Position numbers and translations under genes: made by a program | From: Hypanus sabinus | Lineage: Eukaryota | DNA: 62,084 bases | Direction of reading: 5' to 3' | NCBI RefSeq assembly: GCF_030144855.1 | Contig: NW_026781355.1 | Span: 310,001-372,084, forward strand | Part shown: positions 1 to 62,084 of the stretch, one piece after another | Layout: each line of letters opens with the position of its first letter | Position numbering within the stretch: position 1 is the first letter of the stretch | Notes under the pieces: model-generated | Database searches by the model: none | Told to the model about the DNA's origin: nothing | The model's input: only the letters and a program-made list of their open reading frames with translations

Positions 1-830
1 GCAGTCTCACGAGTGACACCTTGTCAAAGGCCTTCTGAAAATCCAAATATACAACATCTACTGCATCCACTTTATCTATCCTACATCTAATCTCCTCAAA
101 GTATTCCAAAAGGTTTGTCAGGCAAGATTTTCCCTGAAGGAAACCATGCTGACTTTGTCCTATCTTGTCCTGTGTCACCAAGTACTCCATAAACTCATCC
201 ATAACAATTAACTCCAACATCTTCCCAACCACTGAGGTGACGATAAATTGTCTATTGTTTCCTTTCTGCTGACTCCCTCCTTTCTTAAAGAGCGGAGTGA
301 CATTTGCAATTTTACAGTCTTCCGGAACCATGCCAGAAATATCATTACAAATGCCTCTGCAATCTTTACCATTACCTTTCAGAACCCTTGAGTGCAGTTC
401 ATCTGGTTCACGTGACTTATGTATCTTTAGGTCTCTCAGCTTTTTGAGCATCTTCTCCCTGATAATAGTAATTGCACTCGCTTCTTTTCCCTCACACTAT
501 CCAACACCTGGCTCAATGCTGGTGTCTTCCAAAATACTCATTTAGTTCACCTGCCATCTCCTTACTATCTCTCTGGCCTCATTTTCTAGTGGTCCTGTAT
601 CTACTCTCATCTCTCTTTTATGTTTTGTGTACTTGAAAACAGCTTTTTCTATCCACCTTGATACTGTTTGCTAGCTTGCTTTATATTTCATCTTTAACCC
701 CTGATGACTTTTTTAGGTATTTAAAAGCTTCCCAATCCTCTATCTTCCTGCTCATTTTTGCTTTCTTGTATAAGATAACACTTAATTTATCCCAAAGGAA
801 ATTATTGTTGCAAGGTTGCTCAGTCAGAAA
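1..830 (-). mobile_element. CR1-type LINE RT fragment (decayed)
   Basis: Reverse strand encodes DVVYLDFQKAFDKV-type RT motif. Boundaries approximate. Confidence 0.8.
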
Positions 831-984
831 TATAATCTTAAAATACAAAATGTAAGCATTGGGATATTAAAAAATACAAAATGTGCATTAAAAATTAACA
901 GCGGAAAATACAGATGAACAATGCAACCATATACTAATATAGTTAAGGAGCTGGATTTGTAGAGACTTAGAGCCAGAGGGAGAA

Positions 985-1575
985 AGGATCTCCTGTGGCA
1001 TTCAGTGATTCACCTCGGTGGAATCACTCTGTTACTAAAGGACCTCCTTTCTTTGTCCCATATGTCATGGAGGGGTGAGAGGGATTGTCCATAATGCTCC
1101 GTAGCTTCAGCATAATCATCGTCTCAGACAGCCACCAGGGGATCCAGTTCCACCCCCAGAACAGAACCAGCCTTCCTGGCAAGCTTATCAATCTTCTAAG
1201 CATCAGCTGCTCTCACCCTGCTGCCCCAGCGACCACAATGCAGAGTAGAATGCTGGCCATCACTGAGTTGTAAAAGATCTGCAGCAGAATACTGTAGACG
1301 TTGAATGACTGGAGCTCCTCGGGAAGTATAGTCGGCTCTGTCCCTTCTTGTACTGAGCTACTGTAGTTTTAGTCCAGTCCAGTTTATTGTCCATGTGAGT
1401 TCCCAGGAATCTGTAGTCTTGGACGACCTCTACACCTGTTCCCCTGATGGAGATGGGAATGCAGGGTGCTTTCGCCTTCCTGAACTCCACCACCAACTCC
1501 TTTGTCTTGGTGATGTTGAGCTGCAGGTGATCCAGCCTACACCACTCAACAAACTTGTCCACCACTCCTCTGTAC
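985..1575 (-). mobile_element. Rex1/L2-type LINE RT C-terminal fragment
   Basis: ORF 1260-1565: WCRLDHLQLNITKTKELVVEFR...FLGTHMDNKLDW. Confidence 0.8.
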
Positions 1576-1579
1576 TCAG

Positions 1580-2270
1580 CCTCTTGCCCTCTCTTTTGCT
1601 TTTACATTTGCTTTGACTTCCCTGGTCAACCACAATTGTATATTTTGCCATTTGAGATTTGCTTTGTTTTTGGAATGCATCTACCCTGCACCTTCCTCAC
1701 TTTGCACTGAAACTCATGTCATTGTTGCTCTGCTGTCATCCCTGCCAGCTTCTCCTTCCAATTTACTTTGGCTAACTTCTCTCTCATACCACAATAATTT
1801 CCTTTACACCACTGAAATACTGCTACATCAGACTTTACTTTCTCCCTCTCAGATTTCAAGATGAACTCTCAATCATATTGTGATCACTGTTTCCTCAGGG
1901 TTCTTTTACCTTAAGCTCCCTAATCACCTCCAGTTCATTAAATAACACCCAATCCAGTAGAGCTGATTCTCTAGTCGGCTCAATGACAAACTGCTCTAAA
2001 AAGCCATCACTCAGGTATTCAACAAACTCACTCTCTTGAGATCCATTACCAAACTGATTTTCCCGATTGACCTGCATGTTAAAATCTCCCATGACTATCA
2101 TAAAATGGCCTTTTGACATGCTTTTTCTTTCTTCTTTTGTAATCTGTATTCCAAATTCCAACTACTGTTTGGAGGCCTGTATTTAACTGCCATCAGGGTC
2201 CTTTTACCTTTGCAGTTTCATAACTAAAGCCACAAGGACTCAATGTCTTCTGAACCAATGTCACATCTTA
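1580..2270 (-). mobile_element. CR1 endonuclease fragment
   Basis: ORF 1895-2161: IVMGDFNM...EQFVIEPTRESALLDWV. Confidence 0.75.
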
Positions 2271-2279
2271 CAACCATAT

Positions 2280-5200
2280 AACCATATAACAATTACAGCA
2301 TGGAAACAGGCCATCTCAGCCTGTCTAATCCTTGCTGAATGTTACTCTCACCTTGTCCCACTGACCTGCACTCAGCCCATAACCCTCCATTCCTTTCCTG
2401 TCCATATACCTGTCCCATTGTACTTTAAATGACAATATTGAACCTGCCTCTACCTCTTCTACTGAAAGCTCATACAGCTACCACTCAATGAATAAAGAAG
2501 TTCCTCCTCGTGTTACCCCTAAACGTTTGCCCACTAACTCTCAGCTCATGTCCTCTTGTTTGAGTCTCCCCTACTCTCAATGGAAAAAGCCTATCCACGT
2601 CAACTCTATCTATCCCTCTCATAATTTTAAATACCTCTGTCAAGACCCCCCTCAATCTTCTAAGCTCCAAAGAATAAAGACCTAACTTGTTCAACCTTTC
2701 TCTGTATCTTAGGTGCTGAAACCCAGGCAACATTCTAGTAAATCTTCTTTGTACTTTCTCTATTTTCTTGACATCTTTCCTATAATTTGGTGACCAGAAC
2801 TGTACACAGTACTCCAAATTTGGCCTTACCAATGCCTTGTACAATTTTAACTTTACATCCCAACTCAATGCTCTGATTTATAAAGGCCAGCATATCAAAA
2901 GCTTTCTTCACCACCCTATCCACATGAGATTCCACCTTCAGGGAACTATGCACCATTATTCCTGGATCACTCTATTCTACTGCATTCTTCAATGCCCTAC
3001 CATTTACCATGTATGTCCTATTTTGACCTGTCCTAAAAAAATGTAGAACCTCACATTTATCAGCATTAAACACCATCTGCCATCTTTCAGCCCTCTCTTC
3101 TAATTAGCCTAAATCTATCTGCAAGCTTTGAAAACCTACTTCATTATCCACAACACCACCTATCTTAGTATCATCTGCATACTTACTAATCCAATTTACC
3201 ACCCCATCATCCAGATCATTAATGTAGATGACAAACAACATTGGACCCTGTACAGATCGCTGAGGCACACCACTAGTCACCGGCCTCCAACCTGACAAAC
3301 AGTTATCCACCACTACTCTGGCATCTCCCATCCAGCAACTGTTGAATCCACTTTACTACTTCAATATTAATACCTACTGATTGAACCTTCCTAACTAACT
3401 TTCCATGTGGAATCTTGTCAAAGGCCTTACTGAAGTCCATGTAGACAACATCCACTGCTTTACCCTCGTCAACTTTCTTAGTAACCTCTTCAAAAAATTC
3501 AATAAGATTTGTCAAACATGACCTTCCACGCACAAATCCATGTTGACTGTTCCTAATCAGACCCTGTCTATCCAGAAAATTATATATACCATCTCTAAGA
3601 ATATTTTCCATTAATTTACCCACCACTGACATCAAACTTACAGGCCTATAATTGCTAGGTTTACTCTTAGAATCCTTTTGAAACAATGGAACAACATGAG
3701 CAATACACCATTCCTCCAGCGCCAAACCCATTTCTAAAGACATGTGAAATATTTCTGTCAGAGCCACTGCAATTTCTACACGAACCTCCCTGAAGGTCCT
3801 AGGGAAACATCCTGTCAGGACCTGGAGATTTATCCAATTTTATATTCCTTAAAAACACCAGTACTTCCTCCTCTTTAATCATCATTGTTTCCATAACTCC
3901 CCTACTTGTTTCCCTTACCTTATACAATTCAATATCCTTCTCCTTAGTGAATACCGATGAAAAAAAATTGTTCAATTTCGCACACTAGCTGTCCACTGAT
4001 TCTCTAAGGGACCAATTTTATCCCTCACTATCCTTTTGCTATTAATATAAGTGTAGAAACTCTTTGGATTTATTTTCACCTTATTGTCAAAGCAACCTCG
4101 TACCTTCTTTTAGCTGTTCTGATTTGTTTCTTCAGATTCTTTTTACATTCTTTATATTCCTCAAGCACCTCATTTACTCCATGCTGCCTATATTTATTGT
4201 AGATATCTCTCTTTTTCCAAACAAAGTTTTCAATATCCCTTAAAAACCATGGCTCTCTCAAACTTTTAACCTAACAAGAACATAAAGATTCTGTACCCTC
4301 ATAATTTCACCTTAAATAACCTCCATTTCTCTATTACATCCTTCCCATAAAAAATTGTCCCGATCCACTCTTTCTAAATCCTTTTGCATCTCCTCAAAGT
4401 TAGCCTTTCTCCAATCAAAAATCTCAACCCTGGGTCCAGTCCTAACCTTCTCCATAATTATATTGAAACTAATGGCATTTTGATCACTGGACCTGAAGTG
4501 CTCCCCTACACATACCTCCATCACCTGACCTATCTCATTCCCGAACAGGAGATCCAACACTGCCCCTTCTCTAGTTGGTACTGCTAGGACTAAACTGTCC
4601 TGCACACATTTTACAAACTCCAAACCATCCAGCCCTTTTACAGAATGGGCTTCCCAGTCTATGTGTGGAAAATCAAAAGCTCCCACAATCACAACCTCAT
4701 GCTTACTATAAATATCTGCTATCTCCATACAAATTTGCTCCTCCAATTCTTGCTCCCCATTAGGTGGTCTATAATACACCCCTATGAGTGTTACTACACG
4801 TTTCCCATTCCTCAATTCCACCCAAATAGTCTCCCGAGATGAGCCCTCTAATCCATCCTGCCAGAGCACTGCTGTAATATTTTCTCTGACATGCAATGCA
4901 ACACCTCCCCCTCTTGTCCCTCCGATTCTATCACACCTGAAGCATGAAATCCAGGAATATTTAGTTGCCAATCACACTCCTACTGCAACCATGTTTCACT
5001 AATATGTACAACATCATATTTCCAGGTATCAATCCATGCTCTAAGCTCATCCAACTTTCTTACAATGCTCCTAGCATTAAAATAAATACATTTAAGAAAT
5101 TGTCCACCTCCTCCTCTCTGTTTATCTCTTAAAGTACAATGAACTTTACTGTCTCCTTTTTCTTGCTCTCCCATACATCTGTTCCTACACTCTGGTTCCC

Positions 5201-6720
5201 CTCCCGCCTCATATCTAGTTTTAATCCACTGGAGCCTCTCTAACAAACCTACCTGCAAGAATATTTGTTACCCTCCAGTTCAGATGTAAACCATCCTGCT
5301 GGAACAGGTTCCACCTTCTCTGGAAGACTTCCCAATATCTATAAATCTGAAGCCCTCCCTCTTGCACCATGTCTTCAGCCACGTGTTGATCTGTGCTATC
5401 TTACTATTTCTAAACCCGCCTGCACGCGGCACTGGCAGGAATCCTGAGATTGCTATCCTGGAGGTCCTGTCCTTTAACTTGGTGCCTAACCCCCTTGTCA
5501 CGTAGCCCGTGATGGGTTAAAGAACCAGCAGAAATAGGAAACACTGTGGAGTCTGGTGCTGCTACAAACCAATGCTATTTATTAGTAACTACACAATACA
5601 GAGATATAAATGCAGATATATCAAACGGGTTAACAATGATTATATATTTTATATTATATTTATATTATATTATATTATAGTTTTATCACAGCTTTTCTGC
5701 ACTGCGAGAGTCACTGATCGATTTCCCCGAATCGACCCTCCAGAAACCCACCTTCCTGTAGGCACAACAAGCTCATCCAGTGTCCAAAACCGTGTGTGTC
5801 CGACACCAGCAGCTGACCTGGTATTTATTTCAGCATGCTGAACACCAGCTGTCCATCAAACTGCTCTGCCCTTCTCTCTCTGTCAGAATGTACAAGCAGC
5901 CACTGTCCTTGTGGAAATGAAAACAAACTGCCGAGAAACCATAACATCAATCTTCTGAGCACTCTTCACTTCTCTCTCTCTTAATAACAAGGTCTCGGTG
6001 TTGGACACCTCCCTCTATCTCTTTCTTTTTAAGAGCATAGTTCATAGGGTCAATTCAGGACCCAGTCACACCCTAAAGTCACCTTTCAGGACATCCTCAC
6101 TCTTCCTATCCACATCATTGGTCCCTACATGGACCACAACATCCAGCTGCTCACCCTCCCTCTTGAGAATACTGAGAACTCATTCCGAGATATCGCGGAC
6201 CTTGGCACTCGGGAGGCAACAGACCATCCAGGATTCTCAATCTCTCCCACAGAACCTCTTATCTGTCCCCCTAATTATCAAATCCCCTATCACTGCAGCT
6301 CTTCTCTTTTCTCTCCTTGCCTTCTGAGCTGAGGGTCCAGTCTCGGTGCCAGAGATGCAACCACTGCAACTTGTCCCTGGTAGGTCGTCCCTACCAACAG
6401 TATCCAAAATGGTACACTTATTATTGAGGGGAACAGCCACAGGGGTGCTCTGCTCATTCTGTCTAACCTTCCCTCTCCTGACAGTCACCCAGCTACCTGT
6501 CTCCTGACTCTTAGGAGTGACGATCTCCCTGTAACTCCTGTTTATTTCTGCCTCTGCCTCCCAAATGATCCGAAGTTCATTCAGCTCCAGCTCCAGTTCC
6601 CTAATCTTTCTACTGATTTGATGCCATTCTTTACCAGTAGAGTCACACCACCCCCTCTGCCTACCTTCATATCCCTCTGATACAACATGTAACTTTGGAC
6701 ATTCAGCTTCCAACTGCAAT
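2280..6720 (-). mobile_element. Near full-length decayed CR1 LINE (ORF1 esterase/coiled coil, EN, RT), interrupted by a solo LTR
   Basis: RT ORFs 2485-3767, APE ORFs 4312-5258, SGNH-esterase-like ORF1 pieces 5280-5501 and 6237-6719, short-repeat 3' tail near 2270-2290. Confidence 0.9.
5496..6070 (-). mobile_element. Solo LTR (575 bp) with 4-bp TSD CCCT
   Basis: Termini TGT...ACA, CCCT at 5492-5495 and 6071-6074, minus-strand AATAAA at 5578-5583. Removing it rejoins CR1 ORF1. Confidence 0.85.
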
Positions 6721-6859
6721 CATCATTCAGTCATGATTCAGTGATGGACACAACATCAAACCTGACAATCTGTAATTGTGAAACAAGATCATCCACCTTA
6801 TTTCTTATTCTCAGTACATTGTGATATAACACTTTGAGTACTGTATTTGCTTTTCAGAC

Positions 6860-7150
6860 AGGTGGGGCTCATCAGCCTTGGACGGCAGCCTGCCGAGGAC
6901 AAGGAAAACTCTGATTTTAGGCCTTCATTACTTCTGGCCGTACCCACCCACGGGAAAGGCTTCGGGAGTAAACCCCGAGGAAGAAATCCGTAGCCGGGGT
7001 CCTTAGCCGCAGTTTGATGTTGTTTACAACTTCACTCTGGCAACCCCAGGGATGACACTGGTGCCATGCTGTATCGGTGTTTGCCCTTCCCTTGGACTCC
7101 ATCAGTGACGTGGAGATGGGGAACCCGCTGCATGGACAACAGCTGATTCT
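6860..7150 (+). repeat. Interspersed repeat (RTE-like UTR-type family); inverted second copy at about 8460-9000
   Basis: Shared gggagtaaaccccgagg..aaatcc..gctgg segment occurs in opposite orientation at 8585-8635. Family assignment is tentative. Confidence 0.5.
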
Positions 7151-7352
7151 TCAAATCTTCCTACCCAGGCTTACACCCTGGAGAAGACACAGTCCACCAG
7201 AGGCACAAACCCATCATCCCCTGGGATTGACTGCTGCCTACTGTATTTGCTACCATTTTTGATTCTGCACCCCTAATGCACTGACACTCACCCTGATGGC
7301 TGCCTGCCCTTCCTGACAGTCTGACTGCATGCAATCTTTGCTTTTTTACCAT

Positions 7353-7548
7353 TGTGGTAAACTATGTGTATACCTGTCTGGACACGCCCCTCTGCTGACT
7401 GCTCCTGTGGCTCCTCCCACAGACCCCTGTATAAAGGATATTGGAGGCACTTCTCCTCCCTCAGTCTCCAAGATGTCGTGGTCACATTTTCAGCTAATAA
7501 AAGCCTATCTTTTGCCTCCCGTCTCCGAGAGTTATTGATGTTGCATCA
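7353..7548 (+). mobile_element. Short solo LTR (196 bp), 5-bp TSD ACCAT
   Basis: TG...CA termini, TATAAA 7430-7435, AATAAA 7496-7501, ACCAT at 7348-7352 and 7549-7553. Confidence 0.88.
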
Positions 7549-7549
7549 A

Positions 7550-8460
7550 CCATCCATCCTATCCTGAGTCCCTGAACTCCAGTTCCTATCCCCCTGCCAA
7601 ATTAGTTTAAACTCTCCCCTACAGCTCTAACAAACGTGCCCGTGAGAATATTGATTTCCCTTGAGTTCAGGTGAAACCCGTCACTTTTGAACAGTGTCAT
7701 ACCTCCCCCAGAAGAGATCCCAATAATCCAAAACCAAAGCCCTGCCCCCTGCCCCAGCTTCTCAGCCACACATTGATCTACCAAATCATCCTGTTTCTAC
7801 CATCACTGCCGCGTGGCACAGGCAGCAATCCAGAGATTACTACCCTGGAGGTCCTGCTTCTCAGCTTTCTACCGAGCTGTCTAAATTCTCTCTTTGCTTT
7901 TCTTTCCGATGTCATTGGTACCAATATGTATCAAAATGTCTGGCTGCTCTCCCTCCCTCTACATAAAGCTAAGGACGCAATCCGTGATGCCCCTGACTCT
8001 GGCACCTGGGAGGCAACATAGCATCTGGGTGTCCTCTTCACATCCACAGAATCTTCTGTTTGTTCCTCTGAATATCGGAAGCAGTTTTGGGCCCCTTATC
8101 TTAGAAAGGATGTACTGAAACTGGAGAGGGTTCAAAGGAGGTTCACGAAAATGATTCCAGGATTGAATGGCTTGTCACATTCAGAGTGTTTAATATCTCT
8201 GGGCCTGTATTCACCAGAATTCATTAGAATGAGGAGTGACCTCATTGAAACCTATTGAATGGTGAAAGGCCTCGATAGAGTAGATGTGGAGAGGATGTTT
8301 CCTATGGTGGAGAGTCTAAGACCAGAGGACACAGCCTCAGAATAGAGGGGCATCCTTTTAGAATAGAGATGAGGAGGAAATTCTTTAGCCAGAGAGTGGT
8401 GAATCTGTAGAGTTTGTTGCCGTAGGCAGCTATGGAGGCCGAGTCATTATGTATATTTAA
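7550..8460. mobile_element. CR1 fragments: ORF1 esterase (- strand, about 7550-8060) and RT 3' end (+ strand, about 8060-8460)
   Basis: Typical CR1 esterase and RVQRRFT/LRGDLIE-type sequence. Confidence 0.75.
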
Positions 8461-8666
8461 GAGGGGTGTTGTTCCCCCTCTCCAAGCATCTGATGAACCC
8501 AAAGGAATGGCAGAGACTGGTACAGTTTGGCACCAGTTGCATCGAGGAGTTGCCAGTCAGTGTTGAACTTAATGTAGATCTGCCTGATGGACTCCAGCTC
8601 CAGAATTTCACCTTGGGGGTTTACTCCCGAAGCCTTCCTCATGAGTGAGTACAGTCACAAAGGGTG

Positions 8667-8880
8667 TGATGCACCATCAATAACTCACACTGAGATGAAA
8701 GGCGAGATATCGGCTTTTATTGACTGGAAGAAGGAACCAGGAGTGAGTGTCCATCATACCATGTCCTGGAGACTGAGGCCGAGCGAAAGGCCTCAGATCG
8801 CCTTTATACAGGGGCCTGTGGGAGGAGCCACAGGAGCAGTCAGCAGGGGACGTGTCCAGACAGGCACATAGTTCACCACA
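8667..8880 (-). mobile_element. Second copy of the short solo LTR (214 bp), 5-bp TSD GGGTG
   Basis: Reverse-complement homolog of 7353-7548. GGGTG at 8662-8666 and 8881-8885. Confidence 0.88.
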
Positions 8881-9149
8881 GGGTGGAGATTTGAGATCAG
8901 AGTTTTCCCTCTCCTAGATGAGCTGCCAACCACGGCTGACAAGCCCCATCTGCCCAAAGCAACTGGTTTTAAAGTTTCAGTAACCCACATTTGCCCCTTC
9001 ACCTGTCATTAGAAACGGTTCCTCTGGGTTTAGTAGCTGAGCCACACGTGAAGGGCAGGAGCTGGAGTTCGTTGTCAGAGGCCATTTGAGGCAGACGCCA
9101 TTGGGAGCATTTAATAGGTAGTGGGAGCTTGTCCGTATTAGCACCCTCA

Positions 9150-9660
9150 GCTATAACAACAGTAACCCTTTACAACGGGTAGTCAAAACTGCCCAACGCA
9201 TTGCTGGCAGCAGCCTACCCAGCATCAAACTCATATATACACAGAAATGTGCCAATAAAGACCAGGTAACACCATGAATGATCTCACACCCACCCACCCC
9301 TCGCTCATGGACTGTTTGTCCCACTCCCATCAGCACCACACTGGGAAAACCAGACTCTAAAACAGTTACTTTCCCCAAGCAGCAAGTCTGATCAACCCCT
9401 CCCCTCTCCACACCCCCACCACCACCTCTTCATTATTTCCTGACATCTCCTTATGTACACACACTCCTATGCCTCGTGTCACTTTATGGACACACAACCG
9501 ATCTGTGTATAGAAACTATCTTATGCGTTTATACTTATTTTGTGTATTTTTTGTATCATTGTGTTCTTTATCTCAGTGTTTTTTTGTGTTGCTTCGAACC
9601 CAGTGTGACAATTATTTCATTCTCCTTTACACTTGTCTACTGGAAATGATATGAAACAAT
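9150..9660 (+). mobile_element. Rex1/L2-type LINE 3' fragment
   Basis: LQRVVKTAQRIAGSSLPSI-like coding remnant plus 3' UTR with (ttgaatg)n tail. Confidence 0.65.
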
Positions 9661-10505
9661 TTGAATGTTGAATGTTGAATCCGGGGTTCCTGCGGTGCGT
9701 TTTGTTTCCAGCATCTGCAGTCTCCTGTGCCCCCGTGATGATGGTCACACTGCCTTCGGTGAAACCCCGGACACTAACTCCTCCTGTGTCCAGTTATCTG
9801 CAGGACCTCTTCCTCCTGGTCAGTTCTCCCCCTCCAGTCCCTTGCTTTATGGTTTCTTTCCCATTGACCTCACCCACTAATTTCAATTGCCAGATCCATG
9901 TATCTTATCCCTGTTCACTCTAGGAATTGGACTGTAAGGTCACAAGATATGGGAGCAGAATTAGGCCATTCGGTCCATCGAGTCTGTTCCCCCATTCCAT
10001 TATGTCTGATTTAGTTTCCCCCTCAACCCCATTTTCCTGTCCTCTATCTGTAACCTTCCTAATGAAGAAACTATCAGACTCTGTTTCAAATATATGCAGT
10101 GACTTGGCTTCCCACAGTCATCTGTGGCAATGAATTTCACAGAATCACGACTGTCTGGCTGAAGAATGTCTGATACCAGAGGGTGTGTGATTCAGCTGGG
10201 AGGGGGTAAGTTCAAAGGGGGTGTGGGGACAAATTTATCTTTACAGAGAGAGTGGTGGGTGTGCAGAACGCACTGCCGGGGTTGTGGGGGGGGGGGGAGA
10301 CAGATTCCGTAGAGGCGTTTAAGAGACTCTTGGACTGATGCATGAATTGTGGTTTGGGATATAGACCTGGTGTAGCAGAAGCAGTTAGTTTAGTTAAGCA
10401 TTCAATTACGAGTTTAAGTAGTTTGTGGACCGAAATGTCTTTTCCCATGCTATACTGTTCTATGACTTTCTATCCAGCCTCCTGCAGAATTCTCTGGAAA
10501 TTCTA

Positions 10506-10570
10506 CAGTTCCGTGCAAAAGTCTTAGACACCTATATATAGCTGGGGTGCCAAAGACTTCTGCAGTTCTG
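10506..10570. mobile_element. Tiny Tc1/mariner-type MITE
   Basis: Imperfect TIRs cagttccgtgcaaaagtcttagacacc / ggtgccaaagacttctgcagttctg, flanked by TA on both sides. Confidence 0.65.
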
Positions 10571-11247
10571 TATTTGTCAACGTGGAGCGGAGAGAGAGTT
10601 TTTAAATCTGGTGGAAGCAAAAGCTGTTGGGAATGGTGAGGATGAAGTGTGGGACGGGGGCAGAGAAGGTGTGTTGGGGCAGGGGATGGTGTGGGTGCAG
10701 ACACCCCCAGACCTGAGACGCCAAGATCATCTGATTCCAAACAACTGTTTTACCGATCACTACATGATGTCTCTCTGGTGTTTCCCGCTCCCTTCCCCTT
10801 TTCCCAGCCATGATTGCCCCCTCCCTGTCCCCTTTCCCACTCTCAGTCCACAATCGAGTCCCCTATCAGCATCAGGTTTATCATCACTCACAAATGCCAC
10901 AGAACAGAGAACATTGAAGAGTACAGTGAAGGAACAGGCCATTCGGCCCATAATGTTCACTGAACCAACTAAAAAGTAAATCAACCCCCCCACCACCATC
11001 TCTCCACCTTCCTCACACCCATGCACCTACCCAAACGTCTCTTAAAAGCCTCCAATGTATTTGCCTTCACCACCCTACCAGGGAGGGCATTCCAGGCACC
11101 CATTACCCTCTGAGTAAAAAACTTACCCCTCACGGCCCCCTTGAGCCTACCCCCTTTCACCTTCAATGCCCTCTGGTATTGGACATTTCAACCCTCACCT
11201 TAACCCTAATGTCGGCAGATCAAGCAGCATCTAGTGACAAGAGCCCA

Positions 11248-11284
11248 GAGTCAACGTTTCGAGCCGAGACCCTTCTTCAGGATC
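11248..11284 (-). ncRNA. Minimal hammerhead-ribozyme-like motif in a Penelope-derived repeat
   Basis: Reverse strand reads gatc CTGAAGA agggtctcggctc GAAA C GTT gactc. Core is intact; stem I has a mismatch. Confidence 0.45.
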
Positions 11285-11409
11285 GAAATGAAAGGGTCTC
11301 AGCCTGAACCATCGACTGTTCACTCCCCTCCTGCCCGACCTGCTGAGTGCCTCCAGCATTTTGTGTGTGTTGCTCTGGACTTGCAGAATCTGGTGTTTGT
11401 AAGTTACTG

Positions 11410-11479
11410 CAGGACTGTGCAAAAGTCTTTGGCACCAAGCTATATATATGTAAGTGCCTGAGACTTTTCCACAGCATCG
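11410..11479. mobile_element. Second copy of the same MITE, about 220 bp upstream of the leader ATG
   Basis: caggactgtgcaaaagtctttggcac...gtgcctgagacttttccacagcatcg. Confidence 0.6.
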
Positions 11480-11558
11480 TACTCGCATAAAATTTGCTTC
11501 CAGTAAATGCGAAGAGTTTGTAACTACCGTCATGAGAAACTGCACTGTGCTTGAAATG

Positions 11559-11617
11559 ACTTCCTGCCAGCTACTAACTTCGACAGTGGCTGAGAATTTT
11601 TTTTTGAGGAAGTGAAG
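11559..11617 (+). promoter_or_regulatory. Putative ETS/PU.1 sites upstream of the leader exon
   Basis: ACTTCCTG (ETS core, 11559-11566) and GAGGAAGTGAAG (PU.1-type, near-EICE, 11606-11617), about 85-145 bp before the ATG. No obvious TATA box. Confidence 0.45.
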
Positions 11618-11702
11618 CAGCAAATCGAGCAGCTTCTGTATTTCAGCGAGAGAATGAAGAAAGAACTGAAGTGTGAGAGGACTCCACACTGAAGCGCTGG
11701 AA

Positions 11703-11763
11703 ATGCTCTCTCTCCGGGTTTGTCTCTGCACCGTCCTGTTGTCCGTCTCAGTCCGGGGATACA
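11703..11763 (+). CDS. Leader (signal peptide) exon [20 protein letters not shown]
   Basis: ATG at 11703, basic N-region plus hydrophobic core plus small residues, donor ACA|GTAGGT in phase 1, which matches the phase-1 acceptor of V1. Lies in unique sequence. The link across the 12-kb intron is inferred. Confidence 0.7.
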
Positions 11764-14700
11764 GTAGGTGTTTTCCATTGTCCCCTGTCTCCCCGTTGTC
11801 TCTCTCCTAAAGGCTCGTTTTACTTTGTGGCGCAGCGCGATCTATTTGGACGTTGGTTCTGCCAGTGGAGGGTTGGCGTTGGGACCCTGTCCTTCCCTGA
11901 GTGCTGGGGTGGACTGCCTTCCGGTGACGATGAACCCCAGTACTATTGGGAAGAGACGTCCAAGTTTGATCCCAGTTAAAGGCCGGGCACAATTCCAAGC
12001 CTGGGTGGTGATGAATTTGGAGCGAGGCTGTAGTGTGGTGGTTAGCGTGATGCTTTACATTCCCTGTGACCCAGGTTCAATTCTCGCCGCTGTCTGTACG
12101 TTCTTCAGTTCTCAATGCTATTTGCTTATTTTTATTGTTTTCACGATCTTTCCCCTTGCACATTGGCTGTTCGACGGCCTTCAGAATCAGAATCAAGCTT
12201 AATATCACCGACATATGTTGTGAAACTTGTTGACTTTGTGGCGGCAGTACGATGCAATTCCTAATAACAGAGAAAAACTGAATCACAGTAAGTGTATATA
12301 TGTGTATAAAGTCGTTAAATAATAGCACCAAAACAGAAATAAAAAAAGTAATGAGGTAGTATTCAGGGTTCATTGTTCATTCAGAAATCGGATGGCAGAG
12401 GGAAGAAGCTGTTCCTGAATCGCTGAGTGTGTGTCTTCAGGCTCCTGTACCTCCTGCCTGGTGGTAGCAATGAGAACAGGGCATGTCCTGGGTGATGGGG
12501 GTCCTTAATGATGGATGCTGCCTTTCTGAGGCACCACTCCTCGAAGATGTGTTGGAAACTACGGAGGCTCGAGCCCACGATGGCGCCGAGTAATTTTACA
12601 GCTCTCTGCAGATTCTTTCCATCTTATGCTGTAGTTCCCCACCCCCCATCCCCCATCCCAGGCGGTGATGCAGCCAGTCAGAATGCTCCCCACCGTACGT
12701 CTGTAGAGATTGGCGAGTCTTTTACGTGACATACCAAATCTCCTCAAACTCCTGGTGAAATATAACCGTTGTCGTATCTTCTTTGTAATCACATCAACAT
12801 GTTGGGACCAGGTTCAGTCCTCCGATGTTTTGAAACACCCTGGAATTTGAAACTGCTCCCTCTCTCCACTTCTGATCCCTTGATGAGGATTGGTTTGTGT
12901 TCCCTCGATTACCCTTCTGAAGTCCACGGTCAGCTCTTTGGTCTTACTGACGTTGAGTGCAAGGTTGTTGCTGCGACACCACTCCACTAATCGGCATATC
13001 TCACTCCTGTACGCCCTCTCATCACTACCCGAGATTCTACCAACAATGGTTGTATTGTCGGCAAATTTATAGATGGTGTTTGAGCTATGCCTAGCCACAC
13101 AGTCATGGGTGTAGAGAGACTAGAACAGTGGCTAAAAACACATCCTTGAGGTGCACCAGTGTTGATTGTCAGTGAGCTGGAGATGTTATTAGCAATCTGC
13201 ACAGATTGTGACATTCCAGTTAGGAATTCGAGGATCCAGTTGAAGAGGGAAGTACTGAGGCCCAGTTTCTGTAACTAATCAATCAGGACTGTAGTAATGA
13301 TGGGTTCTTTTGGGTTTCTTTGTTCTGTGGCTGCCTGTAAGGAGACAAATCACAAGGTTGTCTAATCTATATATACATTGAACTCTGAACTCCCTGTGAC
13401 CTCATGGGTTTCCTCCAGGTGCTCTGGTTTTCTCCCACAATCTACTGGTTGGCGGGTTAACTGATCATTGTGAATTGTCCCGTGATTAGGCTCGGGTTGT
13501 TGGACATCACGGCTCAAAAGGCCGGAGGGGGCCTATTCTGCATTGTGTCTCAGTTAATGAATATATTGGGAGGGGAGCCTGCCCTGGAGGGGAGATGGTG
13601 TTCACATCCACCTGATACCCTGATGTGGAGAGGTGGTGGCTGCTGGAATAGCAGGGCGAGTAACTGCATTGCGTGTTGTAGATGGCGCACACCGCGGCCA
13701 CTGTGCGCTGGCGGTGGAAGGAGGGAGTACTGACTGGGTGCTCAAGTGGTTACTGTTGTCCTGGGTTGTGTGATGTTGTAGTTGTACAAGATGTTGGTGA
13801 AGACATATTGAGTACAGAGTTGGGATGTTATATCGACGTTGAATAAGAATAACATAATAATTTATAATACTAAAGAACACAATAAGTATTAGTACATTAG
13901 ACAGCTTATATACGTGGATTGATTGTAGATACATAAAGTTCCATATGAATGACAACTTTATCATTTCCTGTCAGTCACCTGAAGTACAGACACTCCTGAG
14001 CCTGGAGTCACTTTATGGACATAAAGTCTATCTGTCAATCTGTATATCAATCTATGTATAGAAACTATCATATGTACAGTATTTATATTTATTGTGTTAT
14101 TATTATTGGCTCTTTATTTTATTGTATTTTTGTGCTGCATTGGATCCAGAGTAACAATGGTTTTTTTCTGCTTCACACTTGTGGCCATCTATTGAACACC
14201 AAAAGGACGCAGAGAACACTGGACGGTCCAGCACAGTACAGACCCTTCAGCTCTCAATGTTGCTCCAATCTTTTATCCTGCTCCAAGATCAATCTAACCC
14301 TTCCCTCCCACATAACCCTCCATTTCTCTTCCATCAATGTGTCTATCTAAGTGTCCCTAATGTCTCAGCCTCTACGACCACCAGGATGTTCCTAACACTC
14401 ACCACTCTCTGTCGAAAACTTACTCCCTATACTTTCTGCCAGTCACCTTAAAATTAGACCCTCTCATATTAGCCAGTTCTGCTCTGGGTATGTAAGTAAC
14501 TCTGTCTTGTTGGACATGGTCATAGTTTGACCCCCATCTCAACCTCCCAATGAAGCCGTGTTGTTTATAGAGTCATTCCAGTCTCACCAACTTCTGAGTT
14601 CCTCTTAAAATTTTCCCTTCTCACCCTCTACCCGTGACCTCTGTTTGTAATCCCACCCATCCTCAGTGGAAAAAGCCTGCTTGCATTTACCCTGGCTGTA

Positions 14701-17700
14701 AAGGATGCAAGATCTCCAGGCGTGCGGTTACATCTGTGGAAGCTAAACATTGATGTTTGCAAAACTGTCACAGGTTCCACTGAAGTGCATTGAAGCGAGA
14801 GGTTTTACTGCTTGATGGCATTGAGCGCTGGTTGTAGCCCTTTTAAAAGGCCATTCTGCCCATTGACCTCAGGCTGGCTCCTTTCAAAAGCACAAACAGA
14901 AAAGATTTGGCAGATGCTGGAAATCCAGAGCCACATAAAATGCTGGAGAAACAGCAGGTCAGGCAGAATCTATGGAGGGGAATAAACTGTTGAGGTTTTG
15001 GGCCAAGACCTTTCATCAAATTCCACACAGGCAACTGTGGGAATTGAACCCAGGTTGCTGGTTCTGCAACAGCATAACTGTAACCACTGTACTACTGTAG
15101 CAACTCGCAATTTTAGAAGGATTTATTATCCCTCTTCACTCCATTCTCCTGTCTTCTGCATGTAACCTTTGATGCCTTTAGAAGTCAAAAACCTATCAAC
15201 CTCTGCTTTAGGTACACCCAATGACAGCCTCCACAAACTTCTGTGGCAATAAATTCCACAGATTCAACCCCTTCTGGCTAAAGACATCCCTCCTCATCTC
15301 CATTCTAAAGGTACGTCCCTCTAAGCTGAAGCTGTGCCCTGTGGAGTAACACACAGGAAATGCTGGAGGAATTCAGCAGATCAGGCATCAACTACTGAGA
15401 GGAATGTTTTGGGCTGGAAAGGACGGGGACAGTCCACAATATCCTGAAATGGGATGGTGAGCAGCCAGAGGTCGTGGTACATATTGGTACCAACGACAAA
15501 GGCAGAAAAAGGGTGGAGGTCCTAAAGACAGAATACAGGGAGATCGGAAGGGAGCTGGGAAGCAGGAGCTCGAAGATAGTAATCTCGGGATTGCTGCCTG
15601 TGACACATGACAGTGAGTATAGGAATAGAATGAGATGGAGGATCAATGTGTGGCTGAAGGATTTTTGGATCTTTGGGACCTGTTCTGGGGCAGGTATGAC
15701 CTGTACGAAGAGGACGGGTTGCACTTGAATCTGAGGGGGACCAATATCCTTGCAGGGAAGTTTGCTAAGGCTTTTGGGGAGGGTTTAAACGAGATTTGCA
15801 GGGGGGTGGTAACTGAAGTGAAGTGGCAGAGGATGGGGAAGTTGGAGCACAAGTAGAGACAGTAGTGAGTTTGTGAGGAAGGATGGGCAGATGTTAGAGC
15901 GAAGATGCACTCAGCTTTTTGGTTTGAGATGTGTCTATTTTCATGCAAGGAGCATCATAAACAAGGCCGAGTAACATAGAGCGTGGATCAGTACATTGAC
16001 GTTGTGGCCCTTACAGAGACTTGGATGCCTCAGGAATAGGAATGGCTGCTGAGTTTGCCAGGCTTTGGATGTTTCAAAAAGAACAGAGAGGGAGGCAAAA
16101 GAGGTGGGGGCATGGCATTGCTAATTAGGGATAGTGTCATGGCTGCAGAAAAGGAGGAAGTCATGGAGGGATGGTCTACTGAGTTAGTGTGGGTGGAGGT
16201 CACAAACAGAAAGGGGCAATAACCCTACTGGGTGTTTTTATAGACCCTGCAATAGTAATGTGGATACCGAGGAGCAGATAGGGAGATGGATTATTCTAAT
16301 AATAGGGTTGTTGTGATTGGTGATTTTAACTTTCCTGTTATTGACTGGAATCTCCCTAGAGAGAGGGGTTTAATGGGGTGGAGTTTGTTAGGTGTGTTCA
16401 GGAAGGCTTTCTGACACAATATGTAGATAAGCCAACGAGAGGAGAGGCTGTACTCGATCTGGTATTGGGAAATGAACCTGGTCATGTGTCAGATCTCTCG
16501 GTGGGAGAACATTTTGGAGGTAATGAGCACAACTCTGTCTTCTTCACCATTGCGCTGGAGAGGGATAGGAGCAGACAATTTGGGAAAACACGTAATTGGG
16601 GTCGGGGGAAATATGATGCAGTTAGGCAGTGTGATGAACCCCGAGGTCTATCTTGCCGTGGACTGTCATTTTAAGAGAGAATGCCTGAGTGACGTCAGCC
16701 GACAGCTTTCTCAGCTCCTGTTTGATTCTCACTGAGAGAGAGAGAGGGGCGGAACTATTCAACTCTGCAGCTTGTTTTGATTTAAGCAAGGACACTCACT
16801 CACACACAGTCAGTCGCATTTGGAGTCGGACAAGGGAAGGAAGCCAGTGACTAAGGGGTCACTGGTTGGAACTTCCGAGTGCCCACAAGGGTGGGTTGTG
16901 CATTGACCCAGCACGTTGATAAGTGGCTATCACGTTGTGTGATTGGGGGCAATCTTGTGGAATCTACCTATGTGTTAACCCTTGCCTGGGTGGTAGTTCC
17001 CTTTGTAGTTCCCTTATCCTTGTGATAAGCTACTATTGGTGATAATCTGTAAAAGGATTTGGAATAACAATGGATAAATCCTATGGCAATTGTTATCTTG
17101 TTTTACCACCATGGAACTTGTGGAATACGACATAAATGCCCTCTCTCGACATTCACCTTGGATTACAAATCTCTCTCTCACATCATTTAATCTGAGGACG
17201 AACTGAACTTTCATACCTCACCATCTCACGATTTTAAGCCTGGAGCCCCCCCGTCCCCCGAGCTCAGTAGTTTGGGAGTTATATTTACACATATGGATAC
17301 TCATAACACTGTTAACTTTTGATTATTCTTGTTTACGCTGCTATGTTAAGTAGATACTAATAAAGATAGTGGTTTCAACATCAAAACCAGACTACAGGCG
17401 TGGTCTATTGCTGCTGGTTCATTTAAACCATTATGGGTACGTAACAAACAGGAACTTAGGAGAATTAATTGGGAGATGTTCTCAATGAAATGCACGGCCA
17501 AAATGTGTCAAATATTCAGGGAAGATTTGCATGGAGTTCTGCATAGGTATGTTCCATTGAGGCAGGGAAAGGTTGGTAGGGTTAAAGAACCATGGTGTAC
17601 AAAGGATGTGGAAAATCTAGTTAAGCAGAAAAGAAAAGCGTACGAAAGGTTCAAGAAACTAGGTACTGTTAGAGCTCTAGAAAATTCCAAGGTTGCTAGG

Positions 17701-20700
17701 AAGGAGCTTAAGAATGGAATTAGGAGAGCCAGAAGGGGCCATGAGAAGGTCTTGGTGAGCAGGATTAAGGAAAACCCTAAACATTCTACAAGTATGTGAA
17801 GAGCAAGAGGATGAGCTGTGTGAGTATAGGACCCATTAGGTGCGATGGTGGAAACGTGTGCAAGGAGAGAGAATGTGCCAGACCTTTTGAAAAGCATAAA
17901 GTTAGATAGTTCACTGGGACTGGATGAGATATACCCCAGGCTACTGTGGGAATTGAGGGAGGAGATTGCTGAGCCTCTTGCAATGACCGTTGCATCATCG
18001 ATAGGAATGGGAGAAGTACCAGAGTATTGGAAGTTTACAAATGTTGTTCCCTTGATCAAGAAAGGGAGTAGAGATAACCCAGGAAAGTATGGACCAGAGA
18101 GTCTGACTTCAGTGGTGGGCAATTTCCTGGACAATATCCTGAAAGGCAGGATTTATGAGTATTTGGAGAGACATCATCTGATTAGGGATAGTCAGCATGG
18201 CTTTGTCAAGGGCAGGTCGTGCCTTACGAGCCATTGAAGTCCCTGAGGATGTAACAAAACACATGGATGAAGGTAAATCAGCTGATGTAGTGAATATGGA
18301 TTTCATTTGGGCATTCCATAAGGTTCCCCATGCAAGGCTCCTTCGGAAAGTCAGGAGGCATGGGATCCAAGGAGACCTTGATTTGTGGATCCAGAATTGG
18401 CTTGACCACAGAAGGCAAAGGGTGACGTAGATGGTCCATGTTCTGCATGGAGGTCGGTGGACTGTGGAGTTTCGCCAGGATCTGTACTGGTTTCCGTCCT
18501 CCTTGTAATTTTTAAGTGACCTGGATGAAGAAGTAGAAGGATGGGTTAGAAAGTTTGCTGATGACACAAAGATTGGAGGTGTTTTGGATAGTGTGGAGGG
18601 CTGTCAGAGGCTACAGTGGGAAATTGATAGGATGCAGAACTGGGCTGAGAAGTGGCATATGGACTTCAACCTGGATAAGTGTGAAGTGGTTCATTTTGCT
18701 AGGTCAAATATGATGGCAGAATATAGTATTAATGGTAAGTCTTGGCAGTGTGGAGGATCAAAGAGATCATTGGGTCTGTGTTCATAGGACACTCAAAGCT
18801 GCTGCACAGGTTGACAGTGTTGTTAAGAAGGTATATGGTGTGTTGGCATTTATCAGTTGTCGGATTGAGTTCAAGAGCCATGAGGTAATGTTACAACGAT
18901 ATAAGACCCTGGTCAGACCCTACTTGGAGTACTGTGCTTAGTTCTGGTCACTTCACTACAGGAAGAATGTGGATACTATAGAGAGTGTGAAGAGGAGATT
19001 TACGAGGATGTTGCCTGGATTGGGGAGCATACCTTATGAGAATAGGTTGAGTGATCTTGGCCTTTTCTCCTTGGAGTGACGGAGGATGAGAGGTGACCTG
19101 ATAGGGATATATAAGATGACGAGGGGCATTGATCATGTTGATACCCAGAGGCTTTTTCCCAGGGCTGAAATGGCTAAAATGAGGGGGAATAGTTTGAAGG
19201 TGCTTGGAAATAGGTACCGAGGTGATGTCAGGAGTAAGTTTTTCATACAGAGAGTGGTGAGTGCGTGGAATGCACTGTCAGTGGCGGTGATGAAAGTGTA
19301 CAATAGGGTCTTTTAAGAGCCCCTTAGGTAGGTACGTGGAGCTTAGAAAAATAGAGGACTATGCGCTAGGGAAATTCTAGGCCGTTTTTAGAGCAGGTTT
19401 CCATGGTTGGTACAACATTATGCTATGAAGCACCTGCAATGTTCTGTAAATTTCTAAGTTCTGTGTTCTAAGACAATATACAAAGGTGGGGGGGAGGGGA
19501 TGGAGTACAAGATGGTGGTGAGAGAAGAGACCAGGTGAGAGAGAGGGTGTCTGGGTAGGGCAGTGGAATGAAGTAAGAAGCTAGGAGGTGGTAGGTGGAA
19601 AAGGTAAAGTGCTGAAGAAGAAGGGATCTGATAGGATAGGAGAGTAGACCATGGGAGGAAAGGATGGAGAAGGGGAATCAGAGGGAGGTGATAGGCAGGT
19701 AAGGAGAAAAGGAGGGCGTATCAGAGAGAAGGGAGAAGGGAGGAGAAATTACCACAACTTGGAGAAATCGATGCTGATGCTGTCAGGATGGAGGCCCCCC
19801 CCCCCCCCTCCGATGGAATCTGAGATGTTCTTCCACCAAATGACTATAGGAAAGATGTTCTCCAAATCCATTCTACCTAGGCCTATCAATATTCGAACCG
19901 ACTATAGGAACAATCCTCTCCACATCCACTCTATCTCGGCCTATAAATATTCAAACTGATTATAGGAAAGATCCTCTCCACATCCACTCTATCTAGGCCT
20001 ATAAATATTCAGGTTACCTATCAGGTTGCAAAGAGATCCCCCCTCAATGACTATAACCTCTTGATTCTTATTCTCAGTGTCCTTTCCCCTCCTCCACCCA
20101 GGCTAAGGTCATGAAGTTTTGTTACAGCCTTATAAAACTCTAGCTAGGCCACATCTGGAGTATTGTGTACAGTTCTGGTCACCCCACTGTAGGAGGTATG
20201 TTGAGGCTTTGGAGAGGGTACAGACGAGGTTCACCAGGATGATGCCTGGATTAGAGGGCATGTGCTATATGTTTTCTCTGGAGCGACGGAGTCTGAGGGG
20301 AGATTTGATAGAGTTTGTAAGATTATGAGAGGCACAGAGAGAGCAGACAGAGAGTATCTTCCTCCCAGGGTTGAAATGTCTAACACCAAAGGCCTGCGTT
20401 GAAGGTGAAAGGGGTTTAGAGGGGATGTGAGGGGTAAATGTTTTACACAGACAGTGCCGGGTGACTGGAATGCTCTGCCTGGGGAGGTGTTACAGGCAGA
20501 TACATTAGTGGCTTTTAAGAGACATCTTGATCAGCACATGAACAGACATTGGACATTGAAATGGACATTGTGTAGGCAGAGGGGTTAGTTTAGTAGGTCA
20601 CTAATTTAATTGGTTTAGCACAACATTGTGGGCCGAAGGGCCTGTGCCTGTGCTCTACTGCTCTGTGTTCTATGTTCTCGTGTTAAATACAGTAAATCTA

Positions 20701-23700
20701 TGATCATCTGCTACTGAGAAATCCCGGTTGTTCCCTCCCTGGCTCACCAGGTGCCTGAGGTTCACGGAGCCATTCTGTTTCCCATTATCAGGTAATAAAA
20801 ATGAACTTCTGACATCACGATCTACCACAACGTGAGTAACACACAAAATGCTGGAGGATCTCAGCAGGTCAGGCAGCTTCTATGGAGGGGAATAAACAGT
20901 CAATATTTTGGCCTGGGATCCTTCACCAGGACTGGAAAGGAAGGTGAAAGATGCCAGAATCTGGTGGTGAGGGGAGAGGGACTGGCTGGGTTCTTCTTAC
21001 ACAGGGCCAGTATGAACTCAATGGGCTGAATGTCCTCCTGAATGCTGCAACTGTTCCGTCACTCCGAGCTAATTCCAAGAGCTCTCCTCTCCGTAACCGG
21101 TGCCCCCGATTCTCCAATCACTTCCCCACCTGAAAATGAAGTGGCAGGATTGTAAAAGCCATCGGCCCCAGGGAACAGACGACAATGACAAACCCCCGAA
21201 ACCCTGACTCGACCCCAGTCTGTAACGCTCTATATTTCAATAAGAGTCTGAGGTGAACTGGTTTGTCACCAAAGACACTGGCAAATTTCTACAGAGATAC
21301 CTGGAGAGTGTTCTAACTGGCTGCATCACCGTCTGGTCTGGTGGGGCCACTGCTCAGGATCAGAAAGACCAGCAGAAAGTTATAAACTCAGTCAGCTCCA
21401 TCGTGAGCACTGGTGTCCCCAGCACCCAGGACACCTTCAAAATGCAACGCCTCAAAAAGGCGGCATCCATCATTACGGACCCAGCACCCAGGACATGCCC
21501 TCTTCTCATTGCCACCATCAGGGAGGAGGAACAGGAGCCTGAAGACACACACTCACCGATTCAGGAACAGCTTCTTCCCCTCGGCCAGTTAGAACACTCA
21601 GCAGGTATATCTGTAGAAACTTGCCAGAGTACAGGAGCCTGAAGACACACACTCACCGATTCAGGAACAGCTTCTTCCCCTCCGCCATCAGATTTCTGAA
21701 TTGTCAATGAATCCATGAGCTCTTCCTCAGTATTTTTCCACTCTGTTTGCCCAACTTGTTTATTTCCTTTCCTTATTTTATATGCAATTTATAGATTTTA
21801 TTATTATACATTGCCTTGAACTGCTGCCGCAAAACAACAAATTTCATGACATACGACAGTGATGCAATCTCGTTGTCTATTCAATTGTTTCTATATTAAA
21901 TCTGATTCTGATTCTGACGTAACCCCCACTCCGGTCTCTACAGCACCAGACCGCAGCGTGTAGCCCACTCCTGAGTATCCATTATTGCACATATAAACCC
22001 CCCAGCCTGGACCCTCCTATGGATCACAGCCTGTTCCCAGTCCTGGCTATCCATTACTGATCATTTAGTTGTCAGGCCCTGCTGGTGTATCTGGAAGATC
22101 GCTGAAAGCCTGTGTCGATCAACTGTTGGGAAAGATGAAGGATATCTTCAATCCCTCACTGCTGCAGTCAGAGGCCCCACCTGCTTCAAAAGGGTAACAT
22201 CAGACCGGTCGGTGCCCAGGCAGAGCAGGGTGAGCTGCCTTAACAACCATCACCCAGTGGCACTCACATCTACTGCCATGAAATGTCTCGAGAGGTTGGT
22301 CTTGGCTGGAATCCACTCCTGCCTCAGGAAGAGCCTGGGCCCATGACAATTTGCCCGTCACCACAACAGGTCTACAGTAGATGCAATCTCACTGGCTTCT
22401 CACGTGGCCTTGGCTCACCCGGACAACAGCAAAACCTTTGCACTGCTTATCAAATTGAACTTTTATATATATTTATTGTAAAGTTGGAGGTGAAGTTAAT
22501 GAAGTCGACGAGCTCAGCATGTGTGCAGGAAGCAGCGCCGATGCAGTCGTCGATATAACGTAAGAAAAGAGTACAGATACCGGTGTAGGCTTGGAACATA
22601 GATTGCTCCACATGGCCGACAAAAAGGCAGGCATAGCTAGGACCCATGCGGGTGCCCATGGCTACACCTTTAGTTTGGAGGAAGTGGGAGGAGCCAAGGA
22701 GAAATTGTTAAGCGTGACGACTAATTCTGCAAGGCGGAGAAGAGTGCTGGTAGAGGGTGACTGGCTGGGTCCGGAATCCAGGAAGAAACGGAGAGCTCGG
22801 AGACCTTCCTGGTGGGGGATAGAGGTATATAGGGACTGGACGTCCATGGTGAAAATGAGGTGGTGGGGGCCAGGAAACTTGAAATCTTTGAAGAGATGTA
22901 AAGCATGGGAAGAATCACGGACATAGGTGGGAAGGGTTTGAACAAGGGGGGATAAAACAGAGTCGAGATAGGCAGAAATGAGTTCAGTGGGGCAGGAGCA
23001 AGCAGAGACAATGGGTCTGCCTGGACAGGCAGGTTTGTGAATCTCCATGTCTGTTTCCCAGATTTTTCACCCACTTTCCCCACCTTCCCCACGCTTGACC
23101 CGGTTCCACCTGCCAGATGCATCTCCCCCAGTGGGTCCCATTCTCATCTCAGAGTATCAGGCTGGAGAGTGAGTCCTTGGTGGTCCTCCCTCAAACAACT
23201 GATTACAATCACCTCTCTCCATCTGAATCTCCTTTCCTTCCCTCTTCTCCATCTGTCACCACTTACCACATCTCCCATCTCCCTTCCCCCTCCCTACCCA
23301 GCACAACCTGCCCTTAACCTCACACCCCACCTCAATCACCTCAGACCCGTCTCACCCCACCTCAATCCTCAATCACCTGATACTCCTGTCCCACCCTCCT
23401 CAATCTATCAATCACCTCAGTATCCTGTCCCACCCCTCCTCTATCACCTCTGACTCCTCTCTCACCCCTCCTCTGTCCATCAATCACCTCAGATTCCAGT
23501 TTCACTTCCCCTTTCCCTCTGGCCATTCGACATTCCTCTAACAGTCCCGATGCAAACCAAGACTTCAACGTCTTTTCACACCCACAGATGCAGCTCGACC
23601 GGCTGAATTCCTTCAGCAGATTGTTGTTCAAATATCGTCCTCTATCTCTCTCTCTCACTCAATTTCTCACTCACTCTCTCTATCACTGCTTCTCTCTCTC

Positions 23701-26700
23701 CCTCCTCTCTCTTTCACTGTCTCTCTCTATCTCACTCTCTCTCATTCACTCTCTCACACTCATTCACTATCTCTCTCTGACTCTCTCATTCACTCACTCA
23801 CATACACTCTCACTATCTCTCTGTCCCCAGACTATTCGATCTCTGGTTGGACAATGTCCGGCGCTGATGAGGTCTCTGCGGTGGAAGGAGCCTCCGCCGT
23901 GTTACCGTGTACTTTCACCCACCCACCTCCTGATGTCGCCCTGAGAGGCTCCGTGATCTGGTACAGAGGGGAACCAGGTGCTGGTAATCTGGTGTTTAAC
24001 TGCACATATCCCGGTTCCGGCCCCTCCGGGTGCGATACAACGACACAGGAGGCTGGAGGAGGGCGGTTCCGATTCGTGGGGAACCTCAGTCGGAGAGATG
24101 CCTCGATAATGGTGGAGCGACTGAAGCGGAGTGACGGTGGTCGGTATCGGTGCCGGGTGGAGCTCAATGTTAACAAATTTCAAACGGTGGTTCTAACAGA
24201 TCTGTCTGTGAGAGGTGAGGACCGATGTTTAAGCATTGAGTTGTAAAACTAATCATTTCACATTTTATCTCACTGAAAACTCATTTTATTCATAATGTAC
24301 AAGTATATTTTGCAGGATGATCATGTCAAATAGATGTGATGGTCATGTGCACTAGCACATAGAACAACAGCACCGTACAGGCCCTTCAGCCCACAATGTT
24401 GTGCTGACCCTTAAACCTGCTCCAAAATCAATCTCACCCCCTTGCCTCCCACATTCCCCCGCCATTTCTACAACATCCGTGTCTCTAAGAGTCTCTCCCC
24501 ACCCCCTTTTCCCGCTCCCTCCCTCTCCCTCTCCCTCTCCCCTCCCCTCTCCCCTCCCTCTCCCCTCTCTCTCCCTCCCCCCTGTCCGTGACGCTGCTGC
24601 CATTTCAGTCAGCAATGAAGGGCCTCCATCTCTGGCAGCATTCAGGGCTTCCTTCATCGTGTCAGTAGCTTCCTCTCGGTTTTCACTGCTGTCAGTCATA
24701 CAATTCCCGAGTGGGACTCAGGAATACCGTCACACTCAGATGTCGAAGGATTCTCCATTGCAGTTTCCATAACAACATTGTTTTACCCGTCAGGGTTGTT
24801 ACCCTGAGCTGAACCCCCGAACCTGGAGGATCAGTGATCCTCTCTTACAGAGAATATAGAAACAGAAATCTACAGCACATTACAGGCCATTCGGCCCACA
24901 ATGCTGTACTGACCATGTAACCTACTCTAGAGAGATTACCTCTTTCTTTTTCAATCTTTTTATTAGTTTTTATAAAACAAAACAAAACATAATATTATAT
25001 TAAATAGGTTATGAATACAAAAGATTTGAAATTAAATTAGTAACAAGATAACAATATCTTATTAAACTATCAGCGAAAAAAGATCGTACAATAATCAATC
25101 TAATCTACATTGATTATACATGAAAAAGATTAAAAATAATCATCAAAAGAAAAAAAAAGTATAAAATACAAGAAAAAATGTATATTTAAGAAAATAATGA
25201 AAAAAAAACCTAAACTAACATGGGCAGTAATAATAGTTTATATGTATATGATAGTGTCAAAAAACTCCGGAACTCCATACCAGAACAAGAATAATAAGAA
25301 TAAAGGTCCAGAAGAAGCCAAATTAATTCATATGAAAGTGTCGAATGAATGGTCCCCAAGTTTCTTCAAATTTAATTGATGAATCAAAAATAGTACTTTT
25401 AATTTTCTCTAAACTTAAACAAGAAATAGTTTGAGAGAACCACTGAAATGTGGTAGGAGGATTTACTTCTTTCCAATTTTGTAATATAGATCTCCTGGCC
25501 ATTAATGTTACAAAGGCAATCATTCGTCTAATTGAAGGGGAGAATCGACTATCATCTTCATTTGGTATACCAAAAATTGCAGTGATAAAATGAGGTTGTA
25601 AATCAATATTCCAAATTGAGGAAATGGTAGCAAATATGTCCTTCCAATAATTATGTAAAGTAGGACATGACCAAAACATGTGGGTCAATGAAGCCACATC
25701 TAAATGACATCTGTCACATTGAGGGTTAACATGAGAATAAAACCGAGCAAGCTTATCTTTAGACATATGAGCTCTATGTACAACCTTAAATTGTATTAAA
25801 GCATGTTTAGCACATATAGAAGAAGAATTAACCATTTGTAAAATTTTTTCCCATTTTTCCGTTGAAATATTGTATTGAAGTTCTTTTTCCCATTCCTGTT
25901 TAATTCTACCCGATACCTCTGGTTGTATTTTCATAACCATATTATAAATAAGAGGCACTAATCTCTTCTGACAGGGATTTAAAGTAAAAATCATATCTGA
26001 AAAATCTATCAAAGTTGAATTAGGAAAGGATGGTAAAACTTTATGCAAAAAGTTTCTAATTTGTAAATATCTAAAAAAATTAGATTTAGGTAATTTAAAT
26101 TTGTTAGAAAGTTGATCAAAAGACATCAAACTACCTTCAGAAAAAAGATCACGAAAACATATTATACCTTTCCTTTTCCATATGCTAAAAGCTTGATCCA
26201 TTAAAGAAGGTTTAAAGAAAAAATTAAGATAGGGCTATCAAGAACGAAGTTTTTTAGAGTAAAAAATTTACGAAATTGAAACCAAATTCGTATGTATGTT
26301 TGACAATAGGGTTAGATATCTGTTTATTAAGTTTAACTAAATCAACAGGGAGAGAAGAACCAAGAACAGAAAATAGAGAATATCCTTGTGTATCATTACA
26401 TTCTAAATTTACCCTCTGTGGGCACAATGGTAAATCTGAATCTAATTTCCAGTATAATAAATTCCGAATATTATTCGCCCAATAGTAAAATCTAAAATTG
26501 GGTAAAGCTAAACCACCATCTTTTTTAGATTTCTGTAACTGTCTTTTACTTAATCTGGGGTTTTTATTTTGCCACACAAATGAGGAAATTTTTGAATCAA
26601 TGCTATCAAAAAAAGACTTAGGAATAAAAATTGGTAAGGCTTGAAATAAATATAAAAATTTTGGTAAAATCATCATTTTAACAGCATTGATCCGACCAAA

Positions 26701-29700
26701 CAATGATAAGGATAAAGGAGACCATCTAGTAGTAAGTTGTTGAATTTGATGAAGCATAGGTAAAAAATTCAATCTGAATAAATCTTTATATTTCTTGGTA
26801 ATTTTTATACCTAAATAAATAAAATTATCAGTAACAATTTTAAATGGTATCCTGTCATTCAGTAAAGTTTGTGCATTTAAAGGGAAGAGTTCACTCTTAT
26901 CCAAATTTAATTTGTAACCAGAAAAACTACCAAATTGAACCAACAAGGATAGAATCGCTGGAATAGAATTATCAGGATCAGAAATATGTAACAACAAGTC
27001 ATCAGCATAGAGCGATAACTTGTATAATTTCTCATTATGGGTAATACCAAAAATATTAGGGGATTCACGAATAGCAATAGCTAAAGGTTCTAATGCAATA
27101 TTAAATAATAAAGGACTTAAGGGAGAACCTTGTCTCGTACTACGAGATAATTGAAAAAAAGAGGATCTATAATTATTCGTAAGGACAGAAGCAACAGGTT
27201 TATAATATATTAATTTAATCCATGATATAAAATTAGAACTAAAGTTAAAATGTTTCAAGGCATTAAATAAGTATGTCCATTCAACTCTATCAAAAGCTTT
27301 TTCAGCATCTAATGAAATAACACATTCTGGGGTTGTGGGTGAGGAAGTGTAAATTATATTGATCAATTTTCTAACATTAAAAAAGGAGTATCGGTTCCTA
27401 ATGAAACTAGTTTGATCTCCTGAAATAATCTGTGATAGTACCTTTTCTAACCTAATAGCTAAAATTTTTGTAAGAATCTTAGAGTCTACATTTAGTAACG
27501 ATATAGGGCGATAAGATGCACATAAAGTAGGATCTTTATCTTTTTTAAGAATTAAAGAAATAGTAGCTTCATAAAAAGACTGGGGTAGTCTCTTCTTAAT
27601 AAATGCATCATTAAAGATTTCACATAACCAAGGGGAAAGCAAAGAAGAAAAAGTTTTTAAAAATTCTATAATATAACCATCGGGGCCAGGAGCTTTCCCT
27701 GAATTCATCGATGAAATAGCCTCTCCTACCTCCGCCATAGAAATAGGAGCATCAAATAAACTTCGATCTTCATCTGTCAGTTTGGGAATATTCAAATTGT
27801 TAAAAAAATTATCCATCATAGACATATCACCATCAAATTCTGATTGATATAAAGATTTATAAAAATCTTGGAAAGTATTATTAATTTCTTTATGATCAAT
27901 AGTCAGATTACCGTCTTGTTTACAAATTTTAATAATTTGTCACTTAGTCGAAATAGCTTTTAATTGATTAGCTAACAATTTACCAGTTCGATCACTATGG
28001 ATATAAAATTGAGCCCTGGTCTTAATTAATTGATTCTCAATTGAAGAAGATAACAGTAAGCTATGTTCCATTTGCAGCTCAACTCTCTTCTTATAAAGTT
28101 CCTTGGTAGGAGTAACGGAATAAATCTTATCAATTTCTTTAATTTTATCCACCAATAAAGCTATATCTAAATATCTTTGTTTTCTTTTCCCAGCAGAATG
28201 TGAGATAATTTGTCCATGAATAAAAGCCTTAAAAGAGTCCCAAAGTATTCCTCTGTCAATCTCTTCGGTATAGTTTGTTGAAAAAGAGAGATTACCTCAG
28301 GGCTCTTGAACTCAATCCCACAGCTGATGAATGCCAGTACACCAGACACCTTCTTAACACCACTGTCAACCTGTGCAGCAGCTTTGAGTGTCCTATGGAC
28401 AGACTCCCCAAGATCCAGCTCATCCTCCACACTGCCACCAGTCTTACCATTCATATATTCTGTATTCAAATTTGACCTACCAGAATGAATCACTTCACAC
28501 TTATCTGGGTTGAACTCCATCTGTTCTACACACCCTCCACTCTGTGTGTAATGAACCTGCCTCTGACCTCTGACATCCCCCCAATACTTTCCAGGAAAAG
28601 TCTCTGGCTGTCTGCTCGATTATGCCTCTTATCATCTTGTTCACCTCTATCAAGTCACCTCTCATCTTTCTTCACTCCCAAGAGAAATTCTCCAGCTCGC
28701 TCAACCTTTCCTCATTAAACATCCTCTCTGGTCCAGGCAGCATCCTGGTAGATCTCCTCTACATCCTCACGAAAGCTTCCTCATCCTTCCTGTAATGAGG
28801 TGAGTGGAACTGAACTTACTTGCTGCTGCAGGGACGATTTTCATTGCACGTCTGCCTACGTGTCTGCACAGGTGCAGTGAAAATCCAGTTGCCGCAGCAA
28901 CACGGGCACAGAGCGTTGCATCAGAAAAGCAGCAATCAAGGTCAAGTTTATTGCCATCTGACTGTACACAGATACAGAACGTCAAGGTGTCTTGTACATC
29001 AGTCAATGAAAGTAAGCATGCAGGTACAGCAGGCAGTGAAGAAAGCTAATGACATGCTGGCTTTTATAACAAGAGGAATTGAGTATAGGAGTAAAGAGGT
29101 CCTTCTGCAGTTGTACAGGGCCCTGGTGAGACCTCACCTGGAGTACTGTGTGCAGTTTTGGTCTCCAAATTTGAAGAAGGACATTCTTGCTATTGAGGGA
29201 GTGCAGCGTAGGTTCACAAGGTTAATTCCCGGAATGACGGGACTGTTATATGTTGAAAGATTGGAGTGACTGGGCTTGTATACACTGGAATTTAGAAGGA
29301 TGAGAGGGGATCTGATTGAGACATATAAGATTATTAAGGGATTGGACATGCTGGAGGCAGGAAGCATGTTCTGGCTGATGGGTGAGTCCAGAACTAGAGG
29401 CCACAGTTTAAGAATAAGGGGTAGGCCATTTAGAACTGAGATGCGGAAAAATTTTTTCACCCAGAGAGTGGTGGATATGTGGAATACTCTGCCCCAGAAG
29501 GCAGTGGAAGCCAAGTCTCTGGATGCACTCAAGAGAGAGTTAGATAGAGCTCTTATAGATAGCGGGGTCAAGGGATATGGGGGAGAGGGCAGGAATGGGG
29601 TACTGATTGTGTATGATCAGCCATGATCACAGTGAATGGCAGTGCTGGCTAGAAGGGCCGAATGGCCTACTCCTGCACCTATTGTCTATTGTAAACTCGG

Positions 29701-32700
29701 GATTGCAGCCTGTGCCACGAGACAGAGAGGGTAGGAACAGGAAGTTATGGCAGATGAATGCGTGGCTGAGGAGTTGGTGCAGGGGGCAGGGGTTCAGGTT
29801 TCTGGATCATTGGGATCTCTTCTGGGGACGGTCTGACCTGTACAAAAAGGACGGGCTGCACCTGAACTGGAAAGGGACCAATATCCTGGCGGGCAGGTTT
29901 GCTGGAGCTGTTGGGGAGGGTTTAAACTAGTTTGGCAGCGGGGTGGGAATCAGAATGTGAGTGCAGAGATTAAGGTAGAAGGACAAGGGCATGATGCTAT
30001 GTGTTCTGAGTTGGTGAGGAAGGACAGGCAGGGGACAAAACATAAATGTAGCCAGTTAGAGGGGTTGAAATGTGTCTATTTCAATGCTAGGAGTATTAGG
30101 AATAAAGGGGATGAACTTCGAGCATGGATCAGTACATGGAACTACGATGTTGTGGCCATTACTGAAACTTGGCTGGAGGAAGGACAGGATTGGCTGATGC
30201 AGGTACCAGGATTTAGCTGTTTTAAAAGGAACAGAATGGGAGGTAGAAAGGGGGAGATGAGTAGCATTACTGGTCAGGGATAGTATCACGGCTATAGAAA
30301 GGGAGGACGCTGCAGAGGGAATGTCCACTGAGTTGGTCTGGGTGGAAGTCAGAAATAGGAAGGGATCAATCGCTGTGCTGGGAGTAGTCTATAGGCCCCC
30401 AAATAGCCCTCAGGACACCGAGGAGCAGATAAGCAGGCAGATTTTAGAATGGTGCAGGAAATACAGGGTTGTAGTTCTGGGTGATTTCAACTTCCCACAC
30501 ATTGACTGGCATCTCCCGACTGCAAGGGGGATAAATGGGGCTGAATTTGTCAGGTGTGTTCAAGAAGGATTCCTGACAGTATGTGGACCGGCCGACGAGA
30601 GGAGAGGCCATACTGGATCTAGTTCTGGGTAATGAACCTGGTCAGGTGACAGACCTCTTGGTGGGGGAGCATTTGGTGAGAGTGACCACAACTCCCTTAG
30701 CTTCAGCATAGCTATGGAAAAGGATAAAAACTGACAAAATGGGAAAGTGCTTAACTGGGGAAGGGCTAACAATGAAGGGATGAGGCAGGAACTAGTGAGA
30801 GTAAATTGGAAACAGATGTCCAAGGGTGAAAACACAGAAGTAATGTGGGAGAAGTTTAGGGACCACTTGTGCTGTGTTCAGGATAGGTTTGTCCCACTGA
30901 GACAAGTTTAAAATGATAGGAAAAGGGAACCATGGCTGACAAAACACGTGAGGCAACTCATCCAGAGGAAGAAAGAAGCATATGTTAGATATAAGAAGCA
31001 GGAAACAGGGGGGGCTCATGAGAAATATAGGATAGCCAGGAAGGTGCTTAAGAAAGGACTTAGGAGAGCTCTAAGTCTTGGCATGTCGGATTAAGGAGAA
31101 CCCCAAGGCGTTCTACACGTATGTGAAGAACAGAAGGATGAATAGAACAAAGGTGGGGCCACTAAAGGATAAGGAGGGCAATATGTGCTTGGAGGCGCAG
31201 GAGGTTGGGGAGGTCCTAAATGAATACTTTGCTTCAGTATTGACAAGTGAAAAGGACCTTGATCAGGGTGAGATCGAAATAGAGCAGGTCTGTGCACTGG
31301 ACAATGTGGAGATTAAGGAAGAAATATTGGATCTTCTTAAAAACATCAAAATTGATAAGTCCCCAGGACTGGATGTGATATACCCCAGGTTGCTGTGGGA
31401 GGTGAGAGAAGAAATCACTGGAACAGTAGCTATGATCTTTGAATCCTCTTTGGCTGCAGGGGAGGTGCCGGAGGATTGGAGAATGGCAAATGTAGCTCCC
31501 CTTGTTTAAAAATGTTAATAGGGAGAATCCTGTGAACTAGAGACTGGTGAGTCTTACGTCGGTGCTCTGAAAACTATTGGAAAGGATTCTTAAGGATAGG
31601 ATCTGTGAGCATTTGGAGAAGTCCAGTCTGCTCAAGGATAGTCAACATGGCTTTGTGAAGGGAAGGTTGTGCCTCACCAGCCTGACTGAGTTTTTTGAAG
31701 AGGTAACAAAAGAAATTGATGAGGGTAGGGCAGTAGATGTGGTCTACATGGATTTTAGCAAAGCATTTGTCAAGGTCCCCCATGAGAGACTCATCCAGAA
31801 AATCATGAGGCATGGAATCAATGGAACCTTGGCTGTTTGGATAAAAAATTGGTTTACAGGAAGAAAGCAGAGGATCGTAGTGGAAGGAAAGTATTCTGCC
31901 TGGAGGTCGGTGACTAGTGGAGTGCCACAAGGATCTGTCCTGGGACCCCTACTCTTTAAGTATAACTGAGAATGCATGTAGTTTGCAGCACAGGTAAACA
32001 GTAAACAGCTCAGTGCACTATCTTTGTAGAAAGCAGGGTTCACTGTAGAATTCCTTCTCAAACACACCAGCTCAGGCTGTAGTACACTTTCAGTACAGTA
32101 AGTATTACACTGGAGAGGGTTCACTGTAGAATTCCTTCTCAAACACACCAGCTCAGGCTGTAGAACACTTTCAGTACAGTAAGTATTACACTGGAGAGGG
32201 TTCACTGTAGAATTCCTTCTCAAACACACCAGCTCAGGCTGTAGAACACTTTCAGTACAGTAAGTATTACACTGGAGAGGGTTCACTGTAGAATTCCTTC
32301 TCAAACACACCAGCACAGGCTGTAGAACACTTTCAGGACAGTAAGTATTACACTGGAGAGGGCTCAGTGTAGAATTCCTTCTCAAACACACCAGCTCAGG
32401 CTGTTGAACACTTTCAGTACGGTAAGTATCACACTGGAGTGGGTTCAGTGTAGATGAAGATACAGATGAAGATGAAGATGACGTACAGATGAAGATCATG
32501 TTCATTGTCGTCTGAGTGTACATCTCCACAACAAAATGTAACAGTGTTCCTCTGGATCACGGTGCACCCAGAAAACATCTACAGTCTCACATCACACACA
32601 GCTCATAATGCAAAATATTCCCTCAGCTGAGTTAATAGGTTAGTGACTAATGCCATTACACAGGACTGACTGGTGTTGTTATACTGTATTGATCAGTATT

Positions 32701-35700
32701 ATTACTCTGTATTGATTAGTGTTGTTTCAGTACAGTGACTAGTGTTGTTAAACAATACTGACTGGTGTTGTTTCATTGTGGTGATTGTGTTGTCACACTG
32801 TACTGATTAGTGATATCACACTGTACAGATCAGTGTTGTTACACTGTACTGATTGGTGTTGCTGCAGTGTATTGATTTGTGCTGTTTCCCTGTAATGGCC
32901 AGTGTTACACTGTACTGGTCGTTGTTGTTAGACTGTACTGATTGGTGTTGTTACACTTCACTGATTAGTGATGGTGTCAATTGGTTCAACAACCGAATGA
33001 TTGAAGGGAATTAGCTGTTCCTGAACGTGGTGGTGTGAGATTTAGGCTTCTTGATCTCCTGCCCGATGGGACTGATTTATGTTCTAAAGAGTTTCCCTAG
33101 TTTGAATGGACTTTAATGAGTGAGGCACATGTGGGGCCGTTTTCATTCAGGAGGGTGCTGTGGGGAGTTTTTATTATTTTGTTAGCTGGAAATTTTGTCA
33201 GTGTTAAACGTTTTTGCTGAGGGTTAACCGATTTATTCTGGCACCTGTCCTTCCCTCAGCTCCCAATGAGAGTGTCTCTGTGATGACTGGAACTGAGGGA
33301 GCTTCGGCCACGTTACCCTGTGTGTTCACACGGCCTCGGCAGAGCCTCACCGCACACACGGTGACGTGGATGAGGAAGGATCCCTACCGAATCATCGTCA
33401 CATTCAGGCACCATGGAAATGGATCATGGGTAGCGGAAAACGGAGTGACTCGGTACGAGCTCGTCGAGGACCCAGAGCTGGGAAGCGCCTGGATCAGGAT
33501 AAAGCAGCTGAGAGTGGAGGACAGTCACAGCTACCTGTGTCTGGCTGAGTTCAGGAACATGAAGCATGATTATTCATCCTACAGAGAGCACGTCACACCT
33601 CCATTTATACATGTGTTCCAAAGTGAGATCCGGTTGCAGGTCAGACCAGGTAAAAAATCATTGACACATTCTGCAGGGCATGGGGAGGGTTTTGGGGGGG
33701 GTGGGGTGGGGGGTAGCCTGCTACCATTATCCTTCCTCTAATCAACCCCACCCCCGGGTTTATCTGTCTGTCCCCGAGTGAGATCTGACTGTAGATCAGA
33801 CCCGGAAAAGAACCCGTCACCACATTCAAGTTCAAGTTTAATTGTCAATCAGCCACACGTGCGTACAGCAAAACAAAACAGTGTTCCTCCAGGGACAAGC
33901 TGTAAAGCAGAGTAGCAACAGCACACAGTACACATGTTATGATGGCAGAAAAGCATACAGTCACAAAAAGACATAATATTGCCCAAGTTCCTGAGTGGTC
34001 TGGATTGGAGCTGGATGGTAGATTGGATATTGTCCTGGTCCAGCTTGTCTCTCACTAAGTGAACACTGGGGGGCAGCACTGAGCAAAAGAGGAAGGCAGC
34101 ACCGATGGGAGGGGCCTGTCCCCAACCCACGACGGACTCCAGCACGTCCACAGAGGCCTCTGCTCTCTCCCACACCATCTCGGCATCTTCTGCAGTGTTC
34201 AGGGATGGGTCAGAACCTCCAGCACCCACTGTATTCTGTGTCCAGACTCCGGGGATGAATGGTATATCGGCCACTCCCAGCCTCAGCTGGTGATGAGTTC
34301 CATTTCCCCACCACAACTCCATCTCAGACGGTCCCTCACACAGGGCGGCCCCCAGATTTCAACGGGCCCCCTGGTGGGGCCTTGCCTGAGCCTGGGAGGA
34401 ATGAGTGGAGTTCTAACGGAGGATCAGGAATCTTCCCAGAGAAGATGCACACTCAACGTTTCAGGAAGAGCTTCTTCCTTCTTGCTGATTTCTGAATGGA
34501 CAATCAGAAAAGTGAGGGCCATCTCACTTTTTTCCCTATTTTTCCCTCTTTTTGTGCTACTTATTTAATTTAAAATTATACATGTAGGTATATATTTCTT
34601 ATTGAAATTTGCAGTTTTTTAATTAATATGTATTGCAATGTATAACGGGGTGTCAGGGTGAAGATACGTCTTTACCAAAGGAGGTGTAAGACACTCCTTC
34701 CCTCCACTAGTCTTCACTTTACCCTTGGGCGAGGTGTAGCCCCTGCTTCGCCCCCGATCAGGGTCACGTGAATCCATGGGATCAGGTGGTGGATGGTTGT
34801 ATGAGCAGCTGGTGCAGATCACAAATTCTGGTTATGTGACCACTGACACCAGGCAGACAATCTCTGAAGATTATTGACAATGGCTGGACTCACCCATCCT
34901 GTACAGACACTGCTCAGAAGAAGGTGATGGAAACCCCTTTTGTAGAAAAATTGCCAAGAACAATCATGGTCATAAACAGGAAAATATCTGCCGTTGCTGG
35001 AAATCCAGAGCAACACACACAAGATACTGGAGGAGCTCAGCAGGTCGGGCAGTGTCTATGGGGAAAGAATCAAAGGTTCATTTTATTGTCAAAAGTTTGC
35101 ATGTAGAATACAACTCTGATATTCATCTTCTCCAGATAACCATGATATCCAGATAAACCATGGGATTCGTTACAAGAAAAGACATCAATACCCCCACACG
35201 AAAAGGAAAAAGAAAAATCTCGCAAACCTCAAACCCCCTCCCCGTCCCCCACCTCCCTCCCTCGCACAAAAGCCAACAGATCGCCCACCTGGAAGACGAT
35301 CGTCAGAAGATCGAAACCCTCAAACCCCCAACCCCTCCCTCTCAAAAAATACAGTGCCGACAACACCAAACCCAACACCCTCTCCCCACACAGATCACCC
35401 ACACAGAACAGCCAACAAGAACATCAGACATCAATCCCTAACCTGTCCCTCACACAAAAGACAATACATCGTCCCTCTAGAACCCCAAACCACCAATCAG
35501 CAACAGGAACATCAGACACCAATCCCTAACCCCTCCCTCACACAAAGAACAATACATCGTCCCTCTAGAACCCCAACCCACCAATCAGCAACAGGAACAT
35601 CAGACACCAATCCCTAACCCCTCCCTCACACAAAGAACAATACATCGTCCCTCTAGAACCCCAACCCTCCAATCAGCAACAAGAAAGAAAACAGAAACTG

Positions 35701-38700
35701 AAGGAGAGCAAAATAAACTACAGCCCAACAGCCACATCAATCTCAGAATTTCAAACATTCCTCCCACCAGAATTGAGTAAACAGTCGATGTTTTGTGCTG
35801 AGACTCTGCATCAGAACTCATGAAAGGGCCTGTTCTGCACGGTGTGAGTCCTGATGAAGGGGTCAGCCTGAAACGTCAGCTGCTTACTCTTCTCCAGAGA
35901 TGCTGCCTGGCCTGCTGAGTTCCTCCAGCATTTTGTGTGTGTTCATCATGGTTACGAGACTGTGATTGCCCACATCACACAACACAGCACATACCGATGA
36001 TGATGATCGCAATGTACTGTTGCACAAAACACAAGCCGGTGAAATTATCCTAATCCCGATTGCGATTCTGCAGAATGTCAGGGGGAGGAGGCAGACAGGA
36101 CACGTTTACAGGGCTCAACCTGTCACATTGATCCATAAGAAGTTAAGAAATAGGAGCAGGATTCGGCCATCCGGCCCATTGAGCCTGTCCCGCCATTCGA
36201 TAAGATCATGGCTGATCTGTCCGTAAACTCAGCTCCATCTACCTACTTTTTCCCCAAAACCCTTAATTCCCTTACTATGTAAAAACCTATCTAACTGTTT
36301 CTTAAATATATTTAGTGAAGAAACCTCAACTGCTTCCCTGGGCAGAGAATTCCACAGATTCACCACTATCTGGGAAAAACAGTTTCTCCTCATCCCCATC
36401 CTAAATCTTCTCCCTGAATGTTGAGGCAATGTCCCCTAGTTCTAGTCTCACCTACCAAGGGAAACAACTTTCCTGCTTCTATCGTATCTATCCCTTTCAA
36501 AATTTTGTATCTTTCTATAAGATCCCCTCTCATTCTTCTGAACTCCAGAGAGTATAGTCCCAGGCGACTGAACCTCCCCTCACAGGTTAACCCCTTCATC
36601 AAGACAGAAGCCAGCCTCCCACCATGGATTCTGTCTGCACTTCTCACCGTCTCTGTGAAACAGAATGCAAAATCAGAGACCCTCCCATCCACCCTGGACA
36701 TCCTCTCTTCGGCCCTCTCCCACTGGGCAGAAGATACAACAGCCTGGACGCACGGACCACCAGGCTGAAGGACAGCTTTTATCCTACAGTTATAACTACG
36801 GAGTGGTCCCCCAGCACGATAAGATGGACTCTCCACCTCATTATTTATTTGTTTATTCATTTAGAGATACAGCACGGAACAGGCCCTTCCGACCCAACGA
36901 GCCACACCACCCAGAAACCCACCTATTGAACCCACGACGATTTACAATGACCAATTAACCGGCGAGCCGGTCCATCCTTAGACTGTGGGAGGAAACCGGA
37001 GCACCCGGAGGAAACTCACACGGTCACAGGGAGAACGTACAAACTCCTCACAGACGGTGCAGGAATTGAACTCTGAACTCCGACACCCGGAGCTGCCATA
37101 GTGTCACACTAACGGCTGTGCTACCGTGGCAACCCACTTCATTATGGCCCTGCACCTCACCGCCTGCCCGCACTGAACTTTCTCAGTAACTGTCACACTT
37201 TATTCTGCACTCTGCTGTTGTGTCCCCTGTAGTGTGTTAGAATGTACTGATTCATGTTGTTACACTGTACTGATTAGTGTTATTACCTATACTGATTAGT
37301 GTTGTTATTCTGTCGTGATTTGTGTTGTTACCTGTACTGATCAGTGTTGTTACACTCCACTGATTAGTGATGGTGTCAATTGGTTCAACAACCGAATGAT
37401 TGAAGGGAATTAGCTGTTCCTGAACGTGGTGTTGTGAGATTTAGGCTTCTTTATCTCCTGCCCGATGGGACTGATTTATGTTCTAAAGAGTTTCCCTAGT
37501 TTGAATGGACTTTAATGAGTGAGACACATGTGGGGCCGTTTTCATTCAGGAGGGTGCTGTGGGGAGTTTTTATTATTTTGTTAGCTGGAAATTTTGTCAG
37601 TGTTAAACGTTTTTGCTGAGGGTTAACCGATTTATTCTGGCACCTGTCCTTCCCTCAGCTCCCAATGAGAGTGTCTCTGTGATGACTGGAACTGAGGGAG
37701 CTTCGGCCACGTTACCCTGTGTGTTCACACGGCCTCGGCAGAGCCTCACCGCACACACGGTGACGTGGATGAGGAAGGATCCCTACCGAATCATCGTCAC
37801 ATTCAGGCACCATGGAAATGGATCGTGGGTAGCGGAAAACGGAGTGACTCGGTACGAGCTCGTCGAGGACCTAGAGCTGGGAAGCGCCTGGATCAGGATA
37901 AAGCAGCTGAGAGTGGAGGACAGTCACAGCTACCTGTGTCTGGCTGAGTTCAGGAACATGAAGCATGATTATTCATCCGACAGAGAGCACGTCACACCTC
38001 CATTTATACATGTGTTCCAGAGTGAGATCCGGTTGCAGGTCAGACCAGGTAAGAAATCATTGACACATTCTGCAGGGCATGGGGAGGGTTTTGGGGGGGG
38101 TGGGGTGGGGGGTAGCCTGCTACCATTATCCTTCCTCTAATCAACCCCACCCCCGGGTTTATCTGTCTGTCCCCGAGTGAGATCTGACTGTAGATCAGAC
38201 CCGGAAAAGAACCCGTCACCACATTCAAGTTCAAGTTTAATTGTCAATCAGCCACACGTGCGTACAGCAAAACAAAACAGTGTTCCTCCAGGGACAAGCT
38301 GTAAAGCAGAGTAGCAACAGCACACAGTACACATTGTTATGATGGCAGAAAAGCATACAGTCACAAAAAGACATAATATTGCCCAAGTTCCTGAGTGGTC
38401 TGGATTGGAGCTGGATGGTAGATTGGATATTGTCCTGGTCCAGCTTGTCTCTCACTAAGTGAACACTGGGGGCAGCACTGAGCAAAAGAGGAAGGCAGCA
38501 CCGATGGGAGTGGCCTGTCCCCAACCCACGACGGACTCCAGCACGTCCACAGAGGCCTCTGCTCTCTCCCACACCATCTCGGCATCTTCTGCAGTGTTCA
38601 GGGATGGGTCAGAACCTCCAGCACCCACTGTATTCTGTGTCCAGACTCTGGGGATGAATGGTATATCGGCCACTCCCAGCCTCAGCTGGTGATGAGTTCC

Positions 38701-41700
38701 ATTTCCCCACCACAACTCCATCTCAGACGGTCCCTCACACAGGGCGGCCCCCAGATTTCAACGGGCCCCCTGGCGGGGCCTTGCCTGAGCCTGGGAGGAA
38801 TGAGTGGAGTTCTAACGGAGGATCAGGAATCTTCCCAGAGAAGATGCACACTCAGCGTTTCAGGAAGAGCTTCTTCCTTCCTGCTGATTTCTGAATGGAC
38901 AATCAGAAAAGTGAGGGCCATCTCACTTTTTTCCCTATTTTTCCCTCTTTTGTGCTACTTATTTAATTTAAAATTATACATGTAGGTATATATTTCTTAT
39001 TGAAATTTACAGTTTTTTAATTAATATGTATTGCAATGTATAACGGGGTGTCAGGGTGAAGATACGTCTTTACCAAAGGAGGTGTAAGACACTCCTTCCC
39101 TCCACTGGTCTTCACTTTACCCTTGGGCGAGGTGTAGCCCCTGCTTCGCCCCTGATCAGGGTCACGTGAATCCATGGGATCAGGTGGTGGATGGTTGTAT
39201 GAGCAGCTGGTGCAGATCACAAATTCTGGTTATGTGACCACTGATACCAGGCAGACAATCTCTGAAGATTATTGACAATGGCTGGGCTCACCCATCCCGG
39301 ACAGACACTGCTCAGAAGAAGGTGATGGAAACCCCTTTTGTAGAAAAATTGCCAAGAACAATCATGGTCATAAACAGGAAAATATCTGCCGTTGCTGGAA
39401 ATCCAGAGCAACACACACAAGATACTGGAGGAGCTCAGCAGGTCGGGCAGCGTCTATGGGGAAAGGATCAAAGGTTCATTTTATTGTCAAAGTTTGCATG
39501 TAGAATACAACTCTGATATTCATCTTCTCCAGATAACCATGATATCCAGATAAACCATGGGATTCATTACAAGAAAAGACATCAATACCCCCACACGAAA
39601 AGGAAAAAGAAAAATCTCGCAAACCTCAAACCCCCTCCCCGTCCCCCACCTCCCTCCCTCGCACAAAAGCCAACAGATCACCCACATGGAAGATGATCGT
39701 CAGAAGATCGAAAGCCTCAAGCCCCCAACCCCCTCCCTCTCAAAAAATACAGTGCTGACAGCACCAAACCCAACACCCTCTCCCCACACAGATCACCCAC
39801 ACAGAACAGCCAACAACATCAGACACCAATCCCTAACCCCTCCCTCACACAAAGAACAATACATCGTCCCTCTAGAACCCCAACCCACCAATCAGCAACA
39901 AGAAAGAAAACAGAAACTGAAGGAGAGCTAAATAAACTACAGCCCAACAGCCACATCAGTCTCAGAATTTCAAACATTCCTCCCACCAGAATTGAGTAAA
40001 CAGTCGATGTTTTGTGCTGAGACTCTGCATCGGAACTCATGAAAGGGCCTGTTCTGCGCGGTGTGAGTCCTGATGAAGGGGTCAGCCTGAAACGTCAGCT
40101 GCTTACTCTTCCCCAGAGATGCTGCCTGGCCTGCTGAGTTCCTCCAGCATTTTGTGTGTGTTCATCATGGTTACGAGACTGTGATTGCCCACATCACACA
40201 ACACAGCACATACCGATGATGATGATCGCAATGTACTGCTACACAAAACACAAGCCGGTGAAATTATCCTAATCCCGATTGCGATTCTGCAGAATGTCAG
40301 GGGGAGGAGGCAGACAGGACACGTTTACAGGGCTCAACCTGTCACATTGATCCATAAGAAGTTAAGAAATAGGAGCAGGATTCGGCCATCCGGCCCATTG
40401 AGCCTGTCCCGCCATTCGATAAGATCATGGCTGATCTGTCCGTAAACTCAGCTCCATCTACCTACCTTTTCCCCAAAACCCTTAATTCCCTTACTATGTA
40501 AAAACCTATCTAACTGTTTCTTAAATATATTTAGTGAAGAAACCTCAACTGCTTCCCTGGGCAGAGAATTCCACAGATTCACCACTATCTGGGAAAAACA
40601 GTTTCTCCTCATCCCCATCCTAAATCTTCTCCCCGAATGTTGAGGCAATGTCCCCTAGTTCTAGTCTCACCTACCAAGGGAAACAACTTTCCTGCTTCTA
40701 TCGTATCTATCCCTTTCAAAATTTTGTATCTTTCCATAAGATCCCCTCTCATTCTTCTGAACTCCAGAGAGTATAGTCCCAGGCGACTGAACCTCCCCTC
40801 ACGGGTTAACCCCTTCATCAAGACAGAAGCCAGCCTCCCACCATGGATTCTGTCTGCACTTCTCACCGTCTCTGTGAAACAGAATGCAAAATCAGAGACC
40901 CTCCCATCCACCCTGGACATCCTCTCTTCGGCCCTCTCCCACTGGGCAGAAGGTACAACAGCCTGGACGCACGGACCACCAGGCTGAAGGACAGCTTTTA
41001 TCCTACAGTTATAACTACGGAGTGGTCCCCCAGTACGATAAGATGGACTCTCCACCTCATTATTTATTTGTTTATTCATTTAGAGATACAGCACGGAACA
41101 GGCCCTTCCGACCCAACGAGCCACACCACCCAGAAACCCACCTATTGAACCCACGACGATTTACAATGACCAATTAACCGACGAGCCGGTCCATCCCTAG
41201 ACTGTGGGAGGAAACCGGAGCACCCGGAGGAAACCCACGCGGTCACAGGGAGAACGTACAAACTCCTTACAGACGGTGCAGGAATTGAACTCTGAACTCC
41301 GACACCCGGAGCTGCCATAGTATCATGCTAACGGCTGTGCTACCGTGGCAACCCACTTAATTATGGCCCTGCACCTCACTGCCTGCCCACACTGAACTTT
41401 CCAGTAACTGTCACACTTTATTCTGCACTCTGCTGTTGTGTCCCCTGTACTGCCCCAGTGTGATGATGTGATGAAATGATCTGCTCAGACAACAAAGTTT
41501 TTCACTTCCCAAACTACTTGTGTCAGTAAAGAATCGATGACCAATTCACCTCTCGTGCTTGCTGAAGTCTTGCCGAATCTCCGGACCTGCAATGCTGAGG
41601 GTGGCTTTTCCTCTATGGACGCTGGCTGACCCACTGAGCTCCTTTGGCAGGTTGCTTTTCCACTCGATGTAGAACTGTAGGTTCAGAGCTTTGACCGGTG

Positions 41701-44700
41701 ACCATTTGGCGTTTGGGATTGATCAGTTCGAGCAAATTGGAGGAAGGCAGGGACACGAGCAGTGGCCATCGTCACAGCGGCCATTGTCTGAGTGGACAGT
41801 CGGACTGGTGATCTTGAGGCTTTAGCTCTTTGAAGCTTCCGTGAGGAGAGGCTTCACTCAGAGAAAGCAAAGGAAAGAAAAGCTCAGGTTTCTCCATCTC
41901 GTCTTTATATCTGGTGAACTGAGACAATGGAGATGCCCGGCAGGATAGTGGAATTCTCCTCTTGTGGGATGTGGGAAGGCAGGGAGACCTCCAGTGTCCC
42001 TGACGACTACAACTGTGAGAAGTGGATCCAGCTGCAGCTTCTAACCATCCGCGTGAAGGAGTCGGAGCTGGAACTGGATGAACTCCGGATCATCCGGGCG
42101 GATGAGAGGGTGATGGATAGGTCACACAGAGAGGCAGTTACACCCAAGGTGCAGGAGAGTACCCCTGTGGCCATCCCCCTCAAAGTGGTATACTGTCATG
42201 GGGAGGGGAGTGGGTGGAGAGGGATGACATAACAGAGGAAAGTCACATTGGTTGGGTCTCTGGCACTGAGTCAGCCTCTGTGACTCAGAAGGGAAGGGGG
42301 GGAGAAGAGGCACACTGTGGTAATGGGGGATTCATTAGGGGAACGGACAGGATGTTCTGTGGTGAGAACAAGATTCCTGGATGGTACTTTACCTCCTGGG
42401 TGCCAGGGTCCGGGATATCTCAGATCGGGTCCTCAGCATTCTGGAGTGGGAGGATGAGTTGCCAGAGGTCGTGAAGCATGTAGGTGCCAATGACATGGGT
42501 AGGATGAGTGACGAGGTTCTGCATGGGGAGTCAGGTATTAAGTTGAAGGGCAGGAACTCCAGGGTTGTGATCTCAAGATTGCTACCTGTGCCACATGCTA
42601 CTGAGGCTAGAACTAGAAAGATTATACAGTTCAATACTTGGCGAAGGAGTTGGTGGAGGAGAGTGGGCATCAGATTTTTGGATCATTGGGCTCTTTTCCG
42701 GGAAAGTGGACCTGTACAGAAGGGACAGTTTGCACCTGAACTGGAGGGAGATTAATATCCCTGTGGGAAGGTTTGTTAACGCTGCATGGTAGGTTTAAAC
42801 TGGAGTTGCAGGGGATGGGAACCAGAGTGCCAGAACAGTTAGTGGAGAGGTTGTGGAGGCAGATGTTCATAAAACCTCAGACAAAGATAGGTTGAGCATG
42901 GTGTGACTTGTATCCTGAGCTGAGTATATGTTGAATCATTGTGGAAAGAGCTAAGGAACTGCAAGTGTCATAAGACCCTGATGGGAGTTGTATACAGACC
43001 CCCTGAACAGTAGTAAAGATGTGGTCTTCAAATTACAACGGGAGAAAGAAAATGCATGTGACAATAATCACGGGGAATTTCAATGTGCTGGGAGATTGGG
43101 AAAATCAGCTTGGTGCTGGATTACAGGAGGAAAGTCTAGAGCAGGGGTCGGCAACCCGCGGCTCCGGAGCCGCATGCGCCTCTTTCATCCCTGTGCTGCG
43201 GCTCCCTATGGCTTTGGAAAATAAATGATGAGTATTTAATTAAAATGTATTTTATGTTAGTTTGTTAGTTTTTGAAATGTAATTCTAAATTCGAAGATTA
43301 TGGTGAACTTTTACAATCTAAATAAAACGTGTTTTTTGTCGCTATTAATATACGTCAGCACGGCCAATGCCTGACACCCGCTAGTGCGCGATTTCTTTAA
43401 TTTTTCGATCGAAGGTAGGCTAACTATGGAGAATTCTAAAAAAAGAAAAGTGACTGAAGAAAACAGAACTTTTAATGATACGTGGGCAGATTCATTTGCT
43501 TTCACTGCTGACGAGACTGGTTTACCGGTATGCTTAATATGCAATGAGAAACTAGCAAACAACAAAAAGTCAACAGTCGCAAGACATTTCCAGAATAAAC
43601 ACGCAGCCTTTGCTCAAAAATATCCGGATGGAGATGAGAGAAAAAAAGCCGTTTCAGAACTGATGTGGAAGGTTGATCCGAGCAAAAATCATTTCAAGAA
43701 GTGGATGATGTCTGAAAATCAATGACATATGCTAGTTTTGTTGCCGCTCAGGAAATAGTCAGGCACAGGAAGCAGTTTACAGATGGCGAATATATAAAAG
43801 AATCTTTCATTAAGATTTCAGAACATCTATTCACGGACTTTAAAAACAAGAGTGAAATTGTGCAGAAAATCAGGGATATGCCCCTCTCTGCAAAGACTGT
43901 CAAAGACAGAACCATAAAAATGGCAGAAGACATCAGAAGACAGTAAATTAAAGACATCAATTCAGCTGTGGCCTACTCGATTGCCTGTAACGAGTCTAAA
44001 GACAAAGGTGATATTGAACAAATAGCGCTGTTCTGCCGGTATATAAACTCTGCCGGGCCACAGGAAGAACTGATTGAGTTGATACCTCTAAAAGGCCAAA
44101 CACGGGGGGAGGACATCTGTGAGGCTGTCTTGAATTGTTTAAGAGCCAAAGTAATAAAGACCACCCACCTGGTGTCAGTAGCTACTGATGGGGCACCGAA
44201 TATGACGGGAACGCACAAGGGATTTGTGGCTTTACTGCAGAAGTCACTGGACAGAAAGCTGCTGAGTTTTCACTGCATCTTGCACCAAGAGGCACTGTGC
44301 GCTCAAACATTTCCTCCGAAATGCACAGAAGTAATGGATGTTGTCATTCAGATTGTCAATAAAACAATGGCAAAAAGTTTAAATCACCGTCAATTCCGTT
44401 TGTTACTGGACGAGCTGGAAAGCGCATATTCTGATCTCCTGCTGCACAACAAAGTCCGGTGGCTGTCAAGAGGGGAGGTGCTGAAACGCTTTGTCGCGTG
44501 TCTGGAAGAAGTGAAAACTTTCCTGGGCCGCAAAGGTCTCACCTTTCCTGAGCTGGAACAGCCAGAGTGGCTGGAAAAGCTACACTTCATGGTAGACATG
44601 ACAGCGCACCTGAACACGCTAAACACAGCTCTTCAGGGGAAAGGACGCACAGCCCTGCACATGTTGGAGGATGTTTTGGCATTCCAGCGCAAGTTGACAG

Positions 44701-47700
44701 TGCTTGCCAGAGATTTACAGAAAGGCACATTGTCTCACTTCCCCAATTTGAGAGAGTTCAAACAAGCTCACGACATGATAAATTCAGAGTATTTACATTC
44801 TGCAATCAATGCAATGCAAACATCGTTTGGGAAACGCTTCTGTGAGTTCAGAGAGGTAAAAAAACACATTATCCTTCCCGGTCACTCCCCTAAGCATCGA
44901 TCCATCCCACTGAATACGACTGCATTGGCAGGTGTGAGTCAACCTGATCTTGAGATGGAACTGGCCAACATAGCCGACAAAGACATATGGGTGTCCAAGT
45001 TTAGACGCTTGACAGCAGACCTTGAAGATGTTGCCCGTCAGAAGGCCGTTCTTGCTCAGAATCACAAATGGAGTGATATTGAAAACCTCCCCAAGCCGGA
45101 CAAACTTGTGTTGGAAACATGGAATGCTATCCCCGACATTTATGTAAACATTAAAAAGTATGCGCTTGGTGTCCTGTCGATCTTTGGATCCACATATGTG
45201 TGTGAGCAGGTGTTCTCCAACATGAACTTTATTAAAAACAAACATCGCGCACGCCTCACAGATGACAGCTTGTGATCCTGTGTAAAGATGAAGGTGATGT
45301 CATACAGCCCTGATGTGCAGGCGCTGTGCGCTGAGGTCCAGGAGCAGAAATCCCATTAACCAAGTATGATAAATATTTTAATTGCCTATTATTTTACGTA
45401 TATTCATATTTTTTCATCGTTCAGTGAAATAGTCCTTTTATTTTTCAGGTTGACAGCTGGCTGATGTTATTTTTGGTTTGCTGCTGGCGGACAATTTAAG
45501 TTCAGCGTTTTTCATAAATACAAGAAGGACTCAAATAGACATTGATTATTTTACTTAAAAGTAAACTTCAACCCAACGTCTTTTTTTCGGAGTTCAAAAT
45601 GTTTTTGTTGCATGCAGAAATGTAATTTCATTTTCTCTGCAGGAGTTCATCGATTTCATAAATGCAACACATTATAGTTTGCTTATACATAGCATAAAGG
45701 CAAAAAAATGTTGTATGCACTATTATTTCATTTTAAATGTCAAACGGGTTTTGTGGCTCCCAGTGTTTTCTTTTCTGTGGGAGACGGGTCCAAATGGCTC
45801 TTTCAGTGGTAAAGGTTGCCGACCCCTGGTCTAGAGACTTAGGGGAAAGTGAAAGCTTTTAAAAATCAACAGAAAGCAACTAAAAAGTCATTATGAAGGT
45901 AAAGATGAAATATGAAAGTAAGCTAGCCAATAATATTAATGAATATACCAAAAGTTTCTTCAGATATTTGAAGTGTAAAGGAGAGGCGAGAGTGGATATT
46001 GGACCACTGGAAACCGATGCAGAAGAGGTGGTAATGAGGGACAATGAAATGGCGGATGAACTGAATTAGTATTTTGCATCAGTCTTCACTCAGAAGATGG
46101 TATCAGTATGGTGGAAGTTCCAGGAGCCAGGGGTCATGAAGTCTGTGAAGTTACCATTACTAGAGAGAAGGTTTTTGCGAAACTGAAAAATCTGAAGGTA
46201 GATAAATCACCTGGACCCGATGCTGTACCTCCCAGGGTACTGAAAAGGGTGGCTGAAGGGATTGGGGAGGCGTTACTAATGATCTTTCAAGATTCACTAG
46301 ATTCTGGAATGGTTCTGGAAGATGGGAAAATTGCAAATGTCTCTCCAATATTCAAGAAGGGAGAGAGACAGAAGAAAGGAAACTATAGGCGAGTTAGTCT
46401 GATCTCAGTGGTTGGGAAGATGTTGGAGCTGATTATTAAGGATGTGGTCTCACATCCTTAATACTTGGAGGCACAAGATAAAATGGGCTGTAGTCAGCAT
46501 GGTTTCCTTAAGGGAAAATCTTGCCTGACAAATCTGTTGGAATTCTTTGAGGAACTCACAAGCAGGATAGACAAAGGAGAATTGGTGGATGTTGTGCATT
46601 GGATTTTCAGAAGCTCTTTGACAAGGTGCCACATATGAGGCTGCTTTACAGGTGATGAGCCCATGGTATTCCAGGAAAGATACTCACTTGGATAAAGCAG
46701 GGGCTGACTGGCAGGAGACAAAGAGTGGGAATAAAGGGAGCCCTTTCTGGCTGGCAGCCGGTGACTAGTGGTTTTCGACAGGGGTCTGTGTTGGGACCGA
46801 TTCATTTTACATGATGTGTCAATGACTTGGATAATGAAATTGATGGCTTTGTTGCAAAGTTTGCAGACAATATGAAAATATGAGGGGCAGGTAGTTTTGA
46901 GGAGGTAGAAAGGCTGCAGAGCGACTGAGACAGATGAGGAGAATGAGCAAAGAAATAGCAGATGGAATAGTGTCGGCAGGTGTATGGTTGTGCACTTTGG
47001 CAAAAGAAATGAAATGACTGACTATTTTTTAAATGGAGAGTAAATACAAAAACGGAGGCAGAAAGAGATTTTGAAATGCTTGTGCAGGATTCCCTGAAGG
47101 CTAACTTGCAGGTTGAGTCTGCGGTGAGGAAGGCAAATGCAATGTTCACATTCATTTCAAGAGGAGAATATAAAAGCAAGGATGTTTTCACTAGAATTCA
47201 AAAGAATGAGGTGTTTCCTTATTGAAACCTTTTGAATGGTGAAAGGCCTTGATGGAGTGGATGTGGAGGGGATGTTTCCGATGGTGGGAGAGTCTAAGAC
47301 CAGAAGACACAAGCTCAGAATCGAGATGCGTACTTTTAGAACAGAGATGAGGAGCAATTTCTTTAGCCAGAGAGTGGTGAATCTGTGGAATTCTTTGCCA
47401 TAGACAGCTGTGAAATCACAGTAAGTTAGTTACAATAAGAAATATCTAAAAATGAATAAGTAGTATAAAAGGAGGGCAAAATGGATGTAGTGTTCACGGG
47501 TTCACAGACCGTTCATAAATCTGATGGCAGAGGCGAAGAAGCTGTTCCTGAAACATTGAATGTGAGTTTTCAGGCTCCTGTACCTCTTCCCTGATATTAG
47601 CAATGAGAAGAGGACGTGTCCTGGGTGGAGGGGGTCTGTGATGATGAATGCCGCCCATTTTAAAAGACAGTGGGACAGGTACTGTTCATGGATGGAATCA

Positions 47701-50700
47701 CAAGCAAGATAATTATCACACAACTATTTTGTGAAATTTGTCATTTTGTGGCAGCAGTGAAGTGTAGGAAATAAAAATTACCACAAGATACAAAATTAAA
47801 TGAATAAATAGTATGAAATAGGAATGATTTGGAAGGTTATGGGCCAAACGCTTGCAAATAGGACCTTGGATGATGACCTTGGTCAGTTGGGCTGTACAGT
47901 GTGTCTCCACAACTCAGGTATCGATCGGGAGAAAACCCCTAGGGCACAGAGAAAATGGAAGCACTGTACTGAGGTCTGGTGTTAAAGCTGCTCTCTGTCT
48001 CACAGCTAACTCAAACTCAAACTCTCTCATTTACGTGCTGGTCGTTCTGGTTCTCCTGCTCCCAGTCTGTGTCCTCCTGGCAGTCTCCTGGAAGAAGAAA
48101 GGTGAGTGGAGAACTGGCTGGCAAGTGAAGATGACTGTTCCTCTCTATGAAGGAGAGTGGCTGATGGGGGAAGAGTCGGTGGGCTGTGGGAGGCGATTCA
48201 GTGGGTGATGGGGAGAGTTGGTGGACTGTGGGAGGGGATTCAGTGGGTGATGGGGGAGAGTCAGTGAGCTGTGAGAGGGGATTCAGTGGGTGATGGGGGG
48301 AGAGTCAGTGGGCTGTGGGAGGGGATTCAGTGGGTGATGGGGGAGAGTCAGTGAGCTGTGGGAGGGGATTCAGTGGATGATGGGGGAGAGTCGGTGGGCT
48401 GTGGGAGGGGATTCAGTGGGTGATGGGGGGAGAGTGATTGGGCTGTGGGAGGGGATTCAGTGGGTGATGGGGAGAGTTGGTGGACTGTGGGAGGGGATTC
48501 AGTGGGTGATGGGGGGAGAGTCGGTGGACTGTGGGAGGGGATTCAGTGGGTGATGGGGAGAGTTGGTGGACTGTGGGAGGGGATTCAGTGGGTGCTGGGG
48601 GGAGAGTCGGTGGGCAGTGGGAGGGGATTCAGTGGGTGATGGGGGAGAGAGTCAGTGGATGATGGGGGAGAGTCGGTGGGCAGTGGGAGGGGATTCAGTG
48701 GGTGATGGGGGGGAGAGTCGGTGGGCAGTGGGAGGGGATTCAGTGGGTGATGGGAGAGAGTCAGTGGGCTTTGGGAGGGGATTCAGTGGGTGATGGGGGA
48801 GAGTCAGTGAGCTGTGGTAGGGGATTCAGTGGGTGATGGGGGAGAGTTGGTGGACTGTGGGAGGGGATTCAGTGGGTTTTGGGGGAGAGTCAGTGGGCTG
48901 TGGGAGGGGATTCAGTGGGTGATGGGGGAGAGTCAGTGGGCTGTGGGAGGGGATTCAGTGGGTGATGGGGGGAGAGTCGGTGGACTGGGAGGGGATTCAG
49001 TGGGTGGGGGAGAGTGTCTGTGGGATGTGAGAGGGGATTCAGTGGTGGGAGTGGGCAGAGTTCCTTTTGTCTACGAACCTTTCGTAGACTTCTTGGTGCA
49101 CAACACGGATTTCAGTTTTTAAGTACAGTAATGATTGTCTTTTTATTTCTTCAGTTCACATCTGGCTGATGGGTTTCATCAGAGGTACGAAAAGGTAAGG
49201 TGAATCGATACGGAGACCGGGCTGGGGTTGAATGGGAGGTCCGTCACCCACAGGTTGAGCACAGCATGCTGACCTTGTTCAGAGATCTGATTAGTCACTG
49301 GAGGCCTGTGACTAGTGGAGTCCCACAGGGATCGGTGCTGGGTCCACTGTTTGTCATCTCTAACATCTGGATGATAATGCGATTAACTGAATCAACAAAT
49401 TTGCAGATGACACCAAGATTGGGGGTGTAGTGGACAGTGAGAAAGACTATCATGGCTTGCAGAGGGATCTGGACCAACTGGAAAAATGGGCTGAAAAATG
49501 GCAGCTGGAGCTTAATGTAGACAAGTGCGAGCTGTGGCAGTTTGGGAGAACCAGCCAGTGTAGGCCTTACATGGTAAATGTACGGCAGTGAGGAGTGTGG
49601 TAGAACAAAGGGATCTGGGAATACAGGTCCATAATTCATTGAAAGTGGCGTCACCCGTAGTAACGGATGCAAAGAAAGCTTTTGGCACATTGGCCTTCAT
49701 TAATCAATATAGTGAGTAATGGAGAGAGATGTTATGTTGAAGTTGTATAAGACATCAGTGAAGCCTAATTTGGAGTATTGTGTGCAGTTTTGGTCACCAA
49801 ACTACACGAAAGATGTAGATAAGGTTGAAAGAGTACAGAGAAAGTTTACAAGGATGTTGCCGAGTCTGGAGGACCTGCGTTATCGGGAACATAGAAGATT
49901 GAGAGGAGATTTGATAGAGTTATACAAAATTACGAGGGGTAGAGATAGGGTAAGTGCAAGCAGGCTTTTTCCACTGAGGTTGAGTGAGACTGAAGCTAGA
50001 GGTCATGGGTAAAGGGTAAAAGGTGAGAAGTTTAAGGGGAACATGAGGGAAACATCTTCATTCAGAGGGTGGTGAGAGTGTGGAACGAGCTGCCAGCACA
50101 AGTGGTGCATGTGGGTTCACTTTCAATTGAAGGGCTTTGGTTCAGATGCAGGTCGATGGGACGAGGCAGATTACTGGTTCAGCATGGGCTCGATGGGCTA
50201 AAGGGTCTGTTCTGTGGTGTACTGTTCCTTGACTCCATGACTATCAGCTTTATTTGTCACAGGCATGACGAAACATACAGTGAATGCGTCATTTGTGTCA
50301 CTAACCAACACAGTCTGAGATTGCGCTGGGGGCAGTCGGCAAGTGTTGCCGTGCTTCTAACGCCAACATAACATGCCCACAACTTACTGACCCTAACCTG
50401 TATGATTTTGGACTGTGGGAGGAAACCGGAGCACCCGGAGGAAACCCACAGGACAGGCACTCAGGATGAAACATAAAACTTGCTTACAGAGGATGCCAGA
50501 ATTGAACTCTGAACTCTGACACCCCGAGCTGTAACAGCGTATCGTCACAACCCTGTCTAGCTGTGGCACCACTTTCAGGGAATTAAGGGTCTGTGTTCCC
50601 TCATTGCTCTGTCCTGCCACACTCCTCAGAACCTGAGGTCTTGCATTTTGTCATATTAAATTAAACCTGATCTGCTGTTCCTTGGCCCACTGGGTCCGTT

Positions 50701-53700
50701 GTAATCTTGGATAACCACAACTGGGATCATGCTGTGATTTCATGATATCGGTTCTTTTCTCAACAGGAATGTTCCACCTTCGACCCGATTGGAGCAGGAA
50801 CAGAAGCCGCCTCAGTCAGGTACTGAGCTGACAGCGCGAGGGGGTGAACCAGTCACGGCTCCCAGGGAACGATCAATAACAAATCTAGAACAGGCAGGGA
50901 GCTCCACCAGCCGAGGAAAGAGCAGAGCAGCTTCGGGTTCACTGGAACGTTTAAGCCATGTCCTCTTGTACTGAGCAGTGGTGCCCTGGGGAAGAGGTTA
51001 TAGAAATTATAGACCAGTGAGTCTTACCTCAGTGGTTGGTAAGTTTTATGGAGGATTTTAAGCAGGATTTATGAACTTTCGGAAAGGTATAATATGATTA
51101 GGAGTAGTCAGCATGGTTTTGTCAAGGGCCGGTCGTGCCTTATGAGCCTGATTGAATTTTTTGAGGATGTGACTAAACACATTGATGAAGAAGAGCAGTA
51201 GATGTAGTGTATATGGATTTGGGCAAAGCATTTGATAAGGTACCTCATGCAAGGCTTATTGAGATAGTAAGGAGGCATGGGATCCAAGGGGACATTGCTT
51301 TGTAAATGGAGAATTGGCTTCCCCACAGAAGGCAAGTGGTTCTAGATGGGTCATAATCTGCATGGAGGTCAGTGATGAGTGTTGTGCCTCGGGGATCTGC
51401 TCTGCAACCCCTACTCTTTGTGGTTTTTATAAATTACCTGGATGAGGAATTGTAGGGATGGGTTAGTAAATCTGCTGATGACACAAAGGTTGGGGGTGTT
51501 GTGGATAGTGTGGAGGGCAGTCAGAGGTTACAGTTGGACATTGAAAGGATGCAAAAATGGGCTAAGAAGTGGCAGATGGAGTTCAACCCAGTTAAGTGTG
51601 AGGTGGTTCATTTTGGTAGGTCAAATATGATGGTAGAATATAATATTAATTGTAAGACACTTGGCAGTGTGGAGGATCAGAAGGATCTTGGGGTCCGAAT
51701 CCATAGGACATGCAAAGTTGCCACACAGGTTAAGAAGACATACAGTGCATTGGCCTTCATCAATCATGGGATTGAGTTTAGGAGCCGAGAGGTAATGTTG
51801 CAGCTATATAGGATCTTATCAGTCTCCACTTGGAGTACTATACTCAGTTCTGGTCACCTCACTACAGGAAGGACGTGGAAACCATAGAAAGGGTGCAGAT
51901 GAGATTTACAAGGATGCTGCCTGGATTGGGGAGCGAGCCTTATGGGAATAGGTTGAGTGAACTCGGCCTTTTCTCCTTGGAGCGTTGGAGGATGAGAGGT
52001 GACCTGATAGAGGTGTACAAGATGATGAGAGGCATTGATCGTGTGGATAGTCAGAGGCTTTTTCCAGGGCTGAAATGGTTGCCACAAGTGGACACAGGTT
52101 TAAGGTGCTTGGAAGTAGGTACAGAGGAGATGACAGGGGTAAGTTCTTTACACAGAGAGTAGTGAGTGCATGGAATGGGCTGCTGGCGATGGTCACAGAG
52201 GCTGATATGATGGGGTCTTTTAGAGACTCCTGGATAGGCACATGGAGCTTAGAAAAATAGAGGGCCATGGGTAGCCCGAGGTAATTTCTAAAGTAAGGGC
52301 GTGTTTGGCACAGATTTGTGGGCCGAAGGGCCTGTATCGTGCTGTAGGCTTTCTGTGTTTCTGACATAACCACTTAACACCATAAGACATAGAAGCACAA
52401 GTAGGCCATTCAGCCCATCAAGTCTGCTCTACTATTCAATCACGGGTTGATTCAATTCTTCTGGTCATCCCCACTCCCCTGCCTTCTCTCCATACCCTGG
52501 CTAATAAGAACATATTTTTCTCTGACTTAAAGACACCCGATAACTGGGCTTCCACAGCTGCTCGTGGCAACAAATTCCACAGATTTACCACCCTCTGACT
52601 AAAGTAATTTCTCCTCATCTGTTTTCTAAATGGACATCCTTCATTCCTGAAGTTGTGCCCTCTTGGCGTGGACTCCCCTACCATGGGAAATAACTTTGCC
52701 ATATCTAATCTGTTCAGGCCTTTTGACATTCAGAATGTTTCTATGAGATCCCCTTCATTTTCCTGAACTTGAGGGAACACAGCCCAAGAGCTGCCAGACA
52801 TTCCTCATCTGGTAACCCTCTCATTCCCTTGCATTCCCATTCTGATGCTCTCAGGAGAGTGAGAGTAATGGATATAAGAATGTCTCTCTCTCTGAAGGGT
52901 GACTGCGATCTGCTGTCCCTCCTGATCAGAATGAACACTAGACTCAGCAGACAATTGACAGTTGAGCGTCAATAACTTTTCGAGGCTGCCTGTCAGTGGG
53001 AAGGAACCATCATTTGAAAGCCATGCCAGACCGTGGCCATTGCCACCAGGAGTCTGACCATCTGCCTTGTTGTCACGGTGAGCACCAGTACAATTCAACC
53101 CAGGAGTGGAGGAATGGCAGACTCCGTCATTGTGAGTGATGACGACAACTGAACACAGGAGCAGAGGAACTTTGGACTCCGTCACGGTGAGCACTGACGA
53201 CAACTGAACCCAGGAGTGAGCGAATGGCAGACTCTGTCACAGTGAGTGCTGACAATGACTCAACCCAGGAGCGGAGGAACAGCAGACTCTGTCATGGTGA
53301 ACGCCGGCGTGACTGAACCCAGGTGCTCCCATGAAGAGACGGAAACAAGGGATTAGACATAGGAATACCAACAGAGTATCAGAGAGACGATCGAGTTACA
53401 CTGTGAGACTAATCATTCTCCACAAACACAAGCACTCCACTCAGCACTAAATGAGAGTCCCCTTTCAGTAATCATGGAAAGCAGAAAACCCGTGCCAGTC
53501 ACAATTAATTTGACCAGATTAAACAGAAAACACAAGGCTAAGGTAACGTGCCTGAATGACTGGCATCCTGTTGCACTCACCTCAGTAATAAGCAAATGCT
53601 TTGAGAGGCTGTTCAAGGACAACATCTGCAGCTTGCTACCACCCACACTGGACCCCCTACAATTCATCCACTGACACAACCAATCAACTGATGATTCAAC

Positions 53701-56700
53701 AGCCACAGCTCTACACACTGTCCTTACACATCTGGAGAAGAAGGATGCTTATGTGAGAATGCTGTTCTTGGATTACAGTTCAGCATTCAACAACAGAATC
53801 CCACCCACCACCCCACCCACCCCTCCACCAGGCTCGACAAGGAGCCTAGAGACCTCGGCCTTCACCCTGCCTTGTGCAGCTGGATCCTGGACTGACTGTC
53901 AGATTGCCAGCAGGTGATAAGAGTGGGCTCCCTCACCGGCACCCCTCTGACCCTCAACACAGGTGCCCCTCAGGGCTGTGTACTAAGGCCTCTCCTTTAC
54001 TCTCTGTGAACCCATGACTGTGTCAATACCCAGAGCTCCAATCTGCTGATTAAATACACTGACGACACTACCATGATGGCCTCATCTCAAGCAGCTTTAA
54101 GTTCCTCAGCATAAACATCACCAAGCATCTCACGTGGTCTGTACATACTGGCTGTGTGGTGAAAAAGGCACAACAGCACCTCTTTCACCTGAGACAGTTG
54201 AAGAAGTTTGGTATGGGCCCCCAAATCCTAAGAACTTTCCACAGGGGCACAATTGAGAGCGTCCTGACTGACTGCATCACTGACTGGTATGGGAACTGTA
54301 CCTCCTTTAATCGCAGGACTCTGCACAAGTTCACCATGGTGTGGGCACAGTCCATCCTCCAGGAGATTGGGAGCGATCACTGCCTGCTGAGGAGGTTCTA
54401 CATTAGTGGGTGGTGGAAGGGCTGGGATGGGGGAACGTTTGGCCACAATATGGAAAGAGGGTAGAGAGTTTTTGATAAACACAAGAGATTCTGCAGATGC
54501 TGGAAATCCAGAGGAACACACACAAAATGCTAGAGGACACAGATGCCCCTCAAGCCTGTGTACCAAGTCCCCTTCTTTACTCTCTGTATACCCATGACTG
54601 TCACCACCCACAGCTCCAATCTCTAATTAATTTTGCTGACAACATTATACTGATTATCTCAAATAATAATGAGGCAGCCTGTAGATGTGAACTTCCATCT
54701 ATTCAGGACATTTACAAAGACAGGTGTGTAAAAACAGCCCAAAGGATCATTGGAGAATTGAGTCACTCCAACCACAAACTGTTCCGGCTGCTACCATCCG
54801 GGAAATGGTACCGCAGCATAAAAGCCAGGACCAACAGGCTCCGGAACAGCTTCTTCCACCAGATCATCAGACTGATGAATTCATGCTGACACAACTGTAC
54901 TTCTATGTTATATTGACTATCCTGTTGTACATAATATTACTATAAATTGAACATTGCTCGTTTGAATGGAGACGTAACGTAAAGATTTTTACTCCTCATG
55001 TATATGAAGGATGTAAGTAATAATGTCAATTCAGTTCAGTTCAATTCAGGAACTCAGCACCTATCTACTCTCCTGTCTGTTACACCACTGAGGTTTCGGG
55101 CAGCAATGGCGGTCCTCCATCTCTGGCCTACTTCATCATATCGGTAGCTTTCACAACTGTCACTCACGCAAGTCCCAGGTGGAGACTCAGGAATACCATT
55201 GCACTCAGATGTAGAAGGATCCTTCACTACTGTTTCCATAACAGAGTTGATTGACCAGTCAGGGTTGTTAGCCCTGAGCTGAACCCCAAAACTGGAGAAC
55301 CAGTGGACCTCTCTCAGACTGGCCTCTGCCCTTTGACCTGTTTGGCATGGCTGACCCTACCAAGAGCCAAAGCATAAAACCTGAACTCCAGCCAACATAG
55401 CTTTCCGAGTCATTGAGGTACACGGGCCTCCAAACCCTATGACAAGGTTGTGATCCTCTTAGAAGAGGCAGCATCTCTGGAGAGGAATAAACGTTTGATG
55501 TTTCAGGATGAGACCTTCATTCCCCTCCATAGATGCTGCCTGACCTGCTGAGTTCCTTTAGCATTTGAGTGTGTTACTCTGGAGAGGTTTTAGACTCAGA
55601 TATGTAAGGCCTACAGAAACAAACAGCCCGAACATTTCAGCTAATTCACAGAGGAAAAAGCAAGTCCCATGGAACGAGGACCCAGAATAAACTCCAAGGG
55701 CCAAACTTCCTTCTGTCCTGTGACCATCCTGTGTTTTGTGACAGCACAAGACAACGGCAGTGTGTACGACAGCGTTCTCTTCAATCGCAGTGAGAGAGGT
55801 CAACTTCACTGCCTCATTTGCTGAGGAATTTTGTCTAATTTGTATTCAGAACTTAAGCAGATGATCAACAGAACCTTTCGATTTTCTTAAAGGTGCTGAA
55901 ACAGTGGACAGTCGGTGATTCAGAATATCGTATTTACACTCAGTGGCCACTTTATTAGGTAGACCTGTACACCTGACTCAGTACTTTGATTTATGAAGGC
56001 TATTGTACAAAACTCTTTTGAAAACACTATGTACCTGTGGACACCACTCTCCAAGGTCTTGTACAGTCTGTAGCTAGTTTAAGGCTCTATATAAATGTGA
56101 GCTGCTAGGTGTTGTAACATTTCTTGCTTTCAGACATTAGTCGATTCGGACTAATCACTCTCCTCCTTACAGAGCAGTCAGATTCCTTCACCTATGCCAA
56201 CATTTCAACAGGACTTGGGAAGGCAAGAAAACCTCAAGCTGAAGATCAAGGTACAGTCTCCATTTACCGTTCACCATTTCTCAGACTGCCTGCTGACCAT
56301 CGAATATTGAAAGCCTAGATAGAGTGGAATTGGAGAGCATGTTTCCAAAAGTGGGGGAGTCTAGGAGCAGAGGATACAGCCTCAGAATGGAGGGATGTCA
56401 TTATAGAACAAAGATGAGGAGGAATTTCTTTAGCCAGAGGGTGGTGAGGAATTCATTGCCACAGATGGATGTGGAAGCCAAGTTACTGGGTTTATTTAAA
56501 GCAGATGTTGACAGGGTCTTAATTAGTCAGAGTGTCAAAGATTATGGGGAGAAAGCAAGAGAATGGGGTTGAGAGGGAAAATAAATCAACCTTGATGGAA
56601 TGGTGAAGCAGACTCGATGGGCTGAATGGCCTGCTCCTCTGTTCTATGGTCTTATGCTTTCTTTAAACATTTTATCTTTACACTTCACCTATGGCCTCTA

Positions 56701-58734
56701 GTTCTAGTCTCATAGAAACATAGAAATCTACAGCACATTACAGGCCCTTCAGCCCACAATGTTGTGCCGACCATGTAACCTACTCTAGAAACTGCCTAGA
56801 ATTTCCCTACTGCATAGCCCTCTGTTTATCTAAGCTCCATTTACCTATCTAAGAGTCTCTTAAAAGACCCTATTGTAGCCACCTCTACCACCTTCGCTGG
56901 CAGTGCATTCCACACACCCACCGCTTTCTGTCTGTGAAAACTTACCCCTGACATTTCCTCTGTACCTACTTCCAAACACCTTAGGACTGTGCCCCCTCAG
57001 TGGGTTTTCTCACCCAACCTCAGTGGAAAAAGCCTGCTTGCATTTATCTTATCACTACCCCTCATAATTTCCCATCCCTCTATCAAATCTCCCTTCATCC
57101 CCCTACACTCCAGGGAATAAAACCCAACCTCTTTAATCTTTCCCTATAACTCAGGTCACCAAGTTCTGGCAGCATCCTTGTAAACTTTCTCTGCACTCTG
57201 CACTTTCAATCTTATTCATATCTTTTCTGTAGTTAGGTGACCAAATCTGCACACAATACTCCAAACTGGGCCTCACCAATGCCTTATACAGCTTCAACAT
57301 AACATTGCAACTCCTGACTTTGATTTGCTGTCGGTTCAGACGAATCCCTCTCCTTACAGAGCAGCCAGATTCCTGCACTTACGCCACTATTTTGATGAGA
57401 GGTGAGAAGGCAAGCAAACCACAAGCTGAAGATCAAGGTACAGTCTCCGCTTACCTTTCACCATTTCTTGGATCACTTCGAGGTCATCCTGCTGACTAAC
57501 AGAAAGTTCTTCTTCAATTCCAGGTGGGCAGAAGCAGGAAGCTGGACCTCCAGGTGAGGCTTTCTCTCAAGGTATTCTTGAAAATGATCTCCTTCAACTG
57601 CTCCATTCACCTGTCCCTCCCACTCACAGGGTGTGTGTCTGGCTGCCGCTGGGTCCTGCAGTCCACCTCAGTGAGACTGGAGGGAAGGATTGGAGAAGCA
57701 GTGAAGAGTGGGAGAGGAGAGGGGAGGGAGAATAAAAGAGAGGGGGGGGGGAAAGGGGAGAGAGGGTGAGGGAGGGGAAAGGGAATAAAAGAGAGCGAGG
57801 AGGAGGGACGAAGGAGAAAGAGAAGGGGGTGAAGGAAAGGCATAAGTGAAGTGGGAGAGAGACAGGGACTGAGTGGGGAAGAGAGAGAGGGAGGGGTAGA
57901 GAGAGGAAGGGGGTGAGAGCTGGGTGAAGGGAGAGAGGGGGAGAGAATGGTAGGAAGGGAGAGAGTGGTGGAAGGGGGAAATGGATGGAGCAATGGAAGG
58001 AGAGAGGGAGGGGAAGGGGGAAAATTGAGGGAGGAGGAATGAGGAGCAGGTGGGGAGAGGGAGAAAAAGGAAGGGGAGGGGGAAGAAGAGGAGGGAAGCA
58101 AACTTCGTTTGCTCTTGTTGCACAGGTGAGGACACTAGCTGGGAAACAGTGGCGTACGAGACAGGAATCGGGAATGGTGAGCTGACTGCACAGGCCCTTT
58201 GAGCTTCCTGTTCCTCAGAGAGGCCTGGCCAGTCTCCGACTCAGATTCACGTATTTATCACACATACATCGAAACATACAGTGAAATGTCATTTGCGTAA
58301 AGAACCAACACAACACAAGGATGTGCCGGGTGCAGCCCGCAAGTGTCACCACACGTTCTGGCACCAACATCTCACATCCACAATATTCAGCAGAACAACA
58401 CAAGCAACAAGAGAACAACAACCATGAAAGAAACAAGCACTGCATACAAGCCCTTTCCTCCCTCTCACCCCATCCCCACACTGTCAGGCTTCCAACCCTG
58501 GGATAGACCACCTCCGGGCCTTCAGCTGCCAGTGGGCTCACAGACATCAGGTCTTGGATTTCTAGACATGCCAACCCTGGGCCTTAACTTCTGGGCAGGC
58601 CAACTTCAGTCTTCAATCCTCAGTCTTCAAACTTCAGTCTTCAATCCTCAGCCTTCAATCTTCCCTCACTGTCTGAACTAATATCTGACTTTTGTGTTTC
58701 AGATGTGATCTATGCAGAGGTGGTGAAGAAATAG
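11703..58734 (+). CDS. Multi-exon Ig-superfamily inhibitory receptor, Siglec-15-like (leader-V-V-V-TM-ITIM tail), predicted 533 aa
   Basis: Manual join 11703-11763, 23831-24214, 33260-33649, 37659-38048, 48006-48101, 49155-49194, 50767-50819, 56173-56250, 57360-57437, 58703-58734 = 1602 nt. All introns are GT-AG, the frame is continuous, and it ends TAG TAA. Domain order is typical of a type I immune receptor. Confidence 0.85.
12380..13310 (-). mobile_element. Rex1/L2-type LINE RT fragment
   Basis: ORFs with [40 protein letters not shown]. Confidence 0.85.
15400..19470 (+). mobile_element. Near full-length decayed CR1 LINE interrupted by a solo LTR
   Basis: Esterase VVHIGTND (15474), APE (about 15930-16560), RT (17447-19320), 3' UTR. 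Confidence 0.9.
16630..17446 (+). mobile_element. Solo LTR (about 817 bp) inserted in CR1
   Basis: TGT...ACA termini, AATAAA 17359-17364, CR1 rejoins on removal. TSD is imperfect (GGCAG vs AACAG). Confidence 0.7.
20100..20680 (+). mobile_element. CR1 3' fragment
   Basis: ORF 20119-20328: [14 protein letters not shown]...[11 protein letters not shown]. Confidence 0.8.
21250..21900 (+). mobile_element. Rex1/L2 3' fragment with a short internal duplication
   Basis: [11 protein letters not shown]-type remnant. ggagcctgaagacacacactcaccgattcaggaacagcttcttcccctc occurs twice (about 21535 and 21634). (attctg)n tail. Confidence 0.7.
22440..23045 (-). mobile_element. Penelope-like element reverse transcriptase fragment
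   Basis: [38 protein letters not shown] and FLRYIDD are PLE RT motifs. Confidence 0.9.
23635..23822 (+). repeat. (CT)/(CTCA)-rich simple repeat abutting the V1 acceptor
   Basis: About 190 bp pyrimidine-rich tract directly visible. Confidence 0.9.
23831..24214 (+). CDS. Exon: V-set Ig domain 1, Siglec-15-like
   Basis: Acceptor ctgtccccag, donor AGAG|GTGAGG, 384 nt phase 1-1. Peptide [26 protein letters not shown]...IWYRGEP...VFNC...GC...[33 protein letters not shown] closely parallels the Siglec-15 V-set, including 4 Cys and the F-strand Arg (24154-24156). Confidence 0.95.
24943..28285 (-). mobile_element. 5'-truncated L1-clade LINE, 14-bp TSD AGAGAGATTACCTC
   Basis: TSD at 24929-24942 and 28286-28299. 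RT ORF of 523 aa ([33 protein letters not shown]) plus a 292-aa ORF with C-terminal CxxC..H..C. A-rich tail on the minus strand; AT-rich. Confidence 0.93.
28300..28800 (-). mobile_element. CR1 RT 3' fragments (target of the L1)
   Basis: [12 protein letters not shown]..., [17 protein letters not shown]. Confidence 0.75.
29000..29692 (+). mobile_element. Young 5'-truncated CR1 3' end with (ctattgt)n tail
   Basis: [36 protein letters not shown]..., 3' UTR and tail. Confidence 0.85.
29696..31960 (+). mobile_element. CR1 LINE internal portion (ORF1 esterase end, APE, RT N-half)
   Basis: ORFs 29607-29930, 29957-30632 and 31078-31969 with [30 protein letters not shown]. Confidence 0.88.
32036..32452. 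repeat. 81-bp minisatellite, about 5.1 copies
   Basis: gggttcactgtagaattccttctc... starts at 32036, 32117, 32198, 32279, 32360 and 32441. Confidence 0.95.
32650..32970. repeat. Degenerate minisatellite (about 21-bp tgtactgattagtgttgttacac); also at 37232-37360
   Basis: Directly visible imperfect tandem units. Confidence 0.8.
33260..33649 (+). CDS. Exon: V-set Ig domain 2
   Basis: Acceptor ccttccctcag, donor CAG|GTAAAA, 390 nt phase 1-1. Has LPC (B), VTW (C) and DSHSYLC (F) V-set motifs and an NES sequon. Confidence 0.92.
35846..35882 (+). ncRNA. Minimal hammerhead-ribozyme-like motif (Penelope-derived repeat); duplicate at 40065-40101
   Basis: gagtc CTGATGA agg-ggtcag-cct GAAA C GTC agctg. 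Core and 3-bp stem II are intact; the stem I 3' arm is mismatched. Confidence 0.45.
36140..36600 (-). mobile_element. CR1 3' end (duplicated at about 40360-40820)
   Basis: [17 protein letters not shown]..., 3' UTR with (ataagaa)n tail. Confidence 0.8.
36880..37135 (-). mobile_element. tRNA-derived V-SINE/HE1-like SINE (duplicated at about 41100-41355; other copies near 12020, 13390, 15040, 50340, 60200)
   Basis: Reverse strand contains gggtttcctccgggtgctccggtttcctcccaca (V-SINE central domain) and a tRNA-like head. Confidence 0.7.
37659..38048 (+). CDS. Exon: V-set Ig domain 3 (duplicate of domain 2)
   Basis: Same splice sites (donor GTAAGA). Differs from the V2 exon by 4 substitutions in 390 nt: P>L, Y>D and two synonymous. 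Confidence 0.88.
38460..38660 (+). CDS. Candidate Ser/Thr/Pro-rich stalk exon (uncertain)
   Basis: 201 nt phase 1-1, acceptor cttgtctctcactaag (less common AAG), donor ATG|GTATAT, 25/67 codons S/T/P. The paralogous copy at 34060 has an extra G that causes a stop. Confidence 0.25.
43142..45828 (+). mobile_element. Full-length hAT (Buster/Charlie-type) DNA transposon, 2687 bp
   Basis: Perfect 15-bp TIRs CAGGGGTCGGCAACC; perfect 8-bp TSD GTCTAGAG at 43134-43141 and 45829-45836. Confidence 0.97.
43426..45359 (+). pseudogene. hAT transposase pseudogene (GTF2IRD2/ZBED-like)
   Basis: N-terminal CLIC...H...H zinc finger, [23 protein letters not shown]. Frameshift near 43720, stops at 43944 and 45273, first catalytic Asp reads Asn (CNES), probable compensated frameshift pair near 44860-44910. 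Confidence 0.92.
48006..48101 (+). CDS. Transmembrane exon [32 protein letters not shown]
   Basis: Acceptor ctctctgtctcacag, donor AAG|GTGAGT, 96 nt phase 1-1. About 21 hydrophobic residues followed by a KKK stop-transfer; no charged residue in the helix. Confidence 0.92.
48160..49060 (+). repeat. G-rich minisatellite (about 43-bp unit, about 20 copies) filling the intron after the TM exon
   Basis: Repeats of gggggagagtcagtgggctgtgggaggggattcagtgggtgat. Confidence 0.95.
49155..49194 (+). CDS. Cytoplasmic exon 1 (40 nt, phase 1-2)
   Basis: Strong acceptor tttttatttcttcag and donor AAG|GTAAGG. Combined with the 53-nt exon it restores phase 1. The resulting peptide [13 protein letters not shown] is atypically hydrophobic, so some doubt remains. 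Confidence 0.62.
49270..50250 (+). mobile_element. CR1 RT 3' half
   Basis: [23 protein letters not shown]. Confidence 0.82.
50767..50819 (+). CDS. Cytoplasmic exon 2 (53 nt, phase 2-1) [18 protein letters not shown]
   Basis: Acceptor ttcttttctcaacag, donor CAG|GTACTG, located in an island of unique sequence. 40+53 = 93 nt keeps the frame. Confidence 0.65.
51000..52345 (+). mobile_element. CR1 RT and 3' end
   Basis: ORFs 51501-52260 with RT C-terminal motifs. Confidence 0.85.
52370..52800 (-). mobile_element. CR1 3' end
   Basis: [13 protein letters not shown] motif and tail. Confidence 0.78.
53040..53325. repeat. Degenerate tandem repeat, about 54-bp unit, about 5 copies
   Basis: ctgaacccaggagtggaggaatggcagactccgtc.. 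recurs near 53097, 53150, 53205, 53259 and 53313. Confidence 0.75.
53480..54990 (+). mobile_element. Rex1/L2-type LINE RT fragments (two pieces) with 3' end
   Basis: [52 protein letters not shown]. Confidence 0.85.
56173..56250 (+). CDS. Cytoplasmic tyrosine-motif exon [27 protein letters not shown]
   Basis: Acceptor ctcctccttacag, donor AAG|GTACAG, 78 nt phase 1-1, ITIM-like xTYxxI motif. Confidence 0.85.
56310..57310. mobile_element. CR1 3' fragments (+ then -) separating the two tyrosine-motif exons
   Basis: ORFs 56324-56572 (+) and 57151-57378 (-) with CR1 RT C-terminal motifs. Confidence 0.8.
57360..57437 (+). CDS. Cytoplasmic tyrosine-motif exon [27 protein letters not shown]
   Basis: Paralog of exon A with the same length, phase and splice contexts. 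Confidence 0.85.
57680..58100 (+). repeat. Polypurine (GGA/GAG-rich) low-complexity tract
   Basis: About 400 bp almost exclusively A/G. Confidence 0.9.
58703..58734 (+). CDS. Terminal coding exon [10 protein letters not shown] (canonical ITIM VIYAEV)
   Basis: Acceptor ttttgtgtttcag in phase 1. V-x-Y-x-x-V ITIM followed by tandem stops TAG TAA. Confidence 0.88.
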
Positions 58735-59639
58735 TAATCGGCAAAGACGACTGAACCCGGGGGAGGAGGCTGCACCATTTCCATCCTCAGTCCAGGAGAG
58801 ACAGCACTCACTACTGACTCCTCCTGGCATGTCTATGCTTCTGAAATACAGTGTATTCTAGTTAATTGGGGCAGCCACCTATTGGGATGACTCTTAAAAA
58901 ACAAAAACTGTTTGAGAAAATAGACACGATTCCCTTCAGTTCATTGAGACACTCTGCTGCTTAATTGTGATAGGAGCTTGGAAATGGACAATTTTAATCT
59001 TGGCACTGAGTAATGGAACTGATCATGAGTTTGTCTTCCACCATCAGGCCTTGAAACTGCCATCTCCAGTGATGGCATTCTCCACTCTCATCTTCGCTAG
59101 ACCTCCCAGGAGATCACAAAAGTGCCAGATCATTTAGTTGCCTCAAAGGTACATCCTCAAAGGAAAACTGAAGTTTGCAGTGAATTGCTGTTCAGAAGTT
59201 TGTCTAGAAGAGTATCCACGTGTTTAAAGGTTAATTTCATATCAGAATGTATACTGTATACAACCTGAAAATCTTACTCTTCACAGACATCCACAAAAGA
59301 AGAAACCCCTTAGAATGAATGAGAGAAACATCGAAGCCCTGAATCCGCGCCACCAATCTATCTACACAAGCAGCAGCAAAACCGTTAACCACACCCCAAC
59401 CGCCTACCCCCCACCATGCAAGCAACAGCAGAAACCCCTCAAAGAGACCTTGATCCAGAGTCCATCAAATCTGCAGTCCATAATCCAGCACATTGGTGTC
59501 TCAGACAGGCTCAGAGAGGGAGAGAGATCACACCTGCAACAACGGGAGTGGAGACCAAAACTCACCGTTCTGATTCTACAACATTCCACATCGCTTCTCC
59601 AAGCACCACCCACCCATCTCGAGGAACTGACAGGTTTTC

Positions 59640-59677
<38 letters not shown>

Positions 59678-60295
59678 GTCTACGTGTCACACTGGTCACT
59701 AATCCCATCTTGCCATTGAAGAAGATAGTTTTAATTACAGTCAATCAGAATGACACAGCAGCTTACATTGGATGAATTCCTCCGTCAATAACTATCAGAC
59801 TAATATAGTCTGATGGTATTGTAGTACTATTGATGGTATTCTAATTTGTTCTGTATTTCATTTAAATGCATAATTTCTTTCTCAGTTTGTCTTTTTTATG
59901 TCTCTTTAACTATTTCCATGAATCTTTGGCTGATTAGGACGGCTGCTTCTTTGTGCTGAGATGCGCTGGTCCTGATGAGCCCATTAACTGGAATCACTGT
60001 GTGTTATTGGAGCTTGATGACACCGACACCCGTATTGCTGAGGAGCAAGGCTGAATGTTGCACTGAGCTGTGAGGGCACTGATGTCAAGTCTCCGGGTGA
60101 CTGGGGAAACATTAAGCATAAAATAGACTTGGTATGAGGCATCTCCCCGTGGCCTTTACAGCCAAAGAGTTGTCAATTCCACCTTAAAGACAAGACAAAA
60201 ACACGGTAAAGTAGCAGTTGGTGTGAATCTATTACAGTGCCAGTGACCTGGGTTCAATTGCTTGTACATTCTCCTCCCACAGTCCAAAGACAAAC

Positions 60296-61190
60296 TGGTC
60301 GTTGGGGTTCCCTGGTCTCTCAGTCTGTTGGGATTCCCTAGTCTCTCAGTCTGTTGGGGTTCCCTGGTCTCTCAGTCTGTTGGGGTTCCCGGCTCTCTCA
60401 GTCTATTGGGGTTCCCTGGTCTCTCAGTCTGTTGGGGTTCCCTGGTCTCTCAGTCTGTTGGGGTTCCCTGGTCTCTCAGTCTATTGGGGTTCCCTGGTCT
60501 CTCAGTCTGTTGGGGTTCCCTGGTCTCTCAGTCCATTGGGGTTCCCTGGTCTCTCAGTCTGTTGGGATTCCCTAGTCTCTCAGTCTGTTGGGGTTCCCTG
60601 GTCTCTCAGTCTGTTGGGGTTCCCGGCTCTCTCAGTCTGTTGGGGTTCCCGGCTCTCTCAGTCTATTGGGGTTCCCTGGTCTCTCAGTCTGTTGGGGTTC
60701 CCGGGTCAATCAGTCTGTTGAAGTTCCCTGGTCTCTCAGTCTGTTGGGGTTCCCTGGTCTCTCCGTCTGTTGGGGTTCCCTGGTCTCTCAGTCTGTTGGG
60801 GTTCCCTGGTCTCTCCGTCTGTTGGGGTTCCCTGGTCTCTCCGTCTGTTGGGGTTCCCTGGTCTCTCAGTCTGTTGGGGTTCTCGGGGTCTCTCAGTCTG
60901 TTGGGGTTCCCTGGTTTCTCAGTCTGTTGGGGTTCCCTGGTCTCTCCATCTGTTGGGGTTCCCTGGTCTCTCAGTCTGTTGGGGTTCCCTGGTCTCTCAG
61001 ACTGTCGGGGTTCTCGGGTCTCTCAGTCTGTTGGGGTTCTCGGGTCTCTCAGTCTGTTGGGGTTCTCGGGTCTCTCAGTCTGTTGGGGTTCTCGGGTCTC
61101 TCCGTCTGTTGGGGTTCCCTGTTCTCTCAGTCTGTTGGGGTTCCCTGTTCTCTCCGTCTCTTGGGGTTCTCGGGTCCCTGTGGATTCCTG
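60296..61190. repeat. 26-bp minisatellite, about 34 copies
   Basis: ggggttccctggtctctcagtctgtt units (e.g. 60301, 60327), more degenerate toward the right. Confidence 0.95.
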
Positions 61191-61902
61191 AGTCTCCCTG
61201 CCTCTCGAGTTCCCCATGCCTCCCTCTTAAGTTTCCCAGGTCTCTCGAGTCATTCCTGGATCTCGAGGTTTCAGGTCTTCCTGGGCCATCAGCTGCCAGC
61301 TATAGGGAGGGGGTCCTGTCGTGACTTCTTCACGGCTTTGCAGGGCATCAGAGAGCATTGGGCTCAGAGGCCTTCAGAGCACCTGAATTGGCTAATTGTG
61401 GCTTAGCAACAATTATTAATGGTCCAAGAGTCCTTGTGTTTTTCTCGCTCTTTGTAATGCTGTTTCCTGGTGCTTTCTGTTTAAATTTGTTAAGTTTATT
61501 TTGTCAGCTCAGGGATTCTGTGTTAGTTTTATTGTTGAAGCAGATGCCCGATTAGCACCGATCGGTGGGTCCTCATTTTGAGATTGATTCATCTCACGGT
61601 GTTACTTGGTCGAGTTATTTCTGTAAAAGTTCTTGTTTCTGAATCTCCGTGGAAGTCTTTGGCTCCGATATTGGCAGTGTACACCATGGCACTTATCTAC
61701 CAGCATCACTGAAGGACATCTTGGACAAATCCCTCATTCGGGACTTCCAGTGGGCACAAGTCAGTGGCGCCTCAGGGGCTCCGCCTAGAGCGCGGGGCCC
61801 TGTCACAACCACGGATTTGGCAACGCAGGAGAAATGGCAATTGCGCTCATGAATATGCACGTGTCACCTAATTATTATTTCATTGTGATAGTATTTAACT
61901 CC

Positions 61903-62084
61903 TGCCACGCACCCCGTGACGGGTTAAAGAACCAGTAGAAATGGAAAACACATTTTGGAATCTGTGATTGCTATTAACTAATAGTGTTTATTAGTAAGTA
62001 CGCAATACAGTATGATAAATGCAGATATATCAAACAGGTTATCAATTATATATATATTTATACACACATAAGTGTGGAAATAGG
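61903..62084 (-). mobile_element. LTR of the same family as 5496-6070, cut by the window edge
   Basis: tgccacg..cccgtgacgggttaaagaaccag..aaatgcagatatatcaaac matches 5496-5640. Confidence 0.8.

Follow-up and report, generated by a model that had tools for sequence, protein, structure and literature searches.

The window (the whole stretch of DNA analysed, 62,084 nucleotides) consists of vertebrate DNA, has zero Ns and is rich in LINE, hAT and satellite sequence. It contains a gene for a predicted type I membrane protein with a signal peptide, an N-terminal V-set domain (V1), a V2-type spacer encoded twice (V2 and V3), an uncharged transmembrane (TM) segment and a cytoplasmic tail (Table 1). 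An earlier note on this DNA had joined ten GT-AG exons into a single frame. Rebuilt from the window sequence, these exons amounted to 1602 nt and exactly 533 aa, in the order leader, three V-set domains, uncharged TM and the motifs FTYANI, CTYATI and VIYAEV, and the phases were reproduced as well. The exon set was defined by reading the DNA around each open stretch, by splice-site scoring and by the junctions of homologous proteins; every internal exon is flanked by an AG acceptor and a GT donor. Homologs (P0004, P0178 and P0232) revealed an eleventh, conserved exon of 30 nt, missed in the earlier set and listed here as exon 10, which extends the model to 543 aa. The gene reaches a length of 47 kb only because LINEs, a hAT element and minisatellites fill its introns.

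Table 1 Features of the locus in window coordinates; a slash in a donor sequence marks the end of the exon
Feature	Position	Strand	Evidence or remark
Exon 1: ATG and signal peptide (20 aa), ends in phase 1	11703-11763	+	Donor ACA/GTAGGT
Candidate alternative first exon (28 aa), phase 1	12011-12095	+	Donor T/GTACGT
Exon 2: V1, Siglec-15-like V-set with the essential Arg (RYRCRVEL)	23831-24214	+	Pfam, PDB, AF2, Foldseek
Tandem duplication, 4.4-kb unit	32923-37322 and 37323-41449+	.	Copies 98.1-98.4% identical
Exon 3: V2 copy A, V-set spacer with Leu at the Arg position (YLCLAEF)	33260-33649	+	Pfam, AF2, Foldseek
Exon 4: V3, copy B of the V2 exon	37659-38048	+	Pfam, comparison of copies A and B
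Exon 5: short stalk (NSNSNS), uncharged 24-aa TM and KKK	48006-48101	+	Donor AAAG/GTGAGT
Exon 6: 13 aa (R), phase 1-2	49155-49194	+	100% match to P0004 and P0247
Exon 7: (R) and 17 aa, phase 2-1	50767-50819	+	tblastn, 84% to P0004
Candidate optional cassette exon: 15 aa, SVYDSV, phase 1-1	55745-55789	+	AG/GT sites, paralog exons
Exon 8: FTYANI	56173-56250	+	Motif at 56187-56204
Exon 9: CTYATI, 26 aa, tandem duplicate of exon 8	57360-57437	+	Motif at 57374-57391
Exon 10: 10 aa, phase 1-1	57524-57553	+	Donor CCAG/GTGAGG; present in P0004, P0178 and P0232
Last exon: VIYAEV (10 aa) and TAG	58703-58734	+	Motif at 58705-58722

In tblastn comparisons with elasmobranch RefSeq proteins all exons found matches (E 1e-68 for V1, E 1e-44 for V2, 100% identity for a 14-aa segment). 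Because every exon matches RefSeq proteins from other elasmobranchs, the exon model as read from the DNA is far beyond chance. Exon 1 is 95-100% identical to the N-termini of the RefSeq homologs P0004 and P0232, with which it has the leader/V1 junction codon VRGY-N-YSI in common. Apart from the V2/V3 boundary, all junctions are identical to those of the homologous RefSeq models P0178 and P0232. A donor at 33622/38021 for the two V2 exons was discarded since the homologs continue to ...LQVRP and hence to the donor at 33649/38048, a choice that also reproduces the 533 aa; likewise, the donor with the top score in the splice scan of exon 6 (49184) was discarded as the homologs read past it to the 49194 version. 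Two further phase 1-1 candidates (52997-53131 and 53243-53296) lie inside a 55-bp tandem repeat, lack homolog support and were not retained. The candidate first exon downstream of exon 1 showed 96% identity in tblastn to the N-terminus of P0207, an isoform of a Hypanus sabinus paralog, and its junction codon (TAC, Y) matches that isoform, which makes it a possible alternative start. Taken at the level of sequence, the locus is a real and correctly assembled gene model that lacked one exon in its first version.

The exons of V1, V2, V3 and TM and two tyrosine-motif exons are of phase 1-1, and the two small tail exons are of phase 1-2 and 2-1. Since the Ig exons and most tail exons share phase 1-1, the inclusion or skipping of any of these keeps the frame. 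The phases had been read correctly before, and a plug-in cassette system had been deduced from them; phase 1-1 exons are generic to Ig-superfamily genes, and no special cassette system follows from them. Neither AATAAA nor ATTAAA occurs in the 3.3 kb after the stop codon. A database search with V2 for junction-spanning transcript fragments returned eight candidates, and the seven scored matches were all RefSeq models. For annotation it is of relevance that the leader and the mini-exons of such genes are readily missed.

The closest protein was P0178 (386 aa, 'uncharacterized protein'), a V1-V2-TM-tail product of LOC132396475 (hereafter L001) from H. sabinus. L001 is collinear with window positions 13905-58646 over ~45 kb at 96-99% identity. 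As this collinearity includes introns and transposons, the window represents either an ortholog from a species that is very closely related or a paralog of very recent origin. P0178 is 92% identical to the gene product in V1 and 97-100% elsewhere, and the V1/V2, V2/TM and tail junctions are the same; the protein encoded by exon 5 is identical to its counterpart. The P0178 model starts at an internal Met and is devoid of a leader, and P0232 confirms the leader/V1 junction. At the nucleotide level, V1 differs from L001 in 22 of 384 positions, with clusters at 23841-23843 and 23945-23988. Each of the remaining internal exons shows 0-2 changes (one in exon 7, none in exon 10, none or one in the TM and small tail exons), apart from V2 copy A with five, and the 3' terminal exon shows 4 in 32. 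Such a concentration of differences in V1, the putative site of ligand binding, suggests that this domain has undergone diversifying change or patchy conversion.

V1 was assigned to the Pfam V-set (E 6.3e-13), and its best sequence match in the PDB was human Siglec-15 (7zoz, E 5.6e-19), compared with E 3e-9 for CD33, 5e-6 for JAML and ~1e-6 for pIgR. Foldseek, queried with an AlphaFold (AF2) model of V1 (pLDDT 82.6), placed 7zoz_A on top (TM 0.84, rmsd 1.9 Å, 42% identity), followed by sialoadhesin, CD33, Siglec-7, MAG, Siglec-8 and Siglec-10, so that both Pfam and Foldseek point to a Siglec fold of the N-terminal V-set. The essential F-strand Arg is present: RYRCRVEL of V1 aligns with RYFCRVEF of Siglec-15 (R143) and with the Arg of CD33. 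Besides R143, the equivalents of W44 and of the C64-C142 and C95-C104 disulfides are retained in the alignment with Siglec-15, the latter being the additional C'-C'' bridge of that protein (residue roles according to PMC10264397 and PMC7226832). The Y154 position keeps an aromatic residue, the strand G sequence DRYE of Siglec-15 is replaced by NKFQ, and the equivalent of the sialic-acid contact Y87, which is not conserved across the family, is Gly. Among 112 family V1 domains, the Arg is kept in 90 and absent from ~20%; the W44 equivalent was found in all 100 sequences ungapped at that column, those of C95 and C104 in 111 and 108 of the 112, and those of C64 and C142 are conserved as well. The reading of V1 as a sialic-acid-type, Siglec-15-like domain with an Arg signature, already put forward in the earlier note, is supported by these comparisons and by the structural model, and V1 is best classified as a Siglec-15-type lectin-like V domain.

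The two spacers are of another kind. Pfam assigned V2 (E 1.4e-11) and V3 (E ~2e-10) to the V-set; for V2 against the PDB, pIgR reached E ~7e-7, and CD276 and the V domain of Siglec-15 scored better. The AF2 model of V2 (pLDDT 83.6) shows nine strands, C' and C'' among them, and its Foldseek neighbours were the IgV domain of nectin-1, CRIg, VHH and IgNAR V domains, not Siglecs. A fold with C' and C'' strands and V-type structural neighbours identifies the spacers as V-set and not C2, as had been proposed. Both carry Leu at the position of the V1 Arg, a residue found in 107 of 112 family V2 domains, none of which has Arg. No hidden C2-set, I-set or other Ig exon was detected in the introns by tblastn with 275 proteins, true V-C2 Siglec-15s included; family-related matches were confined to the exons of Table 1. 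Nor did Pfam find an Ig domain in the 31 plus-strand ORFs of at least 80 aa between V1 and TM, where the only families matched were reverse transcriptase, endonuclease, GDSL-type, zinc-finger and hAT.

V2 and V3 differ by 4 of 390 nt and by two amino acids because both exons sit in a 4.4-kb tandem duplication, the junction of which lies within a 23/46-bp minisatellite. Each copy retains its ORF and both splice sites; the acceptors are the same and the donor of copy B (GTAAGA) is slightly stronger. L001 holds one such unit, which matches copy B at 99.2% identity and copy A at 98.3-98.5%, and its single V2 exon is 1 nt away from copy B and 5 nt from copy A, which makes copy A the odd one out. 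With a single V2 exon in H. sabinus L001, the third V domain derives from the tandem duplication. The V-V-V ectodomain of the earlier note therefore holds in so far as three intact V-set exons are present, whereas the family norm is V1-V2 and the third V is a ~98% duplicate absent from L001. This duplication may be recent, polymorphic or an artefact of assembly. Its origin would fit an event older than the split between window and L001 with subsequent loss or collapse in L001, a diverged allele (copy A) joined via unequal exchange, or two haplotypes laid in tandem by the assembly. An import of copy A from an activating paralog was rejected: the V2 of P0248 shares A-type residues, yet both copies are ~96.5% identical to that locus.

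The TM segment is free of any charged residue and is followed by a tail of ~100 aa, in which two conserved xTYAxI motifs precede a canonical ITIM at the C-terminus. Only VIYAEV (residues 535-540 of the 543-aa model) fits the consensus [ILVS]xYxx[ILV]. FTYANI and CTYATI are non-canonical, with F or C at position -2, and none of the tail motifs is an ITSM. The uncharged TM and the three tyrosine motifs were described correctly before, but the motifs do not form a triple ITIM: by sequence the gene has one constitutive canonical ITIM. Exons 8 and 9 align together with their intron flanks and so represent a tandem exon duplication; together with the V2 unit, this bears out the proposal that modules have been duplicated on both sides of the membrane. 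The candidate cassette exon upstream of exon 8 resembles the VQDSSLLYDNIAPSSNNK exon found at the same place in P0232, P0183 and P0209, paralogs carrying a VQDSSLLYDNI... exon at the matching site. It is kept in L001 (1 of 45 nt differs) and left out of model P0178. We consider it a candidate optional exon that would add a second canonical ITIM, SVYDSV. With type I topology, an uncharged TM and at least one ITIM, the predicted product has the features of an inhibitory receptor.

An activating counterpart is encoded by LOC132396284 (L002), a Lys-TM gene on the H. sabinus chromosome that also carries L001, at a distance of ~1.2 Mb. The cluster in H. sabinus lies at 12.2-13.6 Mb of CM057980.1. 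Collinearity of L002 with the window starts at position 14161 and extends, at 94-98% identity, across V1 and the V2 unit, beyond which the two diverge; the region of the V1 exon of L002 is ~94% identical to the window and its V2 protein 99% identical. The window itself contains no Lys-TM exon. A near-identical ectodomain on a charged TM is what defines the partner in a paired-receptor system, and such Lys-TM genes are found repeatedly in the family.

A profile search collected 107 proteins and showed the family to be predicted in RefSeq for about 20 species of sharks (Hemiscyllium, Chiloscyllium, Heptranchias, Heterodontus, Mustelus, Scyliorhinus, Stegostoma, Rhincodon, Cetorhinus and Pristiophorus) and batoids (Narcine, Leucoraja, Amblyraja, Rhinoraja, Hypanus, Hemitrygon, Mobula and Pristis), with a few weak matches in coelacanth, frog and turtle. 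No holocephalan and no protein identical to the product of this gene were among the 107, and the term 'chondrichthyan' used for the family in the earlier note is justified for sharks and batoids. A full HMMER scan with V1 gave 375 matches, the top ones holding one to seven V1-like stretches; the top matches looked up by name were RefSeq predictions. Most are named 'uncharacterized protein' by NCBI, the others Siglec-15, Siglec-12, pIgR-like, JAML-like, sialoadhesin-like or HAVCR1-like. The pIgR, CD300 and JAML names are automatic best-hit labels, and pIgR-like, JAML-like, Siglec-12 and HAVCR1-like mislead annotation. The gene was hence not hidden, as RefSeq models exist in about 20 species and LOC132396475 is annotated; it may be undescribed, since no paper on the family was found in a search outside most subscription journals, an absence which is no proof. 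The family is predicted in databases and apparently uncharacterised.

Two forms recur in a crude domain and TM script that counted isoforms separately. The activating form (~37 models) comprises V1-V2, a Lys TM of type LCIPLGLKTLALLVMG, as in the paralogs P0203 and P0248, and a tail of ~10 aa. The inhibitory form (~40 models) comprises V1-V2, an uncharged TM and a tail with one to eight Yxx[ILV] motifs, the recurrent ones being CTYA[ST][IL], usually twice, and a terminal V[IT]YA[AE]V. Elasmobranch members have the V-set twice, including those named Siglec-15, and V1-V2 is, from these models, the family norm. There are many paralogs per genome; one paralog model, P0003, carries a frameshifted V2. 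In a quick maximum likelihood tree V1 and V2 each formed one clade spanning sharks and rays (SH-aLRT 98 and 98). Support for a union of the two, to the exclusion of a tetrapod/coelacanth clade to which Siglec-15 V domains belong, was weak (81). Activating and inhibitory genes clustered by species, as would be predicted for paired receptors whose similarity is maintained through recent duplication or gene conversion.

We consider it probable that the locus is an intact gene of a stingray, of dasyatid type as judged from similarity to Hypanus and Hemitrygon, and encodes an inhibitory member of an elasmobranch-wide multigene family from the Siglec-15 lineage. The least secure feature of the gene model is its V-V-V ectodomain. 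There is a substantial, if minor, chance that the true product is V1-V2-TM-tail (413 aa) and that the second V2 copy is either a skipped exon or an assembly artefact of tandem haplotypes. The single unit of the collinear L001, with its V1-V2 RefSeq model, is in line with this, and so are the closer match of L001 to copy B, by which copy A could be a second allele, and the position of the junction in a minisatellite, a sequence type prone to misassembly. However, the window is free of Ns and both copies are open and flanked by usable splice sites. Moreover, the V2-V2 junction ...LQVRP/APNESVSV... recurs in RefSeq models of Hemitrygon akajei (P0187) and Mobula hypostoma (P0209), and in Heptranchias perlo P0174 three V2 domains (92-97% identical) come after V1. 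Such junctions in other species render a V1-V2-V2 product plausible for this gene as well. That the locus is an unexpressed or decaying duplicate in a fast-turnover cluster appears unlikely: each of the 11 exons has an open frame and consensus splice sites, neither the leader nor either V2 copy is damaged, and the internal tail exons lie 0-2 nt each from an annotated H. sabinus gene (4 of 32 in the 3' terminal exon), against which stand the missing identical protein in the profile search, the frameshift in the paralog model P0003 and the missing poly(A) signal within 3.3 kb of the stop.

The nature of the ligand leaves more room. V1 might be lectin-like in fold only, binding a protein or non-sialylated ligand within a family of rapidly evolving sensors of pathogen or self ligands; we regard this as possible but doubtful. 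It would account for the missing Y87 equivalent, the loss of the Arg in about a fifth of family V1 domains and the status of V1 as the internal exon most divergent from L001, and it recalls the poor binding of zebrafish Siglec-15 to the tested glycans (PMC7226832). Yet this gene keeps the Arg, W44, the aromatic at the Y154 position and both disulfides, and the best structural neighbours of V1 are all sialic-acid-binding Siglec domains. A plain stingray ortholog of Siglec-15, on the other hand, is very improbable. V1 is indeed closest to Siglec-15 and several family members bear that name at NCBI, but the TM without Lys, a second domain of V-set rather than C2 or I-set type, the long tail with tyrosine motifs and the number of paralogs per genome contradict it.

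For an inhibitory family member, a mechanism can be outlined from Siglec-15 (PMC10264397; PMC7226832) and the general behaviour of ITIM receptors. V1 would bind a sialylated or otherwise acidic ligand via its conserved Arg, and the V2 domains, themselves without lectin function, would serve as stalks that determine how far V1 extends. Upon engagement, Src-family kinases would phosphorylate the tail tyrosines, and the phosphotyrosines would recruit phosphatases of the SHP-1/SHP-2 type and damp ITAM signalling. Among the signals damped would be those of the Lys-TM paralogs, whose presumed partner is DAP12, as for Siglec-15.

The usual view of Siglec-15 is that of one conserved V-C2 receptor with an activating role. 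In elasmobranchs, a lectin domain of Siglec-15 type is found on a different chassis (V-V or V-V-V) and in dozens of copies per genome, with ITIM and Lys-TM versions that share ectodomain DNA. We tentatively propose, as a scenario with a limited chance of being correct, that in sharks and rays, lacking CD33-related Siglecs, the Siglec-15 lineage gave rise independently to a fast-evolving paired sensor of self or pathogen sialoglycans, with Lys-TM/DAP12 and ITIM members, a lineage-specific all-V ectodomain and a stalk number that, owing to exon duplication, differs among genes, species and perhaps individuals. If true, the family would be a convergent counterpart of the CD33-related Siglecs of primates and might represent the myeloid/NK-type receptor families missing from cartilaginous fish. 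Given a lectin function, it would be a case, open to testing, of a paired sialic-acid checkpoint that originated independently. It would also be a concrete candidate family for the regulation of innate cells in cartilaginous fish, where such receptors are poorly known. Fish were described to have only four Siglecs, inhibitory ones of the CD33-related type being reportedly absent (PMC7226832).

Among known systems, Siglec-15 of tetrapods and teleosts is the nearest to V1, with a V domain 42-50% identical and the same B-F disulfide, extra C'-C'' disulfide, W44 and essential F-strand Arg; the Lys-TM, short-tail members of the family are also alike in the membrane part. Mammalian and turtle Siglec-15 differ by a V-set followed by an I-set/C2 domain (I-set/Ig_3), whereas domains 2 and 3 are V-set here, so that the V-then-C2 order general to Siglecs is not found. 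The present gene further departs from Siglec-15 in having an uncharged TM and an ITIM tail in place of a Lys TM and short tail, in lacking a Y87 equivalent and in belonging to a multigene family. Arrays of V-set domains are shared with pIgR, CD300 and JAML, but the match of pIgR and JAML to V1 is much weaker, and by the weaker pIgR scores neither V1 nor V2 is of the pIgR/CD300 type. The skate MDIRs, as described in 2006, reportedly comprise subfamilies with I-set or C2-set ectodomains. Chicken TREM-B1 and the salmonid NILTs have a single or a double V-type ectodomain, an uncharged TM and tails with ITIM/ITSM, and their multigene clusters include activating members as well (PMC4788293; PMC3022915). 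They resemble this gene in V ectodomain, uncharged TM, tyrosine-motif tail and multigene organisation, and are reportedly set apart through V domains of TREM/CD300/pIgR rather than Siglec type. LOC132396475 shares the collinear locus, exons and junctions, and differs in one V2 exon instead of two, a model without the leader and a diverged 3' terminal exon. Motifs of the xxYASL type may resemble the ITIM of CD33. Paired CD33-related Siglecs (Siglec-5/14, Siglec-11/16) have in common with this gene a lectin V domain with Arg, an uncharged TM and ITIM plus ITIM-like motifs. They also have, like this family, activating partners with near-identical ectodomains, which in their case are kept similar by gene conversion (PMC5701461). 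They differ in having C2-set spacers and a V domain of another subfamily (E 3e-9 against 5.6e-19 for Siglec-15).

Among the internal exons, V1 is the least similar between the window and L001, the H. sabinus locus LOC132396475. In an exon-by-exon comparison of the two loci, 22 of its 384 nt differed (window 23831-24214 versus L001 9953-10386), with the differences concentrated at 23841-23843 and 23945-23988, whereas the other internal exons showed 0-2 nt differences each, apart from copy A of V2 with 5. The high divergence of this exon, together with the clustering of the differences, is suggestive of positive selection or of gene conversion in patches.

The collinearity of the two loci stops ~60 bp upstream of the last exon (window 58646-58760 versus L001 40472-42617). 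The L001 counterpart of this exon is located ~2 kb farther on, shares only 85% identity and codes for Q at the position of the window stop codon. Together, the break, the displaced match and the Q codon indicate that the 3' ends of the window and L001 have different histories. On the plus strand of window 58735-62084, covering the 3.3 kb past the stop codon, neither AATAAA nor ATTAAA occurs and the end of the 3' UTR was therefore not located inside the window. Immediately downstream of the gene, a 26-bp satellite gives rise to several long spurious ORFs on the plus strand. The plus-strand sequence at 61655-61765 encodes 37 aa with 81% identity to the unusual C-terminal extension of P0209, a RefSeq protein model from Mobula hypostoma, where the extension is the sequence past the VIYAAVVKK end. 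Probably, both represent a shared repeat or UTR sequence that was read through in the P0209 model.

Several repetitive elements lie within or next to the gene. Both transposons are situated inside the part collinear with L001. The element in intron 4, with a zinc-finger ORF (Pfam zf-C2H2_12) upstream of its 435-aa ORF, appears to be a hAT transposon that is still fairly intact. The LINE has a GC content of 29-39%, compared with 45-50% in its surroundings, and carries long open reading frames, 523 and 292 aa in length. The 81-bp repeat yields a repetitive 261-aa ORF on the minus strand (31744-32529), immediately upstream of the duplicated V2 unit. The minisatellite of intron 5 begins 55 bp past the donor of the TM exon; an ORF extending from this exon into the minisatellite (47852-48208) matches the C-terminus of P0185, a RefSeq model from Hemitrygon akajei, which may possibly represent an intron-retained, tail-less isoform.

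Transposons and tandem repeats within and around the gene (window coordinates)
Feature	Position	Strand	Intron	Characteristics
AT-rich LINE	25323-27825	- (opposite to gene)	2	YADD reverse-transcriptase box
81-bp tandem repeat	32035-32454			5.2 copies, 96% matches
Putative hAT transposon	43384-45275	+	4	435-aa open ORF with hAT dimerisation domain (Pfam Dimer_Tnp_hAT)
G-rich 43/44-bp minisatellite	48156-49045		5	~11-20 copies, maximum GC skew 0.53
Satellite, 26-bp unit GTTGGGGTTCCCTGGTCTCTCAGTCT	60148-61200			~34 head-to-tail copies, 92% matches

The multiplication of Siglec-15-like V domains is not restricted to elasmobranchs, judging from the RefSeq model P0001 (XP_043935463.1) of the lungfish Protopterus annectens, in which seven such domains are followed by one I-set domain.
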